Assembly: GCA_035084275.1 (NCBI GenBank)
Contig: CM068746.1
Location: forward strand, 27,280,001 to 27,344,000
DNA length: 64,000 nucleotides
Reading direction: 5' to 3'
From: Hydrolagus colliei
Taxonomy: Eukaryota
In this document: positions 1 through 64,000 of the stretch, in pieces
Position numbering within the stretch: position 1 is the first letter of the stretch
Layout: every line of letters begins with the position of its first letter
Translations under genes and position numbers: made by a program
The notes under the pieces: model-generated
Told to the model about the DNA's origin: nothing
Databases searched by the model: none
The model's input: the letters and a program-made list of their open reading frames with translations, nothing else

Positions 1-230
1 AGGAATATATGCTGACATATCTTTTAGAGTTCTGGTGTTATCTGATGCTCTGTGTGAACATGTGACTGGTGACCTGAAGGATTCATAAAGATCATTCAAC
101 TTAACATTTTTAATGTGTTTTGCCCATAAAATATCCAGTCAATTCACTTTACAGAATATTCTGTGAAGCTCCTTGAGTCTCAAAAACATGATAAGATGCT
201 AGATAAAATGCAAATATTATTATTATCATC
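1..230 (+). mobile_element. SINE 3' fragment
   Basis: Contains the SINE tail repeated throughout the window: cccataaaatatccagtcaattcactttacagaatattctgtgaagc...aaatgcaaatattattattat. Confidence 0.75.
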
Positions 231-244
231 CAACTGTTATTATC

Positions 245-388
245 TGACCCCATCACCTCCACCTCTCATCCTTCCCCCTATCCTGCCCCCCACCTTGCTC
301 GGGTCCTGACCCCTGACTGTTCAATGCCTTGGGATGTCCTCCTGACATGAAAAGTGCTATACAAATGTAATTTTGTTATGTTTGTTGC
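245..388 (+). mobile_element. L2 LINE 3' UTR and (GTT)n tail
   Basis: C-rich UTR then gccttgggatgtcctcctgacatgaaaagtgctatacaaatgtaattttgtt, matching the tail of the L2 at 36410-37155. Confidence 0.75.
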
Positions 389-389
389 A

Positions 390-1275
390 AAGCCAGTTGA
401 GTTGGATGAAAATGGGGGTGATGGGGTCATGGAGCTTGGTGCGGAAGAGGACGCAGGCTGCAGAGTTCTGGATGATCTGCAGCCTGTGGAGGAAGAAGTT
501 GTGGGAGGCAGACAAGCAGGCCATTGGCATAGTCGAGCCTGGTTGGGATGAAGGCATGAATGTGTGTTTCAGCAGCCTTAGGGGGTAAGTATTGGCAGAG
601 TCGGGCAATATTGCGGAGGTGAGGGAAGGCAGAAAGGCTCATGGCAGGATGTGGGGGAGAAAAGACTGTTGAGGAGTGAGCAAGACACCTAGGTTCCTGA
701 TTGGCTTGGTGAGGTGGAGTGTGCAACCATGGAAATTGATACTGCCAGTGCCTGAGGTACGGAGGTGTTGGCATGAGCCAATCGGTCTTGTTGACATTAA
801 ACTGTAGAAAGTTAGCTCTCATCCAGGACAAGCAGTATGTCAGGACATCAGTGGTCCAGGAATTGAGGGTGGAGGCAGAAAGATGAAGTTGGGTATCATA
901 TGCATACATATGGAAGTTGACCCCATGACTGCGGATAATGTCACCAAGGGGAAGCATACAGATGTTGAAAAGGCGAGGGCCAAGGACAGAGTCCTGGGGG
1001 AAGCCATACAGTGACAGTGCGGGCTGGAGGAGAAGCTGAGAGGTAAGATTCGAATCAGGCAAGGGCAGGACTGCGAAGATTGAGCTGAGAGTAGAGGTGG
1101 TGTAGAAGTGGTCGACAGTGTCAAAGGTGGCAGAGCAGTCGAGGAGGATATGGAGGCAGAGGGAGCCCTGATCGCAGATGTTTAGAATATCCTTAGAGAC
1201 TTTGACCAGGGCTTTCCGTGCTGTGGGCAAAATGGAAGCTAGATTGGAGGAGTCAGATAGGGAATCGCGAGAAAG
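390..1275 (-). mobile_element. L2 LINE ORF2 reverse-transcriptase fragment (frameshifted)
   Basis: Translation contains LLDCSATFDTVDH, PQDSVLGPRLF, FHMYAYDTQL (degenerate YADD), WMRANFLQFNVNKT and AETHIHAFIPTRLDYANGLL, all L2-clade RT motifs. Confidence 0.92.
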
Positions 1276-1344
1276 AAAATAGTGAAGACTAACAACAAAA
1301 CAAAATTATATTTATGGAGCATCTTTCACGTCGGAAGGACTAAG

Positions 1345-1730
1345 ACAGTAACCTGCTATATAGTGGAATCATGTTGTCCAGTGGTCGCAAATGAGAAACC
1401 TGAGTCTGGTTCCTGGCAGGGCAAATCGTTGGGCACATTACCTTACTCCATGCCTCTGTTTACCTAGCAATAAGTACCTAGCAATAAGCCCAGTTATAAG
1501 TCGATTAGCAGATCACTATTCCACAGGTAATAATTCCTTCAAAAAAACCATGATCAGTTGATCACTTCAATCCATGACTGTCTGGGGGACACTGCTGTGC
1601 GCAATTGGCTGCTGCATTTTGCCCACAACATATACAGTCAATTCACTTTACCATACATTATGTGAAACGCTCTTGAGATGTTGCGAAGACATGATAAAGC
1701 ACTATATCAAATGCAAAGATTATTATTATA
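1345..1730 (+). mobile_element. tRNA-headed SINE (diverged)
   Basis: Degenerate tRNA-like head, body gggacactgctgtgcgcaattggctgc and tail atcaaatgcaaagattattattat. Internal 14-bp tandem duplication tacctagcaataag at about 1461-1488. Confidence 0.8.
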
Positions 1731-3249
1731 TAAGTGCACATTGTTGTGCTTACAAGATTGGTTCAGATGAAGAAGGCCTTTCGGCGTATTTGGTCTTATC
1801 CTTCCAGAATAGCCGACCATCTTCCAAACACAGCATCAAACTGTGTTTTATTAAATGAGTGCAGCGCCCTAGCCTGAACCTTCAGTCAATCAATAATAAT
1901 TACATTTACATAGCACCTTTCACGTTGGGAGGACATCCCTTTTTCGGACATGAGCTAACATTTTGCCTGCACGTTCTACACATTTCTCCTCAGGCTTATG
2001 CTTGACTTGTGCCTCACATTTTGTGGCAACCAAAGCATTTTTTATTTGGTCTGCTGTGCATATGCACAATCACATCACCATGATGTGATGTATTCAACTG
2101 GATTGAGAGTACCACAGATGCACGCCAGTTACAAATGGACAGCTACAAATACAATTTTCCTGTGTCTAAAATTTAATGTGCCCTCTCCTCACCTTGAAGG
2201 GATGCACCTTGCTTACCTAATTCCAGTGAGTTTTAGGTGCACTGGACAAATATTAGACCCTATTGTGTATTGGAATGTTAACCAGTTAAAACCGCATAGT
2301 CTGCAATTGAAACCACTGCCTGGCAAGCATCCAATTGCTTGTCCAGCTGGGACTATCCTACACATTAGGGCTTTGGCTTGCAGTGTTAACAGGAGCCAAG
2401 AATATATGCTCCTCGAGACTTTTCTGTCCCTCTAAGTCCTCCCGACAAGCCAGGCTGACTGGTCTGTCATCAGCTGTGCCCATCTCAGCTCCACTGAGAC
2501 CCCGCTTAACCTCCCACCAAGGAGTACAGTCCCTGTTTTGTCATTAATCATGGTTGAGTAGAATGAGCCAAAAGCAAATTGTGCTGGAGCCTGGCTGCTG
2601 AGATCACTTTTGAGAGCACATTGACTTGCACTGCTGCAGTATAAATACAGCTGGTGTGAGTCCATTTGGGCTCAACTCAGAAATGGCCCTTACAAGTGCG
2701 TGGTCGCTCCATGTGGTCAGCTGTTTAATAAGGTTTGAGAACTAACATCCGATATTGGAGTTCTTCACATTGGCAGGTTTCTCCTCCGCCTTGGGCAATG
2801 CGATTAGGAGTAGGAAGTATAAATCAGGCTTCCAGCTCCTAATTGCTTCACTGCTGGAAGCGATATCGCTTCACTTCCAGCAGTATAAACTGGGCATTAA
2901 TCTAACTCACATCAGATTTAGTCTAATTGACCTTGTAACCAGAGAGAAGACCAAATTGTTTAATCTGTGAAGAAATATGTGGGTTAGCAAAAAAATAAAG
3001 CAAGTTATCCCTTGATTTCATAAATGACAATAAATTGGAGGCTTTTCTCTGCTTTGTTTTCTCCCCAAATAATATTTCTGAATAACAAGTGGAATTCATT
3101 TTGGAGGCAAGTAAAGCAACACACATAATGCCAGTAACAAAGGTACCAGGCTTGAATATTTTCTCATGAATCTTTATTAAAATACCTTAAGTTATCCTAT
3201 CAACTCCTTATTTACTTATCGTTTGTCCATTTGATCTAGGTAACGCCTT

Positions 3250-3500
3250 ATCATGTCATTGAGACATGCACTTTGCAGGAGTTACTGTGCAGTACATTAA
3301 CTGTCCCACAAATAGCCATGAAGTGAACAGCCAGTAATATCCCACAGTCTTGAAGTGAATGACTATTTTTTAGGGGATTGTTAGCTAGCGTATCAGGAAA
3401 GAGAAACTCCCTTCTCTTTTTGAATAGTGTGATGGGATCTTTCATATCCACCTGAATGGGCAGACAGTACCTTGGTTTAACATCATCAATGACAGCATCT
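3250..3500 (-). mobile_element. Deu-domain-type SINE fragment
   Basis: aactcccttctctttttgaatagtgtgatgggatctttcatatccacctgaa matches the core repeated at about 12400, 25400, 37300 and 50750. Confidence 0.7.
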
Positions 3501-3681
3501 CCGAAAAGAAACAGAGATAAAATAAGCTGTTTCTCTTGGGAACAGTATAAATTGGTTAATGCAATCCAGGAGATTATTGCATGACCAGTACATTTTAGAT
3601 CCCTATATATTTTCACTGTATTCGTGCTAGGAAATAATGGCATTAAATAAACCTTGCGTTTAATATGAAAATGCAAATAGT

Positions 3682-3881
3682 GGAGTCCTGAGTCTCAGTA
3701 GTTAGAGAACTTGCCTTACAAAGGAGAGACCTAGGTTCGAGTCCAGGAAGGTCAGGGAGAAACCTTGGGCAAGTTTCCTTACTCCACAAACCTAATAATA
3801 AATACTCAAAATAACAATACAATTGGTAATTTCAATCCACAACTGTGTGTAGGACACTGCTGTGCGCAATTGGCTGCAGCA
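3682..3881 (+). mobile_element. tRNA-headed SINE, 5' two-thirds
   Basis: Head ggagtcctg...ctcagtagttagag (A box) and ggttcgagtcc (B box), then aaaccttgggcaagtttccttactccac. Confidence 0.85.
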
Positions 3882-4165
3882 CTTTTCACATCTTATCGAC
3901 GTCTCAAAGCGCTTCACAGAATATACTGTAAAGTTAATTGACTATATTTGTGGGCAAAATGTGGCAGCCAATTGCACACACCAGTGACCCACAAACAGTC
4001 GTGGATTGAAATGACCAATTTTATTCTTGTGTCTTTTTTGATGGATTATTATTAGGCGCTGGAGTAAGGAAACTTGCCCAAGGTTTCGCCCTGATTTGCC
4101 TGGATTTGAACACAGTTTTCTCGCTTGTAAGACTAGTGCTCTAACCACTGAGCCACAGGAGCTCC
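3882..4165 (-). mobile_element. tRNA-headed SINE, inverted against the preceding copy
   Basis: Reverse complement gives ggagctcctgtggctcagtggttagagcact head, body and partial tail. Confidence 0.88.
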
Positions 4166-6524
4166 TCTATTGTGATCAACTCACTAATGTGTTCAGTTTT
4201 TTATTCTTTTTCATTTGAATAATGTGCGTACTACATTAATACAGACTCACTATTGAGGTCAATCTTGGAGACCTTCCAACCTGTTGAAGCACTATATCAA
4301 GTGCAAGTAATGTATCATTTTATTATTATGAATTAAGTGTAAGCTATTCACTGCTCAAGTACAGCATACATTGGTAAAATGCATAGTTTGTAACATGTTG
4401 AATAATACAATCTAATTTTCTCCAAATAACAGAAACATAACAAGTCTTAATAGAAAAATGCAGTTCATCGAAAAAAAAGACATTGAATCCACGATCCCAA
4501 AACAGCAGGATTGCAACACAAAGTTACTTGAACAGGAATAATCCGATGCTGCTTAACTCACATTCCTATTAAACTGGGTTCCTGTGTGCCTGTTCAGGTA
4601 GTCATGTACTGGCCAACAATTCCCCAGAATTGGTCATTCATTTCATGGCTGTTGGTGGGTCATTGTTGTGCACAAATTGGCTACTGCATGTGCTCACAAA
4701 TTACAATCACTGCATTTGCAGTGAATCATACAAAGCATTTTGAGACTCCTCCTGACGTGAAAGGCATTTTATCAAATGCAGAGATTGTTACTATCCCAAA
4801 CATTACTCCCTCATATCTCAGTAGTTGAAACCCTTTGCTCCTACTGTTCCATGGAGCAGATCCCTGAGTTACTCTGTTATTTTATGGGGGGGCGGGGGGG
4901 GGGATTCAGTAGTGATTTGGGTATTAGGGCCAACATCTGCTATTTGGGAAAATCTACTGAGGTGTGCCATGGGGAAGACAGAGTCAGCCAGTGAATCTGA
5001 AAACCCCTGAGGAAAGGAAGAGTAATGGAGAAGATGAAGTGAAAATATGCAAGGTGTCTTAAGATTATTTCACCAACAGGCCACCAGGGAACGATGCACC
5101 CTCTGTAGACGACAAGGGATCTGCTTCACATCCCCACTCGGCTCCCCAGAGATTAAATATTCACTCTGGTAAAGAGAAACATCATGTTACAAAATAAATC
5201 TTTGTAGCTGTGACTCCATTCACAGATTCCAACAGGAGGTAGTAAACACACATATACACACACAGACACAACAACAAGGCTTGCTTTGTGCTTTCACTTC
5301 AGTATGCCCCTGCTATGTAAATAAATTACTGTGTGTAAAGGGGTCCAAAATAATTTGATTGTAGGTCAATTTGAGGTTTTAATTCAGTTGAATTTTCCCT
5401 TAAAATCCCACGTGATGCAGTTAAGAATTACAGCCATTCTATGAATGATGCTGGATATCCCGGGGCCATATATTCTAATGGATTTGTGCCTGCAGAATAC
5501 AGTAACTACACCTTACAATAAATCCTGCGAAGCGCTTTGAAACAACCTCCCATCATAATGGCCCTATATATCAACTGTGAGGATCATTATTATTTTAGGA
5601 TTATTTCTTATGCAATATACTTGTTTTAGTGACTACTATAAGATGTAGTGCTTTATCACTTTATTCAATGGCTCACGCAGGATTTTACTGTCAAGTTCGT
5701 TGAATGCATTTGAAGGCAACACTAACACCATATCTGTATCCTGAGCATTAAAGCAATGAATGAAATAATTATTATGTTTCAAATGTTATCTTCTGTCCAG
5801 AACTTAAACAGAACTTAAGTGCTATTGACTTTTCTCTTTCTGTCATAAATATCATAGTAGTTTTTGACATTCTGTCGTGTACAAATAAATATTAATTCCA
5901 TATGGAAAGAAAATCACTGGAGCGTAAACGGATTTCTGTTTTTATTGTGGTGAATTAGGAGGCACAGTTTAAAAAAAGAAAGTGTTTCAGAAGCACAGAG
6001 AATCTTCAAATGACGCAGCTTCTTCATTTTTAATAAAAATAAGTTGCTTTTCTTCCATGAAAGTTCAACTGTTGTATTCTTGAGTTTATTATTTTTCTGT
6101 CACTGAGGGAATGAAGTCAAGCTTCAAAGATTTTAAGTGTAGTAGCTATTTTATTGATTAGCTATGTTAATAATAAATGCTAGTTTAGCCACAGAAGTAG
6201 TTTGGCTTCCACCAATGAAGTGATTAGATAGGCAAATTGGGGAGCAATGCCAAGTTTTAATGAAAACAAATATTTGACTTCTTAACAAACTCTTAATTTA
6301 TTGATATAAACTACCCTACAAAATAAGAAGCACAGTATTCTGGTTCAATAGAGCTTCCAATCCCGATCAACTTTGATGTGTTAAAAAAAAATTGGTGTAG
6401 GGGGGCGGGGTACTATTTTATATTTCACTTTTGACTTTTAATAATTATCGTAATTAATAATTGCACAAAATAGTTCGAAGTGCCAAGTTCAATTATTATT
6501 GAATTGACCATATGGAATACATTT

Positions 6525-6738
6525 TGAAACAAAAACAGAAGTTGCTGGGAAAACTCAGCAGATCAGGCAGCATCCATGGAGAAAGGAAAATGAGTCAATG
6601 TTTCGGGGCAATGACCCTTCGTCAGAACCCGAAATGTTGACTCACTTTCCTTTCTCCATGGATGCTGCCTGATCTGCTGAGTATTCCCAGCAACTTCTGT
6701 TTTTGTTTCAGATTTCCAGCATCTGTAGTATTTTGTGA
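6525..6738. mobile_element. Penelope-like terminal-repeat palindrome with decayed hammerhead core
   Basis: Inverted arms at about 6525-6606 and 6628-6710. Minus strand reads gttCTGACGAagggtcattgccccGAAAcatt. Flanked by ggaatacattttg (6514-6526) and ggaatatattttg (6739-6751). Confidence 0.75.
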
Positions 6739-6904
6739 GGAATATATTTTGGTTTGGCAGGGCAAGGGTTAACACAATACAGAAATTGCCTACTGGGGTT
6801 CATAGGCATGAATGACAAAAAAACGCAAGTGTGATTCCTCCCAGAAAATGAAGCGTAAAGAATGCATGTGTGAAGTGTACCTTCAATGTCATTGTGCCAG
6901 ATTC

Positions 6905-7500
6905 GTAGGACTCATTTCTGAGACAGAAAGATGTGGGTTCAATCCTTGCATTTGGTGTTTCAAAGCACATAGCTGACATGCCAATGCAGAGATGCTACGT
7001 TACTTGAAGTCTTATTCTGTTTGTGCCCCTGGCTCGACATTGGGCTCTGCCACTGTGAAGCTCTCCGAGACACTGTCTAGAGTGAAGGGCACTATATAAA
7101 TGCAAGTTTTCACTGCTGTGTGGAATTAGCTGCTGTGTTTCACCCACAAAATATACAGTCAATTAACTTTTCAGAAATTCTGTGCAAAGCGCTAAATCAA
7201 ATGCGAGGATTATTTATTATTATAACTTGTACGCCACTCCTCTAACCGCCCCTTTCACTAACTTAATGCAGGTATGTCGCTTGATCCCTCCATGCTGACA
7301 TTGGAGGTTGTGCCTTCTACCATAGACCCCTAACCTGCCTCAAACTCCACGCCTTGACCCCTCTTCATCTATCATTAAATTCTACCTGAATTCCCACCTC
7401 TTTAACAATGCATGTGGTCACATCATCCTTGTCTCTTGCCCAAGATCCAACCCGACTGCAGCGCAGCGCTCTGAGACACTAACACGGGTGAAGGATTCCT
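6905..7500 (+). mobile_element. Cluster of SINE head, L2 tails, SINE tail and L2 3' fragment
   Basis: tRNA-like head (gtgggttcaatcc), tail gtgaagggcactatataaatgcaag, SINE tail at about 7120-7220, then a degraded L2 3' end. Confidence 0.55.
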
Positions 7501-10039
7501 GTTATGGGAACTTTGGTATCCACCTGAACAAGCAGAACTATTAGCCCACCACAATATCCGAGTTACACGTGCACAGAACTGTACTGTAAGAAGTACACAT
7601 GAGAATGTTCATTGAAAAAAATTACATTGGTGTATTATATGAATTTGATAAAAGTTTAACATGCCCCATTTCAAAGTTGACTTATGTATCCAAAACAATT
7701 CAGATCCTTTTCTGTGTCTAAAATGACTGTAACTATTCCTGGTGCGGGGTATTCAGCAGTACATCAATAGAGAAAATGATTGGTGTGCTGTACCACCATC
7801 ACATTGTTATTTAGAATGAATGTTGTGGAACTTCATACATTTCAATGACTTTAATACTGGTTGAAAATGTGAACTCAGACACATTTTTCATCCTGTTGCT
7901 TAATGCCGTGTAGTGGGCAATTTCAGTGGGTAACTTAATGCCATCAATAAAATTGCAGTCAATTATCTGTGATGTTTTTAAATCGACAATTTGTCTTTTG
8001 CAGTTTATCTTCTGCTCTTGCAAAAGCACCAAAGATCTGGCACTGTTCTACAATGTTGATGCATTAACTCTATTTAATTGTCAGCAGTGCTAATATTTTA
8101 TTGTGGCAGTCAATTAGTGCCCAGCAATGTAACACAAACAGCCATGAAGTCAATGACCAATTTTATCCGGGGGACTGTTGGCCAGGACACTGCGAGAACC
8201 AAGATAACAAGATATCTTGCTCCAAGAATGGAGAACTCCATGTGGGACAATCAAAAATGTTAAATTTCACTCCAGCTTTAACATAGAATAGCAGCAGTGC
8301 AGTCCATTTAAGAAATGATTCAAAAAGAGCACCTGATTATGTCACGAGTGAACATGTTAGCATGAGAATGAACGGAATGGGTACATTTTGTGTTCTTTCT
8401 TGATCTCGTTAAGAAATCCTGCAAATTTGACCATAAAATAGCCAGAGTCGGTGAGTTGTAAATTCCATTACTCCTACAACTTAACCATATTGGTCATGGA
8501 CAACACCTGCTGGTATAAACATTGCTAGGATTCCATGCCACCTGTGAGTTAACTCCCATCGGGTTGAAAAGATTGATTTGATTTGTGGAAGACTAAGACA
8601 GTCAGGATGAATTTCTATGCACTTATCACATCTGACAGAGGGCATCAGTATTGTTTGTGTTTTGGCAAGTCTGGGGGTGGCATGGATGGTGCGGAAGAAT
8701 TAACTCTTCACTTCTAATAAAAAAAGCTGCCCTTTGCAAAAGAGATCAAGCCACTTTAGCTCATGTCATACTATATGATTGAATCGTACTTGTAAACCTT
8801 TACAAAATAAAAGTCTGGTGTTTTTTTTCTCCAGAAAATAAACAAAACTGCTCTTATTCCGTTCTACACAATTGTGCTCTATTCCGACAGCAAATAAGTC
8901 TGGGTTCTTTGCTGACAATATAACTGCAATTGTTCATTCTCGCTCCTCACAGATGGAGGCCTGATGCTACTTATCAAATTGTTTAATCTCCTCCTTCAAG
9001 TATTGCTAGGCTGGTGCTACATTTACTGGATGGCAAACAAATGATAGCCCCAATAGATTTTTAAATGCAAGTTGTTGTTGTTTTTAAAACTATTGTTTAA
9101 TTTTCAATTCTAGACTGCTGCAATAAGCTGTACCATGTGAGAGTGGCAGTGGATTGATATAATTCTTGAATTGCCCTTTCAAACCTATATAAACTTGGTG
9201 TCTTTTACAATTTACTACCCCACGTTCAGCAATGATCAGTCACAGTTTGGGCTGGGGCGCTGGTGTCCATTATTTAGTTAGTATTTGCAATGAAGAAAAT
9301 CTGCTGATATCACACACTTAACCTTCTCAGGACTTTGAAGGGAAATCGCAAAGCAAGCCCAAACCCAATTTGTATAGAACCCTGAGAATTAACTGGGGGA
9401 GTAGAACTTCATCCCAGCGTCTAGTCTAGATTTAACTCCAAAGATTAAAGGCTGACTCATCAGAAATCTCATTCCACATCTCCTTTGAGTCTATTTATTT
9501 GGAATTCTAAATAGATTTAGTTCCAATGGCAAAAGTGGAAGAATCCACTTGAAAGATTTCCTTGGCCTGATAATGTGGGAGAATCGGGAAAATATAGTAA
9601 TTAACTCATTAGGGTTTTTGTATAATTGTAACTCTTCCTTGTATATGGTTATTAAATGCCTTTGAAACAAATGCTCTCAATTGTATAATTCGTACTTTCC
9701 AATTAACTCAAAGTTATGAATGTCGTACACATAAACATACCAGACCTGTCTAATCGTAGTTTCTTCTGGTTTAATTTGTTTCAAAATGAGACTTGTTATT
9801 GATATTTGTTCTTGAATAAACTAGCAGGGTAATCAGGTTATCAACTAATTGCTGATACATTGGCTATATCAACATTGGATAAGTTAACGTTTAAGTCAAA
9901 ACATTGTTAAAACTTACCTTCAATACTGAATGTTCTGGATTATTGATTCATAATGAACCATTGATGTTTACCATCTTATCTTCCTGCTGCTATAGAATAC
10001 TTCTTTGCTTGATTATCTCCCGTTGGATCAAGAGGAGGT

Positions 10040-10170
10040 CGGGGTTGTGAAGGGCAATTTTTCTGACAGATGCCAGGAATTATTTCTGTACAGAGAGAGT
10101 AAATGATAGCTGAATGGGTTACAAGAGAATCATGGTGGAGGCCAGGAATCCTCTCTCAGTAAAGTCTTAA
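10040..10170 (+). mobile_element. CR1 LINE 3' fragment (old)
   Basis: acagatgccaggaattatttctgtacagagagag...gaatgggttac...gtggaggc resembles the CR1 3' region at 32070-32140. Confidence 0.5.
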
Positions 10171-10264
10171 TGCAATATAATTTACAATGCAATTTACATT
10201 TATGCAGTGGCTTTCACAGTGGGAGGATGTCTCAGAACGTTTAACTTTGACTAAATTGCAATTG

Positions 10265-10721
10265 GTCTTAGTAGCATCTAATGACATGTCTGTGTTTTCT
10301 GTATGCTCATTATCTTCTGTATCAATTTATATTTTCTTTAGCCTTAAATCCTTTAAGGAATGGCTGTAATGGGAAGATGGTTGGGTGGGGATTCTGGAAG
10401 GATGAGGTCAGATGATTCAAAGACTCTTTTCCACCAATGCCTCTTTTGTGATCATGCTTTCAAGTCGAGAAAAGACCCAGGTTGCATTGCTTTAGCCGTA
10501 CGCACATATGGTGCAAACATAAATATCCCTGCATCATCAGTTTCACCCCAACTTCATCAACTTCTCTTTATAGTTGCTGGTTGCTAAGATCGTTCAACAC
10601 ATCCACAGTGGATATATTATTCCTAACCATGTTTAGTCTTTGTACTATCTAATGACACATCTGCTTTTTCTGCATATTTATTATTCTCTGTATCAATTTA
10701 TCTTTTCTTTTGTCCTTAAAT
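10265..10721. repeat. Diverged ~85-bp direct repeat pair (10265-10349 and 10636-10721)
   Basis: Both copies read gtctt.gta..atctaatgaca...ttttctg...ctgtatcaatttat.ttttcttt...ccttaaat. Confidence 0.85.
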
Positions 10722-11382
10722 AGTTCATCCTGAGGGGAAAATAGATACATAGGCATTATTTATCATTGTTCCTTTCCCTCATTGTGCCATGGTATTTCCC
10801 ATGGCAGAATTGTTTTTTTTATATAATTCATCCATCAATTTATTTTCTCTGCAGTTTTCTACATATCTGGTCACTGGTTTGGTTGACCAGTGCAATTCAT
10901 TAAATATAAGTGTTTGTTCTGGATCTAGTTTTGCTAGTTCTGGGTTGAATTGCTGGAATCCAATGCTTTTCTGCTCCCTGGCTCCATTTGTCCTTTATTT
11001 CTTTTGCCAGGTTCATTCTTTTTCGAATGGTGCCCTTAAAGTAGGAAATAGAAAAGCTGCATAATTGGATGACAGGAAAACAAAATGCCAGATAGACAAA
11101 CCTATGTAAATCTTTACACACTACTGGGCAGAGGAATGCTGTCAGGATTCATCATTATAAGGTCTGGCAGTCTTCTCTACTGGGATAATCTGTTGCCTTG
11201 CTGAACTCACTTTTTTTTTCTTTTTCAATGACAGCCTAGGGCCTCTTAGGCAACATATGTTTAAGGTCTTCCAGATATTCCTTCCAGTGGTGCAAATTGA
11301 TGGCCACATTGACAATTTATGCAAAACAGATGGTGTGTGTAAAGTCTCTGTCTCTCTTACATGAAGCTCAGGAATTTGGGTG

Positions 11383-12343
11383 TTGCATCTTTAAGCTGTA
11401 ATGACAAAACTATAACTTGGTAAACCAAACCTTTAGGCATAGTCAGTGGCATTACACCAGCTCAAATTATCTCATACATTTCAGATGCTCCACAGTCATA
11501 TGATCACTTCAGGCAGCTGTTAGTATGTTATAGGCATTTGGGTCACTGATATGTTGCCAGTCAGGCATTCCTGTTAAAGAGCCCATTGAGGAATGCATGT
11601 AATTGTAAAGTATTGAGAACAAAGGGTTTTATGGCTTGCCAAATGAATGGCCTTATTTTGGTGCCTCTCTCTAGCTAACTGTGGGCCTTGTGTGTGCTCT
11701 GCGCTGTCATGTTGCCACACAGCACAGTGCAGACTCCTATTGAATGGCCATGGGGTCACACAATAACCCATAATGTCATTCACTTACTTAGGGTAGGACA
11801 CAGACTTGTATTCTATATACAATAGATTATGCTCTCAACACTAATAAGTGAACCTAAATAAGTGAAAAATATTCTAGATCGATTGTAGAAGGACCAAATG
11901 CAGCAAAACAAATACTTATTCTGGTGATGTGTACTTTGATCTCCCAACAATGTCAGAGTTAGTCCTCTGTCATATTGTAACCTGCTTCATATGAGAATTC
12001 CACTCAGCAACACAGCCTTGGGTATACTTTCGGAATCCAACAACAGCATGTAATAATAATCCTTGCATTTGATGTATCATCTTATCATGTCATTGCAAAT
12101 GCTCAAAGCATAGCATGGGATTTTACTGTAAAATAGAGTGAATGTGTATTTTCTGGGCAAATGTGGCAGTCAATCCACACACAGCAATGTTCCTCAAACA
12201 GTTGTGGAGTGAATGAACAACAAAATTACACTTGTATAGCACCTTTCAAGTCAGAAGAACATCCCAAGGCGCTGGGAGAACAACTATGCCTAAAGGTTAG
12301 ATTTACCAAGTTATAGTTTTGTCATTACAGCTTTAGGATGCAA
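11383..12343. repeat. 61-bp inverted duplicate (11383-11443 and 12283-12343)
   Basis: 57/61 identical by manual alignment of the reverse complement. Confidence 0.93.
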
Positions 12344-12625
12344 ATTCCCCCAAACTAATTTTGTTTGGGGGATTGTTTGCCAGAACCCCAGGAAAAACTC
12401 CTTCTCTCTTTGAATAGTACTGTGGCATTTTAATGTCCATCTGGATAGCTAAATAGGACCTCAATTTAACATCTCATGCAAAGTACGACACCTCTGACAT
12501 TGCCACGCACGCACCGCTTTGCATTGGAGTGTCATCATAGACTATATGGGTTCCCAATCCCGACGTGGGGTTTGAACCTACAACCTTCCAACTCAGAGGT
12601 GAGAGTGCTACCAACTGAGCCAGAC
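12052..12625 (-). mobile_element. Near full-length Deu-domain-type SINE, interrupted at about 12218-12355
   Basis: Minus-strand head tggctcagttggtagcactctcacctctgag...ggttcaaacccc, Deu-like core, and tail atcaaatgcaaggattattatt. Confidence 0.82.
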
Positions 12626-15582
12626 TGCCGCACTATCCCTGAATTCACACAAAAATGGATAATTCACATCATTTTGAAGAGAGCTTGGAAACACATGACA
12701 TAGGTTTACTTTATAAATGCTGATTTGTTGTACGTAATGACGTTGAGACCATTGAGCCAAGTCAGTTTGAGGTCTGAGTTGGTCTTACTATCAGAAATTT
12801 CATTTGGAATTATCTGTGTGAGCATCAACTCAAGCTTCCAGGATGGTTGGTACATTATTCTTATCATAGGTAAGTGTTTACTCAAAGTAATATTCAAATT
12901 CTGGCTTTGTGCCACTCAGCATACATTGCTTCGACTTTCTTTGTGTTTCAGATGGTGCAAAACAATTAATACTCTGAACTCTCTTTAAAAAAAATGCTTT
13001 GAATGGAGGATAGCTGATAATAAATCTAAAAGCAACAGTTGTGCTTTATGGGTTAAAGGTAATGGGAAAAGCTGGCACCTTGTACAAATTAAAATAAGAT
13101 TGATTACAGGTGCAAAGGACTGTAATAATACAGTTCATCTTCTTTAAGTCTGTAACTGCTGTTTCCTAGATTTTGCACCAGACTGACAAAAAAAGTCACA
13201 TTCATTTATAAGTTGCACCAACTTAGGAAGTAGGTTAATAGCGTATTCAAACCTATGTGGTTCATTTTGGCCTATTTTGTGATGTGCTGGGATTAGTTAT
13301 GAAAGGACAGTTGGGAGTACCTGCAGTCATGCATGACTGCCATAACAACTGTTACTGAACACAATGATCAATCCCATAATCTAACGTGCCACGTAAGTCT
13401 AAAGTGCACCTGCACAATTGTGTGATCATTATTTATATTACTTAGCAAGTGTTCTGTATGGTGCATATGTTTTTCAGCAATCCCGCTGATTGGGATTGGA
13501 GACAGTGGGGACAGAAATTCCACCCGAGTCTATTGTTCTATTTGTTCAAATAGTCGACAGTCTATTTGTTCTATTTCCTTCTCATTTCTGAGCATGCAGA
13601 ATTCTTTAAATAGAGCCTTAGTTGCCTGAATTACACAGACTGTACAGCATGAACATAGGCCATTTGGACCACCTAGTCTGTGCTAGTGTATATGTTCCAC
13701 ATGAGCCTCTATCCCACCTATTCTCTCATACTTTTCTGTCCCCTTCTCCTTCATGTATGCGTCATGTTTCCTCTTAAAAAACATTGATGCTTTCTGCTTT
13801 CTGTGACTCCTGGCAGAAGGTTCCACATTCCCAACATCCTCTGAGCATAATAGTTCTTTCATAATACCCCCATCTAAATCTGCTACTGGCTAACGCACAA
13901 TTATAATTTTGAAACCACCTTTCTATCAATTCTTTTAAGAACTACAACAGAAAAACGGATTCAAAGTTAAGACTGAAATCAACAATTTGCCAAATTCTGG
14001 CATGTTTTGAAATACTGAGAGTCAATCTTGACCCCAGGTGGAATATCTATTGCTATATAATTTTAGAGTCTGTACGACTACTAGAAAATGCTGGAAAAAT
14101 AATTGAACTTGCAAAGAGTTATGACATAACCGGAGTGAAACAAATGTGTTACGTGCATCACATTGCCACATTTTTTTGCCCCTATATTTCTTAGCTTTTA
14201 TTACTTTGCAGGAAATATGTATTAGCACCGAAGAAAATACGGTTTATAAACCATATAAACCATAATGGTTTATTAACCAAAGTTGTGACTTTTCAAAATT
14301 AAAATAAAGAATTAATGCTGCTAATGCAGCAAATCAAACTTAACTTGGAAGGAAAACATTTTAACTGACTCAAAAGTAAAAGTGAAAGAAAATCGATCTA
14401 CGTTTTGAAGCAAACGTAAAAGCCATTGACTAACGGCCACTTCCTTTAGAAAGGATGAATCGGGTACTCTAAAGATATGTCTGACTTCCAAGTTGATCCA
14501 GATAAGTTATGTTTTCAGACAAAGTCCTAGTGGCAAAATGCTTGTGGATCGATCAGTCACATAAAACAGCTCTCCACAGTGGGCTCTAGAAATAGTTATC
14601 TGTGGAGGTTTTGTGGTAACATTGAATACGTATTTTTGAAGAAACATATTTTCTAGATCTGCAAAAGGCTTTGTGAATTGTAAAGGCCTAAGCGATTGTG
14701 TGTTCCACTTCTCCCTCTTTATCAGTGGCCCATAGCTGCTGCTGATTTTGCACAAAATTGACATTGATTTGCCCCACAGACTTATGAAAAATTCATGGGC
14801 CAGACAATTCATATGAAAACGTCTGATCATTAATGGTTTTTATAGTGCCTATTGAGTTTAATCATTTTAGCATTAGCTTTCCTTCCATTTTAAATTACCA
14901 AAACCTTTGTATCTACTTTTGTCAACTATAGGTTTCCTTTTACCTTTTTTTGTACCGTAGGCAAAGGGTTACAGTATGGAGGAATGAATCCTTTCCATTT
15001 TACATGTCAGTGTCAAGCACTCTCCAGATCTAGTTAACTGCAATTGTGGTTCTTTGTAACATTGCTGTTACCCCCAAAGCATTCTCAGCCCCCTACTCAG
15101 AAGAGCACCTCCTACAACGTCAGGGCAGCAGTTCAGTTCTTGTTGCACATCCCACAGTCTCTGATACCAAGACTTGTAAATGAATCCCTGTTGTTGGTAA
15201 ATTTATAGCGGTTTCATGCTCTGAAGTCATCCTTTGGGAGGTGGAATGAGATTTCCAGAACTCATTTCACTTGTGACCTGTACAGCCTCCAGAGATAAGA
15301 GAATTTAATCACATCTGATTATTTTTTGTCGTCCTTTATGAAGATCTCTGATTATTCCATTTCGTGTTTCTCATTTTTACTGTTTCTTTCATACTTCACC
15401 GTGCATCATTTAATTCTTAATTTACTTTCTCGTTGGTTTTCTTCATTCTTGTAGTTTATTAAACTTTTTTGTTTTTCCTTCATAGTTTCTTTTACCTTTA
15501 CTCCATTCTTGTAACGATTTAAAAACGGAGGTGTCTCTATTTGCAGGTATAAGAACATCTAACGATCCTTCTGACAATAAAA

Positions 15583-16025
15583 ATAATTGCATTTATCGCA
15601 TCAACAAACGTTTCAAAGCACTTCACAAGATTTATTGTAAAGTAGAGAGTGTATTTGCAGGTGAATGGAGGCGGCTTATTCAATCACAACAATGTCCTTC
15701 AAATAGCAACACAGCGAATGATTGGTTTTATCTGAAGGAATGTTGGTGAGCACATTGGGAGAAATTCCCTTCTCTTTTCGAGAAATGCCATGAGAATTTA
15801 ACATCCACCCGATCAGGCAATTTTATTAAGAATGGCACCTCTGACAAAGCAGTGCTCCACCAGAACTGAAAGGAAGTGTCAGCCTAGGCTATGAGATCAA
15901 CAACAACAACAAATTTACATTTGTATAGCGCCTTTCGCTACGGGGGCTTTGCCTGACCTCACTTGGACCTTGAACCCATAACCTTCTCACTCAGTGATAA
16001 CAGTGCTATCAGTTGAACTAGGCTG
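15583..16025 (-). mobile_element. Deu-domain-type SINE interrupted by an L2 tail (about 15898-15945)
   Basis: Same head, core and tail as 12052-12625, with caacaacaacaaatttacatttgtatagcgcctttc inserted near the head. Confidence 0.75.
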
Positions 16026-16573
16026 ATAACCCAATTTACATTCTTAAAATTATTTCACAATATTAGACATGACTCTGAAACAAATTCCTAAGAGTTTATA
16101 GGTGGTAGTCTGTAAAGTGTAAGTGTTAACAGCTTCCTATTCCTACTACAAACCTGGTTCTCCACTGAATGATGTGCTTCTTTCCTCCTTTTCAGCTATT
16201 TTTTTCTGAAAAAAAGCTAAACAAAATAAGCCTTGGATTTGATAGAGCGTCTTGTCACATCTTCGAAAATTCTCAGAGCGCTTCACAGGAAATACTATAA
16301 AGTGGTTTGGACTGTACTTTGTGGGTGAATATATTAAAATAATATATTAAAGAATAATGTAGTGCACATAAAATATTTTGATGAATGGTCATTGAGGGGA
16401 AGGAGGATTTATCAGTATCAGTGAAATAAAACATACCCTTTTTCTTAAGATGCATGTAGACAATGGAAATCATTACTTAAAGGTGACATTTCATTTGTGC
16501 CAGCACATTTAAACACAAATACACAGTCACTGCACTTCACATCAACACTCTGAGGAGCACTTTCAGATGTCTT

Positions 16574-16882
16574 AACAATAATAATAATAATAATCCTTGC
16601 ATTTTATATAGTGCTTTTCATGTCTTCTAGATGTTTCAAAGTGCTTCACAGAATATACTGTAAGGTGAATTGATTATATTTGTGGGCACAACGCAGCAGC
16701 CAATTGCGCACAGCAGTGTCCCACAAGTAGTCATAGATTGAGTGACTAAATTATTACTTTTTTTGAGGAATTATTATTAGGTGTGTGGAGTAAGGAAACT
16801 TGCCCAAGGTTTCTCCCTGCCAGGAATCAAACCTAAGTCTCCCGCTTGCGAGGTGAGTGCTCTAACACTGAGCTACAGGACT
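16574..16882 (-). mobile_element. Full-length tRNA-headed SINE
   Basis: Minus strand: agtcctgtagctcagtgttagagcac (A box), ggtttgattcc (B box), conserved body and (TAT)n tail. Confidence 0.92.
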
Positions 16883-18409
16883 GAATTTTATTGTTTGGTG
16901 AAATTGAAAGAAATTGTTTGGAGTTGGGAATCTTTTTTTTGGTCTGTTCGGTTCTATCTGTTTCATGCAATTGTTATGTTGTCAGTGAATATGCAAGCAC
17001 CATGGACTTAACTGGCTAAGAGGAGTTATTAAGTCTGACAGTGTGAGGGAGCTGAATTAACATTAATAGATTTGCTCATCATTAATCCAAGGTGCTGCGT
17101 GATTTTGTCATTTCAACCACGTTAATGCTGTTGGCTTCAAAATCTCCTTTCAGCAAGTCCACTCATCTATTCATTAAAATTATGGCACAGAAAGAGGCCA
17201 ATTCAGCCCATCAAACTTATTTTAGTTATGTCTCTTTCAGTGGAGCCAATCATTTCTAAAATATCTGGTCACTGTTTTTTTCTGGTTAGCTGGGTGTCTG
17301 ACACTGTCTGTCACTACAGTGTTCACCAATGAAACAAAAACAGATTTAAAAAAATTCAACTGAAATTAACAAGAAGAAAGCAACAAAAATGATATCAAAA
17401 GATATTCTGAGGTGTTTACAACTATTGGTTAATAGAGTAATGCACCAATTCATTTTAGCATGGATTGATACCTCCCCATCCCCACCAACAACACCCCTCC
17501 TCCTCCCCCCTCCCCACCGCCCAAAAAAGCACGATTTGAACCCAAATAATATGTGTTCATTTCTCTCTGGTATTATGTACACTGAGTTCAGACACTCACT
17601 ACTTTGTTCATAGTGGATACATGCCCTTATCACAAACCTGCCTAAACGTAGCCAGAAAACAAGTATTAAGTTTCTGCTCTGATTCAGTCACCATGAGGAT
17701 GGCTGCTGTCAGAAGTGTATGTATCTCACTGACCCATTGGTCTTAATATTTTCAGGTTGGAATTAAGAGGTATTGTTAGGGCTGAGCTGAGGGAGCTTTG
17801 CTTATGTATCAGGCCTATGCAGTATATGATGTGATCTTTTAATCCCATTGTCCCACCTTGTAGCCATATTCCTTAATACCCTTTCTTTCCAAGTACTGTA
17901 CTGTATATATCTGACTTCCTTTTTAGCATCCCTGTCTATTCTGAATCTATTGCCTTCTGGGGCAGACAATTCCATATTCTCATAATCAAAGACACATTTT
18001 ATTTGCTGCAGAATAAGGTGCTAACAGCAACAGAATTTTGATGTAATATATTGCAATGTTTCTTTCTGGAGAGGATGAGATTAATGATGGCGAATGGTTC
18101 ATCTGTTATTCTGTTATATTGAATAGAAGTTTCACAAGTGTCAGGGAACAGTTGTATATATATTAGTATCTTCTGGTAAATTTGTTTGTTTGCCTGCAAC
18201 TACACAGTCACGACTCTTCACAGTAAAATTCAGTGTGACACTTTTCCAAATCTTGAAGGTATCAAATGCAAGGATTACTGCATATAGAGTTTATGGCGCA
18301 GTTCTTGAATTTAACAGATTTGTTTCAATTACGTAGTTTTTCAATTGCGTACAGTATATGTATATTCACATATATCAAAGAATCTATTAATATTTGATAA
18401 TATTAATTA

Positions 18410-18791
18410 AATCCTTGCATTTTATATACAGGCTAATACAATGAGAGCATTCACAGCGGCTCACAACGTTTCTGTAAAGTTTTGTATTTGTAGGTAATCA
18501 TGACAGTCAATTTGCACATATCAAAGTCCCACAAAGAAGTGACTGGCTATTTTTTTATCAGGAGGATTGTTAGCTGGAAAACCCAGAGCAACTTTCTTCT
18601 CCTTTCAAGTAGTACTGGAAGCTCTTAAAGTCCAGGAAGACGGAATCTCAGTTAAAGTCTCATCTGAAGTGCTGTGCTCCGCCACCACTAACTACACTGG
18701 GGTGTCAGCCTTTACATATGAACTCAAGGTCCCAACATGGTTCAACTCACAACTTTCTCACCCAGAAGTAAAAATGCTACCAACTGAGCCA
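18410..18791 (-). mobile_element. Deu-domain-type SINE (diverged)
   Basis: Head tgctaccaactgagcca at the right end and tail aatccttgcatttt at the left end. Confidence 0.7.
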
Positions 18792-18974
18792 ATCTGATAT
18801 ACGTACAGATATTGTCATTTACCACAAGCAGCAGAAGAAAACGGTCCATTTGTCTGAAATGGAAGATATTAATAAAGACTGAGTAGGTATAAGCAACAAC
18901 AACAACAACAAAATTACATTTATAGAGCACCTTTCACATCAGGAGGATATCACAAGCACAGGAAATGCTAGGTT

Positions 18975-19325
18975 TACTCAATATCTACTGCATGTTTTGT
19001 GTTCTTACTCCCAATCTGTAGCAGAACCTTGCATTTATTTGTATCAATTTGCCAGTGATCAGCCCGTGAGCTTACCCTATCAAGCTCTCCTTGTAAGACC
19101 TTTGCTATCTCCTTTGATTCACTAAGATGAAAGCAAGTTGTTATTGTTGTAATAAACACAAGAATCAAGAGGGCTCTAAAGCAAACCGTTGGGGCACACT
19201 ACTTACTATCTCCTCCATTTTAATCAAATAGAGACTCGGCTTCTTTCCCTTTAGCCAATTCTGAATTGATGTCTTGCCTTTGATGCCCATTTACCTCAAT
19301 ATTAAAACTTCAGTTTGTGAAGCAG
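18975..19325 (-). mobile_element. CR1 LINE RT fragment (old)
   Basis: Translation LQGELDRVSSRADHWQIDTNKCKVLLQIG matches the CR1 LQxDLDxLxxWxxxWQMxFNxxKCKV motif. Confidence 0.8.
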
Positions 19326-19361
19326 CTTTAATGTGATACTTAAAGTGATATTTAATGTGAT

Positions 19362-19500
19362 TTAGTTCTGACGAAGGGTTGTAGACCCGAAACGTTGACT
19401 CATTTTCCTTTCTCCATGGATGCTGCCTGACCTGCTGAGTTTCCCCCAAAACTCTGATTTTGTTTCAGATTCCCAGCATCTGTAGTATTTTTTGTTTTGC
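19362..19500 (+). mobile_element. Penelope-like terminal-repeat fragment (single arm)
   Basis: Same sequence family as the arms at 6.5 and 52.6 kb, flanked by ttaatgtgat at 19352-19361 and 19501-19510. Confidence 0.78.
19364..19400 (+). ncRNA. Minimal type I hammerhead ribozyme motif
   Basis: AGTT (stem I) - CTGACGA (19368-19374) - A - GGGTT/gta/GACCC (stem II) - GAAA (19389-19392) - C - GTT cleavage triplet (19394-19396) - GACT (stem I). Confidence 0.7.
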
Positions 19501-19569
19501 TTAATGTGATATTTTGTGAAACCCTGTTTGAAAATCTTGATATATACTGCAGTGTGGCTCTCCATAGTC

Positions 19570-19890
19570 AATTCCAGCCTGCTCCACGTCCCCCGACCCA
19601 CCCACCCCACCATTGGCGGGCGAGCCTTCAGCCACTCTGCCCCCAACCTCTGGAACTCCATCCCGCAGTCCCTCCACCTCGAGCCCTCCCTGGGCTCCTT
19701 GAAGTCCCGTCTCGAGACCCTCCTCTTCGACGGTCCCATCGGTCGCTTCAAATCCCCCTCTTTCTCTCAACCCTCCCCATCCCCAACCCCAGCTCGGATC
19801 TGAAACAATGACTGTACAGCACCTCGTCGTCCTCCTGACGTGAAAGGCGCTATACAAGTGTAATTTTGTTGTTGCTATTGTTGTTGTGTT
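19570..19890 (+). mobile_element. L2 LINE 3' fragment with tail
   Basis: Translation IGGRAFSHSAPNLWNSIPQSL...LKSRLETLLF, then gacgtgaaaggcgctatacaagtgtaattttgttgttg. Confidence 0.9.
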
Positions 19891-20084
19891 GGCTGTCATT
19901 TATTAGAATATTTTAATTCTAGTTTTCTTTTTTAAAGAGACTCCATTATTTTTTGTTATTAAGAGGTCTGTAAATTGCCAGATGTGGCCCTGTCATCTTC
20001 CTAAAAAGAAACATGACGACATATTTTGCAATGTGTAAGTGTTATTTTGCTTTTTGCAGGCAATGATCTGGACTAACAATCCAG

Positions 20085-20545
20085 TGGTACGCTGTGAATG
20101 CACTCCATTAATGGAGATGCTGTCTTTTGGATGAGATGTGAAACTGATCTCCCATCTGCCTCTTCAGGTTACGGTACAGGACGTTAAAAGATCCCATAGC
20201 ATTACTCGAAAAGAGAAGGGAGTTTCTGGTGGTGTGCTGACTAACAATTGGTCACGTAGTCTGTCCATCACTGATTTTGAGCCAATGCTGTGCAAAAATC
20301 GACAGGCATGTTTGCCCATAAAATAAAATACCCTTTGCAATGAATACTATGAAGCCCACAAAATATACAATCAATTCACTTTACAGTATATTCTGTGAAG
20401 CACTTTAGGATGTCTAGAAGACGTGAAACCACTATATCAAATGCAAGGATTATTATTATTATTTAATTTACAGTATATTCTGTGAAGCCATTTGAGATGA
20501 TCAAAAACTTGATAAGGCGCTATATAAAATGAAACAATTATTATA
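20085..20545 (+). mobile_element. Deu-domain-type SINE with a duplicated or nested SINE tail
   Basis: Core ggagatgctgtcttttggatgagatg...gacgttaaaagatcccatagcatt followed by two consecutive tails. Confidence 0.78.
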
Positions 20546-22789
20546 ATATGGACAGATGTTCAGCATCTCCATCCCTCATCATGGTTTCTGCCAGACCTGA
20601 ATTTGGAAGAGCTTGTGTTTTATTGTAAGGTGAACTGTCAGGACGACTGAAACCCCATAAAAGTTAATCTCCTCTTGCCCAAGCATGTAGCCAGCACCAT
20701 TGTTGACTCGGTAGAAACACAAGTGAGCCAGGCTGATGAAAGCGTGTACTCCAATGAAGCCATGGAAATATTAAAGGGCAAGAATGTGGAACAATTTAGT
20801 TTAAAAATATTGTCCCACACTTAATTACTTCCTTACGCTAAAAGGTAGCGGATGACAGTGCAGTTACTTAAACAAAATGATGTAGAATGGTTATTAGCAT
20901 GCAATCTATTACTTTAACAGACATAAAAATGTCTTAGTGTTAATCAGTTTGTGTTGTTTACCATCTGTTATGCATAAAAATATGTTGTTAGTTTCACAGT
21001 TCTATGTAGCCTATTTTAGAAAACACTGCTTGGATTTGTATTGCCATTAATCTTATGGAGAGAGCACATAATTTATCTCCCCTATGATCAGTATCCCCAA
21101 AGGGTAAATTACTCTAGAGGTCTCCATGCCTCTGCACTGTATCAGATTGACCTGCTTCTTGTTTGCCATTTTTGTATACTACTTGCTTATTTAACAAGAA
21201 AGAGAATGAGTGCAGTTCTCCGAAGGTCCTTTGATAGTAGTTTTGACACTCTGGCTGAATAATGACCCTCATTATTGAGCTCATGACAGGCTCTGAAAGT
21301 TCTGATTTATGAAGTCATTGAAGGTCCAGGATTAGTGCTCTCCTATTCACTGTTCGCAGGACTGGACCACTTCTGATAAAGGCTGGGAAGACATTGCTTT
21401 TATTACAATCAACTTGCAATGAATTCAATAAGGGCAGAATAATGTTGTCCCGTAACCAATTTGAGCTGAAAGTTCTGCTTTCTAATTTTATATTTGAACT
21501 GGAGAGGGTAATTTTCTTTCTCTTAGATTACAATGAGAGCTATTTTAGACCACCTTCCTCTATGGGAAAGGTCATTTTCAACAAAAGAGACTTTAACCTC
21601 CTGTGCCACGCACAGTTGAAAGTCTTTAATTCTGTAGTAACAGCGCTGACTTTATTGAATCTCTTGAATTCTGCCATTTAATCCGAGTTAAAGACCTGAT
21701 GAGTGTAATGTGAATTGAAACACACTTAATTGATTAACTTTGGTTTTTAATCACAGCCATTGGCAAAGTGCCATTTTGAGCATATTATGAATATTTTACT
21801 TTGCTTCAGGAAATATCAAACTTCAGGGGAAAGTGCAGCACATTGAAGCTTGAATCAGAAACTGGGGGAAAAAAAAGTTTGCATTTTTTTAAAAAGATCA
21901 TCAAATTCCTTAATCAAAGCTTAATGTTCCACCAGTTTAATGATAGATTTTCTTGTGTGTAGAAATTCAAGACATTTATGAAGTTATGTTCGTGTGTACA
22001 AAGTTAATATTTTATTAAGGAGTCCTTAAGAAACACTTTTCTGAAATTTAAAGAAGAAATTGCCTGAAACTTAGACCGTGATGTTAATTTTAATTATCTC
22101 AACTAACCAGAAGTACTATATAATATACTACTGAGGATACTAATACAGGTTGTTACATTGTAGCCTGTAGTACTGTATTAAGAACTGCGAGTGCCAGATA
22201 CCAAATTACCATGTTTCAAATCAAATTATAATCATCATTATTATAATTCCATTAGTACAAATGAGAATGGTTATAAACCAATGTAGAGAAATATTATACT
22301 TCAAAATGATTAAAATGTAATGAGATTAAAAATGTTTCCCTTTCCCACCAAAAGTTTTTTTTTGTGTGTGAAGGATGTAGGAGGAAAGTGGGAGGAGGTG
22401 GGGTGGGGGAGGGAGAGAGAGGTTCTAATGTATTTATTTTTTTGCACCTTTGTATTTGCAATGAGAGCTTTTGGCCAACCTTCAACCAGGGCAGGAACAC
22501 AGGCCATGGATTACTCCCAGATCAGCATCAATATTATTGTACAATTAGCTGAGCAGAGTGTTTGTTTTAGGACAGAGACAATATTCTTCCCCACGTTCCA
22601 AGTCAAGGTAAAATATCCCAAGCAGAGATGGGAAAATCTCAGGGTTTCCCATTCTAAGGTCACAAAGCCAACATAAATTGATTGGTGGAAAGAATAGCTT
22701 CAGTAAGTTTCACAGATGATTAGAATATCAATATATTAATCAGCCTTGTTTTCGATGTTCATGTACACAACTAGTGGGGGCCGGGGGGA

Positions 22790-22945
22790 TTGCATTGTCA
22801 TGTCGGATAAAACGCTAAACTGAAGTATGGTCTGCTTAGTCAGGTGGACGTTAAAAATCCCTAGGCACTATTCAGCGGATGATTCTCCCATTGTTCTTGC
22901 CAACAATCCTCCAGATAAAGTTGGTCATTCACTTTTTGGCTATTC
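22790..22945 (+). mobile_element. Deu-domain-type SINE fragment
   Basis: caggtggacgttaaaaatccctaggcactattc core. Confidence 0.65.
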
Positions 22946-22949
22946 ATAG

Positions 22950-23645
22950 CCAGGGGGATGGGGAGGTGGCCGCAAAAAAATGGCTGAAGAGGATAGTTTT
23001 TAGCAGGACTTGAAAGAGCAAAGAGAAGGGGGCAAGTGAGAGTGTTCCAGAGTTTTGGGGTGTAGTGACTGAAAGTGTGACCTCCAATGGTGGGGCAGAG
23101 AGTGCGAGGGCCGAGTAGGAGGTCTGTGCCAGTCGAGCGGAATGATGAGGTTGGAGAGGTAGGGAGGTGTCAGAGAGTGAGTGCATTTCAACACGAGTGT
23201 GAGTATCTTGAAGTCAATCTATTCTGTGATGATGAGCCAGTGGAACCTGGCCAGAACTGATGAGAATTGGGTAACAATGTTTGGTCGTGTCATTGTGTGA
23301 GTGGCAGAGGTCTGAATGAACTGGATCTTTTGAGAGGTGGAGTATGGGAGACCAGCGAGGAGTGTGTTGGAGTAATCCAAGCAGGAGGTGACAAGCACAT
23401 GCACAAGGGTTTCGGCTGCATTTCAGGTAAGGTACGGTCAGAGGCAAGCTATGTGACAGAGGTGGAAGGAGGTGGACCTGGTCAAGGACCACATGTGGGA
23501 GAGGAAGGACAACTGGGGGTTAGTTATGCATTGGTTTGATGAGTCTGAGGAAGAGCCCAGAGTGGTTGAGGAGTTTAGATCCACAGGAGTGAAGATGTTG
23601 ACTGGAGTCAGGGAGTTTGGGATTCGTCTTGTCCACGTTCAGCTG
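22950..23645 (-). mobile_element. L2 LINE 3' fragment (degraded)
   Basis: Translation HVLVTSCLDYSNTLLAGLPYST...LARFHWL. Confidence 0.85.
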
Positions 23646-25254
23646 CAGGAAGGCACTATAGCAATGCGAGAATTTCTGTTGATAGGGTTGCTGTGCAGTC
23701 TTTGATATCTCAATTGAGATATTATTAAGAATTGAAAATATTGTTCCCTGGCTTTATAAAGCTTCCCAGAGAGAATACCTGATTGATGCAAGTTCTACTC
23801 AACCAATGCAGAGAATTACGAGGCGCAGGTAAAATAATAAAATATATCACATAGTCTCTTTCATGTAGGCCACTCTCTGTTGATAACATGTAGGAGTGTA
23901 GTACAATAGTGGGTTGCTGATAGCAATTTGTGCAAAGGGTACTATGACAACAGGTTGGGTGGTAGTACAGTTTAATGGTAGTTTAATCTTACATGAGAAA
24001 TGAACAAATGTAAATTTGGATCTCAGCTGTGTTTCTATTGCTGAGGTTATTAGGTGAACCAGGAACATAAGCAGTGGAATACCTGGCTTCTCAGCAGATA
24101 ATCGTAGGTCCGAGACTCTTCTTTTACCACTGATGCAAACACATTTCACCAACTCTCACTGCAGACTTCGAACTTCAGGAGCATATTGTAGCTCAAGCTC
24201 TCAGAGAGAGGGTTAGAGGGAAAAGATTGACCTTGCTAATTTGTCTCACAGCGTTGCTTACATTAGCTGAGCACGGAGCTTTATTAGTGTTATGATGGAG
24301 TTATCAACCCAAATGATCCTGTTACAAGCTGAGGGGAAGGACTCAAAGCTCAAATAGGTTGCTGTGAGCAAATATCAGAGAGAGGGAGGGAATTTCCAAT
24401 AAAAATAAATGGGCTCTGAGCTACGAGCAAGCTGAGATTACACCGCCTCTTAGGTACCAGAAAGAAAACATCTGTTACCAGATATCAATTCAATGGGCTA
24501 TTTTACACACATGGTCATGTTGCCATCGGTCAAAAGGGTCTGAGTAATGTTATGAAACATAAAATTTCTTAGTATTTTGCTTGCACATTTAGAATTCTGT
24601 AGGAAAATAGTATACATTAAAAATGGTTTGACTTCTTTGCAAAATTAATATTGTTATAGCTGCAGAAGTGACAGCAGGTATCAAAACTAGAAATTGATGT
24701 CAATAGCAATACAGTATTAATATTTAGCACCTGAAGATTGTAAACCACTGATCTCACCTGACACAGTTGGTTAAAGATGAGCGAACAAGATGTATTTCAG
24801 AGGCTTGCTTTGGTTCCAGTTAAACTGACTCAGTCCCATTAATGCAGAAGAACCCAGCATGATAAGTCTCCACTCCCCACTGTTACTACTATCTGTACTC
24901 ATCTGATTTTCAACAGCCCTACAGCTAATCCTGCTACATGACTTGTTCATTTTTAAGTGATTCTGGATGCAGTAAATATTGATATTAAAAATAGCTTACT
25001 TTTTTACACTATGTGCATTGTGCTCCAAATGCCTTTGAAGACGTAAATCAATGCATTTAAAATCCTGTAAAACTAGTTTCTGACACATCAATATACTGTA
25101 TGTCAATCTACCTGTGCCAATTTGTATCACACAATCTCAGGTGATACGTTAACATTGCTATCATGCACAGGGTGGGGGGTGGGTGGAGAGTTCAGTTTGT
25201 TCCTTTTTTGCTGGATTGTAGTCCCTGAGTTGTTGTGTCTATTTCCCCATGGGC

Positions 25255-25575
25255 TTGAGGTATCTGTTTACATCAGTTTGCCCATGCATTACATAGGCAG
25301 CCAGTTTATGCTCAGTGATGTTCCTACATACAGTCATGTTTGACCAATTTTATTCTAGGGGATTGTTGGCCAGGACATTAGGAGAAATTCCCTTCTCTTT
25401 TTGAAATAGTGCTTTGGGATCTTTAACACCCAGCTGAAGAGTCAAACGGGACCTTGATTTGATAATTCATACGACGGCCAGTGATATTCCGGTGGAGTGC
25501 AGCAATGCAGCACTCCACCGGAATATCAGCCAAGAATAAGATAATTCAAAGTTCTGACTGAAAAGTGAGAGCCCT
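25255..25575 (-). mobile_element. Deu-domain-type SINE containing a 19-bp perfect inverted repeat
   Basis: ggggattgttggccaggacattaggagaaattcccttctc core; inverted repeat at 25482-25528. Confidence 0.72.
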
Positions 25576-26941
25576 GCTGAATAATCCCTGCATTTTGACA
25601 CAATGTAATCAGCAATAATGCTGGCTGACCTGCAAAGGGACTGACCCTGTCATGCAATGACATATTTTATATCTTTTACAATCAACAAATGCATCATCAA
25701 AAGTTAGCAGTCTGACATAGATCGTGGAAACGCCAATTCACTCCATTTGGTGCTGGTGTTTTTCTCCACATGATCTATCCAGTCCATTCCCACTCATCTA
25801 CTTGTTCCCCACACCTTTCAATATGCCTTTTACTAAAGCATCCATCTAATTTCTTCCTAAAATAAATGAACCTAGCCTCAATGATACATAGGTTCATTAT
25901 GAAGCAAATATAAAGAATTGGTGAGCTGCCATGCACATTATATTTCATATTTCTTGCTTTGCTGATCATATGTTTAAATACTTCATGCCTCTTAGCAGAA
26001 TCAGTGTGCAATTCTTGTTGTCACGTACACCTACAAAATTAGTCACAACACTTAACAGTAAAAGTCTTGTGAAGAGCTTTAAGACATTGCGACCACATCA
26101 AAGACACTATCAAATGTAAGGATTATTATAATAAGATAAATGTTAATGGCTCTTCGACACATTGTGAAGACATTTTAAAGTGTTTTACAGAATTTTTTGC
26201 TCAAAGGTGAACTGTAGTGACTGTGCATTTGTAGGCGAACACAGTCAGAATCACTTGAATCACTTGTACAATCGCTGACAGGAGGGTGCCAGTCAAATTA
26301 GAGGCTACACAAAAATAGCCGGTCATATCCCCGAAAGGGTTATCAAGCATACATCCGATGGCATAAGGGGCAAAATATGTTAAACACTGCTTTGTTCATT
26401 CTAATTATGGCAGTAATTCACATCTAAGACTATAGTTATAAATCTATGGAAATGCTTTAAAACAAGTGCAATCCGTCATTCCAGCAGTATTAAATAATGG
26501 AAAGAATTTACTGAAATGACCTGTCATCATACAGTCGACTATAACACCGATAATAAGGATGGTTATTCCTGTAATTTTATACATGTTATTTATTGTCCGA
26601 GTTTTGCTTTTATTATCTTCCTAGCCCTCAATCCCATCATTTAATCTCCTGATGTATCCTCTTCGTGATTTCTGATTTAATTAGTGTGCCGCTGGACCAT
26701 ACCTTCCCCTTTTATGCTTGCCATTTCATGCAACACTTTAAATGATATACTATCTAAAAAGTCAACTAATGAATGAGTCACATATCTTACTAAGCCTGGA
26801 TTTTTGGTTCTCTCGCTATTCACCCTTCATCCAGTAATGCATTATGTCTTAATTACTATTCTTCCATTGAAATTACAGGCTGTCGTTTCCCATTCATTAA
26901 ATGTTGTTTTTCGTTCGCTGTCTCTCTCTCTTTTGTAACAG

Positions 26942-26974
26942 ATTTGAGACGACGATACTTAAAAGAACATGGAG
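26942..26974 (+). other. Candidate 33-nt microexon of an unidentified host gene
   Basis: Long pyrimidine tract ending tctctctctcttttgtaacAG, 33 nt open in two frames, then GAG|GTAAAG, in repeat-free context. Confidence 0.35.
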
Positions 26975-29423
26975 GTAAAGAATAGACTTTTCAGGGTTAA
27001 ATACCGTCCTACTGAACATTGTTATTAGCTTCCCTTCACCTTGTATTTTTTCTCTGTATAGTTCCTCTGCAATATTCGCACTGCTAGTTATGTCTTTATT
27101 ATTCTCTCATTCTTCCTATTTATTTTATGGATAATGAGTAGGTGGCAGGTATGAAATTGTCTAATTTAGCATATCTAACAGAAGCAAGCAGTGCACATCC
27201 GGTAGCTCAGCGTGAAATGCAGATGCGCGCTGCAACCTTAATAAGAAAAATAATTGCACTAATGGCAGCTCCTAATAGTGGTTTAAAAAAACATTAACAT
27301 GTAAACTAAATATCTGCTTTAATGTTGATAATTACATTAGCAAAATACATGTGGTGTGTTACTGCTGCATGATGACACAATGCAGTTTTGTTGATGTGAT
27401 ATGTTAACCCTTTAATTGCTCATTGGTTCAATTGTGCCTTCAGAATACAGTATATGTAATATAAATACCTATTGTATATTATTATTTAATCAGTATACAT
27501 CATTATACATATATGCATTATAATCAAGTATAATGCATATAAATATTATCAAATATATGTACACAGTACATAATTTACAATATTTAGACAAAACTGAAAC
27601 ATTCCATCTGAGTTAAACCGTACTGAGTGTCTTTCTTGAGATTACATATTGTATAGATTTTGAAATGATCCCCTGTAATTTAGAGTGAACCTCTAAAAGA
27701 CCTAAGACAAAAGCTATACTTTCTCAAAGTGCCATAAATACAGAAACAAGCAAGACATGATTTTCCATTTTTCTTACATCAAACTCTAACTTCAGAATAA
27801 ACACAGGCCAACGGGTGCTTTAAACAACAAGAATTTACATTTATGTAGTACCCTTCACATCAAATGGATGTCACAAAGTGCTTTCTTGCACATCTTATAG
27901 GGAGCCCAAGCTGAGAGGGGGGAAGCTGAGGAGGGTTTGTGAAAGGTCCAATAGTGTAGCTGGAAGGGTAACAGCTAGGCTTTAAAGGTGAGTTAGGGGA
28001 TGAGGCGTAGTGGATCGGCATGTAACTTTCTACATATTACTGGCAATTTGGAAGTACTTACAATTGTCAACCCCTTCTTCTAATAGTTGCAGTAATTAAA
28101 TTATCTTTGTTGAAAAATATCATCAACTAGTCTGGATGGGTTAGAAGGAATTTGGACAATTTGAATAAAAGGACTACATGTAATAATAATTGTTGCATTT
28201 GATATAGCGCCTTATCACATCATTGAGCCACCTCAAAACACCTCACAGAATATATAAGTAGATTGACTGTATTTTGTGGGCAAACCTGGCAGCCAATTGC
28301 ACACGATGGTGTCCCACACACAGTCATGGATTGAGTGACCACAGTTTTTTTTTAATATATATGTGTAAATGTCTCGAAGGACTGTCCCATGCCATGCTGA
28401 TTTACTCCACCTTAGAGATACCTCAGAAACCCTGGGATTCTCAGGCTCTACTTTGGGGCTGCTTTCTTTCATTTCTTTTTACCTTTTGCCAAAGCTTGTA
28501 TTTAGCTCAGTACATGTAGTTATACTCTGAATCCTCTTAAATTCTACTTGTTCTGTTTCGATTAAATTAATAAAGTCACAACATTCTAAGACTCATGAGG
28601 TTTTGTGATATACAAAACTATGATGGGGTTTTGACTGGTTAAATAGGATGAGGCTATTTCTATTGGTAAAGCAGTCAGTGACTGGACGATGTAAAATGTA
28701 GTGACTTTTTTTTGAAAACCAATGAGGCAGCCAATTTGAGCACAAGACTCAGTCAACAACTTCACATCGCAGAGCATTCAAAATTCTAATAACCTGGAAA
28801 TACATGTCCAATTCAATCTGTTTTTTTTAATAATAATAATAATAACAATAATAATAATAATCCTTGCATTTGCTAAAGTGCCTTAAAACATTGTGAAATA
28901 TCTCAAAGCACTTCTCAGAATCATTTGTAAAGTGTGTGACTGTATTTTGTAGGCACATGTAACAGACAATTTGCTCACTCCTTCAGACACCCACATTGTT
29001 GCTTAAGTTTCCTTCCAATCGAAAGCTCCTGCAATCTTTCCATTCTTCCATCAGGTTGCCATGTGCATTTCACTCGCACACTGTGATACTATTTACCTTT
29101 TGTAAAAGTAGGTCAATTTGTTAATGCTCCACATTTCTGCATATATTCAACCCCATATTTTGTCATCAACCCAAAGGCAATATTCTTTGGTGCAGCTGTA
29201 AGTGTGATTAGAGCACTCAGTGTAGAACAGGATGGTGTCGATTCTAGTTGAGTCAACTGTTAAGAGTTCATGCAAAACCCTCTTCTGTTCACCTTTTGAC
29301 CTATTTCTGCATGGGAAGAAATGCCTGGTAGAGGTTACAATGGCCATTCCTTATTTACAGTGGTGCTTTCTCCAACCATAGAGAAAGGCTGGAGAAGCAA
29401 CGTCACTCTTTTGCTCAGCTAAC

Positions 29424-29511
29424 CCCAGGTAGCAAGCCCATATGGGCCCCATATGGGACAATTTGGGTTGATCCATGCCCATATGGGCCCCACATGGGCT
29501 TGCTACCTGGG
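29424..29511. mobile_element. 88-bp MITE with CCC...GGG termini and 2-bp TSD (CMC/EnSpm-like)
   Basis: 34-bp terminal inverted repeats (32/34), AC directly on both sides (29422-29423 and 29512-29513), and subterminal palindromes cccatatggg. Confidence 0.75.
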
Positions 29512-29514
29512 ACA

Positions 29515-29725
29515 CAGGCCTACTGTGTGGCCCACTGGACCTCTCCATGCCACCATTGGTGACCATTCCATCAACCGCGATGCCCCTAACTCCTGGAATT
29601 ACCCGCCTCAATCCATCTGCTTCATGTCCTCTTTATCTATCTTTATATCCCACTTTAAGACTTACCCTTTCAATTGCACCTGTGGTCACCTCCCCTTTCT
29701 CCCTTGCTCAGATCCAACCCAATCA
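29515..29725 (+). mobile_element. L2 LINE 3' fragment (degraded)
   Basis: Translation ATIGDHSINRDAPNSWNYPPQSI...FKTYPF is homologous to the L2 C-terminus elsewhere in the window. Confidence 0.7.
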
Positions 29726-30033
29726 CCTTGCATTTACATAGCAACAACTGGCCAGTGGAAAGGTCAAGGACATTTAAACTATCAAGATTTATTAAATGAT
29801 CGAATTACATTCAAAGTAGTAAATTGATGCATTTAGCTAAACAATAAATTGATTTGGAATTGTAACAGTGATGATGAAGGAAATCCTCTATAGCATTGTT
29901 TGTAATAGACTTAAATGCCTTCGATTTGCTTGGAATTGTTTCAGTATTCTGGCATAAAGTACGCAATAGTGTACAGGTGTGGATTCACTTACTTAGAAGA
30001 TTATAATTTTAATCTGCCAAATATTATTCATCT

Positions 30034-30362
30034 GGAGTTCCTGTAGTTTAGTGGTTAGAGCACTCGTCCCACAAACAAGAGGACCTGGGTTCGATTCCTG
30101 GGCAGGATGAAAAGTTGGGAGAGTTTTCCTCTGTTTACTTAGTAGTCAGTAGGAACCTGGCTGTTAGTTGATTGGTGGATCACTTTTCTGGGGTGATGAT
30201 CCCTTCAAAAATATAAAAATAATTTTCACTCCATGACTGTTTCTGGGACAATGCCGTGTTTCACCCACAAAATAAAGTCAATTTATTTTACAGTATATTC
30301 TGTGAAGCACTTTGAGAATTCTCAAAGACTTGATTAGCTGCTTTATCAAACACAGGGATTTA
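30034..30362 (+). mobile_element. tRNA-headed SINE
   Basis: ggagttcctgtagtttagtggttagagcac (A box), ggttcgattcc (B box) and the SINE tail. Confidence 0.88.
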
Positions 30363-30768
30363 AAAAATAATTTTACAAGTGTTTGTGGCACATGCTCACC
30401 TTTGGAAAGATACAGAAAAGATTTTAAATTATGTTTACTATAATTATTTGAAGTAACCTTTTCTTCTTGTGTAGCATAAAGATGTGATTCAGCTTGTGTT
30501 AGAAATTCTTTACTTTTCCGTAACCAGGGCCAGTTATGCATTTGTTGTTTCAAACAGCATGACATTTTGGACAAAGATCAAATTTGTGTGTATTTCAAGT
30601 TATTTGGGCTTGGTCGTACCTTTCAAAACAATGCTGGCAACAAGCGACAGTTATTAGGCAGAATTATGGACCAGAACCATCCTGGCCAACAATTCTTCAG
30701 GAAAAATTGGTCATTTGTTTGTGGAACATTGCTGCATGCAAATTGCCTGCTGGGTTAACTTACAAATA

Positions 30769-31475
30769 CAGTAGAAGCCCGTTTATCCATGACTCGATTC
30801 ACCGGCATTTCCGTATAACCCACACCCAAAACAAACAGTCCCCATTTGATAAACCGGAACTTATCCAGAACAATAGCAGTGGAACATTTGTAAATGCATA
30901 AATAATAACATAATAACAGAACATTGTATTGGCACCCACCATCAAAACCACTCTCTTGCGCCCCTCACCCCCGCTGATAGATGCTGTGCTTGAAGCCATG
31001 AGGCTGCAGTTGAGGTTTATAGTCCAGCGACTCCCCCCAAAATGGAGCATGCCAAATAGGCGAAAAAAACGGAGTGCGTAGGACTTCAAAGTCATACTAG
31101 TGGCAAGCCGATAACCCACATTGCCGTGCAGGTGCAATATTTTGGTTTGCCGCTAGTAGAGTCTAGGGCTTCGGCTTCCAGCTAGTAAAGTCGCCTCCCT
31201 CACCTGCCTGGCGTCCCCCATCCAAAAACGAATAGCTGGACTGCAAACCCCAATCAGCAAAGGTGAGAAGTGCAAGAAAGCAGCCCCAACAATAAGCACC
31301 AACACAACATTCTGTTACCATCTGCCATTAATTGGTCTGGGGTGTATGGTGTGTGTTAAAAGACCTTTAATTTTTTTGTAGTGGGTTTTCGGTCGCGGGC
31401 TGCCCAAATATCCGGCAGGCACTTTAATCGGCATCGGCCAGGTCCCGCGGGTGCCGGATAAACGGGCTTCTACTA
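30769..31475 (-). mobile_element. Tigger/pogo-type non-autonomous DNA transposon nested in a SINE
   Basis: TIRs cagtagaagcccgtttatcc and ggataaacgggcttctacta (19/20), TA on both sides, and minus-strand MASSTASISGGEGRKRVVL resembling a Tigger transposase start. Confidence 0.85.
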
Positions 31476-31949
31476 TATATAGTATTAACAGTAAATTCCT
31501 GTAAAATGCTTTGATGGAGTTCGATGATGTGATAAGTAAGGCGCAATGTCAAATGCAAGGATTATTATCATCATTAATAATGAAAACATCCCTTTGTACA
31601 TACACTTTGTAGTTTTTCCAGCCTGAAGTGCATTTCACATGGTCACGGTGAGTAACTTTGATCTGTGGCTGGAGGAAAGCTACACTTGCCCATTATGCTG
31701 AACAAAGAGTTGTTGTAACCTTGGTGGGGATATCCACAAGTCCCTGGTGATGAACTAGGGCTGAGTGATGCGTCCATTGTTGCTGGAACACTGATTGATC
31801 TGGAGACGTTCTCCAGATGTGAAAAGTGTTCTATATATGTAATTTTGTTGTTTGTTGGTATTATCTCCATCTGCTCTTGGAGGTGGGGGAATCATTCTCC
31901 CTATCAGTTTACTCGTAGCCAGGGCTCTTCAGCCTTCAGAGATGACTCA

Positions 31950-33295
31950 GTAGGGACCTCAGAGAGGCTTACAAAACTTTAAATGGGATTGGAATAGAAA
32001 ACCCAGAACAATTACAAGACAAGAAACAAGGGACATAGATTTGGAGTTGGAAAGGGCATTTTTACGTCAGATATCAGGAAGGTTTTCTTTACACAGAGGG
32101 TAATCAACTGACTGGAACAGGTTACCGGGAGGGTAGTTGAGATCAGCTTCTGCCCAGTCATCTGTGGGGTACCGCAAGGATCCAACCTTCGCCCCCTTCT
32201 CTTCTTCACCTATATGCTCCCTTGTGTCATCCGCAGACATGGGGTTAACTTCCACATGTATGCAGGTGACACTGTACTCTATCTTTCCACCTCCAGCTGT
32301 GACCCCTAGTCCCTGATGTTCTGTCAGCTTGTCTGTCGGACATCAAGAGCTGGATGAGGGCAAATTTCCTGCAGTTAAACATCAACAAGATAAAAGCTAT
32401 ACTCTTTGGCTCTCATCAAAGTCTTCTGTCCAACGATTCCGACCTCCTTAACCTATCCGAACTGTCCTTAAAACTCTCCAAACCAATGTGGAACTTAGGG
32501 GTCAGGTTCGATCTCCAGTTATCCTTCCTCACTCATAGCAATGTTTTCTTCCACCTTTGCCAAATTGCCCATCTTTGAAAATACCCCAAGAGCTGTTGAA
32601 ACCCTTGTCTATGCCTTTCTCACCTCTTGGCTTGAGTACTCTAACACTCTCCTCATCGATCTCCCCTCCTCCACTATTCACAAAATTCAGCTTATTCAAA
32701 ACTCTGTCTCCTGCATTCTCACAGTCACCAAATTTTGTACCCTGATTACCCTAGTCCTTGCCAATCTTCACTGGCTCCCTGTCACAGAGCAGATCAACTT
32801 CAAGATCCTTACACTAGTGTCTGATTCCCTCCATTCTTTGGCACCCCCCAAACTCCACTGGATCCAGCCTCCTACCTGTCAGCAAAATTTTCTGCTCCAC
32901 TACCGTGCTTTCAGCCACTATGCCCCAAAACTTTGGAACTCCCTACCTCAACCATTTTGCCTCAACCCCTCCTTCTGCAGCTTCAGATTATCGTCTTCGA
33001 TCGTACCTACGGACACCTTCCCCCTTCTCCTGGCTTGGTCTCGGGCTCCACCATTGTGAAGTGCTCTGAGCTGCCATCCGGCGTGGAGGGTGCATTATAA
33101 ATACAAGTTGTTGTTTTTTATCTGGACTCTGGACACAAAGAGGAAACTAGATAGATGTTTCAAAAGCAGGAGTTTGAAGAGATTTGGGGAAAAAGCACGT
33201 AAATGGGAATGAATGGATTATGCTTTCAAAGAATCAGCACAGGCACAATGGCCTAAATGGCCTCCTTCTGTACCAAAATGTTCTTTGCTTTTATG
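31950..33295 (+). mobile_element. CR1 LINE 3' end split by an L2 insertion (CR1 parts about 31950-32144 and 33120-33295)
   Basis: Left part encodes DIRKVFFTQRVIN..WNRLPGRVVE-like sequence. Right part resumes with aagaggaaactagat and ends in the CR1 tail ggcctaaatggcctccttctgt. Confidence 0.78.
32145..33119 (+). mobile_element. L2 LINE RT/3' fragment
   Basis: [41 protein letters not shown] and APKLWNSLP motifs, plus tail aaatacaagttgttg. Confidence 0.92.
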
Positions 33296-36200
33296 CCTTC
33301 ATTTGAATAGCTGAGCATCCATTTGAAATATCATGATCGTCTATGCAAGACCCTTAGCAATGACTGAGAGCAACAATTCCAAGTGCTGTAGTAAATATAA
33401 AAACGGCATTTGAATCTGTTTCTTGGATGTATTGCATGTGTCACTATTAAATGATTAAAAGGTTGGAACATCCAAATGTTCATAATTTCAAGACATTTTT
33501 CAATTGGAATTTTTTTTCACAGGAGTCTGAATGTTAAAACAGTGTGATTTCTACAAAGGGAGATAAAATAGAGTGCCTTTGAAAAGTATTTGTGCTGAAC
33601 TCTCAATCACTTATTCCATTTCTTTTTATTGCAAATAAAGAACTAAGACAAATCTGTGTGAAAATATGCGAAGAGAGCTGGTGTTTTGATGCAAAGAAAC
33701 CACTAACCAGTCGTGCAATGGGTTATATTTCGATAAACTAACAAGCACCACAGGCCATCTTCTATAGACATCAGATATTTTTGCTAAGTAAGTTCAGCTC
33801 TAAGTCAGTTCAGAGTCAACTGCACTCAAATAATTCAAAGTCTATCCTTTTTTTTTGTATCCACACTACAGGCACTCAAAAAGGAAAAGAAACAGTCTGC
33901 TGTGTAATGAGCAGTAGAGCAATGTGGCACAAGGGGTTAATGTTCCCTGACGTAAAAATATCAATTGTAAGATTGAGGATTTTCTGCTTACCTATGTGAA
34001 TGGACTTATCTTTTCAAGATAAAAAGATAGTTTGTTTGTTTGACTCTGAGAGCCTTTGGCATGAAGACTCATTTCTGATTTGGCTGGAATAGACACCAAC
34101 ATGTTCGGCGCTAAGTGCTCTGAACAGTTGCCTCAACACTGAAGAATGTTCTCTTTCATCTGATGAAAACCACGGGGCTGAGTAAATGTGCAAATGTATG
34201 GGCCATTATCAACTTGACCTACTTTTGGAAAAGGCTGTCCACTATCTCACAGTGTCATAGCAGACACATGAAATACATTGGTCTTGTTCAGTTGGGCTGA
34301 ACTGAATAAAAGCTACAATTATTAAAATTGTGTTACAAAGTAGATAAATAATTAATAAAAAATGATATGTTTTAGTTGAGGGAAAATATTAAGATTTTTT
34401 GTTTCTAACTAAAGTAAATAAGTTGAAAATAAAGAACGTGCTGGTATCGAACTATATTTTTCTGCTACTTTATGAAGCATCAATTCATCAATTCTTTTTC
34501 TTTAATCAAGGAGTTCCAACTGAATGTACGTAGTCTGTTCCATAGTTATACAACGATGAAGATGTGCAATTGGGTGTGAACTTCGTTAGGCCAACATAAC
34601 CAAGCCAACACCGTGCTTCAGGTGATCTTGCTAGTCTCAGAGTTTTTTCTCTGCATCTCAGTCGGTGCACCTTCTCGCCTTCTTTCTCCAGGAAAAACAA
34701 GAGGAAGCTAATGCAGTACCAGCTGCAGTCAGCTCTGGTCAGTCCTCCGTAAAACACTCTGTTTACACATGAGTTACAGGGAGCCACGTATCCCCTCAAA
34801 TCAGCATATTCATTACAATGTTGAGAGTAACAATAATCCTTGCATTTGATAGAGCGCTTTTCACGTCTTCTAGAGTAGAAAGAGGAGGCAGAAAAGTAGC
34901 TCAACTACGTAATATCACTGGATTCAAATCAAGGGTGTGTTGGTACGCTTCATTATTTGTCAATCGAAACACTCGAATCTCCACCACCCTGAAACACACC
35001 TTGTCCCACTCGCAGTATCATTCTGTACTTCCTGCCCTGCTTTTTATCAGTCCATTTGTTAATTGTCAATTTTACTCTTGAAGGAGTAGCCAATCAAATG
35101 AACAACCACTGGCTTGCCGGACATTTATTTGGAGAGAGAACCAAAGGTACAAATACTGTATTGGGTGAAGTGTTCTGTCATATTACTGTGTAACTGAAAA
35201 AGTTAACACCGGCTTGCTGGATGGTGCACTTGCGATGTAAAGAGGAAACTGCTAGCACCAGAGGAACAACCCATCAATTCTGTACCCTTTCAGCAATGAA
35301 CCTTTCTGTCACTATTACAGAACACTAGTTGGTCATATATCACAACTGTAAAAATACTATAAAGCATTGATTATGCCCAGAACAGGCTGAAAATGTATGT
35401 ATTTGTGGTCTTGCCCTCGGGCTGTAGGAGCACCTCAGTGAGGGTTTATTTCCAATAATAGCTGTAAGTATTGAATATCCAAACCAGAATAACAAAAACT
35501 ATTTGGTCCTAATAGAACAGACTTTCACCTACAAAATACACAATCACGATAAATCCTGTGAAGCATTTTGAGACATCCAGCCAATGTGAAAGAAGCTATA
35601 TCAAATTCAATGATCATTATTATAATTATGAAAGATATATTATAAATAATAGGCAAATTGGACAAGTTGTTACAAAATTGTAATCCAATTATGGTATTCA
35701 CAAAGTTTTGTAAAACTACTTGATTTTCATCATTGCAGCTCATAATGTCTTGAATAATAGTACAATATTGTAAACACAGTCCAAATCATCTTTTATTATT
35801 TTGATATACTGTATATACTCACATAAATCAGGGAAATTGTTATGCTTAATATAGTGGTTGAACTACCATGCACAGTTTTTGCAAATGAATCGCACATATT
35901 TAAGATGCTCAAATTCTTGTAGTCTATAACTACAGTGTTTTTCTTTCCGATCTTTAAAGTACTTAGAGTATTATTTTCTATTCAAAATACGGAAAGCTCT
36001 CTTTATGTAACTGGATAAGAATAAAGCATGTTGTTTATTTGAAATAACACAAGTATATGGGCCATTCACTGTTCAGCAAAGTGAAACAAGAGAAGATACC
36101 ACAAGGATTCTTCATGACAGATAGTGAAACTGTGTTGTTATACTGTACGAATGTATCTTTTTACATTGAATATTACTGGAGGAATGTACAATGGAAAATC

Positions 36201-36409
36201 TGCACTGTATCAAAGTGTGACTAAGGCTGTTTTAAAGACAGTGACTTAGAGGGATTTAGTGTGCCATATAAAGTAGGTATCTATTACTCTCTGAAAGGCA
36301 CAGATTGTGTAAGACAGACATTATTACCCTAAAAGAAATGAAAAACGTGTTATGAATTTAAATCTTCTCTGTAATAGGTGCAACATCCACAACACTCTTG
36401 ATTAGGTGC

Positions 36410-37155
36410 GCTCGACCAAAAACTCTCCTTCCTCCCCCACATCCGTGCCTTGACCAGCACCGCTTACTTCCACCTGCGCAGCATTGCCAGGCTCCCCAAT
36501 TATCGTACCCCCCACGCTGCCGAAACACTCGTGCACGCGTACATCACCTCAAGGCTGGACTACGGAAACTCTCTCCTCGTCGGCCTCCCCAGTTCCTCCA
36601 TTCACAGGCTGCAGGTCATCCAAAACTCTGCAGCCCGTGTATTATCCCGCACCCGCCTCTGCGACCATATAACCCCCACCCTCGCCCGTCTCCACTGGCT
36701 CCCCATCCTCCAGAGGATCGAGTTCAAGATCCTCGTCCTCACCTTCAAGGCCTTACATGGCCTTGCCCCGCCCTATTTAACCAATTTACTCTCCCCCCTA
36801 CAAGCCCACCCGGACCCTCCGTTCAGCAGGACTTGGCCTGCTCCAAGCCCCCCGCCCGAACCGCCCCTCCATCGGAGGCCGGGCCTTCAGTTTTTCTGCT
36901 CCGACCCTATGGAATTCCATCCCCCAATCCCTCCGTCTCGTTTCTTCCCTTTCCTCTTTCAAGGCCGGTTTGAAGACTTTCCTCTTTGACCGTGCCTTTT
37001 GTTCCACCCCGAATTCTTCGACCTCCCCTACTTGTTTCACCCCTTCCCGTACACTCCCCTCCCAGCTCGGGTCACACGCCTCCTGTGCAGCGCCTTGGGA
37101 CGTCCTCCCGACGTGAAAGGCGCTTTATAAGTGTAATTTGTTGTTGTTGTTGTTG
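36410..37155 (+). mobile_element. L2 LINE 3' fragment, comparatively young
   Basis: ORF AYFHLRSIARL...SRLDYGNSLL...LHWLPILQRIEFKIL with one frameshift near the C-run at about 36795. CpGs are retained, and the 3' hairpin and (GTT)n tail are intact. Confidence 0.95.
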
Positions 37156-37202
37156 AGTATCCTCGACCCATTTTCATCCCAGAGTTCTTCTACTAATCCA
37201 TT

Positions 37203-37510
37203 GTAGTGCTGGGGTGCGCTGCACTGTCGGAGGTGTCATCCTTTGGATGAGGTGTTAAACTAAGTTCATGTCAGTTTATTCAGACAGACTTTACAGATCC
37301 CATAGCATTACTCAAAAAAGAGAAGGGGCTTCCTCCCTGGCCAACAATACTCCAAGTATTATTGATTACTCTCGTGTGCAAGGCAGAAATTGTTGTTGTG
37401 TGGAAATTGCCTACGAATTTGTCAACAAAATACATAGTGCCTACGCACTACAGTAAATCCTATTAAGCGCTTTGAGAGGTGAAAGGCACTACATCAAATG
37501 ACAGACTACT
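37203..37510 (+). mobile_element. Deu-domain-type SINE
   Basis: gctgcactgtcggaggtgtcatcctttggatgaggtgttaaac...agatcccatagcatt...tggccaacaat core plus tail. Confidence 0.78.
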
Positions 37511-38709
37511 TTTTTTAACCCCTGGCTCTGGGCCACCTTTTTGAAGCTCTAACAAAAGCCATTTTCATCTTGTATTTTCCAGGTATAATTGAACACTTGA
37601 CGCACTTTAGCAGCAGGGAATGGAAGACAGTTTGGTCAGTTGAAGAATGCTATCTATGATCTTGTCAATCAGTTAGCCAACCTCTTCTCCTCCACCCTGA
37701 AACCCTCCACATGCTTCATCTGTCACTGCTTAATGTAAGGAACATTGTGTCATTGGTAATGTTAAAATTCAACTCCTCCAGAAAAGACCAGTGCCTTGAA
37801 ATGCATCTCAGATTTAATTCACCTCTACATCAGTATTAACCAATCACCATGTATACATAGTGTATAAGTATTGGAATTGGTCACAGTTAATTGTGATTAG
37901 ATTTGTCCAAATCAAGTTAAGTATGCCATTTGAATAGGGCATATCAATACAAATCAACATAAAATTCCCAGGGGAGATCCACTTAGACAACTAAAACACT
38001 GGTGAGTGTTTCATATTTAATCATTTGATACTTTCTGCACAGGATATCTCTGCGAGGTCAGAGGTTAAGAGTTTCTATTGATTTTTATGTCTGGATTTAC
38101 TGTGAACATATAACCAGTAGCCAGAATCACGGCAATGTATTTGATTGCTGGTTGGTGAATACCAGGTTTGTCATCAAAGAATATATCTTGGTATTCTCTC
38201 ATCCCCTCCTCAAACAAGGTGCAAAACTTTACCTTGCATCCTCTTCACCTTTTCTGTGTCAATGAAAGCAGTTATCCACTGATCTTGTAGTGTTTCTAAT
38301 AAATCATTTTACAGTTAATAGGAACTTACAACTGAAGAGAAGGAAGTTTGAGCCCAAGAATCCAAAATGAAAGGTTTATGTTTTGCCACGATTCAGTCAT
38401 TCCACCTTTCAGTATAATCCTATAATGTGATTTGGGACATCCTGCTGATGGGAATGCACTATCCCAAATAAAAGGATTATTATTATTAATAAATATTTGT
38501 ATCCATTAGATTGAACTAAATATACCTTCCACAGTGAAGTAAGATTGCACAATCATAAGATTAATTTGGCTGAAGAAGTTCCTTCTGTCCACTTTATCAT
38601 ATTGATCTAAAATATTATAAAAGATGATGTGGGAAGTAGACTTTTATGCTTCAGAACAATGTTTTTGTTTGAGTGATTTTAATAACTACATTGGGGCTTT
38701 GAGCCCACT

Positions 38710-39232
38710 GTCTAAGCTGATGCTTCAGCGCAGAACTGGGGGTCTGCTGTATTGCTAGAGATTCCATTCTTCAGATGAGACAATAAACTGAGGTAAACCC
38801 TAAGTTGCTCATGGCACTTTTTGAAAAGAGAAAGGAGTTTCTCCTGGTATCCTGGCCCAAAATTCTCCATGTAAAATTCACTTCACGGCTGTAAGTGGGG
38901 CATTGTGGAGTCCCCTCGCTCAGTCGTTAGAGCACTTGCACATGAGAGACATGGGTTTGATTCCTGGCAGGACGAAATGTTGGGCGAGTGTCCTGACTCC
39001 ACTTGGCTCTGTTTACCTAGCAATAAGTAGGAACCCTGTTATTAGTCAATTGGCAGATTGCTTTTTCGGAGGAATAATAATTCCTTCAAAAAACAACTGC
39101 TCATAGGACTGTGCTGTGTACAGCTGCCACTTTTTGCCCACAAAAATATACAACCAATTTACTTCACAGTAAATTCAGTGAAGCACTTTGAGACATTTCG
39201 AAGACTATATCAAATGCAAGGATTATTACTAA
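38710..39232 (+). mobile_element. Deu-type SINE fragment followed by a tRNA-headed SINE (38907-39232)
   Basis: ggagtcccctcgctcagtcgttagagcac...ggtttgattcc head and atcaaatgcaaggattatt tail. Confidence 0.8.
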
Positions 39233-41030
39233 TAACAATAACAACAACAACTTGGATTTATATAGTGCCCTCCATACCAGATGGCGCCTCAAAGCGCTTC
39301 ATAATAACAGATCCTGGGGCAGAGCCAGGAGGAAGGGGTAAAAGGTGACCAAAAGTGTGGTCAAAAAGATCTTTAGCCAGGTCTTTAGCCATGACCTAAA
39401 AATGGGAAAAGTGGGGGCAAGGTGAAGGGAGTGAGGATTGGAGTTCCAGAGCCTCGGGGCATAGTGGCTGAAGGCATGGCCGCCAATGTGGAACAGAGGA
39501 TTCGGGGACAAGGAGGAGGCCAGACCCAGTCGAGCGAAGGCAATGGGGTGCTATTGTGAGGAGAGAGGGGGTCAGAGAGGTAGGGGGTTGCAGAGGAGTG
39601 GAAGGATTTGAAAACAAGAGTGAGCATGTTGAAATCGATCTGCTCCGAGACAGGGAGCCAGTGAAGTCGGGCAAAGACTGGGATAATTGGGGAGCGAAGT
39701 TTGATACGAGTGAGAATGCAGGCGGCAGAATTTTGGATAACCTGGATTTTGTGAACGGTGGCGGGGAGGGGTGTGGGGAGGGGGCCTGGCGAGGAGGGTA
39801 TTTGAATAGTCCAGCTGAACGATGACAAGTGTTTCAACAACAACAACAACAAAATTACATTTATAGAGCGCCTTTCACCTTGGGAGGTTGTCCCAAGGCA
39901 CTGAACAGTCAGGACGGGACCCGAGCAAGGGAGAGGGGTAGGGCAGGGGGGAGAGGCGGGAGAGAGTTACGAGGGGAGGGAGAGAGTTGGGAGGGCAGCA
40001 GAAGGCACAGTCGAAGAAGAGGCGGAGAGAGCGAGGCAAAGTGACTGTGGGATAGAGTTTCACAGTATCAGAGCAGAGAGCCTGAAAGCCCGTCCGCTGA
40101 TGGTAGAACACGGAGCAGGCCGGAGCCCACTGAATGGAGGGGCCAGGGAGGTATTTATAGTGGGACAACAGTTCAGAGAGGTGGTGGTGGTGGTGGTGGT
40201 GGGGGGGATGGTTTCAGCGGCTTTTGGGGTGAGATATTGGCGAAGACAGGCGATGCGTCGGAGATGGAAGAAAGCGATGCTGGTGAGGGACCAGATGTGG
40301 GGGAGGAAGGATAATTGGGGGTTGAAGGATAATTGGGGGTTGAACCTGACTCCTAAGTTGCTTACGGGTTCGGAGAGTTTTGGGGCAAGGTCGGGTAGGT
40401 GGAGGAGGTAAGAGTCATGGGATTGAAGACGTCAATGAGAGCCAAAGAGTATAGCTTCCGTCTTGTCAACATTGAGCTGAAGGAAATTCGTACTCATCCA
40501 ACTCTTGATGTCTGACAGGCAGGCTGACAGAACATCAGTGGACTGGGGGATCGCAAAGTGAGGTGGAAAAATGGAATTGGATGTCATCCACATACATGTG
40601 GAAGTGTGCCCCATGTTTACGGATGACATCCCCAAGAGGGAGCATGTAGATAAGGAAGAGAAGGGGGCCAAGGATGGATCCTTGGAGTACCCCGCAGGTA
40701 ACTGGGAGAAAGTGGGAGGAAAAGCCGTTTGTGGAGATGTATTTTTCGTGGTTTGTGAGGTAGGACTCAAACCAGGCGAGTGGGGTCCCATTGAGGTGGA
40801 TGACGGAGGACAGGTGGTAGAGGAGGATGGTGTGATCGACTGTGTCGAAAGCGGCAGAAAGGCCCAGGAGGACAAGGAGGCAGAGTGAGCCCTGGTCACA
40901 AAGAGAGGGTAACGTTTTTGACTTTCACAAGTGCAGTCTCTGTATTGTGGGCAGGGCAGAAACTGAACTGGATGGGTTCGAAAAGGGAATGGAGGGAGCG
41001 GTGTGCGCATTCGTTGGCAACAACGCGTTC
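39233..41030 (-). mobile_element. L2 LINE fragment with a second L2 3' piece nested at 39837-40210
   Basis: RT motifs (LSDIKSWMSTNFLQLNVDKTEAILFG; IQNSAACILT; LHWLPV), two separate (GTT)n tails at about 39235 and 39837, and gtttca duplicated at 39831-39836 and 40211-40216. Confidence 0.9.
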
Positions 41031-42100
41031 TAGTAATATATTGGTGTGTGCAAATTAGCTGCCGCATTTGACCAAACATGCAGTAAATATATAAAAAATA
41101 TACTTTGCAACCACAGCTTGCATTTATATATCACCTTTCATCTAGATAGTGTCTTGGAGCACTTTACAATCATTCCTGTGAAGCACTTTGAGACATGTTG
41201 ACTGTGTGATATCATGCTTTACCATTAGTTACAATTTGTCTGTTGCATTTTAAAAAACAGATATTTGTAAAAATGCAATGCGCACTTAAATATGTTTTTT
41301 TCCTCTCAACTTTTCATTTTATTTCACAATGATTGTTCTATTAACATTTCACCGTGTTAAAAGCAACCCACTACTGAAACAATATGTGATGCAAATAATG
41401 GTTGAATGGTTGAAAGACATTTTAAATTTCTGTAGTTCATAATACAGCTCTGTACTGAGTCTTGCCTTTCAGTGCAGATTTTACATTATTGCGCTGACAA
41501 GTAACCAAAAGCATATTGAAGGACAAAAGGCTTATTGTACTACAAAGGCAAGATTACGCATTTATTAAATCAAATCCAACATAATTACTAGTAGTAAAAT
41601 AGAACTGTTTTCAGAAAATGAAATCACCTTGGACCTGCCTAGATCAAAGAGATTGGTGAGTTTCTTCAAATGTGTCAGATTCCCTAAAAGGAATGACAAA
41701 TTAAACTGACTGACATATTGTAAAAATACTGAGTTTAAAATTAAAACATCTGGAATCATTTTCAAAACACTTTTGCCTCATCAGATACTTAGCATTTTTG
41801 GTGTGTGGATGTGTGTATATGTTGGTGGATCAGTGGTTTGAAGTATCTGTCTGGACACAATAAGTGAACGGGTGGATTGATGTGTGATGCATGGAATGCT
41901 AGGTCTGGAGCAAAACTGTTCTTGGTAAACTTTCAAAGAATTAAAGATTTTAGTGCTCCCTTGATGCAGTACTCTTTTTCTCTGTACATAGTTAGTGCAT
42001 TACCTCCTAGATGCTAAAGAACAACCACAAGTAGTTCGAGCATTGTCTTGTAAGCTAGAGTCAGGAAAGTGATGCAGGAATATATGTGTCGCACGTAAGG

Positions 42101-42402
42101 AATAATAATAATCATTCTTGCATTTGATATACAGTAGCGCCTTCTAGATGTCTCAAAGCGCTTCACAGGATATCTTGTACAGTGAATTGACTATAATTGT
42201 GGGAGAAACGCGGCAGCCAATTGTGCACAGTGGTGTTCCACAAACATTGTGGATTGAGTGACCAAATTATTATTGTTTTTTGTGAGGGATTATTATTAGG
42301 TATATGGAGTAAGGAAACTTGCCCAAGGTTTCGCCTTGCTGGGAATCAAACCCAGGTCTTTCGCTTGTGAGGCAAGTGCTCTAATCATTGAGCTACAGGA
42401 CT
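42101..42402 (-). mobile_element. Full-length tRNA-headed SINE
   Basis: Collinear with 16574-16882, including the A and B boxes and the tail. Confidence 0.92.
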
Positions 42403-42639
42403 ACAGGAAGGAAATTATTTAATATTGCTTTGTCAATATTTTACAAAAGCAAAACTTATGCTCTTCTCACCCTCCAAACGCCAGCTCCTCACAGTAATGT
42501 TACATTTAAACAATTGCCATAATTTTAAAACTGAAAGTGAAATAAAGACTGGCGTTATTTAATCTACAGTTTGAGCCAAATTACCAAATTCAAACACAAA
42601 GTTGCATTTGTGTTAATAATGAAATGTGTTACTAATGAA

Positions 42640-42965
42640 AATAATCCTTTCATTCGATATTCTTTATCATGCCAAGATGTTTTAAAGTACTTCGGAGGAA
42701 TAACTGCAAATTTAGTGACTACATTTTATGGGCGAATCCATTAGCCAATTTCTACACAACAATGTCCCACAAACAGCCATGAGTGACTGACCAATTTATC
42801 AAGAAGATTGTTGGCCAGGATGCCGGGAGAAATTATGGGAACTTTTACAGTCCACCTGAACAGGCAGATGGGACCTTAATGTTTCATCTGAAGGATGGCA
42901 CATTATTGGCAATGCAGTGTTCCTCAAGCATTCTGTTGACATATCAGCCTAGACTATGAGCTATG
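42640..42965 (-). mobile_element. Deu-domain-type SINE
   Basis: gattgttggccaggatgccgggagaaa...gtccacctgaacaggcagatggg...catctgaaggatggcac core. Confidence 0.72.
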
Positions 42966-43929
42966 AATCCCAATGTGTTGCAGATACGGTTGATAATGTT
43001 AGCATTAATAATTCTTGCATTTGATATAGTACGTTTCATATCAGGTTGATGTCTCAAAGCACTTCATATGATTTGCTGTAAAGTGTATAGGTGGGAACCT
43101 GGACGGTGGTTAATTGGTGGATCGCTTTTCCGGGGATAATGATCCCATCCAAAACAAAATGGCAATAATAATTTGGTCATTCAACAACGTTCTGACAAAC
43201 AGGAATTAAGTGAATGACCAATTGTATTTACCTACATGTTGCAGTTTATCACTGTAGTTTGTACAGAGCAGTGCACAAGGCCCTCTCGGCATCAGCCCTC
43301 TCTGGAATATTCTGACCACTGATGTGCTGCACATGTCCATGATTGCAACACTCATAAAAAAAATTAAATATTTATATTATGCTTCACCTTTTTTCAAACC
43401 CTTTTTAATATATTGCTTCCTCAAGCAACTTCACAAAAAGCATCTCTATTTTGGGAGCATTGAATAAGATGTGTGTTTATCAGGGGGTTTGTAGCATACT
43501 GGGCTACTTTGATATCAGCTGATGGTAAGGATGTAAAATGCCCTGTGTTGCACTAAGTTCTAGATAACCACGTAGCTTGGAGTTCATTATTAGCTACTGA
43601 TGCTTGTGCTTGTGAATGGAATACATTGGCACCAAGGAAGATGAGAGTTTAGAAGAAGGGGAACTGAAATTCCCATGACAAAGATTTAGCGATGAAAAAT
43701 TGATTGAGATGCATAAGAATGTTAACCTCGGTTCACTATCCCATGTGTGTGGATGTCAAAAACCATCATCTACTACTATGGAAAAGCTGATCATTTCTTT
43801 GACATGGTTGGTATTGTCGTCATTGGTCTTGCGCTGCCTTACAGCTGCAGATTCTGAGCAGTGAAGCTGCAATGTTGTTTGACTAGCTGGATCACATAGA
43901 GGTGTTTGGTGCTCCGGCACAGATACATA

Positions 43930-44068
43930 CATGCTGTGCGCAATTGGCTGCCGCGTTTCACCCACAAAATATACGGTCAATTCACTTTACAGTATATTCT
44001 GTGAAGTGCCTTGAGACGTCTTGAAGATGGGATAAAGCGCTATATCAAATGAAAGGATTACTATATAA
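43930..44068 (+). mobile_element. SINE 3' half
   Basis: tgctgtgcgcaattggctgccgcgtttcacccacaaaatatacggtcaattcactttacag..., near consensus. Confidence 0.85.
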
Positions 44069-45184
44069 TTATTTGGCCTAACCAGTATGCGCCACTGTTT
44101 ATTCTTCATACAAGCCCCCAACCCTATTGTTCCCCACTCTTATGCTCCTCTTACTCCCTTCCTGTTCTTATACACCCCATCAATCTCCTCACCACTCTTA
44201 TAACAATAAAAATTAATAATACCCCTTACAATTAAAGTAGCACCTCGTCAGGTATTTGAAACATTCAAAACCGCTTTACAAGAATTACTATAAAGTGCGG
44301 TAATTGTCTACATTGAAGGTGAATGAAGCAGCCAATTTGCACAGAGCGGTAGCCCACGAACAGCCACAAAGTGAATAATCATTTTTATCTGGGGAATTGT
44401 TGGCCAGGCCACTGGGAGAAACAACAATTTAGATGTGGGAAATTTTCCTAACATTGATTGCTTTCCAGTGATATTGGCCAGAATGATGTTGAGGTATCCT
44501 TGGCATTATTTGGTATTAGAGCTTTAGCCACAACCTGTTAAAAAGCACTCATTTACTGAATTCTTCAGCATTTCCACTCTCCGATTCCTTAATCAACATT
44601 GCTCTCTGATGTGAGGTTCATAGACTCGCATGCAGCGTGGGCGGGAATGACAGACTGAATGATTTTCTATGTGCGATTCTTGGCTGCTTTTAATTAGAAG
44701 CCTGGACTCAGGCCTGGAATCAGAGTGGAAATGTTGATGTATAAGGCCCCCAGCACCTCTCTGGGGAGGATGTATATGTGTATGTGTGGGGGTGGGGGGG
44801 GGTTGGGGGGGGGAGGGAGTGCGGGAGGAGTGGGGTAATTCTGCTCTGGGTACTTAATGGAGTAAAGGAGGTGCCAAAGGTAAGTGCAATTTTCTAGTTG
44901 TGAGATGCTTAGCAAATTTGTCCCTGTGAAAGTTCCTACAATGCTATTTTACTTCAGAAATTACTGTCATGCTTGTATTGTATGATTATTTCTCATTTAA
45001 AATTGCAATGCATCATATTTTTAAGGGCACAGGTACAATTTATATAGCTTTACCAAACAACACAGACTTTCACTTTGTTTACATCTAGGGATTCACCATA
45101 TTGAAGACAAGGAACAGAGTTACTACATGAAACAATTCATGTTTATGCAATGTATTTCATAGGAAGAATGAAGAATTCTTAAAA

Positions 45185-45490
45185 TGCTTGACACTCCAGG
45201 GTAGGCACCTGAGCTGGGAATGAGAGACAAAGGAGATGGGATAAAATGACCAAAAGTGCAGTCAAAGAGGTATATTTTGAAACAGACCTGAAAAGGTCAG
45301 GGGGAGAGCAAATGAGTTGGAGGGACTCAGGAATTGGAATTCTAGAAAATGGGAAAAGCCTGCTTGCTGACGGTTGGAGTGGTGGAGGGCGGGCGGCACG
45401 AAGCAGGCCGGTGCTCACTGAGCGAAGAGATAAGGTTGAAGGAGGTCATTAAGGCGGAGTATGGCAAGACATATCTTGAACTCAATCTGC
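45185..45490 (-). mobile_element. L2 LINE 3' fragment (degraded)
   Basis: Similar to the L2 C-terminal/3' region, e.g. gaccaaaagtgcagtcaaagagg compared with about 39345-39370. Confidence 0.6.
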
Positions 45491-48329
45491 TGGGAGAAGC
45501 TCTGAACGATCATGGTCTGCACCACCTGGCCTCTACTTCGACCCTGACTAGCACTGTCAATAATAAATGTAATGCTTAAATAAATATCAAGTATATGATC
45601 TAGATTTTCATTTCATGACTGTATCCATGGCCACATTGCTAATTACCATTGTACAGTAGTTACAGTGGAGATTCAAGGCTACATCACGGATTGTGTGTGA
45701 ATGTCTGTCGGCAGTGGTATGCACACTTCCAAAGGAAATGTCAGGCTCCATTCGGTGTGAAGTGAACTCTGCAAGTTTCACGTTGCAGGAAGACTTTGAA
45801 AATATTTGATCTAACATATCGAGACTTTAGAAGGTCATTTTTTTCCCTCTCTTTCTTATTATGTAACTGTGGCGACATGCAAGGTCTTTATTCTTAAACT
45901 TTAAGTGATGAAACTATTGTTGTTTGACGGTTACAAATGTTCGCAGAGTAGCTTCACGTTTGTTTGGTGCAGAGCATTCCTAAAATGCCCTGAATTCAAA
46001 GGTGCTTTGCCTTTACAGTCCCAGGGGATGATGCTACCTTCACTTTGTTAAAGATGCAGCTGTTGTACCACGGTAAAGAATGAGCACATCGAAACCATAC
46101 GAAATCTCTCTTTCACGATAGGAATAAAAGAATCGTTACCACAACAACCCGAGCATAGAAACTCTCGTGAGAGTTCTTTCGGCCGTAAGAGGTTATCACA
46201 CCGTGGGTGTGGATCACAGCTCACTTATTGAAAAGAAAGGTGGGGGAGAATCCAAATAACTGAACTGCAGGGCAAGGCTATCCGCCAGGAGCCCTGTCAG
46301 AGCATTAATAATGTGAACAGCGCTAACATTCCAGGTGTTCAAGCAAATAAATGAATGTAAATTGAAAACTGTTGGGACTCGAAGAGAAATTTGAAAACAT
46401 ATATTTTTTGTAATCCTACCCAGTTGTCTTCATACAGTCTTTGGATGTTTCGGACATGGAATATGTCTATTTCAGTCTATGAGTGCAGTGCTCAGTACAG
46501 GGTCCTCCCCAGTTACTTTTTTTTACCATTTGTAAACCCTAGATAAATACTCTCAGGCATCTGGTGGGCCCCACAAATTGCACACACCTGCCTTAAAAGG
46601 CTTCCAGGTGTTATGGTTGGTGTCTTTGTGCATTGTGTGTAAACTTAACAGTGAGTCTTGGAAAAAAAGCATAATTTTATCAAAATTACATTACATGATA
46701 CAAGAGCGATTATCTGACAAACCAGCTCGTCACATACAACAAGGTTCATTCCAATATGTGCAGATGTTCCATTTAGAGTCTTAGTTTCCACAAGCATTTT
46801 AGCCAGCAGTGGCGTACAGTGTGAGCTCATCACTGGATTGAACATTGTTGTTCATCTACCCAAAGCAGCAAGCAGTCGAGGCTATCAATCTCCCTAAATA
46901 CAAAAATTAGGTACTCACTTCATAGCTGTTGTGCAAATTGACTGCTGCATTCACCTACACTAAACTTCATAGTAAATCCCCGTGAACCGCTTTGAAATGT
47001 CTCGATGACACAATGAGGTGTTATATGAAATGCAATAATTATTATTATTGTTATATTATTATAAATTGCTCTCAAACCTGATGAGGAATCTAAGATTTTT
47101 TTTAAAAAAAGTAACAAATTAATGTCAGAAATCGGATATTCATAGATTGCCATATGCGTTCAGAAATACGTTGCTCAGGCCATGAATTTCCTCTTCAAAC
47201 GTGCCTTCTGGTGGAATTTTGGCTTAACCAGGGACCACAAAAAATTCTTAGGATTTGTATGCTTTCTACAGGGCTGACATATTTTGTGGACTGAAATTAA
47301 TCAGGACTTTTGCCCTCAGTGGCATCACTGTGCAGTAAATGCACTAAAGCCACACTATGAGTATTGTTTCTTACTTAAAACCACTAATGTCACTTTCTAT
47401 ATCAGTTCAGGACCTAGTGTAATCCAATGCTGTAAAACCATTGCAGTGGGAGCAGTAAGGCCCTGTTTGCTCTTAAATAAGAATCTGCTTCCCTCATTTC
47501 CACCTGCAGGTTTGGTAAATATTCTCACTCATTGCTATGGTCCAGTAAGAATTGGTTGCTGCCCATGACAGCTGCTTTAATTTATAGTTGTGGCTTAGTC
47601 TGCTCTGTTTTCTTAACTGTTGACAAGAATGTCAATGGAAAAATTTAGTCAGCTACATGGTCAAACACAGTTACTTGTTTACTGAGCAGGAAAGAAGTGC
47701 GTACAATTTGGATTCACATATAATCACAATTATTTAAAACAAAGATAAATCCATTATCACAATGATTTGATAATTTAAAGCAAATAAATAGAATTTCAAT
47801 TAACAATTATTTCTCAGGTTAACTTTGTCGATATTTTGTGATTTTGACTTGCCAGTCTATTCAGCAGGAAAACTTCTCATGTTTGACTTATTCTAGCAGT
47901 TTATGGATTTTTTCCAAACCAAGTTGGCTGTAAACACACTTGTGCAAATATTATACATATATACAAATATATAAATATAATGTATAAATATTTATAAATG
48001 TATAAATATCATGTATCGTTCTCAAAAATACAGTAGTTTTCCTAATACAGTAGTTTGCAATGCTGCATGAGGACCTGAGCTGGGGTTGGAAGTCGAGAGG
48101 GGGCAGGAAGAGAAAGATGACTGAAACTGCTGTCAAGGAAATGTGTTTTGAGACATGTCTTGAAAACGGAGAGGAGGAAATCGGATCCAAAAATATTTGA
48201 TATAGTGGAGCAGGGCTTAATTGCCAAGAGGAGCAAACAGAATAAAAGTTATAAAATACCTAGATACAGTACTTTGATACTTTTATTCAGAATATATACG
48301 TATAAATGACTCGGAAGAGATAATTTCTC

Positions 48330-48560
48330 ATAATGTGGCATTGGCTAGTGATACCAAGCTATGTGACTAGGGCGAATAATCCAAGGAGGATAAATAGGAT
48401 TCAAGACGATCTGGACCAATTTAAGCAGATGGGCCAAGGAGTAGCAGATGGATTTTAATGTTGACAAATGCAAGGTAATGCTTACTGGAACAGAGAACAG
48501 TAAACAGGTGCACAGATTGAAGGCTTATTCATTAGCAGAAGTTGCAAAAGAAAATTATAA
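48330..48560 (+). mobile_element. CR1 LINE RT fragment
   Basis: Encodes DTKL...IQDDLDQ...WAKE*QMDFNVDKCKVM. Confidence 0.8.
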
Positions 48561-48589
48561 ATTGTTCACTGAGGGTTTCCAGTTAATGT

Positions 48590-48900
48590 GAAGATGCTGT
48601 CATCTTGATGATACTAATCCAATGCCTTCCTCAACTGTCTCCCCATCTCCACTATCCACAAACTCCAACAAAATCAGAACTGTCTTTATATACTCACCTG
48701 CTCTAAACTCCATAGTCTCATCACACCAGTCATGGCTAGGCTCCACTGATTCCCTATCACAGCACGGATCATCTTCAAGATTCTCACGCTCATCTACAAA
48801 TCTGTTCACACCCTGGCACTTCCCTATTTCCTGCTTACTGCCCACTCCAGCACTGGCCATCTCCGCTTGGCTGACTCTGGCCTCCTACTTGCCCCTCCTC
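48590..48900 (+). mobile_element. L2 LINE fragment (degraded)
   Basis: ggctccactgattccctatcacagcacggatcatcttcaagattctcacgctc corresponds to LHWLP...RIxFKILTL. Confidence 0.65.
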
Positions 48901-49199
48901 CTCATTTAAAAAGCAATTTGATGCTGTATTGGGGTGACGGTAGGGTGGATGTTCTGGAAGTTTGAAACTGGATGGACCAAAGGGCCTTTTATATCCGTGT
49001 GAATTAGCAGAATATACTTGCGTTTCAGGTGTGAGTGAGTTATTCGATGGATAAGAGGGTGCTAGGAGTTCACAGTCTGATGTAAACTATTCATCTTACC
49101 ACAATGGGTATGCAGATCTTGAGAACCTGAAGTGGAATGGCAATTAAATCCAGAAGGAAGGTGAAATAAGTTTAGTTCAGTTTAAAGCATTCTTGCTTC

Positions 49200-49570
49200 T
49201 GGGTAAGAAGGTTGTCAGAATTTGAACTCACAGCCTAGACTGACCCACAATTGCAAGAGAGCATTTCATTGTTAGATGTGCCATCTTTCAGATGTGAGAT
49301 TAAACAGGGGTCTCATCTGTCTGTTTCCAGGCAGATGTCAAAGATCCCATAACACCACTCGAAAAGAGGAATGAGTTTCTCCCAGTGGTGCTCTGGCCAA
49401 CAATCCTTCAGATAAATTGCTCATTTGCCTCATTCATGGCTATTTATGGGATATTGCTAGTGCCAATGAATGCCCTATTCGCTTATAGAAAACATCACTG
49501 TACTGGACAGTAATTACCGTGAAATGTTTTGAGATATTTTGACGTGTAAGGCACTGTAAAAGTTTGTCTT
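49200..49570 (+). mobile_element. Deu-domain-type SINE
   Basis: gatgtgccatctttcagatgtgagattaaacagggg...aaaagatcccataacacc core plus tail. Confidence 0.72.
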
Positions 49571-49675
49571 ATTGCTGATCGCTAATGCTGTGTTACATGT
49601 ACATGAAAGCTATTGTTCTGGGGTATATAATGTATAAAATAATTATCCTGTGGTTGGTAAAGTGTATCAGTCACA

Positions 49676-49991
49676 TTAATAATAATCGTTGCAATTGATA
49701 CAGCACTTTTCATGTTTTCTAGACGTCTCCAAGCGCTTCATATAATATACTGTAAAGTGAATTGACTGTATTTTTCTGGATTAAAATGCAGCAGCCTATT
49801 GGACACAGCGGTGTCCACAAACAGTCGTGGATTGAAATGACCAATTTCTTTTTTTTTAGGGATTATTATTAGGCTTGTTGGAGTAAGGGACTTGCCCAAA
49901 GTTTTGCGCTTCCTGGAATCGAACCCAAGTCTCTTGCTTGTGCCCCGAATGTGAAAGGTGCTCTACAAATGTAATTTTGTTGTTGTTGTTG
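49676..49991 (-). mobile_element. tRNA-headed SINE whose head abuts a plus-strand L2 tail (about 49943-49991)
   Basis: SINE tail, body and B box on the minus strand, then gtgaaaggtgctctacaaatgtaattttgttgttgttgtt. Confidence 0.85.
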
Positions 49992-50619
49992 AGTTGCAAG
50001 ACTCCACAATGCCCAAAAAGCAAGAGCAGGGATACTGAGGAGTGATTATCTGATAGTAATCTGATGACAATCTATTCACTACCATCATAAAAATATGAAG
50101 TTTAGAGCTGTTAGTTATGAGGGTGACTTAAAATAAACACAGCGCTTGGGTGTTTTTGTTTTAATCCAGCATGTGCTGTTAACTTCTCAATTCTTGTCCA
50201 CCCACATGAAGAGCTTTAAGATGTCCTCCCGATCTGAAAGGCTCTATCAAATGTATGGATTATTATATTAAGTGTTTGTGTCTTTTTGCTGACAGGTATA
50301 GATTGGGAGAAACTCCCTTCTCTTTTTTCCATCTTGCTGCTACGTTAGAATTTTACCCCGAAGGATCAACATAATCACTACAAATTAGAAAGAAATAATT
50401 AGCTGTTGACTGTGAGGAAACAGCACTGGTGCCAATATGTACAGTGTTAATGTAATGCTCAGTCTCAGATAGCCACCGAAATCAGAGGCATACGCATGTA
50501 AATAATTATTTGGTTAAACTGAAAGGACTTTTCTGCCTTACTGAACATGCAAACTATGCGCAAAGCATTTTCAGGATGAATGTTCCTTCCCTTGTTTGAG
50601 AGAGGCTCTACCATGTGAC

Positions 50620-50945
50620 TTCAAGCTTGAGTCTAGGCTGATGCTCCAATACAGTGCTGGGAGAGGTGCCAATTTGTGCACAGCAATGCCTCACAAAAGC
50701 CATGAAGTGAATGATTAATTTTATCTGGGGGATTGTTATCTGGGAGAAACTTCCCTCTCTTTTCAAATAGTGTGTTGGGATCTTTAATGTCCACCTGAAC
50801 AGGCAGGCAGGTCCTCCACCAATGCAATGTCCTTCTCCCCCCACTACACTCTGAATAAACTCTTAAATCTCAACCGTGAGCCTTGGAAATTGCAGCCTTC
50901 TGACTCAGAGGCAGGCGAGTGAGTATGCTGCCAACTGAGTCGGGC
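50620..50945 (-). mobile_element. Deu-domain-type SINE (rearranged)
   Basis: Core gggatctttaatgtccacctgaacaggcag and head tgctgccaactgag. Confidence 0.65.
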
Positions 50946-52525
50946 GGTTCAACCTCTTGATGCTATTATAGCATTAGCTTTGATCTCAAGCATAAGGGAG
51001 GAAACAATTGGTCAAATCACAAAGAAGAACCAGGGTCAAATAAGCTCCGGTCGATCTCTCCATGTCTTGGTAGTTTATTCCACAGAGAGTTTAACATTAT
51101 TATTGTGTGCATATGGATTATTGTAGATATTTAGAATTTGATGTGGTTTGAAGCTGACATGCTGGATGATTACAGCGGCAGACCGTAAACAGAATACTGA
51201 TCCTCTGTAGAAGAACCTGAGAAATTGTATTTGTTAATAGCTGGGCACATATTCGTTATTTGAAACAACATCCATTTTTGAGAGGTTGCTGAATTCTAAA
51301 TGCTAAATTGCACTTATATCTGCTCAATTTGGGTATATACCGTAAAAAGAAATCCCTGATATGATGAATGGAATAAGATAGTGAAATGAAAATATCGCAA
51401 GTAAGGGAGGGAATAGGGTGGTGTTAGTGTGGGGGGTAAGATAGGGGTAAAGTGGATATAGGATTGTGAATAGCGTGTCAGGTACAATGCTACACATATA
51501 TAACACCAGTGATAATTATCAGATTAACCCAAGAATTTGATCAAAAGTAGTCAATGGCTATCACTCTGAGGATGAGGATGAACTTTCTCCTCCCTCCAGT
51601 TGCTTGGCAGTGATAGCTTCAGTATTGTCTGCTTTTAACGGGATATTTACCGGATATAATGAATATCACCTATAATAATGTAAACTGTAACATTTTATAT
51701 ATATAAAAGTATTTCCTGTGAAGTACTTTGACACGTGCTCCTGATATGAAAGGCAAGGATTATTATTATACCAAAATCTGGACAGTTTTGAGCTGTAGGT
51801 TGTGGGTTGGTTCTGGTAATTCTGATGTTTCCTCATTGTCAAGGAGTAGATAGAGCAAAGGAGTATTATGAGTTAAGTGCAGGGTGAGAGGATGGGGCTT
51901 GATGGTTGAGTGACCTTTTCCCATTTATTCTTCCATTCTCAAAACCACCAGAAACTGAGAAAATGTTTGTTCTTTCAGTCCCCCCAAAAAAGATTCGAAG
52001 CTCAGAGGTGAAAGGAAATTCTCTAGCCCATTATTTTTCCAGTTCACTTGCCCAAGCACAGAAATGAACCTAAGACCGGAAATCCACTTTGTCTATTTTG
52101 CCTTAAAATTTAAGATTGTGCAAAATTGTGGAAAATTCTGAAGAAACCATTTTCCCAAGGCCTTAAGAATAACTGGCCTCCAGGATCAAAGAAGATTAAA
52201 ATGACAAATCGATGTTACAGTCTCAGACTCGGTGGAATTTCATGTCTTTTTTAAGACACACATTATATATACATTACAGGAAGCGCTGCTTATTGATACT
52301 AGTGTGCCGATGAAGATGACCAATCTCATCTTGCTAATGTCAGGGTTGCCAGGCAACCCGAAAGCATGCTTATATATAAAGATTGTCTTTTAAAAAAGCA
52401 GGTTTGCATTTGCACTGTTGCACTTCTGAAATTTGGACAGAAGATGTAAGAACACTGATACTGTATAAGAAACTAGTGAGCAGCGTGATGTTTTTCTTTA
52501 GGTAGAAGGTAGAAGTTGTTCCAGA

Positions 52526-52791
52526 AAAAGAAACACAAAATATTGCAGATGCTGGAGATCTGAAACCAAAACAGAAATTGCTGGGAACACTCAGCAGCTC
52601 AAGCAGCATCTATGGAGAAAGGAAAGTGAGTCAACGTTTCGGGTCTACAACCCTTCATCAGAAATTGAACTTGATCAGAACTCTGAGTTCTGACGAAGGG
52701 TCGTGGACCCGAAATGCTGACTCACTTTGCTTTCTCCATAGATGCTGCCTGACCTGCTGAGTGTTCCCAGTGATTTCTGTTTTTGTTTCAC
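52526..52791. mobile_element. Penelope-like terminal-repeat palindrome with two opposed hammerhead cores
   Basis: Left arm on the minus strand (core 52633-52661, CTGATGA...GAAACGTT); right arm on the plus strand (core 52690-52718). Flanked by aagttgttccaga (52513-52525) and aagttgtttcaga (52792-52804). Confidence 0.8.
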
Positions 52792-54663
52792 AAGTTGTTT
52801 CAGATTTGGACTCCTGTCAGATGTGCTTTGGCAAATCAGACATTAGATGCACAACCCCACAGGGTGCCCTGCTCAGAGCAACATAGTGATCAGCTCTCAG
52901 ATGTACGGCAGCTTAGGAAGCAACATTATGCCATGTCAGTGAATATGAGAGATCATTTTAATCCTTTGTTCAAAACTGAATAAAGAAATATAGAGGAGTC
53001 TTCGGGACTCGGACTCACCCCTTAATCTGCCTTTAACTCCTAGATGGATTTTCTGTGTTAAGAATAAATCTGCTCTCGGGCTGTGATCAATGTTACAAAA
53101 AGCTTGGAATTTACTGAAATTCTCTGAAACAGAGAACAAAATTCTCTGTTTCAAAATACACTGAAGTAAGAAAAAAATGAAATCAAACGTTTCTCATGTT
53201 TGCCCCGGTTCTGTTGTCTGAAAGAAATGGCCAGTTTGGCAAAATCAAACGACGTCTTCCCACCACCAAAGAAACAAAAGCAAACTGCTCCCGTCTGCAG
53301 CATGCAAAGGGCGCCTTTCCAACCATTTCATCTTTTATTAATTCGGATTTTACAGACTCTTAATTATCAGGTTAAAAAGAAAGAACAAAAACCTACAAAT
53401 TTAAAGTTGGGTGGGAGGAGAATGGGGAGGGAAGTGATAGAGGGAGAGGGGAGTCACAGGGGAGGGAGGAATCAGCTCCCAGGACCTGTAATGTAAAAGG
53501 GAAAAATAGTCAGCTGAATCATTTTTAAGCCCCCCCATCCTCTCAAAAAAAATTCATGGGATTGACTACGTCTGCGGCTTTTTTGTGTGTGTCGCAAATT
53601 GGAAATGATCATCTGAGTTCATTTTTCTTTCTGTGGCCGTCGCTTCAGAATGGAAAGCCTGCCTTTGCCATGCATATCAGATCAGCCCTGCTACGACTTC
53701 TTTGCACTATATTATTTGGCAATCATAAATTTGTAATTTGCATGAAATTGCTTAATTAAAATACAGTCACTAGGGGTATTAATTTCTCTTGGCAGTTGGA
53801 TGAACCAAATGCGGGACCACAGAACATCCTGTCAAACGTAGCTATAAAATAGTGCAAAACGTCCCTTTTTTTCCCCGATTGTCAGAAATAGTTCCTTTAT
53901 ATATATATATATAACTGGATATGCAAACATACACTTAATTGTAATGCGTTGCAAAAGGCAGTATTTTGAATACTGAGCACAAATAGAAATCCTTGGTGAA
54001 GCATGAAATAAAGACAGATTTGAATTTCCCATCTTCACGTTTGAATATCTCCGCACCCTGCATTTCCTACCCTTTTGTCTGAAATATCAAAGGGACAGCA
54101 TACGTGTTAACATTTTAATAATTTCAAAAGCTACAAAAGAATGGGACAAAGAAAAGGCTGAATGTACTGAAGTGGCACACATCAAATGAAAGAGTATTTT
54201 TCACGGTGCTGCTTAGGACTGTTTTGACTGGATTCAGAACCCTTGTACCATTCACAAGCTACAAAGACACTCACAGTGATGTGGAGTCAAGGCCTAATTA
54301 AAATCCTTTAACAGATTGAAAGTCCAAGGATTGACACACATTCAAGAACTACAGTTCAAACAGGCTTGTAGATGGCAGAATCAAACGGCTCGAAAGTGTG
54401 GTTTTGCTGCCCTCAACAGCTTCCCAGTGTAAGCACGCCACCCAATTTGTGAGGGAGTTAATTGGCTCTTTGATGTCTCAGGCAAGGTGTGGGAAAAGGA
54501 TATGAAGCCCTTTTGCTACAGGTTCACTGTTTATTTTTTTTTAAAAAACCTTCGCTGTCTCTGTTTCCCCGTCACCTTGCTGTTATCCTATATCACACAT
54601 CCTCCCTGGGTCACAATTTTTGGACTAATTTTCACTTGCTAATTTCCCAGCAGAAAAGTGGGA

Positions 54664-54931
54664 NNNNNNNNNNNNNNNNNNNNNNNNNNNNNNNNNNNNN
54701 NNNNNNNNNNNNNNNNNNNNNNNNNNNNNNNNNNNNNNNNNNNNNNNNNNNNNNNNNNNNNNNNNNNNNNNNNNNNNNNNNNNNNNNNNNNNNNNNNNNN
54801 NNNNNNNNNNNNNNNNNNNNNNNNNNNNNNNNNNNNNNNNNNNNNNNNNNNNNNNNNNNNNNNNNNNNNNNNNNNNNNNNNNNNNNNNNNNNNNNNNNNN
54901 NNNNNNNNNNNNNNNNNNNNNNNNNNNNNNN
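54664..54931. other. Assembly gap (268 N)
   Basis: Run of n characters. Confidence 1.
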
Positions 54932-57900
54932 CTTTACTTCCCTGCATCAAAGTCCCTCATATGATGTAGACTGTAAATTTGTGCCGTCTCCCTGGTTTAT
55001 CACTGGTTCAAGGTCACAAGTGGAGAAGGTCGGGGAGCATTTTCTTGGAGATGTGACAATGTGGCTTTAAACTAATCTGCTCAGAGGGACAAAAACAAAT
55101 ACTGTGGGTGTGCCAGGGATATTAAATAGGAACATTTCCCATTAGGGTTTTTTTGGAAAGCATTTGGCATTCTTTTTAGTTGGGTTTGTGAATCGGGATG
55201 TTAAGAACCCTGTGCTAACATTTCAGTGCTAAAGTTCAGAAGTTCCTTCGAAAAGGTGAGGTGACTGCTTGGGCAGGCTTGTCTTCTTCAGTTGTTGGTT
55301 ATTTGTCATTTAAATGGTAGATCCATATTGGGTAGTGTTGATTGGTGAAGAATAAACCATCCAGCATCAGTGGGGTGTACGTTATGTTATAGTTCATTTG
55401 CTATAGTTCCCCACTATTTTATATTGTTGTGTGTTTTTTTAGTGAGTGTCATTTGCCTTTCGACACCATGTTTTGAGGGCATTGTGTAGTCACGTGGAGG
55501 GAAGGTGGTTTGCACATTTAACCCTGCCAGAGCTGTGATCTGTCAGGATATAACTGGATTCAGTCACATAATAATAATACTTGTATTGATTTAGTGCCTT
55601 ATAACGTCATTGAGATGTCTCAGATTGATTCACAGGATGAACTGTAAAGTGGTGTGGATTTTGTAAGTTTGTGGGAAAAGGATACTGAGAGGGAGAGTCT
55701 AAAGGCAGGTTAATGGAAGAGAGGGAAAAACCAGGAGAGCGATGAAATGTCCAAGAGGAGAGGGAGCCAGTGTTGTTGAGTTGGCAGGATGCAGGGTTGG
55801 TATAATAGCAATTCTAGCATTGGCAGCAAATGACCAGCAATTCACTGAGCAAAAAACACTGCTCACAACTCTAACAAGTGTTAAATATAGTCACCTGAAG
55901 TGACAAGGGTCTGAAATAATGCATTTCAATAGCCGTAGAGTAAAGGTCAAGACCTGTTATTTATTTCCACCAAGAGGAAAATAAAACAGCATTTGTATAA
56001 AAATTATATCCATATACATCAGTGTCCCAAATATATCATCATTTTGTCCTGTTTATCGACTCTGACCTTGTAATGGGCCGAATCTCCCAGCAATGAAACT
56101 GCATGATACATTTATTCAATATTCGCACAATTACTTGCGAGTGTGTCCATTGGATTTCAGAGTTAATGATCATGAGTTTAGAATAAATATATTCAACACA
56201 GGGTGCCGTATTGACAGTTATTTGACCTCTCATTAATATCATCACATTCTGCCTGTGGAGCTGTATACTACACAATGCTCCCTGGTCACAAGACCCAGTG
56301 GTAGGAGATACACTCTCATTGAATCAAGCGTGCTGACAGCAACTACTCAAGGAGGTGCAACCCACGCTATGCTCAGTCATGTTTAAAAATATTTATTCTT
56401 ACAATTCTGAACGTTTACTTTATATTAGAAAATTTGAATGAGAATTTTTTTAATCTGAAAGCATTATCTACTGCACTGCTACAGGATAACGAGTGTGAGC
56501 ACATGTTAATGTCGTTAATTTGCAAGGGTGCTCTGAGCGTGTTTTGCATGTTATTGTGTATTCTAAATCTTGTACTTTTTTTGCAGCATTAATTTTGGGG
56601 GAGAAAACCACGTATGGATATTATACTTTTTGAGATCGCAACCAAGCTTGATTTGCCTCTACTGTCATTCCACTGCAATGCTTTCCACCCAAGGAAAAGG
56701 CAATGTGGTGTGACCCTGTTTGTTTATACATTAGTTATTTTGAAGTTGAATGCATAGTTATCACCAGTGCACAGTGGTTATTCATATGTTTATATGTGAC
56801 TGTTTGAAGTGGACATTGCACCAGTTATAAAATTTCCAGAGCTTTGTTTTACATATACAATATATAATAATATATTTTATATATATATATATGCAGGTTT
56901 CTTTCTTGTTCAAATACATAAGAGTCCTAGATTGCATAAAATATTCACAATTAAATAGAGCCATGGTTAAAAGCAAAAATACATCCTTGTCACTGCACCA
57001 GCATGTATGCAGCCAAAATAATATAGTCACATATACTGCCAAGTATGTTTTTTGAGACATTTCTATTGTCTCATGATTTGTGTATATTGACTTTTCATTA
57101 AAACATAAGTGTTTGAAGCATAATCATAAAAGGCCAGTGTTACTATATATTATTGATACAAAGGATAGTTATTAAATATACAGTGCAACATTAACTTGCA
57201 GTGAACCTAAGCGCTTATTGCTCCAAATACCTTTTCTTTTTAAAAAGAAAAACATCCAAATTGCTGCTACATTTATTTATCTGTGTTTTCTAGGTACGTA
57301 CGGGTGTGTACAACCTTTGCCATATCAAGTGATCTTTGAAATTGTTTTGTGCGTTGAATTCTAAGAGGATTTCTTTCAGTAACTGAACCTTCTGTTCGTA
57401 GCCCCACAGTTTGAAGACTTGCTGTTCCTGGTATTAATTATCTTTTGTTTGCCCTTGATAATCCTGAGGTCGGTGTGCAGTTAATGAATGCAGCAGAATC
57501 ATCTCATGGCAAAAATGCTGGCATGGTAATTACTGCATCCCGACACATGAAAAAAAAGGGAATGTTTCACACGTTAAAAAGAGACGCACTTGGCAGAATA
57601 CCTTTATGGATAGAATAAATTATAGATATTGCAGCAATACAATGTAGTAAATGCACCTCAGTAGTTATATAAAAAAAGGAAGTAAATGTTTTGTAGTTTC
57701 CATAATTAAAAGTTTCACATTTAAAGCGCTGAAAAGAGAATAAAGGGGAGACTGGATGGAAACTCTTAAATGCTCTGAGCGACGCTTCACATATGAGATG
57801 GAAAATGATTTGTATCTCAGGCAGAGATTACTGTTAATATGGTTTAGCCCTCCCATGCTTTATTTTCATTTTACTCTCTGATGCTTAAGATTGCATTGTG

Positions 57901-60900
57901 AAACTGCTTTGAAAATACATCCCTGCATAATGCACATCATAAAGATTAAATTATTATACATTTTCTGCTAATGCAATATCAATTGAAAAAAACTAAACAG
58001 CAATTTTGCATCCAACAAAATAATACAAAAATACAGATTTATTTTTAAAAATGCACCGTTGAACTGCATATTTTTAAAGGTCTGCTTTTATAACTGTTCT
58101 CGCAAAATCTCTCTGAACATTGGCGCAAAATGTTCTCAGCAAAGGTTAAATGACAAAAAAAAGAGTTGATTATTTAGAGAGTTGCAAAGCAAACTGAGTG
58201 CAATACGCATAGGTTAAACTACCATCGTACTGGGCTTTTAGTGAAAAACCCATATAGTCAATGATGAAATGTACCAACAGCATAAATCCAAATTTACAAT
58301 ACAATTAAAATACAATACAATTTACATTTATATAGTGCCTTTCGTGTCGGGAAATATATGTAAAGGAAACTTTGTAAAGCTGTTGAGTGGGAGACGCAAA
58401 ACATGAATTTATTCACGACCAAACATGCACAAGCCCATAAATAGTTTTTGACTCCTCTCAGCAAAATCCTTCATGAAATAGTACAGATAATGTCAGAGAG
58501 CAGCTGGTTATAATCGACTGTGCAGACTCAGTAAAACATAAGATTTTTTTGATTTGTGTCTCCAAACTAGCCTTTAGCAATTGTCAACGTGCACTTGCAC
58601 TACGATGTTCTCTTGAGCAGTGCGGTTGTGTTTACTAAAATGTACCCCACGTCTATTTTTTATTCAGCAGCTTTGCAAGGGTGACAGACAGAACTAGAGA
58701 CTTGAATGATTAAATAACCCCTTTAGTGAAATTATCCCAGCTTTTGAAAGAAAAATTTCAACAGCACGGCCAGCCGCGCAGTCAAAACGGATCGATTCAT
58801 CATAATATTTCTATTCAACTGGTCCAAACTCCTGACAATTTATTTACATTGATATGATTTTTTTAACAAACTGGAATAATAAAGTATCATTTGCAGTATA
58901 TAACTGCGGCTGCAGCTTTACATTCAAATTCCTTTAAGTAATTATACCTGCGCATAATCTCCTTAAAAGACTGATCCAACTGATACTTTCAATTGTTCCT
59001 CCTGTCACATGGCATTTGAGACCGCAGACCAGCCTTTCTTTAGAAATGAGAAAATCTTCACATAGTTTTGTGTCACGGAAAAAAAAAAAGTCACATTATT
59101 GTCACCACAAGCAAGTCAAATACTTTGAAATTGAATACGAAATTGTTGTGTAAAATTTGACATGTGCCTATTGTATTTTAGACTTCAGATTAAAATATAT
59201 TGGATGTTTTACAGTGGCTTAAAACAATTGTATGAACAACTATTTATATATACTGTATAGGTTATTCGGTAGTACTGTACTGTACATCTGCTAGATATAA
59301 TTCTTTTTTAGTTTTTAGTTGTTCTTAACCGTGAAAGAGATGTATATTATTTTTTGTTGAGGAAACAAATTCTATTCTCACATACTCTGGAAGTTATATC
59401 TACTTCACCAACTCACCAGCCTCTACCCACTCGCCCCTCTCCCCCACCACCCCCACCACCCCCTCCACTCCCACCTCTATACTGTTCTACACCTGCACTT
59501 TTCAAATGTCTACACCTGCACTTTTCAAATACATGTTTCTAGGAGGAAAAATAATAGTTTACTCTTTCCAGAAAATTACAGTTTTTAACATTTTCTATAC
59601 TTTTTAAAAATAGAAAAGCTGCCCTAATGACATGCATAAGATTGAAATATGACAAAACTGATGGCTTGCCTGTAAAATGTCAAGAACTGATTCTGTTGGA
59701 ATATGGAAACCCACCTCCCATTAACGGTTGTTTGTTAATATATCCTCTGGCTTGAAGTGTTTAACCCTTTCACCTAAATAGGATGTTTAACAAAATGCCT
59801 TCAGGATGCCATTAACCTATATGTAGGTTTCCACTGGGTGCTATAGTTTGCAACCCAGCTACTTAGCAACCTATGAACTGATTTGCCAGAGGAATACACA
59901 TCACACATCCAGTCTAATAAACTATTGTCACACAAGCATATGAGCAATATAAATACTTTGTTCACATTGGATTCAAAAATGAAAGTAGTTATAGTTGCAA
60001 TTCTCTATTGTATTTGGAGGATGCCATACATTGCATGTTCTGTGATTTTAGACATATTCTTCAGACTATTTGAATGGTATATATTTTGGATATGGCAGCT
60101 GGTTGAAAGGTAAGCTTCTTAAAAGCTATACAGTGTTTAAAGGGTTAAATAGGCAACCATTATCCCTGATGAAGTTAAAGCAAAACCCCACACATCAGCC
60201 TGTAGTTAGTTCTGTACTCAGAGAACACACTGTGTTCCGGGTTAAGAATCAATGTGGTATTATTGTATTCTAAAGGTTAGTACTCATCATCTGTGTGTCG
60301 ACGAGTAACCTCTCCTCCCACAACTAAGTGCCCACCCTTACAAGCACCCCACCACCCCCCACCCCATAACAATAAAACAACAATAAATTACATTTGCATA
60401 GCACCTTTCATGTCGGGAGGATGTCACAAGGTGCCAGAGTACATGCAAATGCCTCAATTGGCCAAATACTTGGAGCTCTCCTGTACCCTGTGTAAATTAA
60501 ACATATATCCACACCGAGGTGAACAGCACGAGTTACAATGGGTGGTGGTGAGGAGGCATGGGGAGGGCGAGAAATATCTCACAGCTCTGAGCAATTGAAG
60601 ACTTCATTTGTCTGCAGAAGGAACTCTAATTACAGTACTTGGACAAAACAATAACATTTTGCAAAGCTAATAGAATTATTAGAAATAATAGATTATTTAT
60701 CCAGCCGGAAAAGAAACTCTGTATTAAAAGGTAAAATCGCAGATATTTGAAAGCAGGAAATGGTTCAGTTTTCAACTGTAACACATGTGTCATCAGCCTG
60801 TTATTCAACATGAATGACATGAACATGTGTGCTCAGTTCGGATTTCTCCCTTTTATTATCATCAACAAAAACAACATTGTGATGGAGGCGGACGGCGAGA

Positions 60901-62129
60901 GATCCACCAAAAGTGCAGCATATGAAGCGCAGATAAGCAGATAACACAAATGTAATCATTTTGTCATGTAATAGGACATCTGATTTTACAGACTGTAATC
61001 CAATCTGCAATAATTATTGAAGATTATTTATACAACGTATTTTTTTTAATGGCAATTGATTCGGAGAAGCAGACAAGTAGAAAGAAAGAGAGAAAGTGTA
61101 TTACTGCAACTCAGACCCCCATTTGTTTCCTTTGGTGAATATTGCAATTTGGAGTGTGGTGACAGCAACAGAGATTTACATTGGTTCATGGAATGTTGTC
61201 TTTCACAGACAAAAAGGAGCAGGACTGGGTTCACTGAAGAAACAAGGAGGCTTTCTGTTTGTTTTTGTTCCATATAACTCACTGCTCCTGCCAATAAAAA
61301 TAGGCGCAACAGACTTCCCTCTTGCTGCCTTTGCCAATTTCAGCCCAGCTCACGGTGCCTAGGCATATTGAATTTCTGCCAGAAGCCCAAATATACCTGC
61401 AAAATGAAAAATGGAAAATATTTAGACTAGAAAAGACACTTATTCAGCTAAAAAAAACTGCATTTAAAAATTGGGAGCGTTACAGCTGTAACTCTGTATG
61501 GAAAAGAGTGAAGACATGAGTGGGTTCTTTATTTTTCAGAGAAGAAAAGGTATATTGTATCATCCTGGAATCCGAACCACTCTAAAATCAGAAAGGAAGT
61601 AATTTATATAGTTGGGCTGGAATGAGCATGTTTAAAGTTTTCATAACACTGAAGAAATAATTAATCAGCTCGCTATTCTTAAAGACTTTAAATATCAAAA
61701 CGCTGCTCAAACAAAGTAGGTTTTCTGAAGATGTTTGAATCAGGTTATCTGCATTACATTGTGCTGAGCAATTGGTGAGCTATAGGAAGTAGCATTCCAA
61801 TACTAACTGTAACTTTAGATGTGTGTGTATATGTGTGTGAATGATCCCATTATATGTAGCTATTGTCTAATCCGAGGATATTTAAAAGTCACCTACAAAA
61901 AATACACAGTCACTAAACCTTGCACTAAATCCTGTGAAGCACTTTGCAAAGTCTGCCCATTGTGAAACGATCTATAGTGTGCTGGGCAACAGTCCCCAAA
62001 TAAAATTGATCATTCACTTCACAACTGTTTGCGAAGCTTTGCTGTGAATGAATTGGCTGCCATCCTTTCAAAGCCCTCCATCCACTTGACAGTCAAGACA
62101 ATAACTTTGAATGGAACATCAAATGACAT

Positions 62130-62505
62130 AATAATATTAATAATAATAATAAAACTTGCATTAGATATATTACCTTGTCATGTCTTCAAGATATCTCCAA
62201 GCACTTCACAGAATAAGCTGCAATGTGAATTGGCTGCACAGTATATTTTATGGGCAAAATGCAGCAGCCAATTGTGCACGGCTGCATCCCACAAACAGTC
62301 GTGGATTGAAGTAACCAATTTATTATTATTATTATTAGTTTGTTTTGAAGGAATTATTACCCAGGAAAAGCAACCCGCCAATCGCCAAACAATCGGGTAC
62401 CAACTTACTGGTAGGTAAACAGAGTAAGGAAATTTGCCCAACATTTCCCCCTCCTGGGAATCAAACCAAGGTCTCTCACTTGCGAGGTGAGTGCACTAAC
62501 CAATC
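62130..62505 (-). mobile_element. tRNA-headed SINE (longer variant)
   Basis: Tail, body, and head gggaatcaaaccaaggtctctcacttgcgaggtgagtgcactaacc. Confidence 0.85.
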
Positions 62506-62657
62506 AGTGCGACAAAATCAGGGATTCACTTTTTCTCAGCCCCATTGAAAGTAATGCAGAGCAGATATCAAAATGAGACTTTTTTTTAACATTGGAAACA
62601 TGGGCATCTTTATATTCTGTCATATCCACACATGAGAGTCAGTCACATAAGATCTTG

Positions 62658-62935
62658 AATAATATAATAATTCTTGCATATAGCGCTTTTGATATAGCGA
62701 AATGCAGCAGCCAATTGCGCACAGCAGTGTCCTACAGACAGTCGTGGATTGAAAATGACCAATTTTTATTATTGTGGGTTTTTTTGGACGGATTATTATT
62801 AGGCGTGTGGAGTAAGGAAACTTGCCTAAGGTTTCACCCTGATCTGCCTAAGGTTTCACCCTGATCTGCCTGGATTTGAACACAGGTCTCAGGCTTGTAA
62901 GGAGAATGCTCTAACTACTGAGCTACAGGAGCTCC
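62658..62935 (-). mobile_element. tRNA-headed SINE with an internal deletion and a 22-bp tandem duplication
   Basis: Head ends agctacaggagctcc; tgcctaaggtttcaccctgatc occurs twice at 62823-62866. Confidence 0.88.
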
Positions 62936-63454
62936 TAGGCACTGTTATGATCATGGGAGGGTCTTTTAAGGTATTATGAATAACGTACAAGGCGCATAAA
63001 GGGAGCACCATTCTGCATGAAAGCTGGGCTCAACATGACCTTGCAATGGTTGATTAGCAATAGTTTGGAAAATCACTCCCAAAGAAAACTAACAAAAACG
63101 GGAAAATAATACACAATAGTTATGTTTCAAGTGGCACTGTTCATGACATGTCAGGACTACATTTCACAGTGAAAGTCCATAATGTATCTATCATCTCTCA
63201 ATAACAATAAATATTTTATGACTTTTTGCTGCTCTGCTATAGTTTGTGCTGTGTATCAATTTTTAAACGTGTACTGTACACAGAATACTGATTCCGCTTA
63301 TAAACAAGGCTTTCGCTTTGGGAATAAACAAAAATAGCAGCAAGTGTCATATAATCCATATCATAGCTTTTTTCTAAAATACATATGATAATCAAGTGTG
63401 GGTGCTTTAGCAAATTAATCCCAACTAGGGCTGTAATGCCAGGACAGAACAGTA

Positions 63455-64000
63455 TCCTGCAGTTTAGTGGTTAGAGCACTCGCCTCGCAAGCGAAAGGAT
63501 TTGGTTTTGATTCCTGGGTAACAACAACAGAATTACATTTGTATAGCATCTTTCATGTTGGGAGGATGTCCCAAGATGCTGAACAATCAGTTTTTCGGAC
63601 CCGAGCTGGGGTCAGGATCGGGGACGATGGAGGGAAGGGGGGTGACCAATAATAAAAATAATAATCCTTGCATTTTCACTTTTTCTGGATGTCTCAAAGC
63701 GCTTCACAGAATATACTCTAAAGTGAATTGACTGTATATTTGTGGAGGGAACGAAAAACAACCAAATGCACACAGCAATGTCCCACAAGCGGTTGTGAAT
63801 TGAAATGACCAATTTTATTATTGACCGATGGCACGGATCTTGAGATAGGACTTGAAGGAAGCTAGTGAGGGGTCAAGGCAGAGGGATTGTGGCATAGAAT
63901 CCAGAAGGTCAGGGGCAGAGTGGCTGAAGACTCACCTGCTGATGGTGGAGTGAGTGTGTCGGACGACATGGAGCAGGCCAGAGACTGCTGAGTGGAGGGA
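63455..64000. mobile_element. Cluster: SINE head (+), L2 3' end (-), SINE tail (-), L2 fragment (-)
   Basis: agtttagtggttagagcactcgcctcgcaagcg head, then an L2 tail at about 63520-63648, a SINE tail at about 63650-63820 and L2-like sequence to the window end. Confidence 0.8.

Follow-up and report, generated by a model that had tools for sequence, protein, structure and literature searches.

The three small units in this window, the whole 64,000-nt stretch of Hydrolagus colliei DNA that was analysed, are most probably hammerhead-bearing ends of a Penelope-type retroelement (Penelope-like element, PLE), a known kind of insertion that is very abundant in this species. The units lie at 6525-6738, 19362-19500 and 52526-52791, and features within them are listed in Table 1. 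The units themselves are ordinary PLE-end insertions, and what makes them useful is that they form a natural data set. The way in which PLEs build inverted copies, and the role of the minimal hammerhead, are described as open in the relevant parts of PMC8557442 and PMC11167929. Breakpoint counts within the family could tell whether the template ends at a transcription start, at the cut made by the ribozyme or at no particular place, and the family suits such a test because it apparently comprises 10^4-10^5 short hammerhead-to-tail copies whose 3' ends are fixed at two sites and whose 5' edge is focused.

Anatomy of the three units

A profile of the five arms making up the units recovers exactly those five across the window (E 5e-35 or better), with the next-ranked match at only E 0.48, and pairwise identity among the arms is 84-94%. 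No reading frame runs through them. The positions and relatedness of three small units devoid of coding sequence, as given in the original prediction, are thereby confirmed. Also as predicted, CTGANGA lies 2-4 nt in from the start of four of the five arms, and the remaining arm begins at the 3' strand of stem II. A point missed by that earlier reading is that the inverted arms of units 1 and 3 both end at alignment column 105 (..TTTCA), whereas the three other arms extend 28-35 nt beyond it as a tail that the inverted arms lack. Units 1 and 3 thus each contain a head-to-head inverted 5'-short copy, and unit 2 is a single arm. Within each palindrome, private variants are common to both arms, as expected if the arms have one source.

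Table 1. Coordinates of the three units and their parts within the window (+1, first base of helix I)
Feature	Position	Strand	Remarks
Unit 1 left target-site repeat, 13 bp	6514..6526	.	final 2 nt shared with the tail-less end of the element
Unit 1 inverted arm	6527..6628	-	starts at +2; 16.2 mutated, one stem II pair broken; tail-less end
Unit 1 main arm	6627..6738	+	starts at +22; 2-nt overlap with inverted arm; 28-nt tail
Unit 1 right target-site repeat	6739..6751	.	
Unit 2 left target-site repeat	19352..19363	.	10 bp exact, 12 bp with one mismatch; period-12 mini-array
Unit 2 single arm	19364..19500	+	from +1, with tail; only arm with complete minimal hammerhead
Unit 2 minimal type I hammerhead	19364..19400	+	predicted cut 19396/19397
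Unit 2 helix I	19364-19367 and 19397-19400	+	
Unit 2 core	19368-19374	+	
Unit 2 extra A	19375	+	
Unit 2 stem II	19376-19388	+	
Unit 2 GAAAC-GTT	19389-19396	+	
Unit 2 3' tail, 33 nt	19468..19500	+	predicted back-pairing with unit middle
Unit 2 right target-site repeat	19501..19512	.	
Unit 3 left target-site repeat, 13 bp	52513..52525	.	
Unit 3 main arm, 35-nt tail	52526..52665	-	starts at +3, or +1 allowing one substitution; intact core
Unit 3 centre, 20 nt	52666..52685	.	8-nt antisense copy of +1..+8 at 52675-52682
Unit 3 inverted arm	52686..52791	+	starts at +1; core mutated at 15.2/16.1; tail-less end
Unit 3 right target-site repeat	52792..52804	.	

Direct repeats were claimed around each unit, and repeats of 12-13 bp are indeed present above the chance null. 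Those of units 1 and 3 are 13 bp long with one mismatch each, and no random position pair scores equally (0/1486 and 0/1487, respectively). In unit 2 the predicted 10-mer ttaatgtgat is present with a score of 10, a score that 4 of 1489 random pairs also reach, and the top-scoring pair is a different 15-mer (19339-19353/19500-19514; 0/1489 random pairs). The unit 2 repeat is better read as 12 bp with one mismatch, abutting the unit exactly, and it may partly predate the insertion, since the insertion went into a short tandem array with a period of 12. Among contigs of four public sequencing runs (X5, X6, X12 and X14), the 5' junction of unit 2 is present in X5 and the 3' junction in X6; no empty site was found in these contigs, a result without evidential weight given the holes in flank cover in X6, X12 and X14.

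The derivation from a PLE that had been proposed is supported by the traits of PLE insertions found here: a minimal hammerhead in a terminal repeat, an inverted 5'-short copy, a one-sided 28-35-nt tail and 12-13-bp flanks resembling target-site duplications (TSDs; ambiguous in unit 2). The direct, partially tandem pLTR arrangement occurs in 0 of 3 units, and two go-back joints are among the 15 contig joint rows listed. PLE insertions are described with an "inverted 5'-truncated copy" and a "30- to 40-bp extension (tail)" in the insertion account of PMC8557442, and that of PMC3846280 reports for rotifer PLEs inverted pLTRs, palindromes at the junctions, TSDs of 8-10 bp and a 31-bp tail borne by one copy. 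The units resemble these EN+ insertions, as those accounts present them, in the head-to-head inverted 5'-short copy, the one-sided tail of ~30 nt, the short TSD and the small palindrome at the inverted junction; they differ in containing neither ORF nor internal sequence, in 5' ends concentrated at one point and in TSDs of 12-13 bp rather than the 8-10 bp of the rotifer cases.

Poseidon of Anolis carolinensis (PAc), as portrayed in the pertinent sections of PMC11167929, likewise has a hammerhead followed ~55-105 nt later by two fixed 3' ends bounding a tail, and is alike in its AT-rich targets and in not needing cleavage. The main reverse transcriptase (RT) start of PAc lies 85-92 nt past the hammerhead cut, and the ends here lie ~71 and 104 nt past it. 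The PAc segment is the start of an ORF, unlike the frameless arms here; and the 3' ends are AC-rich in PAc but U-rich here (PMC11167929).

Membership of the units among PLEs rests on anatomy, as no partner with RT and GIY-YIG was found in the window, where a Pfam search of 234 frames (at least 62 aa) gave 0 GIY-YIG and 3 RVT_1 matches. Pattern scans outside the window returned 0 and 0 hits in viral contigs and 0 in prokaryote genomes; five metagenome loci from the pattern scan were rejected as chance matches of 22-23 nt in GC-rich DNA with no hammerhead core. In the open-access literature, no publication was found on this family or on 5' breakpoints at helix I.

The hammerhead motif

The motif has the features of a minimal type I hammerhead: CUGANGA and GAAA..NUH boxes, an extra base at 9/10.1, G10.1-C11.1, a helix I of 4-5 bp and a palindromic 15.2-16.2. 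All of these are complete in unit 2, and the core is intact in 2 of 4 arms. The sequence GAAACGTT is kept in only 2 of the 4 arms having the whole core, and in the other two CpG-type changes break the pairs between positions 15 and 16; several differences among the arms are CpG transitions. In the portions of PMC4209133 that treat metazoan PLEs, minimal hammerheads are alike in the 4-bp helix I, the extra base after position 9, G10.1-C11.1, the lack of helix III and the palindromic 15.2-16.2, with a stem II of 7-8 bp in Schistosoma as against 5 bp here. Such motifs are reported there mostly as single motifs or close opposite-strand pairs, in thousands of copies per genome (PMC4209133).

The original prediction has the stem II loops varying while the GGG/CCC pairs are kept. 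The variation in stem II does not amount to covariation, as 0 of 17 pairs have changed on both sides, and one arm has lost a stem II pair. Covariation was rejected as an argument for the fold, no compensatory change being present across the five arms, and fold stability was likewise set aside as evidence, with unremarkable z-scores of -1.8 to +0.9 for four arms and four isolated hammerheads. An Rfam scan gave no hammerhead family match at E up to 1, its only returns being the tRNA-like heads of SINEs and two miRNA matches, both weak.

Copy number and the 5' edge in public contigs

Contigs of the four public runs were aligned to unit 2, with the adjacent L2 piece as a control. Summed depth reaches ~1-6 million on unit 2, compared with 61 for unique flank in X5, and gives no more than a rough indication that the copy number is very high. 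Contigs with loose ends before 19364 (just ahead of +1) number 430 in X5, 335 in X6 and 81 in X14, with flank agreement of 0.40, 0.38 and 0.45, respectively, and 176 contigs in X6 have loose ends before 19365 (agreement 0.35); in X12, none of the six rows listed lies before 19364. These loose-end figures come from the 24 rows listed of 1158, and the joint figures from the 15 listed of 55. The L2 control, which continues upstream, gives an agreement of 0.63-0.77. In simulations, random flanks give 0.32-0.34, an agreement of 0.40 needs at most ~20-30% of copies continuing for 30 nt, or a decay with a mean of ~6 nt, and mean extensions of 50 nt or more give at least 0.73. The depth ramp on the 5' side of unit 2 was rejected as a measure of truncation, as the L2 control has the same ramp.

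Most copies therefore seem to start at almost one base, which immediately precedes the ribozyme and is distinct from the site of its cut, and what lies upstream is mostly unrelated between copies, with the reservation that assembled contigs collapse or break in repeats, so that copies running into a long uniform parent are under-counted. The edge is not absolute, a minority of copies sharing 12-22 nt of upstream sequence. Of the 15 joint rows listed, 7 are opposite-strand and 4 of those 7 have one arm at 19364-19366; junction centres differ between units and among contigs. The predicted link between boundary and ribozyme thus holds in one sense, in that the loose ends, set against simulation, show a 5' edge that is concentrated near the hammerhead instead of being scattered over a long element. 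It fails in the sense of cleavage: the hammerhead cut is predicted after position +33, so that the core would be missing from cleaved RNA, yet the starts of the arms are at +1 to +3. In the explanation that we favor as a whole with good confidence, the hammerhead is a passenger of the PLE end that does not determine the main edge and, once inserted, undergoes neutral decay.

Formation of the units and competing explanations

We consider it probable that the units are short insertions made by endonuclease-bearing PLE machinery out of its hammerhead-to-tail terminal segment. The source RNA may belong to a specialised non-autonomous master or to the autonomous element itself. A postulated GIY-YIG endonuclease would nick AT-rich DNA with a stagger of 12-13 bp, the length of the TSDs observed. 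The RT would then begin internally on the RNA, either where the tail ends or ~30 nt further upstream, at the tail-less site; these are the two fixed 3' ends observed, and two internal RT start sites are known for the anole element from the corresponding part of PMC11167929. Copying would proceed for ~105-135 nt and stop at or within a few bases of +1, where the focused edge is seen. Extension of one nick would give a single arm, as in unit 2, and extension of both would let the cDNAs meet head to head, a two-primer route suggested by the structure of units 1 and 3. This meeting would bring small losses, micro-overlaps or extra fold-back pieces; read directly from the sequence, the 8-nt antisense copy in the unit 3 centre and the first bases of the inverted arm together make a small hairpin.

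[quoted passage not shown] The loose-end consensus plus +1 reads CCC-A-GT and fits the initiator BBCA+1BW (consensus as quoted from PMC5287114), a short match that was noticed afterwards and to which 5.8% of the A's in the window conform. A broader proposal, which we think rather unlikely, is that solo minimal hammerheads (tens of thousands per genome) are integrated, strong-stop-like run-off cDNAs, with a minor second class of arms beginning at the ribozyme cut; PLE RT would start at the tail sites nearest the RNA 5' end and copy to the transcription start. If this were true, insertion junctions would be a fossil map of PLE RNA 5' ends, and it would be the first in vivo sign of minimal-hammerhead cleavage during the PLE cycle.

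The main rival is 5' truncation of the ordinary kind, though very steep, affecting a long autonomous PLE with no RNA end at +1, which we regard as possible although on balance not the likelier account; the RT might fall off at the hammerhead fold or at an upstream C-run, or the point might be a splice junction. In its favor, three runs share the upstream consensus ..CCAACATGCCCC, the start of one arm is at +22, several joints among those listed fall at +21 to +95, and a geometric decay with a mean of 6-10 nt reproduces agreement of 0.40-0.46 and fits as well as a fixed start. For the splice-junction variant, CCCCAG precedes TTCTGA, which we take to resemble a splice acceptor, and the intron of D. 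virilis Penelope ends at the 5' end of helix I in the description given by PMC4209133. Against steep truncation, the flanks of the 176 X6 loose ends at +2 are close to random (0.35 versus 0.33 simulated), and the number of these ends far exceeds the ~15 per row expected elsewhere by rough arithmetic if the 6316 partly aligned contigs of X6 spread over ~290 rows. The unit 3 centre also repeats +1..+8 exactly, which suits a real template end.

The original prediction called the units retrozyme-like, and this part was not upheld. Non-LTR retrozymes, in the accounts available in PMC7229834 and bioRxiv 10.64898/2026.07.22.740005, are alike in being small, non-coding and PLE-related with a type I hammerhead, and dispersed monomers are described, but they are defined by head-to-tail tandems with a hammerhead per unit and by circular RNA, whereas those described here occur singly or head to head, with their starts upstream of the core. 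Under such a model, tandem units would self-cleave as dimers, circularise and be copied by rolling circle, which we judge very improbable. At least one X5 contig does go back from 19501 to 19364, head to tail, in at least three contigs the cut position 19396/19397 is joined to +1 on opposite strands, at least one contig goes back to 19397, and the bioRxiv account places retrozymes in a chondrichthyan and derives them from PLE ends. However, the cut-site joints of X5 and X6 may be one locus in a pattern noticed after the fact, none of the three window units is a tandem, and the main 5' edge lies 33 nt upstream of the GUU cut. In the longer minority copies the letters upstream of +1 differ from the tail, which argues against a 137-nt circular template. 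The motif is of the minimal PLE type and not the canonical type set out in PMC7229834, and as the two cores of a palindromic unit lie on opposite strands, a single transcript has no means of forming the dimer required by a minimal hammerhead.

Mobilisation of a palindromic MITE by a DNA transposase would account for units 1 and 3 as long inverted repeats between direct repeats, but it is extremely improbable: single-arm copies such as unit 2, with its own flanking repeat, largely exclude it, the arms are unequal with a one-sided tail and variable centres between units and among contigs, and the hammerhead, which is typical of PLE ends, is a feature at the level of RNA.

Probable Penelope-like element insertions at three sites

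Re-reading of the window sequence confirmed the three hammerhead-bearing units where they had been predicted. A profile search recovered all five of their arms, each with an E value no higher than 5e-35, and no sixth arm in the window, the next match standing at 0.48; arm-to-arm identity is 84–94%. The 13-bp repeats proposed to flank units 1 and 3 were borne out, each with one mismatch, and null pairs as good occurred in 0 of 1486 and 0 of 1487 cases. The 10-mer proposed at unit 2 is present, but 4 of 1489 null pairs equal it, and it is better described as a 12-bp repeat with one mismatch that directly abuts the unit. This target-site duplication (TSD) is the least secure of the three, because its target forms a period-12 mini-array and because the highest-scoring pair in the null test is a different one from that predicted. 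The array (19328–19363; three copies left of the unit, one right) blurs the TSD. Junctions of unit 2 are common to contigs of two public sequencing runs, X5 and X6, and no empty site was found among contigs of four runs (these two, X12 and X14) aligned over 19050–19650.

These units are real and have the published form of Penelope-like element (PLE) insertions, adding another case to a type already described. Earlier accounts of insertion structure report a high degree of 5' truncation, an inverted copy that is itself 5'-truncated and, at one end, a 30–40 bp tail (PMC8557442), as well as inverted terminal repeats with TSDs of 8–10 bp, one copy bearing a 31-bp tail, and palindromes at junctions (PMC3846280). 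For anole Poseidon, the published account places the tail beyond the hammerhead, on its downstream side, between two internal start sites of the reverse transcriptase (RT), and describes insertion without need for cleavage and no RNA reads starting at the cut (PMC11167929). Minimal hammerheads, solo and on opposite strands, are likewise described as abundant in PMC4209133. No autonomous PLE partner was found among the 234 frames of the window or by pattern scans of viral contigs, prokaryote genomes and metagenomes.

Rebuilt target sites (6494–6771, 19332–19530, 52493–52824) resemble the element's own 3' end. The longest exact matches, a post hoc comparison, are 9, 10 and 13 nt for units 1, 2 and 3, equalled by 52, 22 and 3 of 600 random stretches; this likeness may reflect endonuclease preference or homology priming.

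Hammerhead and arm anatomy

Hammerhead parts and other repeats (+1 = 19364)
Feature	Position	Remark
Helix I	+1..+4 with +34..+37	
Core box	+5..+11	
Extra A	+12	
Stem II	+13..+25	
GAAAC-GTT	after stem II	predicted cut after +33
Decayed LINE RT and 3' fragments	430–1305, 32112–33056, 36362–37124, 39388–41130, 19573–19900	RVT_1 matches in three frames
tRNA-headed SINEs	4097–4162, 16816–16879, 30039–30108, 42331–42402, and many partial copies	abundant in window

Compared with the minimal PLE hammerhead of PMC4209133, the window hammerhead fits the type, and it is complete in unit 2 only. Of the four cores, two carry damaging CpG-type changes, and comparison of the five arms revealed no compensatory change at any stem pair, so the hammerhead copies are decaying neutrally and the stem II loop variation is no evidence of selection.

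Two arms, that of unit 2 and the inverted arm of unit 3, start at +1; the starts of the others are +2, +3 (+1 if a single substitution is allowed) and +22. Column 105 is the last column of both inverted arms, and the remaining three arms extend 28–35 nt beyond it. The two arms of each palindrome have private variants in common, at column 68 for unit 1 and at columns 55 and 89 for unit 3. The arms of unit 1 overlap by 2 nt, and at the centre of unit 3 lies an 8-nt stretch that is antisense to +1..+8. Inversion centres (52666–52685; joints 19407 to 19368 in X5 and 19399 to 19368 in X6) contain additional short fragments from the very 5' end, which suggests that the end of the template folded back or was re-primed repeatedly. 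A predicted 8-bp helix between tail and unit middle (19418–19425 with 19475–19482) is kept in all three tail-bearing arms, with no compensatory change across them; the tail-less arms lack the capacity to form it.

The 5' edge and its template

Contigs of the four runs, representing a second sample of this organism and three other organisms, were aligned to 19050–19650 at 80% likeness. Summed depth over unit 2 is 0.8–6.3 million, against 61 over unique flanking sequence in X5; this depth is no copy number but roughly indicates 10^4–10^5 family copies. Among the rows listed (24 of 1158 loose-end and 15 of 55 joint rows, from contigs that under-count uniform repeats), loose ends before +1 comprise 430 (X5), 335 (X6) and 81 (X14) contigs with agreement of 0.38–0.45, and those before +2 comprise 176 in X6 (0.35); X12 has none before +1 among its six rows listed. 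The L2 control, the fragment at 19573 next to unit 2, runs on upstream and gives 0.63–0.77. Simulated agreement is 0.32–0.34 for random flanks and at least 0.73 for long extensions, with a ceiling of ~20–30% of copies extending 30 nt, or decay with a mean of 6–10 nt. Four of the seven listed strand-switch joints have an arm at +1..+3. The edge is therefore focused rather than evenly spread over a long element. The predicted boundary thus holds against evenly spread truncation, but its tie to the ribozyme does not carry over to cleavage, the predicted cut lying 33 nt downstream.

Under the mechanism we propose, target DNA would receive staggered nicks, RT would be primed internally, either where the tail ends or at the tail-less site, and 105–135 nt would be copied up to a stop near +1, one primer yielding a single arm and two a head-to-head pair. 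For the stop we tentatively prefer run-off at a transcription start, because the letters around +1 (CCC-A-GT) fit the initiator BBCA+1BW, as given in PMC5287114 and matched by 5.8% of window A's, and because PLE terminal repeats hold internal promoters, according to PMC2377424. Close behind stands a steep fall-off or a splice junction at +1, the latter with a precedent in D. virilis in PMC4209133. The template source may be either a dedicated non-autonomous master or the 5' end of the autonomous mRNA itself.

Against the retrozyme-like reading, with units as cut-to-cut products of a circular template, the units depart from the definition in PMC7229834 and bioRxiv 10.64898/2026.07.22.740005: the edge is not at the cut, tandem arrangement is absent from all three units, and the minority of longer copies continue upstream of +1 as ..CCAACATGCCCC rather than as tail, so a 137-nt circular template is rejected. 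Pointing the other way among the joints listed, one contig is head-to-tail, in three the cut position is joined with +1, and one returns to the cut position, but these are few, possibly from shared loci and spotted post hoc. The focused edge and a hinted second class of ends at the cut site are the extra features of these insertions.

Other repeats in the window

GC content is ~39%, and the window is non-coding except for RT fragments (3 RVT_1 matches in 234 frames examined), whose motifs suggest the L2 type. The repeat types point to a vertebrate genome, probably that of a cartilaginous fish. Tails of the tRNA-headed SINEs resemble the ends of these L2-like fragments. The left flank of unit 2 contains two short low-copy repeats (19070–19130 and 19220–19290), present in all four runs and at ~10–25 times single-copy depth in X5. 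An assembly gap lies at ~54660–54930, with 268 N in the window in total. A small strong palindrome at 29427–29508 (arms CCCATATG/CATATGGG), unrelated to the hammerhead units and with a weak miRNA-model match, is possibly a MITE.

What the first reader, a model, noticed from the sequence alone, without database searches (positions are those of the whole stretch)
19364..19400. Intact-looking minimal hammerhead ribozyme at the 5' edge of a 140-bp Penelope-like insertion
Seen: all conserved core residues in type I order: AGTT-CTGACGA-A-[GGGTT gta GACCC]-GAAA-C-GTT^GACT. Stem I is 4 bp, stem II is 5 bp, and stem III is reduced to the palindrome AACGTT. Established: Penelope-like retroelements carry minimal hammerheads with a vestigial palindromic stem III that is thought to fold as a dimer, and an extra nucleotide after A9 is tolerated in some natural hammerheads. 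Inference: this is a potentially self-cleaving RNA (cut after 19396) sitting in probable intronic DNA, and it is the best-preserved of four cores in the window.
Basis: partly seen in the sequence, partly recalled or inferred. Interest (0 to 1): 0.75.

Follow-up and report, generated by a model that had tools for sequence, protein, structure and literature searches.

The report
Penelope retroelement stump with minimal hammerhead
This is a real minimal hammerhead-ribozyme motif at the front of a 136-base repeat that likely came from the end of a Penelope-like jumping gene in a shark-type genome; that is a known kind of element, and this lone, ageing copy is predicted to cut RNA rarely if at all.

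Summary
The motif is there as described (19364-19400) and fits the published consensus of animal Penelope-like element (PLE) minimal hammerheads. It was the only strict hit in the window; 0 of 200 shuffles gave one. It heads a 136-137 bp repeat with five arms at three loci. Each locus has a 12-13 bp target-site duplication (0 of 3000 control pairs reach 12). Two loci are head-to-head pairs with a 30-35 bp tail on one arm only, a published PLE signature. One public run laid 16,425 contigs on the unit, and its translated 3' half appears in gene models of two sharks. No RT/GIY-YIG ORF could be linked, so membership rests on architecture. That this copy is intact is expected under neutral decay (0.7-1.1 of 4). 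Core conservation and covariation were inconclusive. Folding favours an inactive form, no intact same-strand partner lies in the window, and 'intronic' is unshown. One open point: the 5' edge is fixed at the start of helix I, possibly the RNA's 5' end. This scan noted the same kind of element on other DNA (three notes). New member of a known kind; low interest.

The parts
19364..19499 (+). Solo insertion, 136-137 bp: hammerhead-bearing end (pseudo-LTR plus tail) of a Penelope-like retroelement
   Evidence: 85-89% identical to four other arms in the window; bounded by a target-site duplication; depth in run X5 is 61 on the flank against up to 6.6 million inside
19364..19400 (+). Minimal type I hammerhead: helix I 19364-67/19397-19400, core 19368-75 and 19389-96, helix II 19376-80/19384-88, palindrome 19392-95; predicted cut after 19396
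   Evidence: Sequence; only strict descriptor hit, 0 of 200 shuffles; fits the consensus in PMC4209133 supplement; cleavage not tested
19468..19499 (+). Optional 30-35 bp tail, present on 3 of 5 arms
   Evidence: Alignment; loose-end consensus strings mostly leave the unit after the 19467-equivalent base, and 190 X5 contigs end at 19499
19352..19363 (+). Left copy of the 12-bp target-site duplication; last unit of a 12-bp tandem (19328-19361, 2.8 copies)
19501..19512 (+). Right copy of the target-site duplication (1 mismatch)
6527..6738 (.). Head-to-head pair: minus arm with a damaged core and no tail (6525-6628), plus arm starting at the 19385-equivalent base with tail (6627-6738); 13-bp duplication 6514-26/6739-51
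52526..52791 (.). Head-to-head pair: minus arm with tail (52526-52663), 22-bp spacer holding short re-copies of the unit's first bases, plus arm without tail (52686-52790); 13-bp duplication 52513-25/52792-804

Best explanation
This is a 136-137 bp insertion, flanked by a 12-bp target-site duplication, that carries a minimal type I hammerhead motif and is likely the end piece (pseudo-LTR plus tail) of an abundant shark-lineage Penelope-like retrotransposon, now likely decaying neutrally and predicted to self-cleave rarely if at all. Shown: the motif, the repeat family, the duplications, two alternative 3' ends, head-to-head pairs and a fixed 5' edge. Inferred by analogy with Anolis Poseidon: an RT/GIY-YIG protein nicked the target and began reverse transcription inside an uncut element RNA about 100 or 135 nt downstream of helix I, which gives the two 3' ends. 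It copied back to the start of helix I and sometimes folded back or switched template to build the inverted arm. Inferred: in the parent element's RNA two cores pair through ACGU, probably helped by the element's protein, and cut after U17. The solo copy lacks a nearby partner. Odds by step: PLE origin about 0.9; ribozyme active in the parent RNA about 0.7; meaningful cleavage of this copy in vivo about 0.1.
For: Motif: it matches the published metazoan consensus, and 12 of the 44 alignment rows I saw end in the same C-G-U-U; 0 of 200 shuffles give a hit. Insertion: 12-13 bp duplications with 1 mismatch at 3 of 3 loci, against 0 of 3000 random flank pairs. PLE architecture: 2 of 3 loci are head-to-head, and in 2 of 2 pairs only one arm has the tail, as described in PMC3846280 and PMC8557442; 6 of the 7 opposite-strand joints listed have one arm at 19360-19364. 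Family: 16,425 contigs were laid in X5 and 216-1,611 in three runs of a second organism; the translated 3' half sits in predicted proteins of Heterodontus francisci and Scyliorhinus torazame. Uncut template: 4 of 5 arms start at the 19364-66 equivalent and none at 19397; 19397 is not among the loose-end places shown (6 per run, 392 rows not shown). Low activity of this copy: arms differ by 6-15%; expected intact cores are 0.7-1.1 of 4; the double-hammerhead fold is -12.3 kcal/mol against -25.7 for the best two-strand fold and -9.7 per monomer; core bases 19370-73 pair with 19393-96 at probability 0.81-0.99 in three short contexts.
Against: No RT or GIY-YIG ORF could be tied to the unit: none in the 253 window ORFs scanned, none by protein search, and no related DNA in the viral, metagenome or prokaryote collections. 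PLE 5' truncation is usually variable, yet this edge is fixed within 2 nt. Target sites are only modestly AT-rich (0.62-0.83 against 0.61 for the window). Against pure neutral decay: 0 changes in the 9 cells of G8 and G12, which lie in CpGs (P about 0.07). The folding model ignores tertiary contacts and proteins, and in the 261-nt context neither the inactive fold nor helix I dominates.
Confidence: 0.8

Rival explanations
1. The unit is a self-contained non-autonomous element (SINE-like, or the monomer of a non-LTR retrozyme) copied from short master genes by PLE enzymes, rather than a stump of full-length RNA.
For: Fixed 5' edge in 4 of 5 arms; one X5 contig joins 19501 back to 19364 head-to-tail; animal retrozymes derived from pLTRs are reported, including in one chondrichthyan genome (10.64898/2026.07.22.740005).
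Against: No head-to-tail repeat at any of 3 window loci; only 2 of the 15 joints listed run back. Loose ends before 19364 share a common upstream sequence in all 4 runs (agreement only 0.40-0.48), so some copies continue upstream.
Confidence: 0.15
2. This copy has been kept by the host as a working ribozyme that cuts a pre-mRNA or non-coding RNA, pairing in trans with other copies.
For: It is the only intact core of four; related sequence occurs in contigs of three runs guessed to be RNA; the family is abundant, so partners could exist.
Against: One intact core of four is the neutral expectation. Outside the core this copy is as diverged as the others, 85-89%. No host exon was found. The nearest same-strand core, 33 kb away, is broken. 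The inverted pairs fold as long hairpins of -152 to -169 kcal/mol that bury their cores.
Confidence: 0.04
3. The resemblance to a hammerhead is chance.
For: No Rfam hammerhead model hits it; folding z-scores are unremarkable, -0.81 to 0.68; no compensatory change among 4 cores.
Against: 0 of 200 shuffles give a strict hit; the motif sits where PLE hammerheads sit, upstream of the tail, and fits every feature of the published consensus.
Confidence: 0.01

Closest known systems
Minimal hammerheads (min-HHR) in pLTRs of metazoan PLEs (Cervera and de la Pena 2014, PMC4209133)
   Same: Type I topology, CUGANGAH with the extra base before G10.1, G10.1-C11.1 pair, no loop 3, palindromic 15.2-16.2, short helix I, U-rich 5' side; mostly found as dispersed single motifs.
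   Different: No shark, skate or Callorhinchus entry in the supplementary file where Latimeria occurs (file 1 not searched). Helix II is 5 bp, shorter than the 7-8 bp reported for Schistosoma. No ORF-bearing copy was linked here.
Poseidon of Anolis carolinensis (Frangieh et al. 2024, PMC11167929)
   Same: Hammerhead about 100-135 nt upstream of two alternative 3' ends that define a tail; insertions made from uncut RNA.
   Different: There the ORF starts at helix II and cleavage was shown to need the protein. Here no ATG lies at helix II; the only ATG kept in 5 of 5 arms is at 19421, and no activity was tested.
EN+ PLE insertions with inverted pLTR and tail (Arkhipova et al. 2013, PMC3846280; Craig et al. 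2021, PMC8557442)
   Same: Head-to-head inverted ends, 30-40 bp tail on one end, palindrome or microhomology at the inverted junction, short target-site duplication.
   Different: Duplications here are 12-13 bp against 8-10 bp in the passages seen; the insertions hold no ORF; clade (Neptune or Poseidon) could not be assigned.
Non-LTR retrozymes of animals (bioRxiv 10.64898/2026.07.22.740005)
   Same: Short non-coding units with a type I hammerhead, related to pLTRs; reported in one chondrichthyan genome.
   Different: Defined as head-to-tail tandems with a hammerhead in each unit; here copies are solo or inverted.

Membership tests
Minimal type I hammerhead (PLE min-HHR) | Invariant core CUGANGA...GAAA...UH in type I order | tested here: met
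   0 of 200 shuffles
Minimal type I hammerhead (PLE min-HHR) | Extra base between 9 and 10.1, G10.1-C11.1 pair, palindromic 15.2-16.2 | tested here: met
   A19375; G19376-C19388 in 4 of 4 cores; C19393-G19394; consensus
Minimal type I hammerhead (PLE min-HHR) | Covariation in helices and preferential conservation of the core across copies | tested here: inconclusive
   0 compensatory changes in 4 cores; core 1 of 49 cells changed against 25 of 420 other non-CpG cells, p=0.50; the variant table lists nothing left of 19393, even known differences
Minimal type I hammerhead (PLE min-HHR) | Self-cleavage as a dimer or with protein help | not testable with these tools
   Only contigs were available; folding disfavours the active dimer
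Penelope-like elements (EN+) | ORF with telomerase-like RT and GIY-YIG endonuclease joined to the pLTR | tested here: inconclusive
   None found; no host assembly is held, so full-length copies could not be sought
Penelope-like elements (EN+) | Head-to-head inverted pLTR copy | tested here: met
   2 of 3 loci; 7 opposite-strand joints listed
Penelope-like elements (EN+) | Optional 30-40 bp tail on one end | tested here: met
   3 of 5 arms have it; one arm only in 2 of 2 pairs
Penelope-like elements (EN+) | Short target-site duplication | tested here: met
   12-13 bp at 3 of 3 loci; 0 of 3000 controls
Penelope-like elements (EN+) | Match to a curated PLE consensus (Repbase, Dfam) | not testable with these tools
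   No such library is on hand
Non-LTR retrozymes | Head-to-tail tandem with a hammerhead in each unit | tested here: not met
   0 of 3 window loci; one X5 contig with a whole-unit back joint
Rfam hammerhead families | Score at the family's gathering threshold | tested here: not met

The most novel reading that the evidence does not exclude
The fixed 5' edge at A19364 is the real 5' end of the element's RNA. The shared upstream sequence plus the first bases reads as an initiator-like motif with this A as +1 (motif recalled; such a match occurs at 1.2% of window positions), and the spacer at 52664-85 looks like repeated re-copying of a template end. The short copies would then be strong-stop-like products: reverse transcription starting inside the 5' pLTR and running off the RNA's 5' end. 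That would make this family a genome-scale record of PLE initiation sites and one of the most abundant hammerhead-bearing repeats in vertebrates.
Probability: 0.3. Interest if true: 0.5.

Novelty: new member of a known kind. Interest (0 to 1): 0.2.

Why it matters
As it stands it extends a known association, PLE ends with minimal hammerheads, to an abundant shark-lineage family, and it shows the PLE insertion signatures cleanly in 136 bases. It would matter more if the fixed 5' edge marks the RNA start. That would explain why solo hammerhead stumps far outnumber full elements and would let the in vitro Poseidon mechanism be tested on many natural insertions. What PLE hammerheads do in vivo is still open in the papers read, but this single decayed copy does not help to settle it.

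Tried and rejected
Rfam: no hammerhead hit. No host genome is held. DNA pattern scans found nothing in viral contigs or metagenome contigs. The 3 hits in prokaryote genomes are bare 21-nt matches in 66-68% GC DNA with no extension, rejected as chance. Run search: no RNA holder listed; X1-X3 are RNA only by guess and come from another organism, so they are not used as evidence of expression; only contigs were available, so RNA ends could not be seen. The empty variant table for 19364-19392 was rejected as evidence of core conservation, because it also misses the differences at 19380 and 19383 seen among window copies. Single joints at 19396 and 19397 (one contig each, among scattered others) were rejected as evidence of cleaved templates. 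Summed depth was not used as a copy number. Host exons: Pfam on 253 of the 337 ORFs of 55 aa or more gave only two RT fragments (the 84 left out mostly overlap repeats, the unit's arms or other scanned frames); a crude splice-site scan gave 13 candidates, judged by eye only. ORF start at ATG 19421: the frame is open for about 25 codons in two tail arms, but searches found no RT or endonuclease protein, and the 4 profile hits carry none by Pfam. An A+T-rich stretch 30 nt upstream in the loose-end consensus was not counted as a TATA box, since mixed flanks give such letters. Lunse et al. 2017 could not be read; only its title was seen.

Full report
Observation. A loose pattern gives 13 matches against 5.8 expected. 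A strict descriptor with both helices and a palindrome gives this copy alone, and 0 of 200 shuffles give any hit. Rfam has no hammerhead match. The motif fits the metazoan consensus in the supplement of PMC4209133, where 12 of the 44 rows I saw end in the same C-G-U-U.

The unit. Self-search finds five arms at three loci, 85-94% identical to each other; a profile search finds no further copy with E below 0.4. Each locus is flanked by a 12-13 bp duplication with one mismatch: 6514-26/6739-51, 19352-63/19501-12 and 52513-25/52792-804. None of 3000 random flank pairs reaches 12. The finding's insertion is therefore 19364-19499, 136-137 bp. The other two loci are head-to-head pairs. Arms end at one of two places, the 19465-67 equivalent (2 arms) or 30-35 bp further (3 arms), and in both pairs only one arm has the extension. 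Passages of PMC3846280 and PMC8557442 describe this layout for PLEs: an inverted pLTR, an optional 30-40 bp tail on one end, and palindromes at the junction. PMC11167929 (parts 1-2 of 4 read) shows that the tail lies between two internal start sites of reverse transcription and calls it unique to PLEs.

The family. Four of the five runs listed were laid. Run X5, which holds 0.74 of the words of 19000-19800 and may be the window's own source, laid 16,425 contigs, with depth 61 on the flank and up to 6.6 million inside the unit. The tool warns that this is no copy number, so I take it only as 'very abundant'. Three runs of a second organism laid 216-1,611 contigs. The commonest loose-end place in X5 is before 19364 (430), with 200 more before 19365. 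Six of seven listed opposite-strand joints have one arm at 19360-19364. A profile of the translated 3' half found 4 proteins among 1.84 billion. Two are named: gene models of Heterodontus francisci and Scyliorhinus torazame that have picked up the repeat. So the family occurs in sharks. The window's own species was not determined; its LINE RT fragment has fish relatives among the named hits.

What was not found. No RT or GIY-YIG ORF could be tied to the unit. Pfam on 253 of 337 ORFs of 55 aa or more gave two RT fragments, at 430-1305 and 40538-40924, far from any arm. Protein searches with the frame starting near ATG 19421 were empty or gave non-PLE proteins. The DNA collections held no relative, and no host assembly is held. 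No host exon was found, so 'intronic' is open.

Is the core selected? Among window arms the core has 1 change in 49 cells, other non-CpG sites 25 in 420 (p=0.50) and CpG sites 7 in 27. At these rates 0.7-1.1 of 4 cores stay intact by chance, so this copy's intactness says nothing. G8 and G12 lie in CpGs and show 0 changes in 9 cells (P about 0.07), a weak hint the other way. There is no compensatory change among four cores. The variant table begins at 19393 and misses known differences further left, so it cannot test the core. From 19393 to 19401 it shows CpG decay of the palindrome (about 9% and 10% in X5) and G19397A (1-6%), so U17 and the U-G pair are the family norm.

Would it cut? The monomer's best fold (-9.7 kcal/mol) pairs core bases 19370-73 with 19393-96, at probability 0.81-0.99 in three contexts up to 136 nt; in a 261-nt context neither this nor helix I dominates. 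The double hammerhead scores -12.3, a version that also pairs A14 and U17 scores -14.9, and the best two-strand fold scores -25.7. These numbers omit tertiary contacts and proteins. The only other same-strand core in the window is broken, and the inverted pairs would fold into long hairpins. The papers agree: no monomer activity and low dimer activity in PMC4209133 (parts 1-2 of 4); cleavage only with the element's protein, not needed for insertion, and no RNA ends at the cut site in PMC11167929; 1 of 9 frog dimers cleaved in bioRxiv 10.64898/2026.07.22.740005 (parts 1-3 of 5; its supplements are closed and may list the chondrichthyan families). The title of Lunse et al. 2017 says that such variants cleave as dimers; the paper could not be read.

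Mechanism. Most likely a PLE protein nicked the target, started reverse transcription inside uncut RNA at one of two sites, and copied back to the start of helix I, sometimes adding an inverted arm (inferred). Copies begin at 19364-66, not at the cut site 19397, which fits an uncut template. Why the 5' edge is fixed is unexplained. The loose ends before 19364 share a pyrimidine-rich upstream sequence in all four runs (agreement 0.40-0.48). With the first bases it reads as an initiator with A19364 as +1 (recalled motif; 1.2% background), and equally as a splice acceptor; in Drosophila virilis the intron ends at helix I and the element has an internal promoter (passages of PMC2377424). A stall of the enzyme, or a short master gene, would also do.

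Novelty. The kind is published. I found no paper describing this shark family in six searches (one search listed 20 of 249, none with 'hammerhead ribozyme'; one search listed 20 of 103). The one paper with hammerhead ribozyme, Penelope and shark uses 'shark' only for the shape (passages of PMC6155905). Repbase, Dfam and most subscription journals were not searchable. This scan's index holds three unchecked notes of the same kind on other genomes and none by sequence or place; they came after my reading and are not counted as support. Verdict: observation confirmed, interpretation partly supported, new member of a known kind, interest 0.2.

Noticed in passing
window 19328-19361: The target site is a 12-bp unit repeated 2.8 times on the 5' side of the insertion; it may predate the insertion or come from repeated priming during it.
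   Followed up: partly
window 52664-52685: The spacer between the inverted arms contains short re-copies of the unit's first 5-8 bases, one forming a small palindrome with the plus arm; it looks like repeated template jumps at a template end.
   Followed up: partly
window 19421-19499 and the other arms: An ATG is kept in 5 of 5 arms and opens about 25 codons in two tail arms. The same stretch looks like a branch point, pyrimidine tract and CAG acceptor ending at 19468, next to the short 3' end (motifs recalled).
   Followed up: partly
P0122 (XP_067897430.1) and P0123 (GCB70218.1): Shark gene models include translated pieces of this repeat; the Heterodontus PIP5K-domain model has two. Either annotation artefacts or exonised copies.
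   Followed up: no
runs X1 and X3, loose ends before 19384: The second organism's consensus has A where G10.1 stands; the partner base is not shown, so a compensatory change could not be checked.
   Followed up: no
window 16816-16879, 30039-30108, 42331-42402: tRNA-like heads of an abundant repeat with many copies in the window, likely tRNA-derived SINEs.
   Followed up: no
window 430-1305, 40538-40924, 19577-19883: Decayed LINE fragments: two RT pieces and a GC-rich repeat starting about 65 bp after the right duplication, with no sign of belonging to the hammerhead unit.
   Followed up: partly
window 54664-54931: Assembly gap of 268 N.
   Followed up: no
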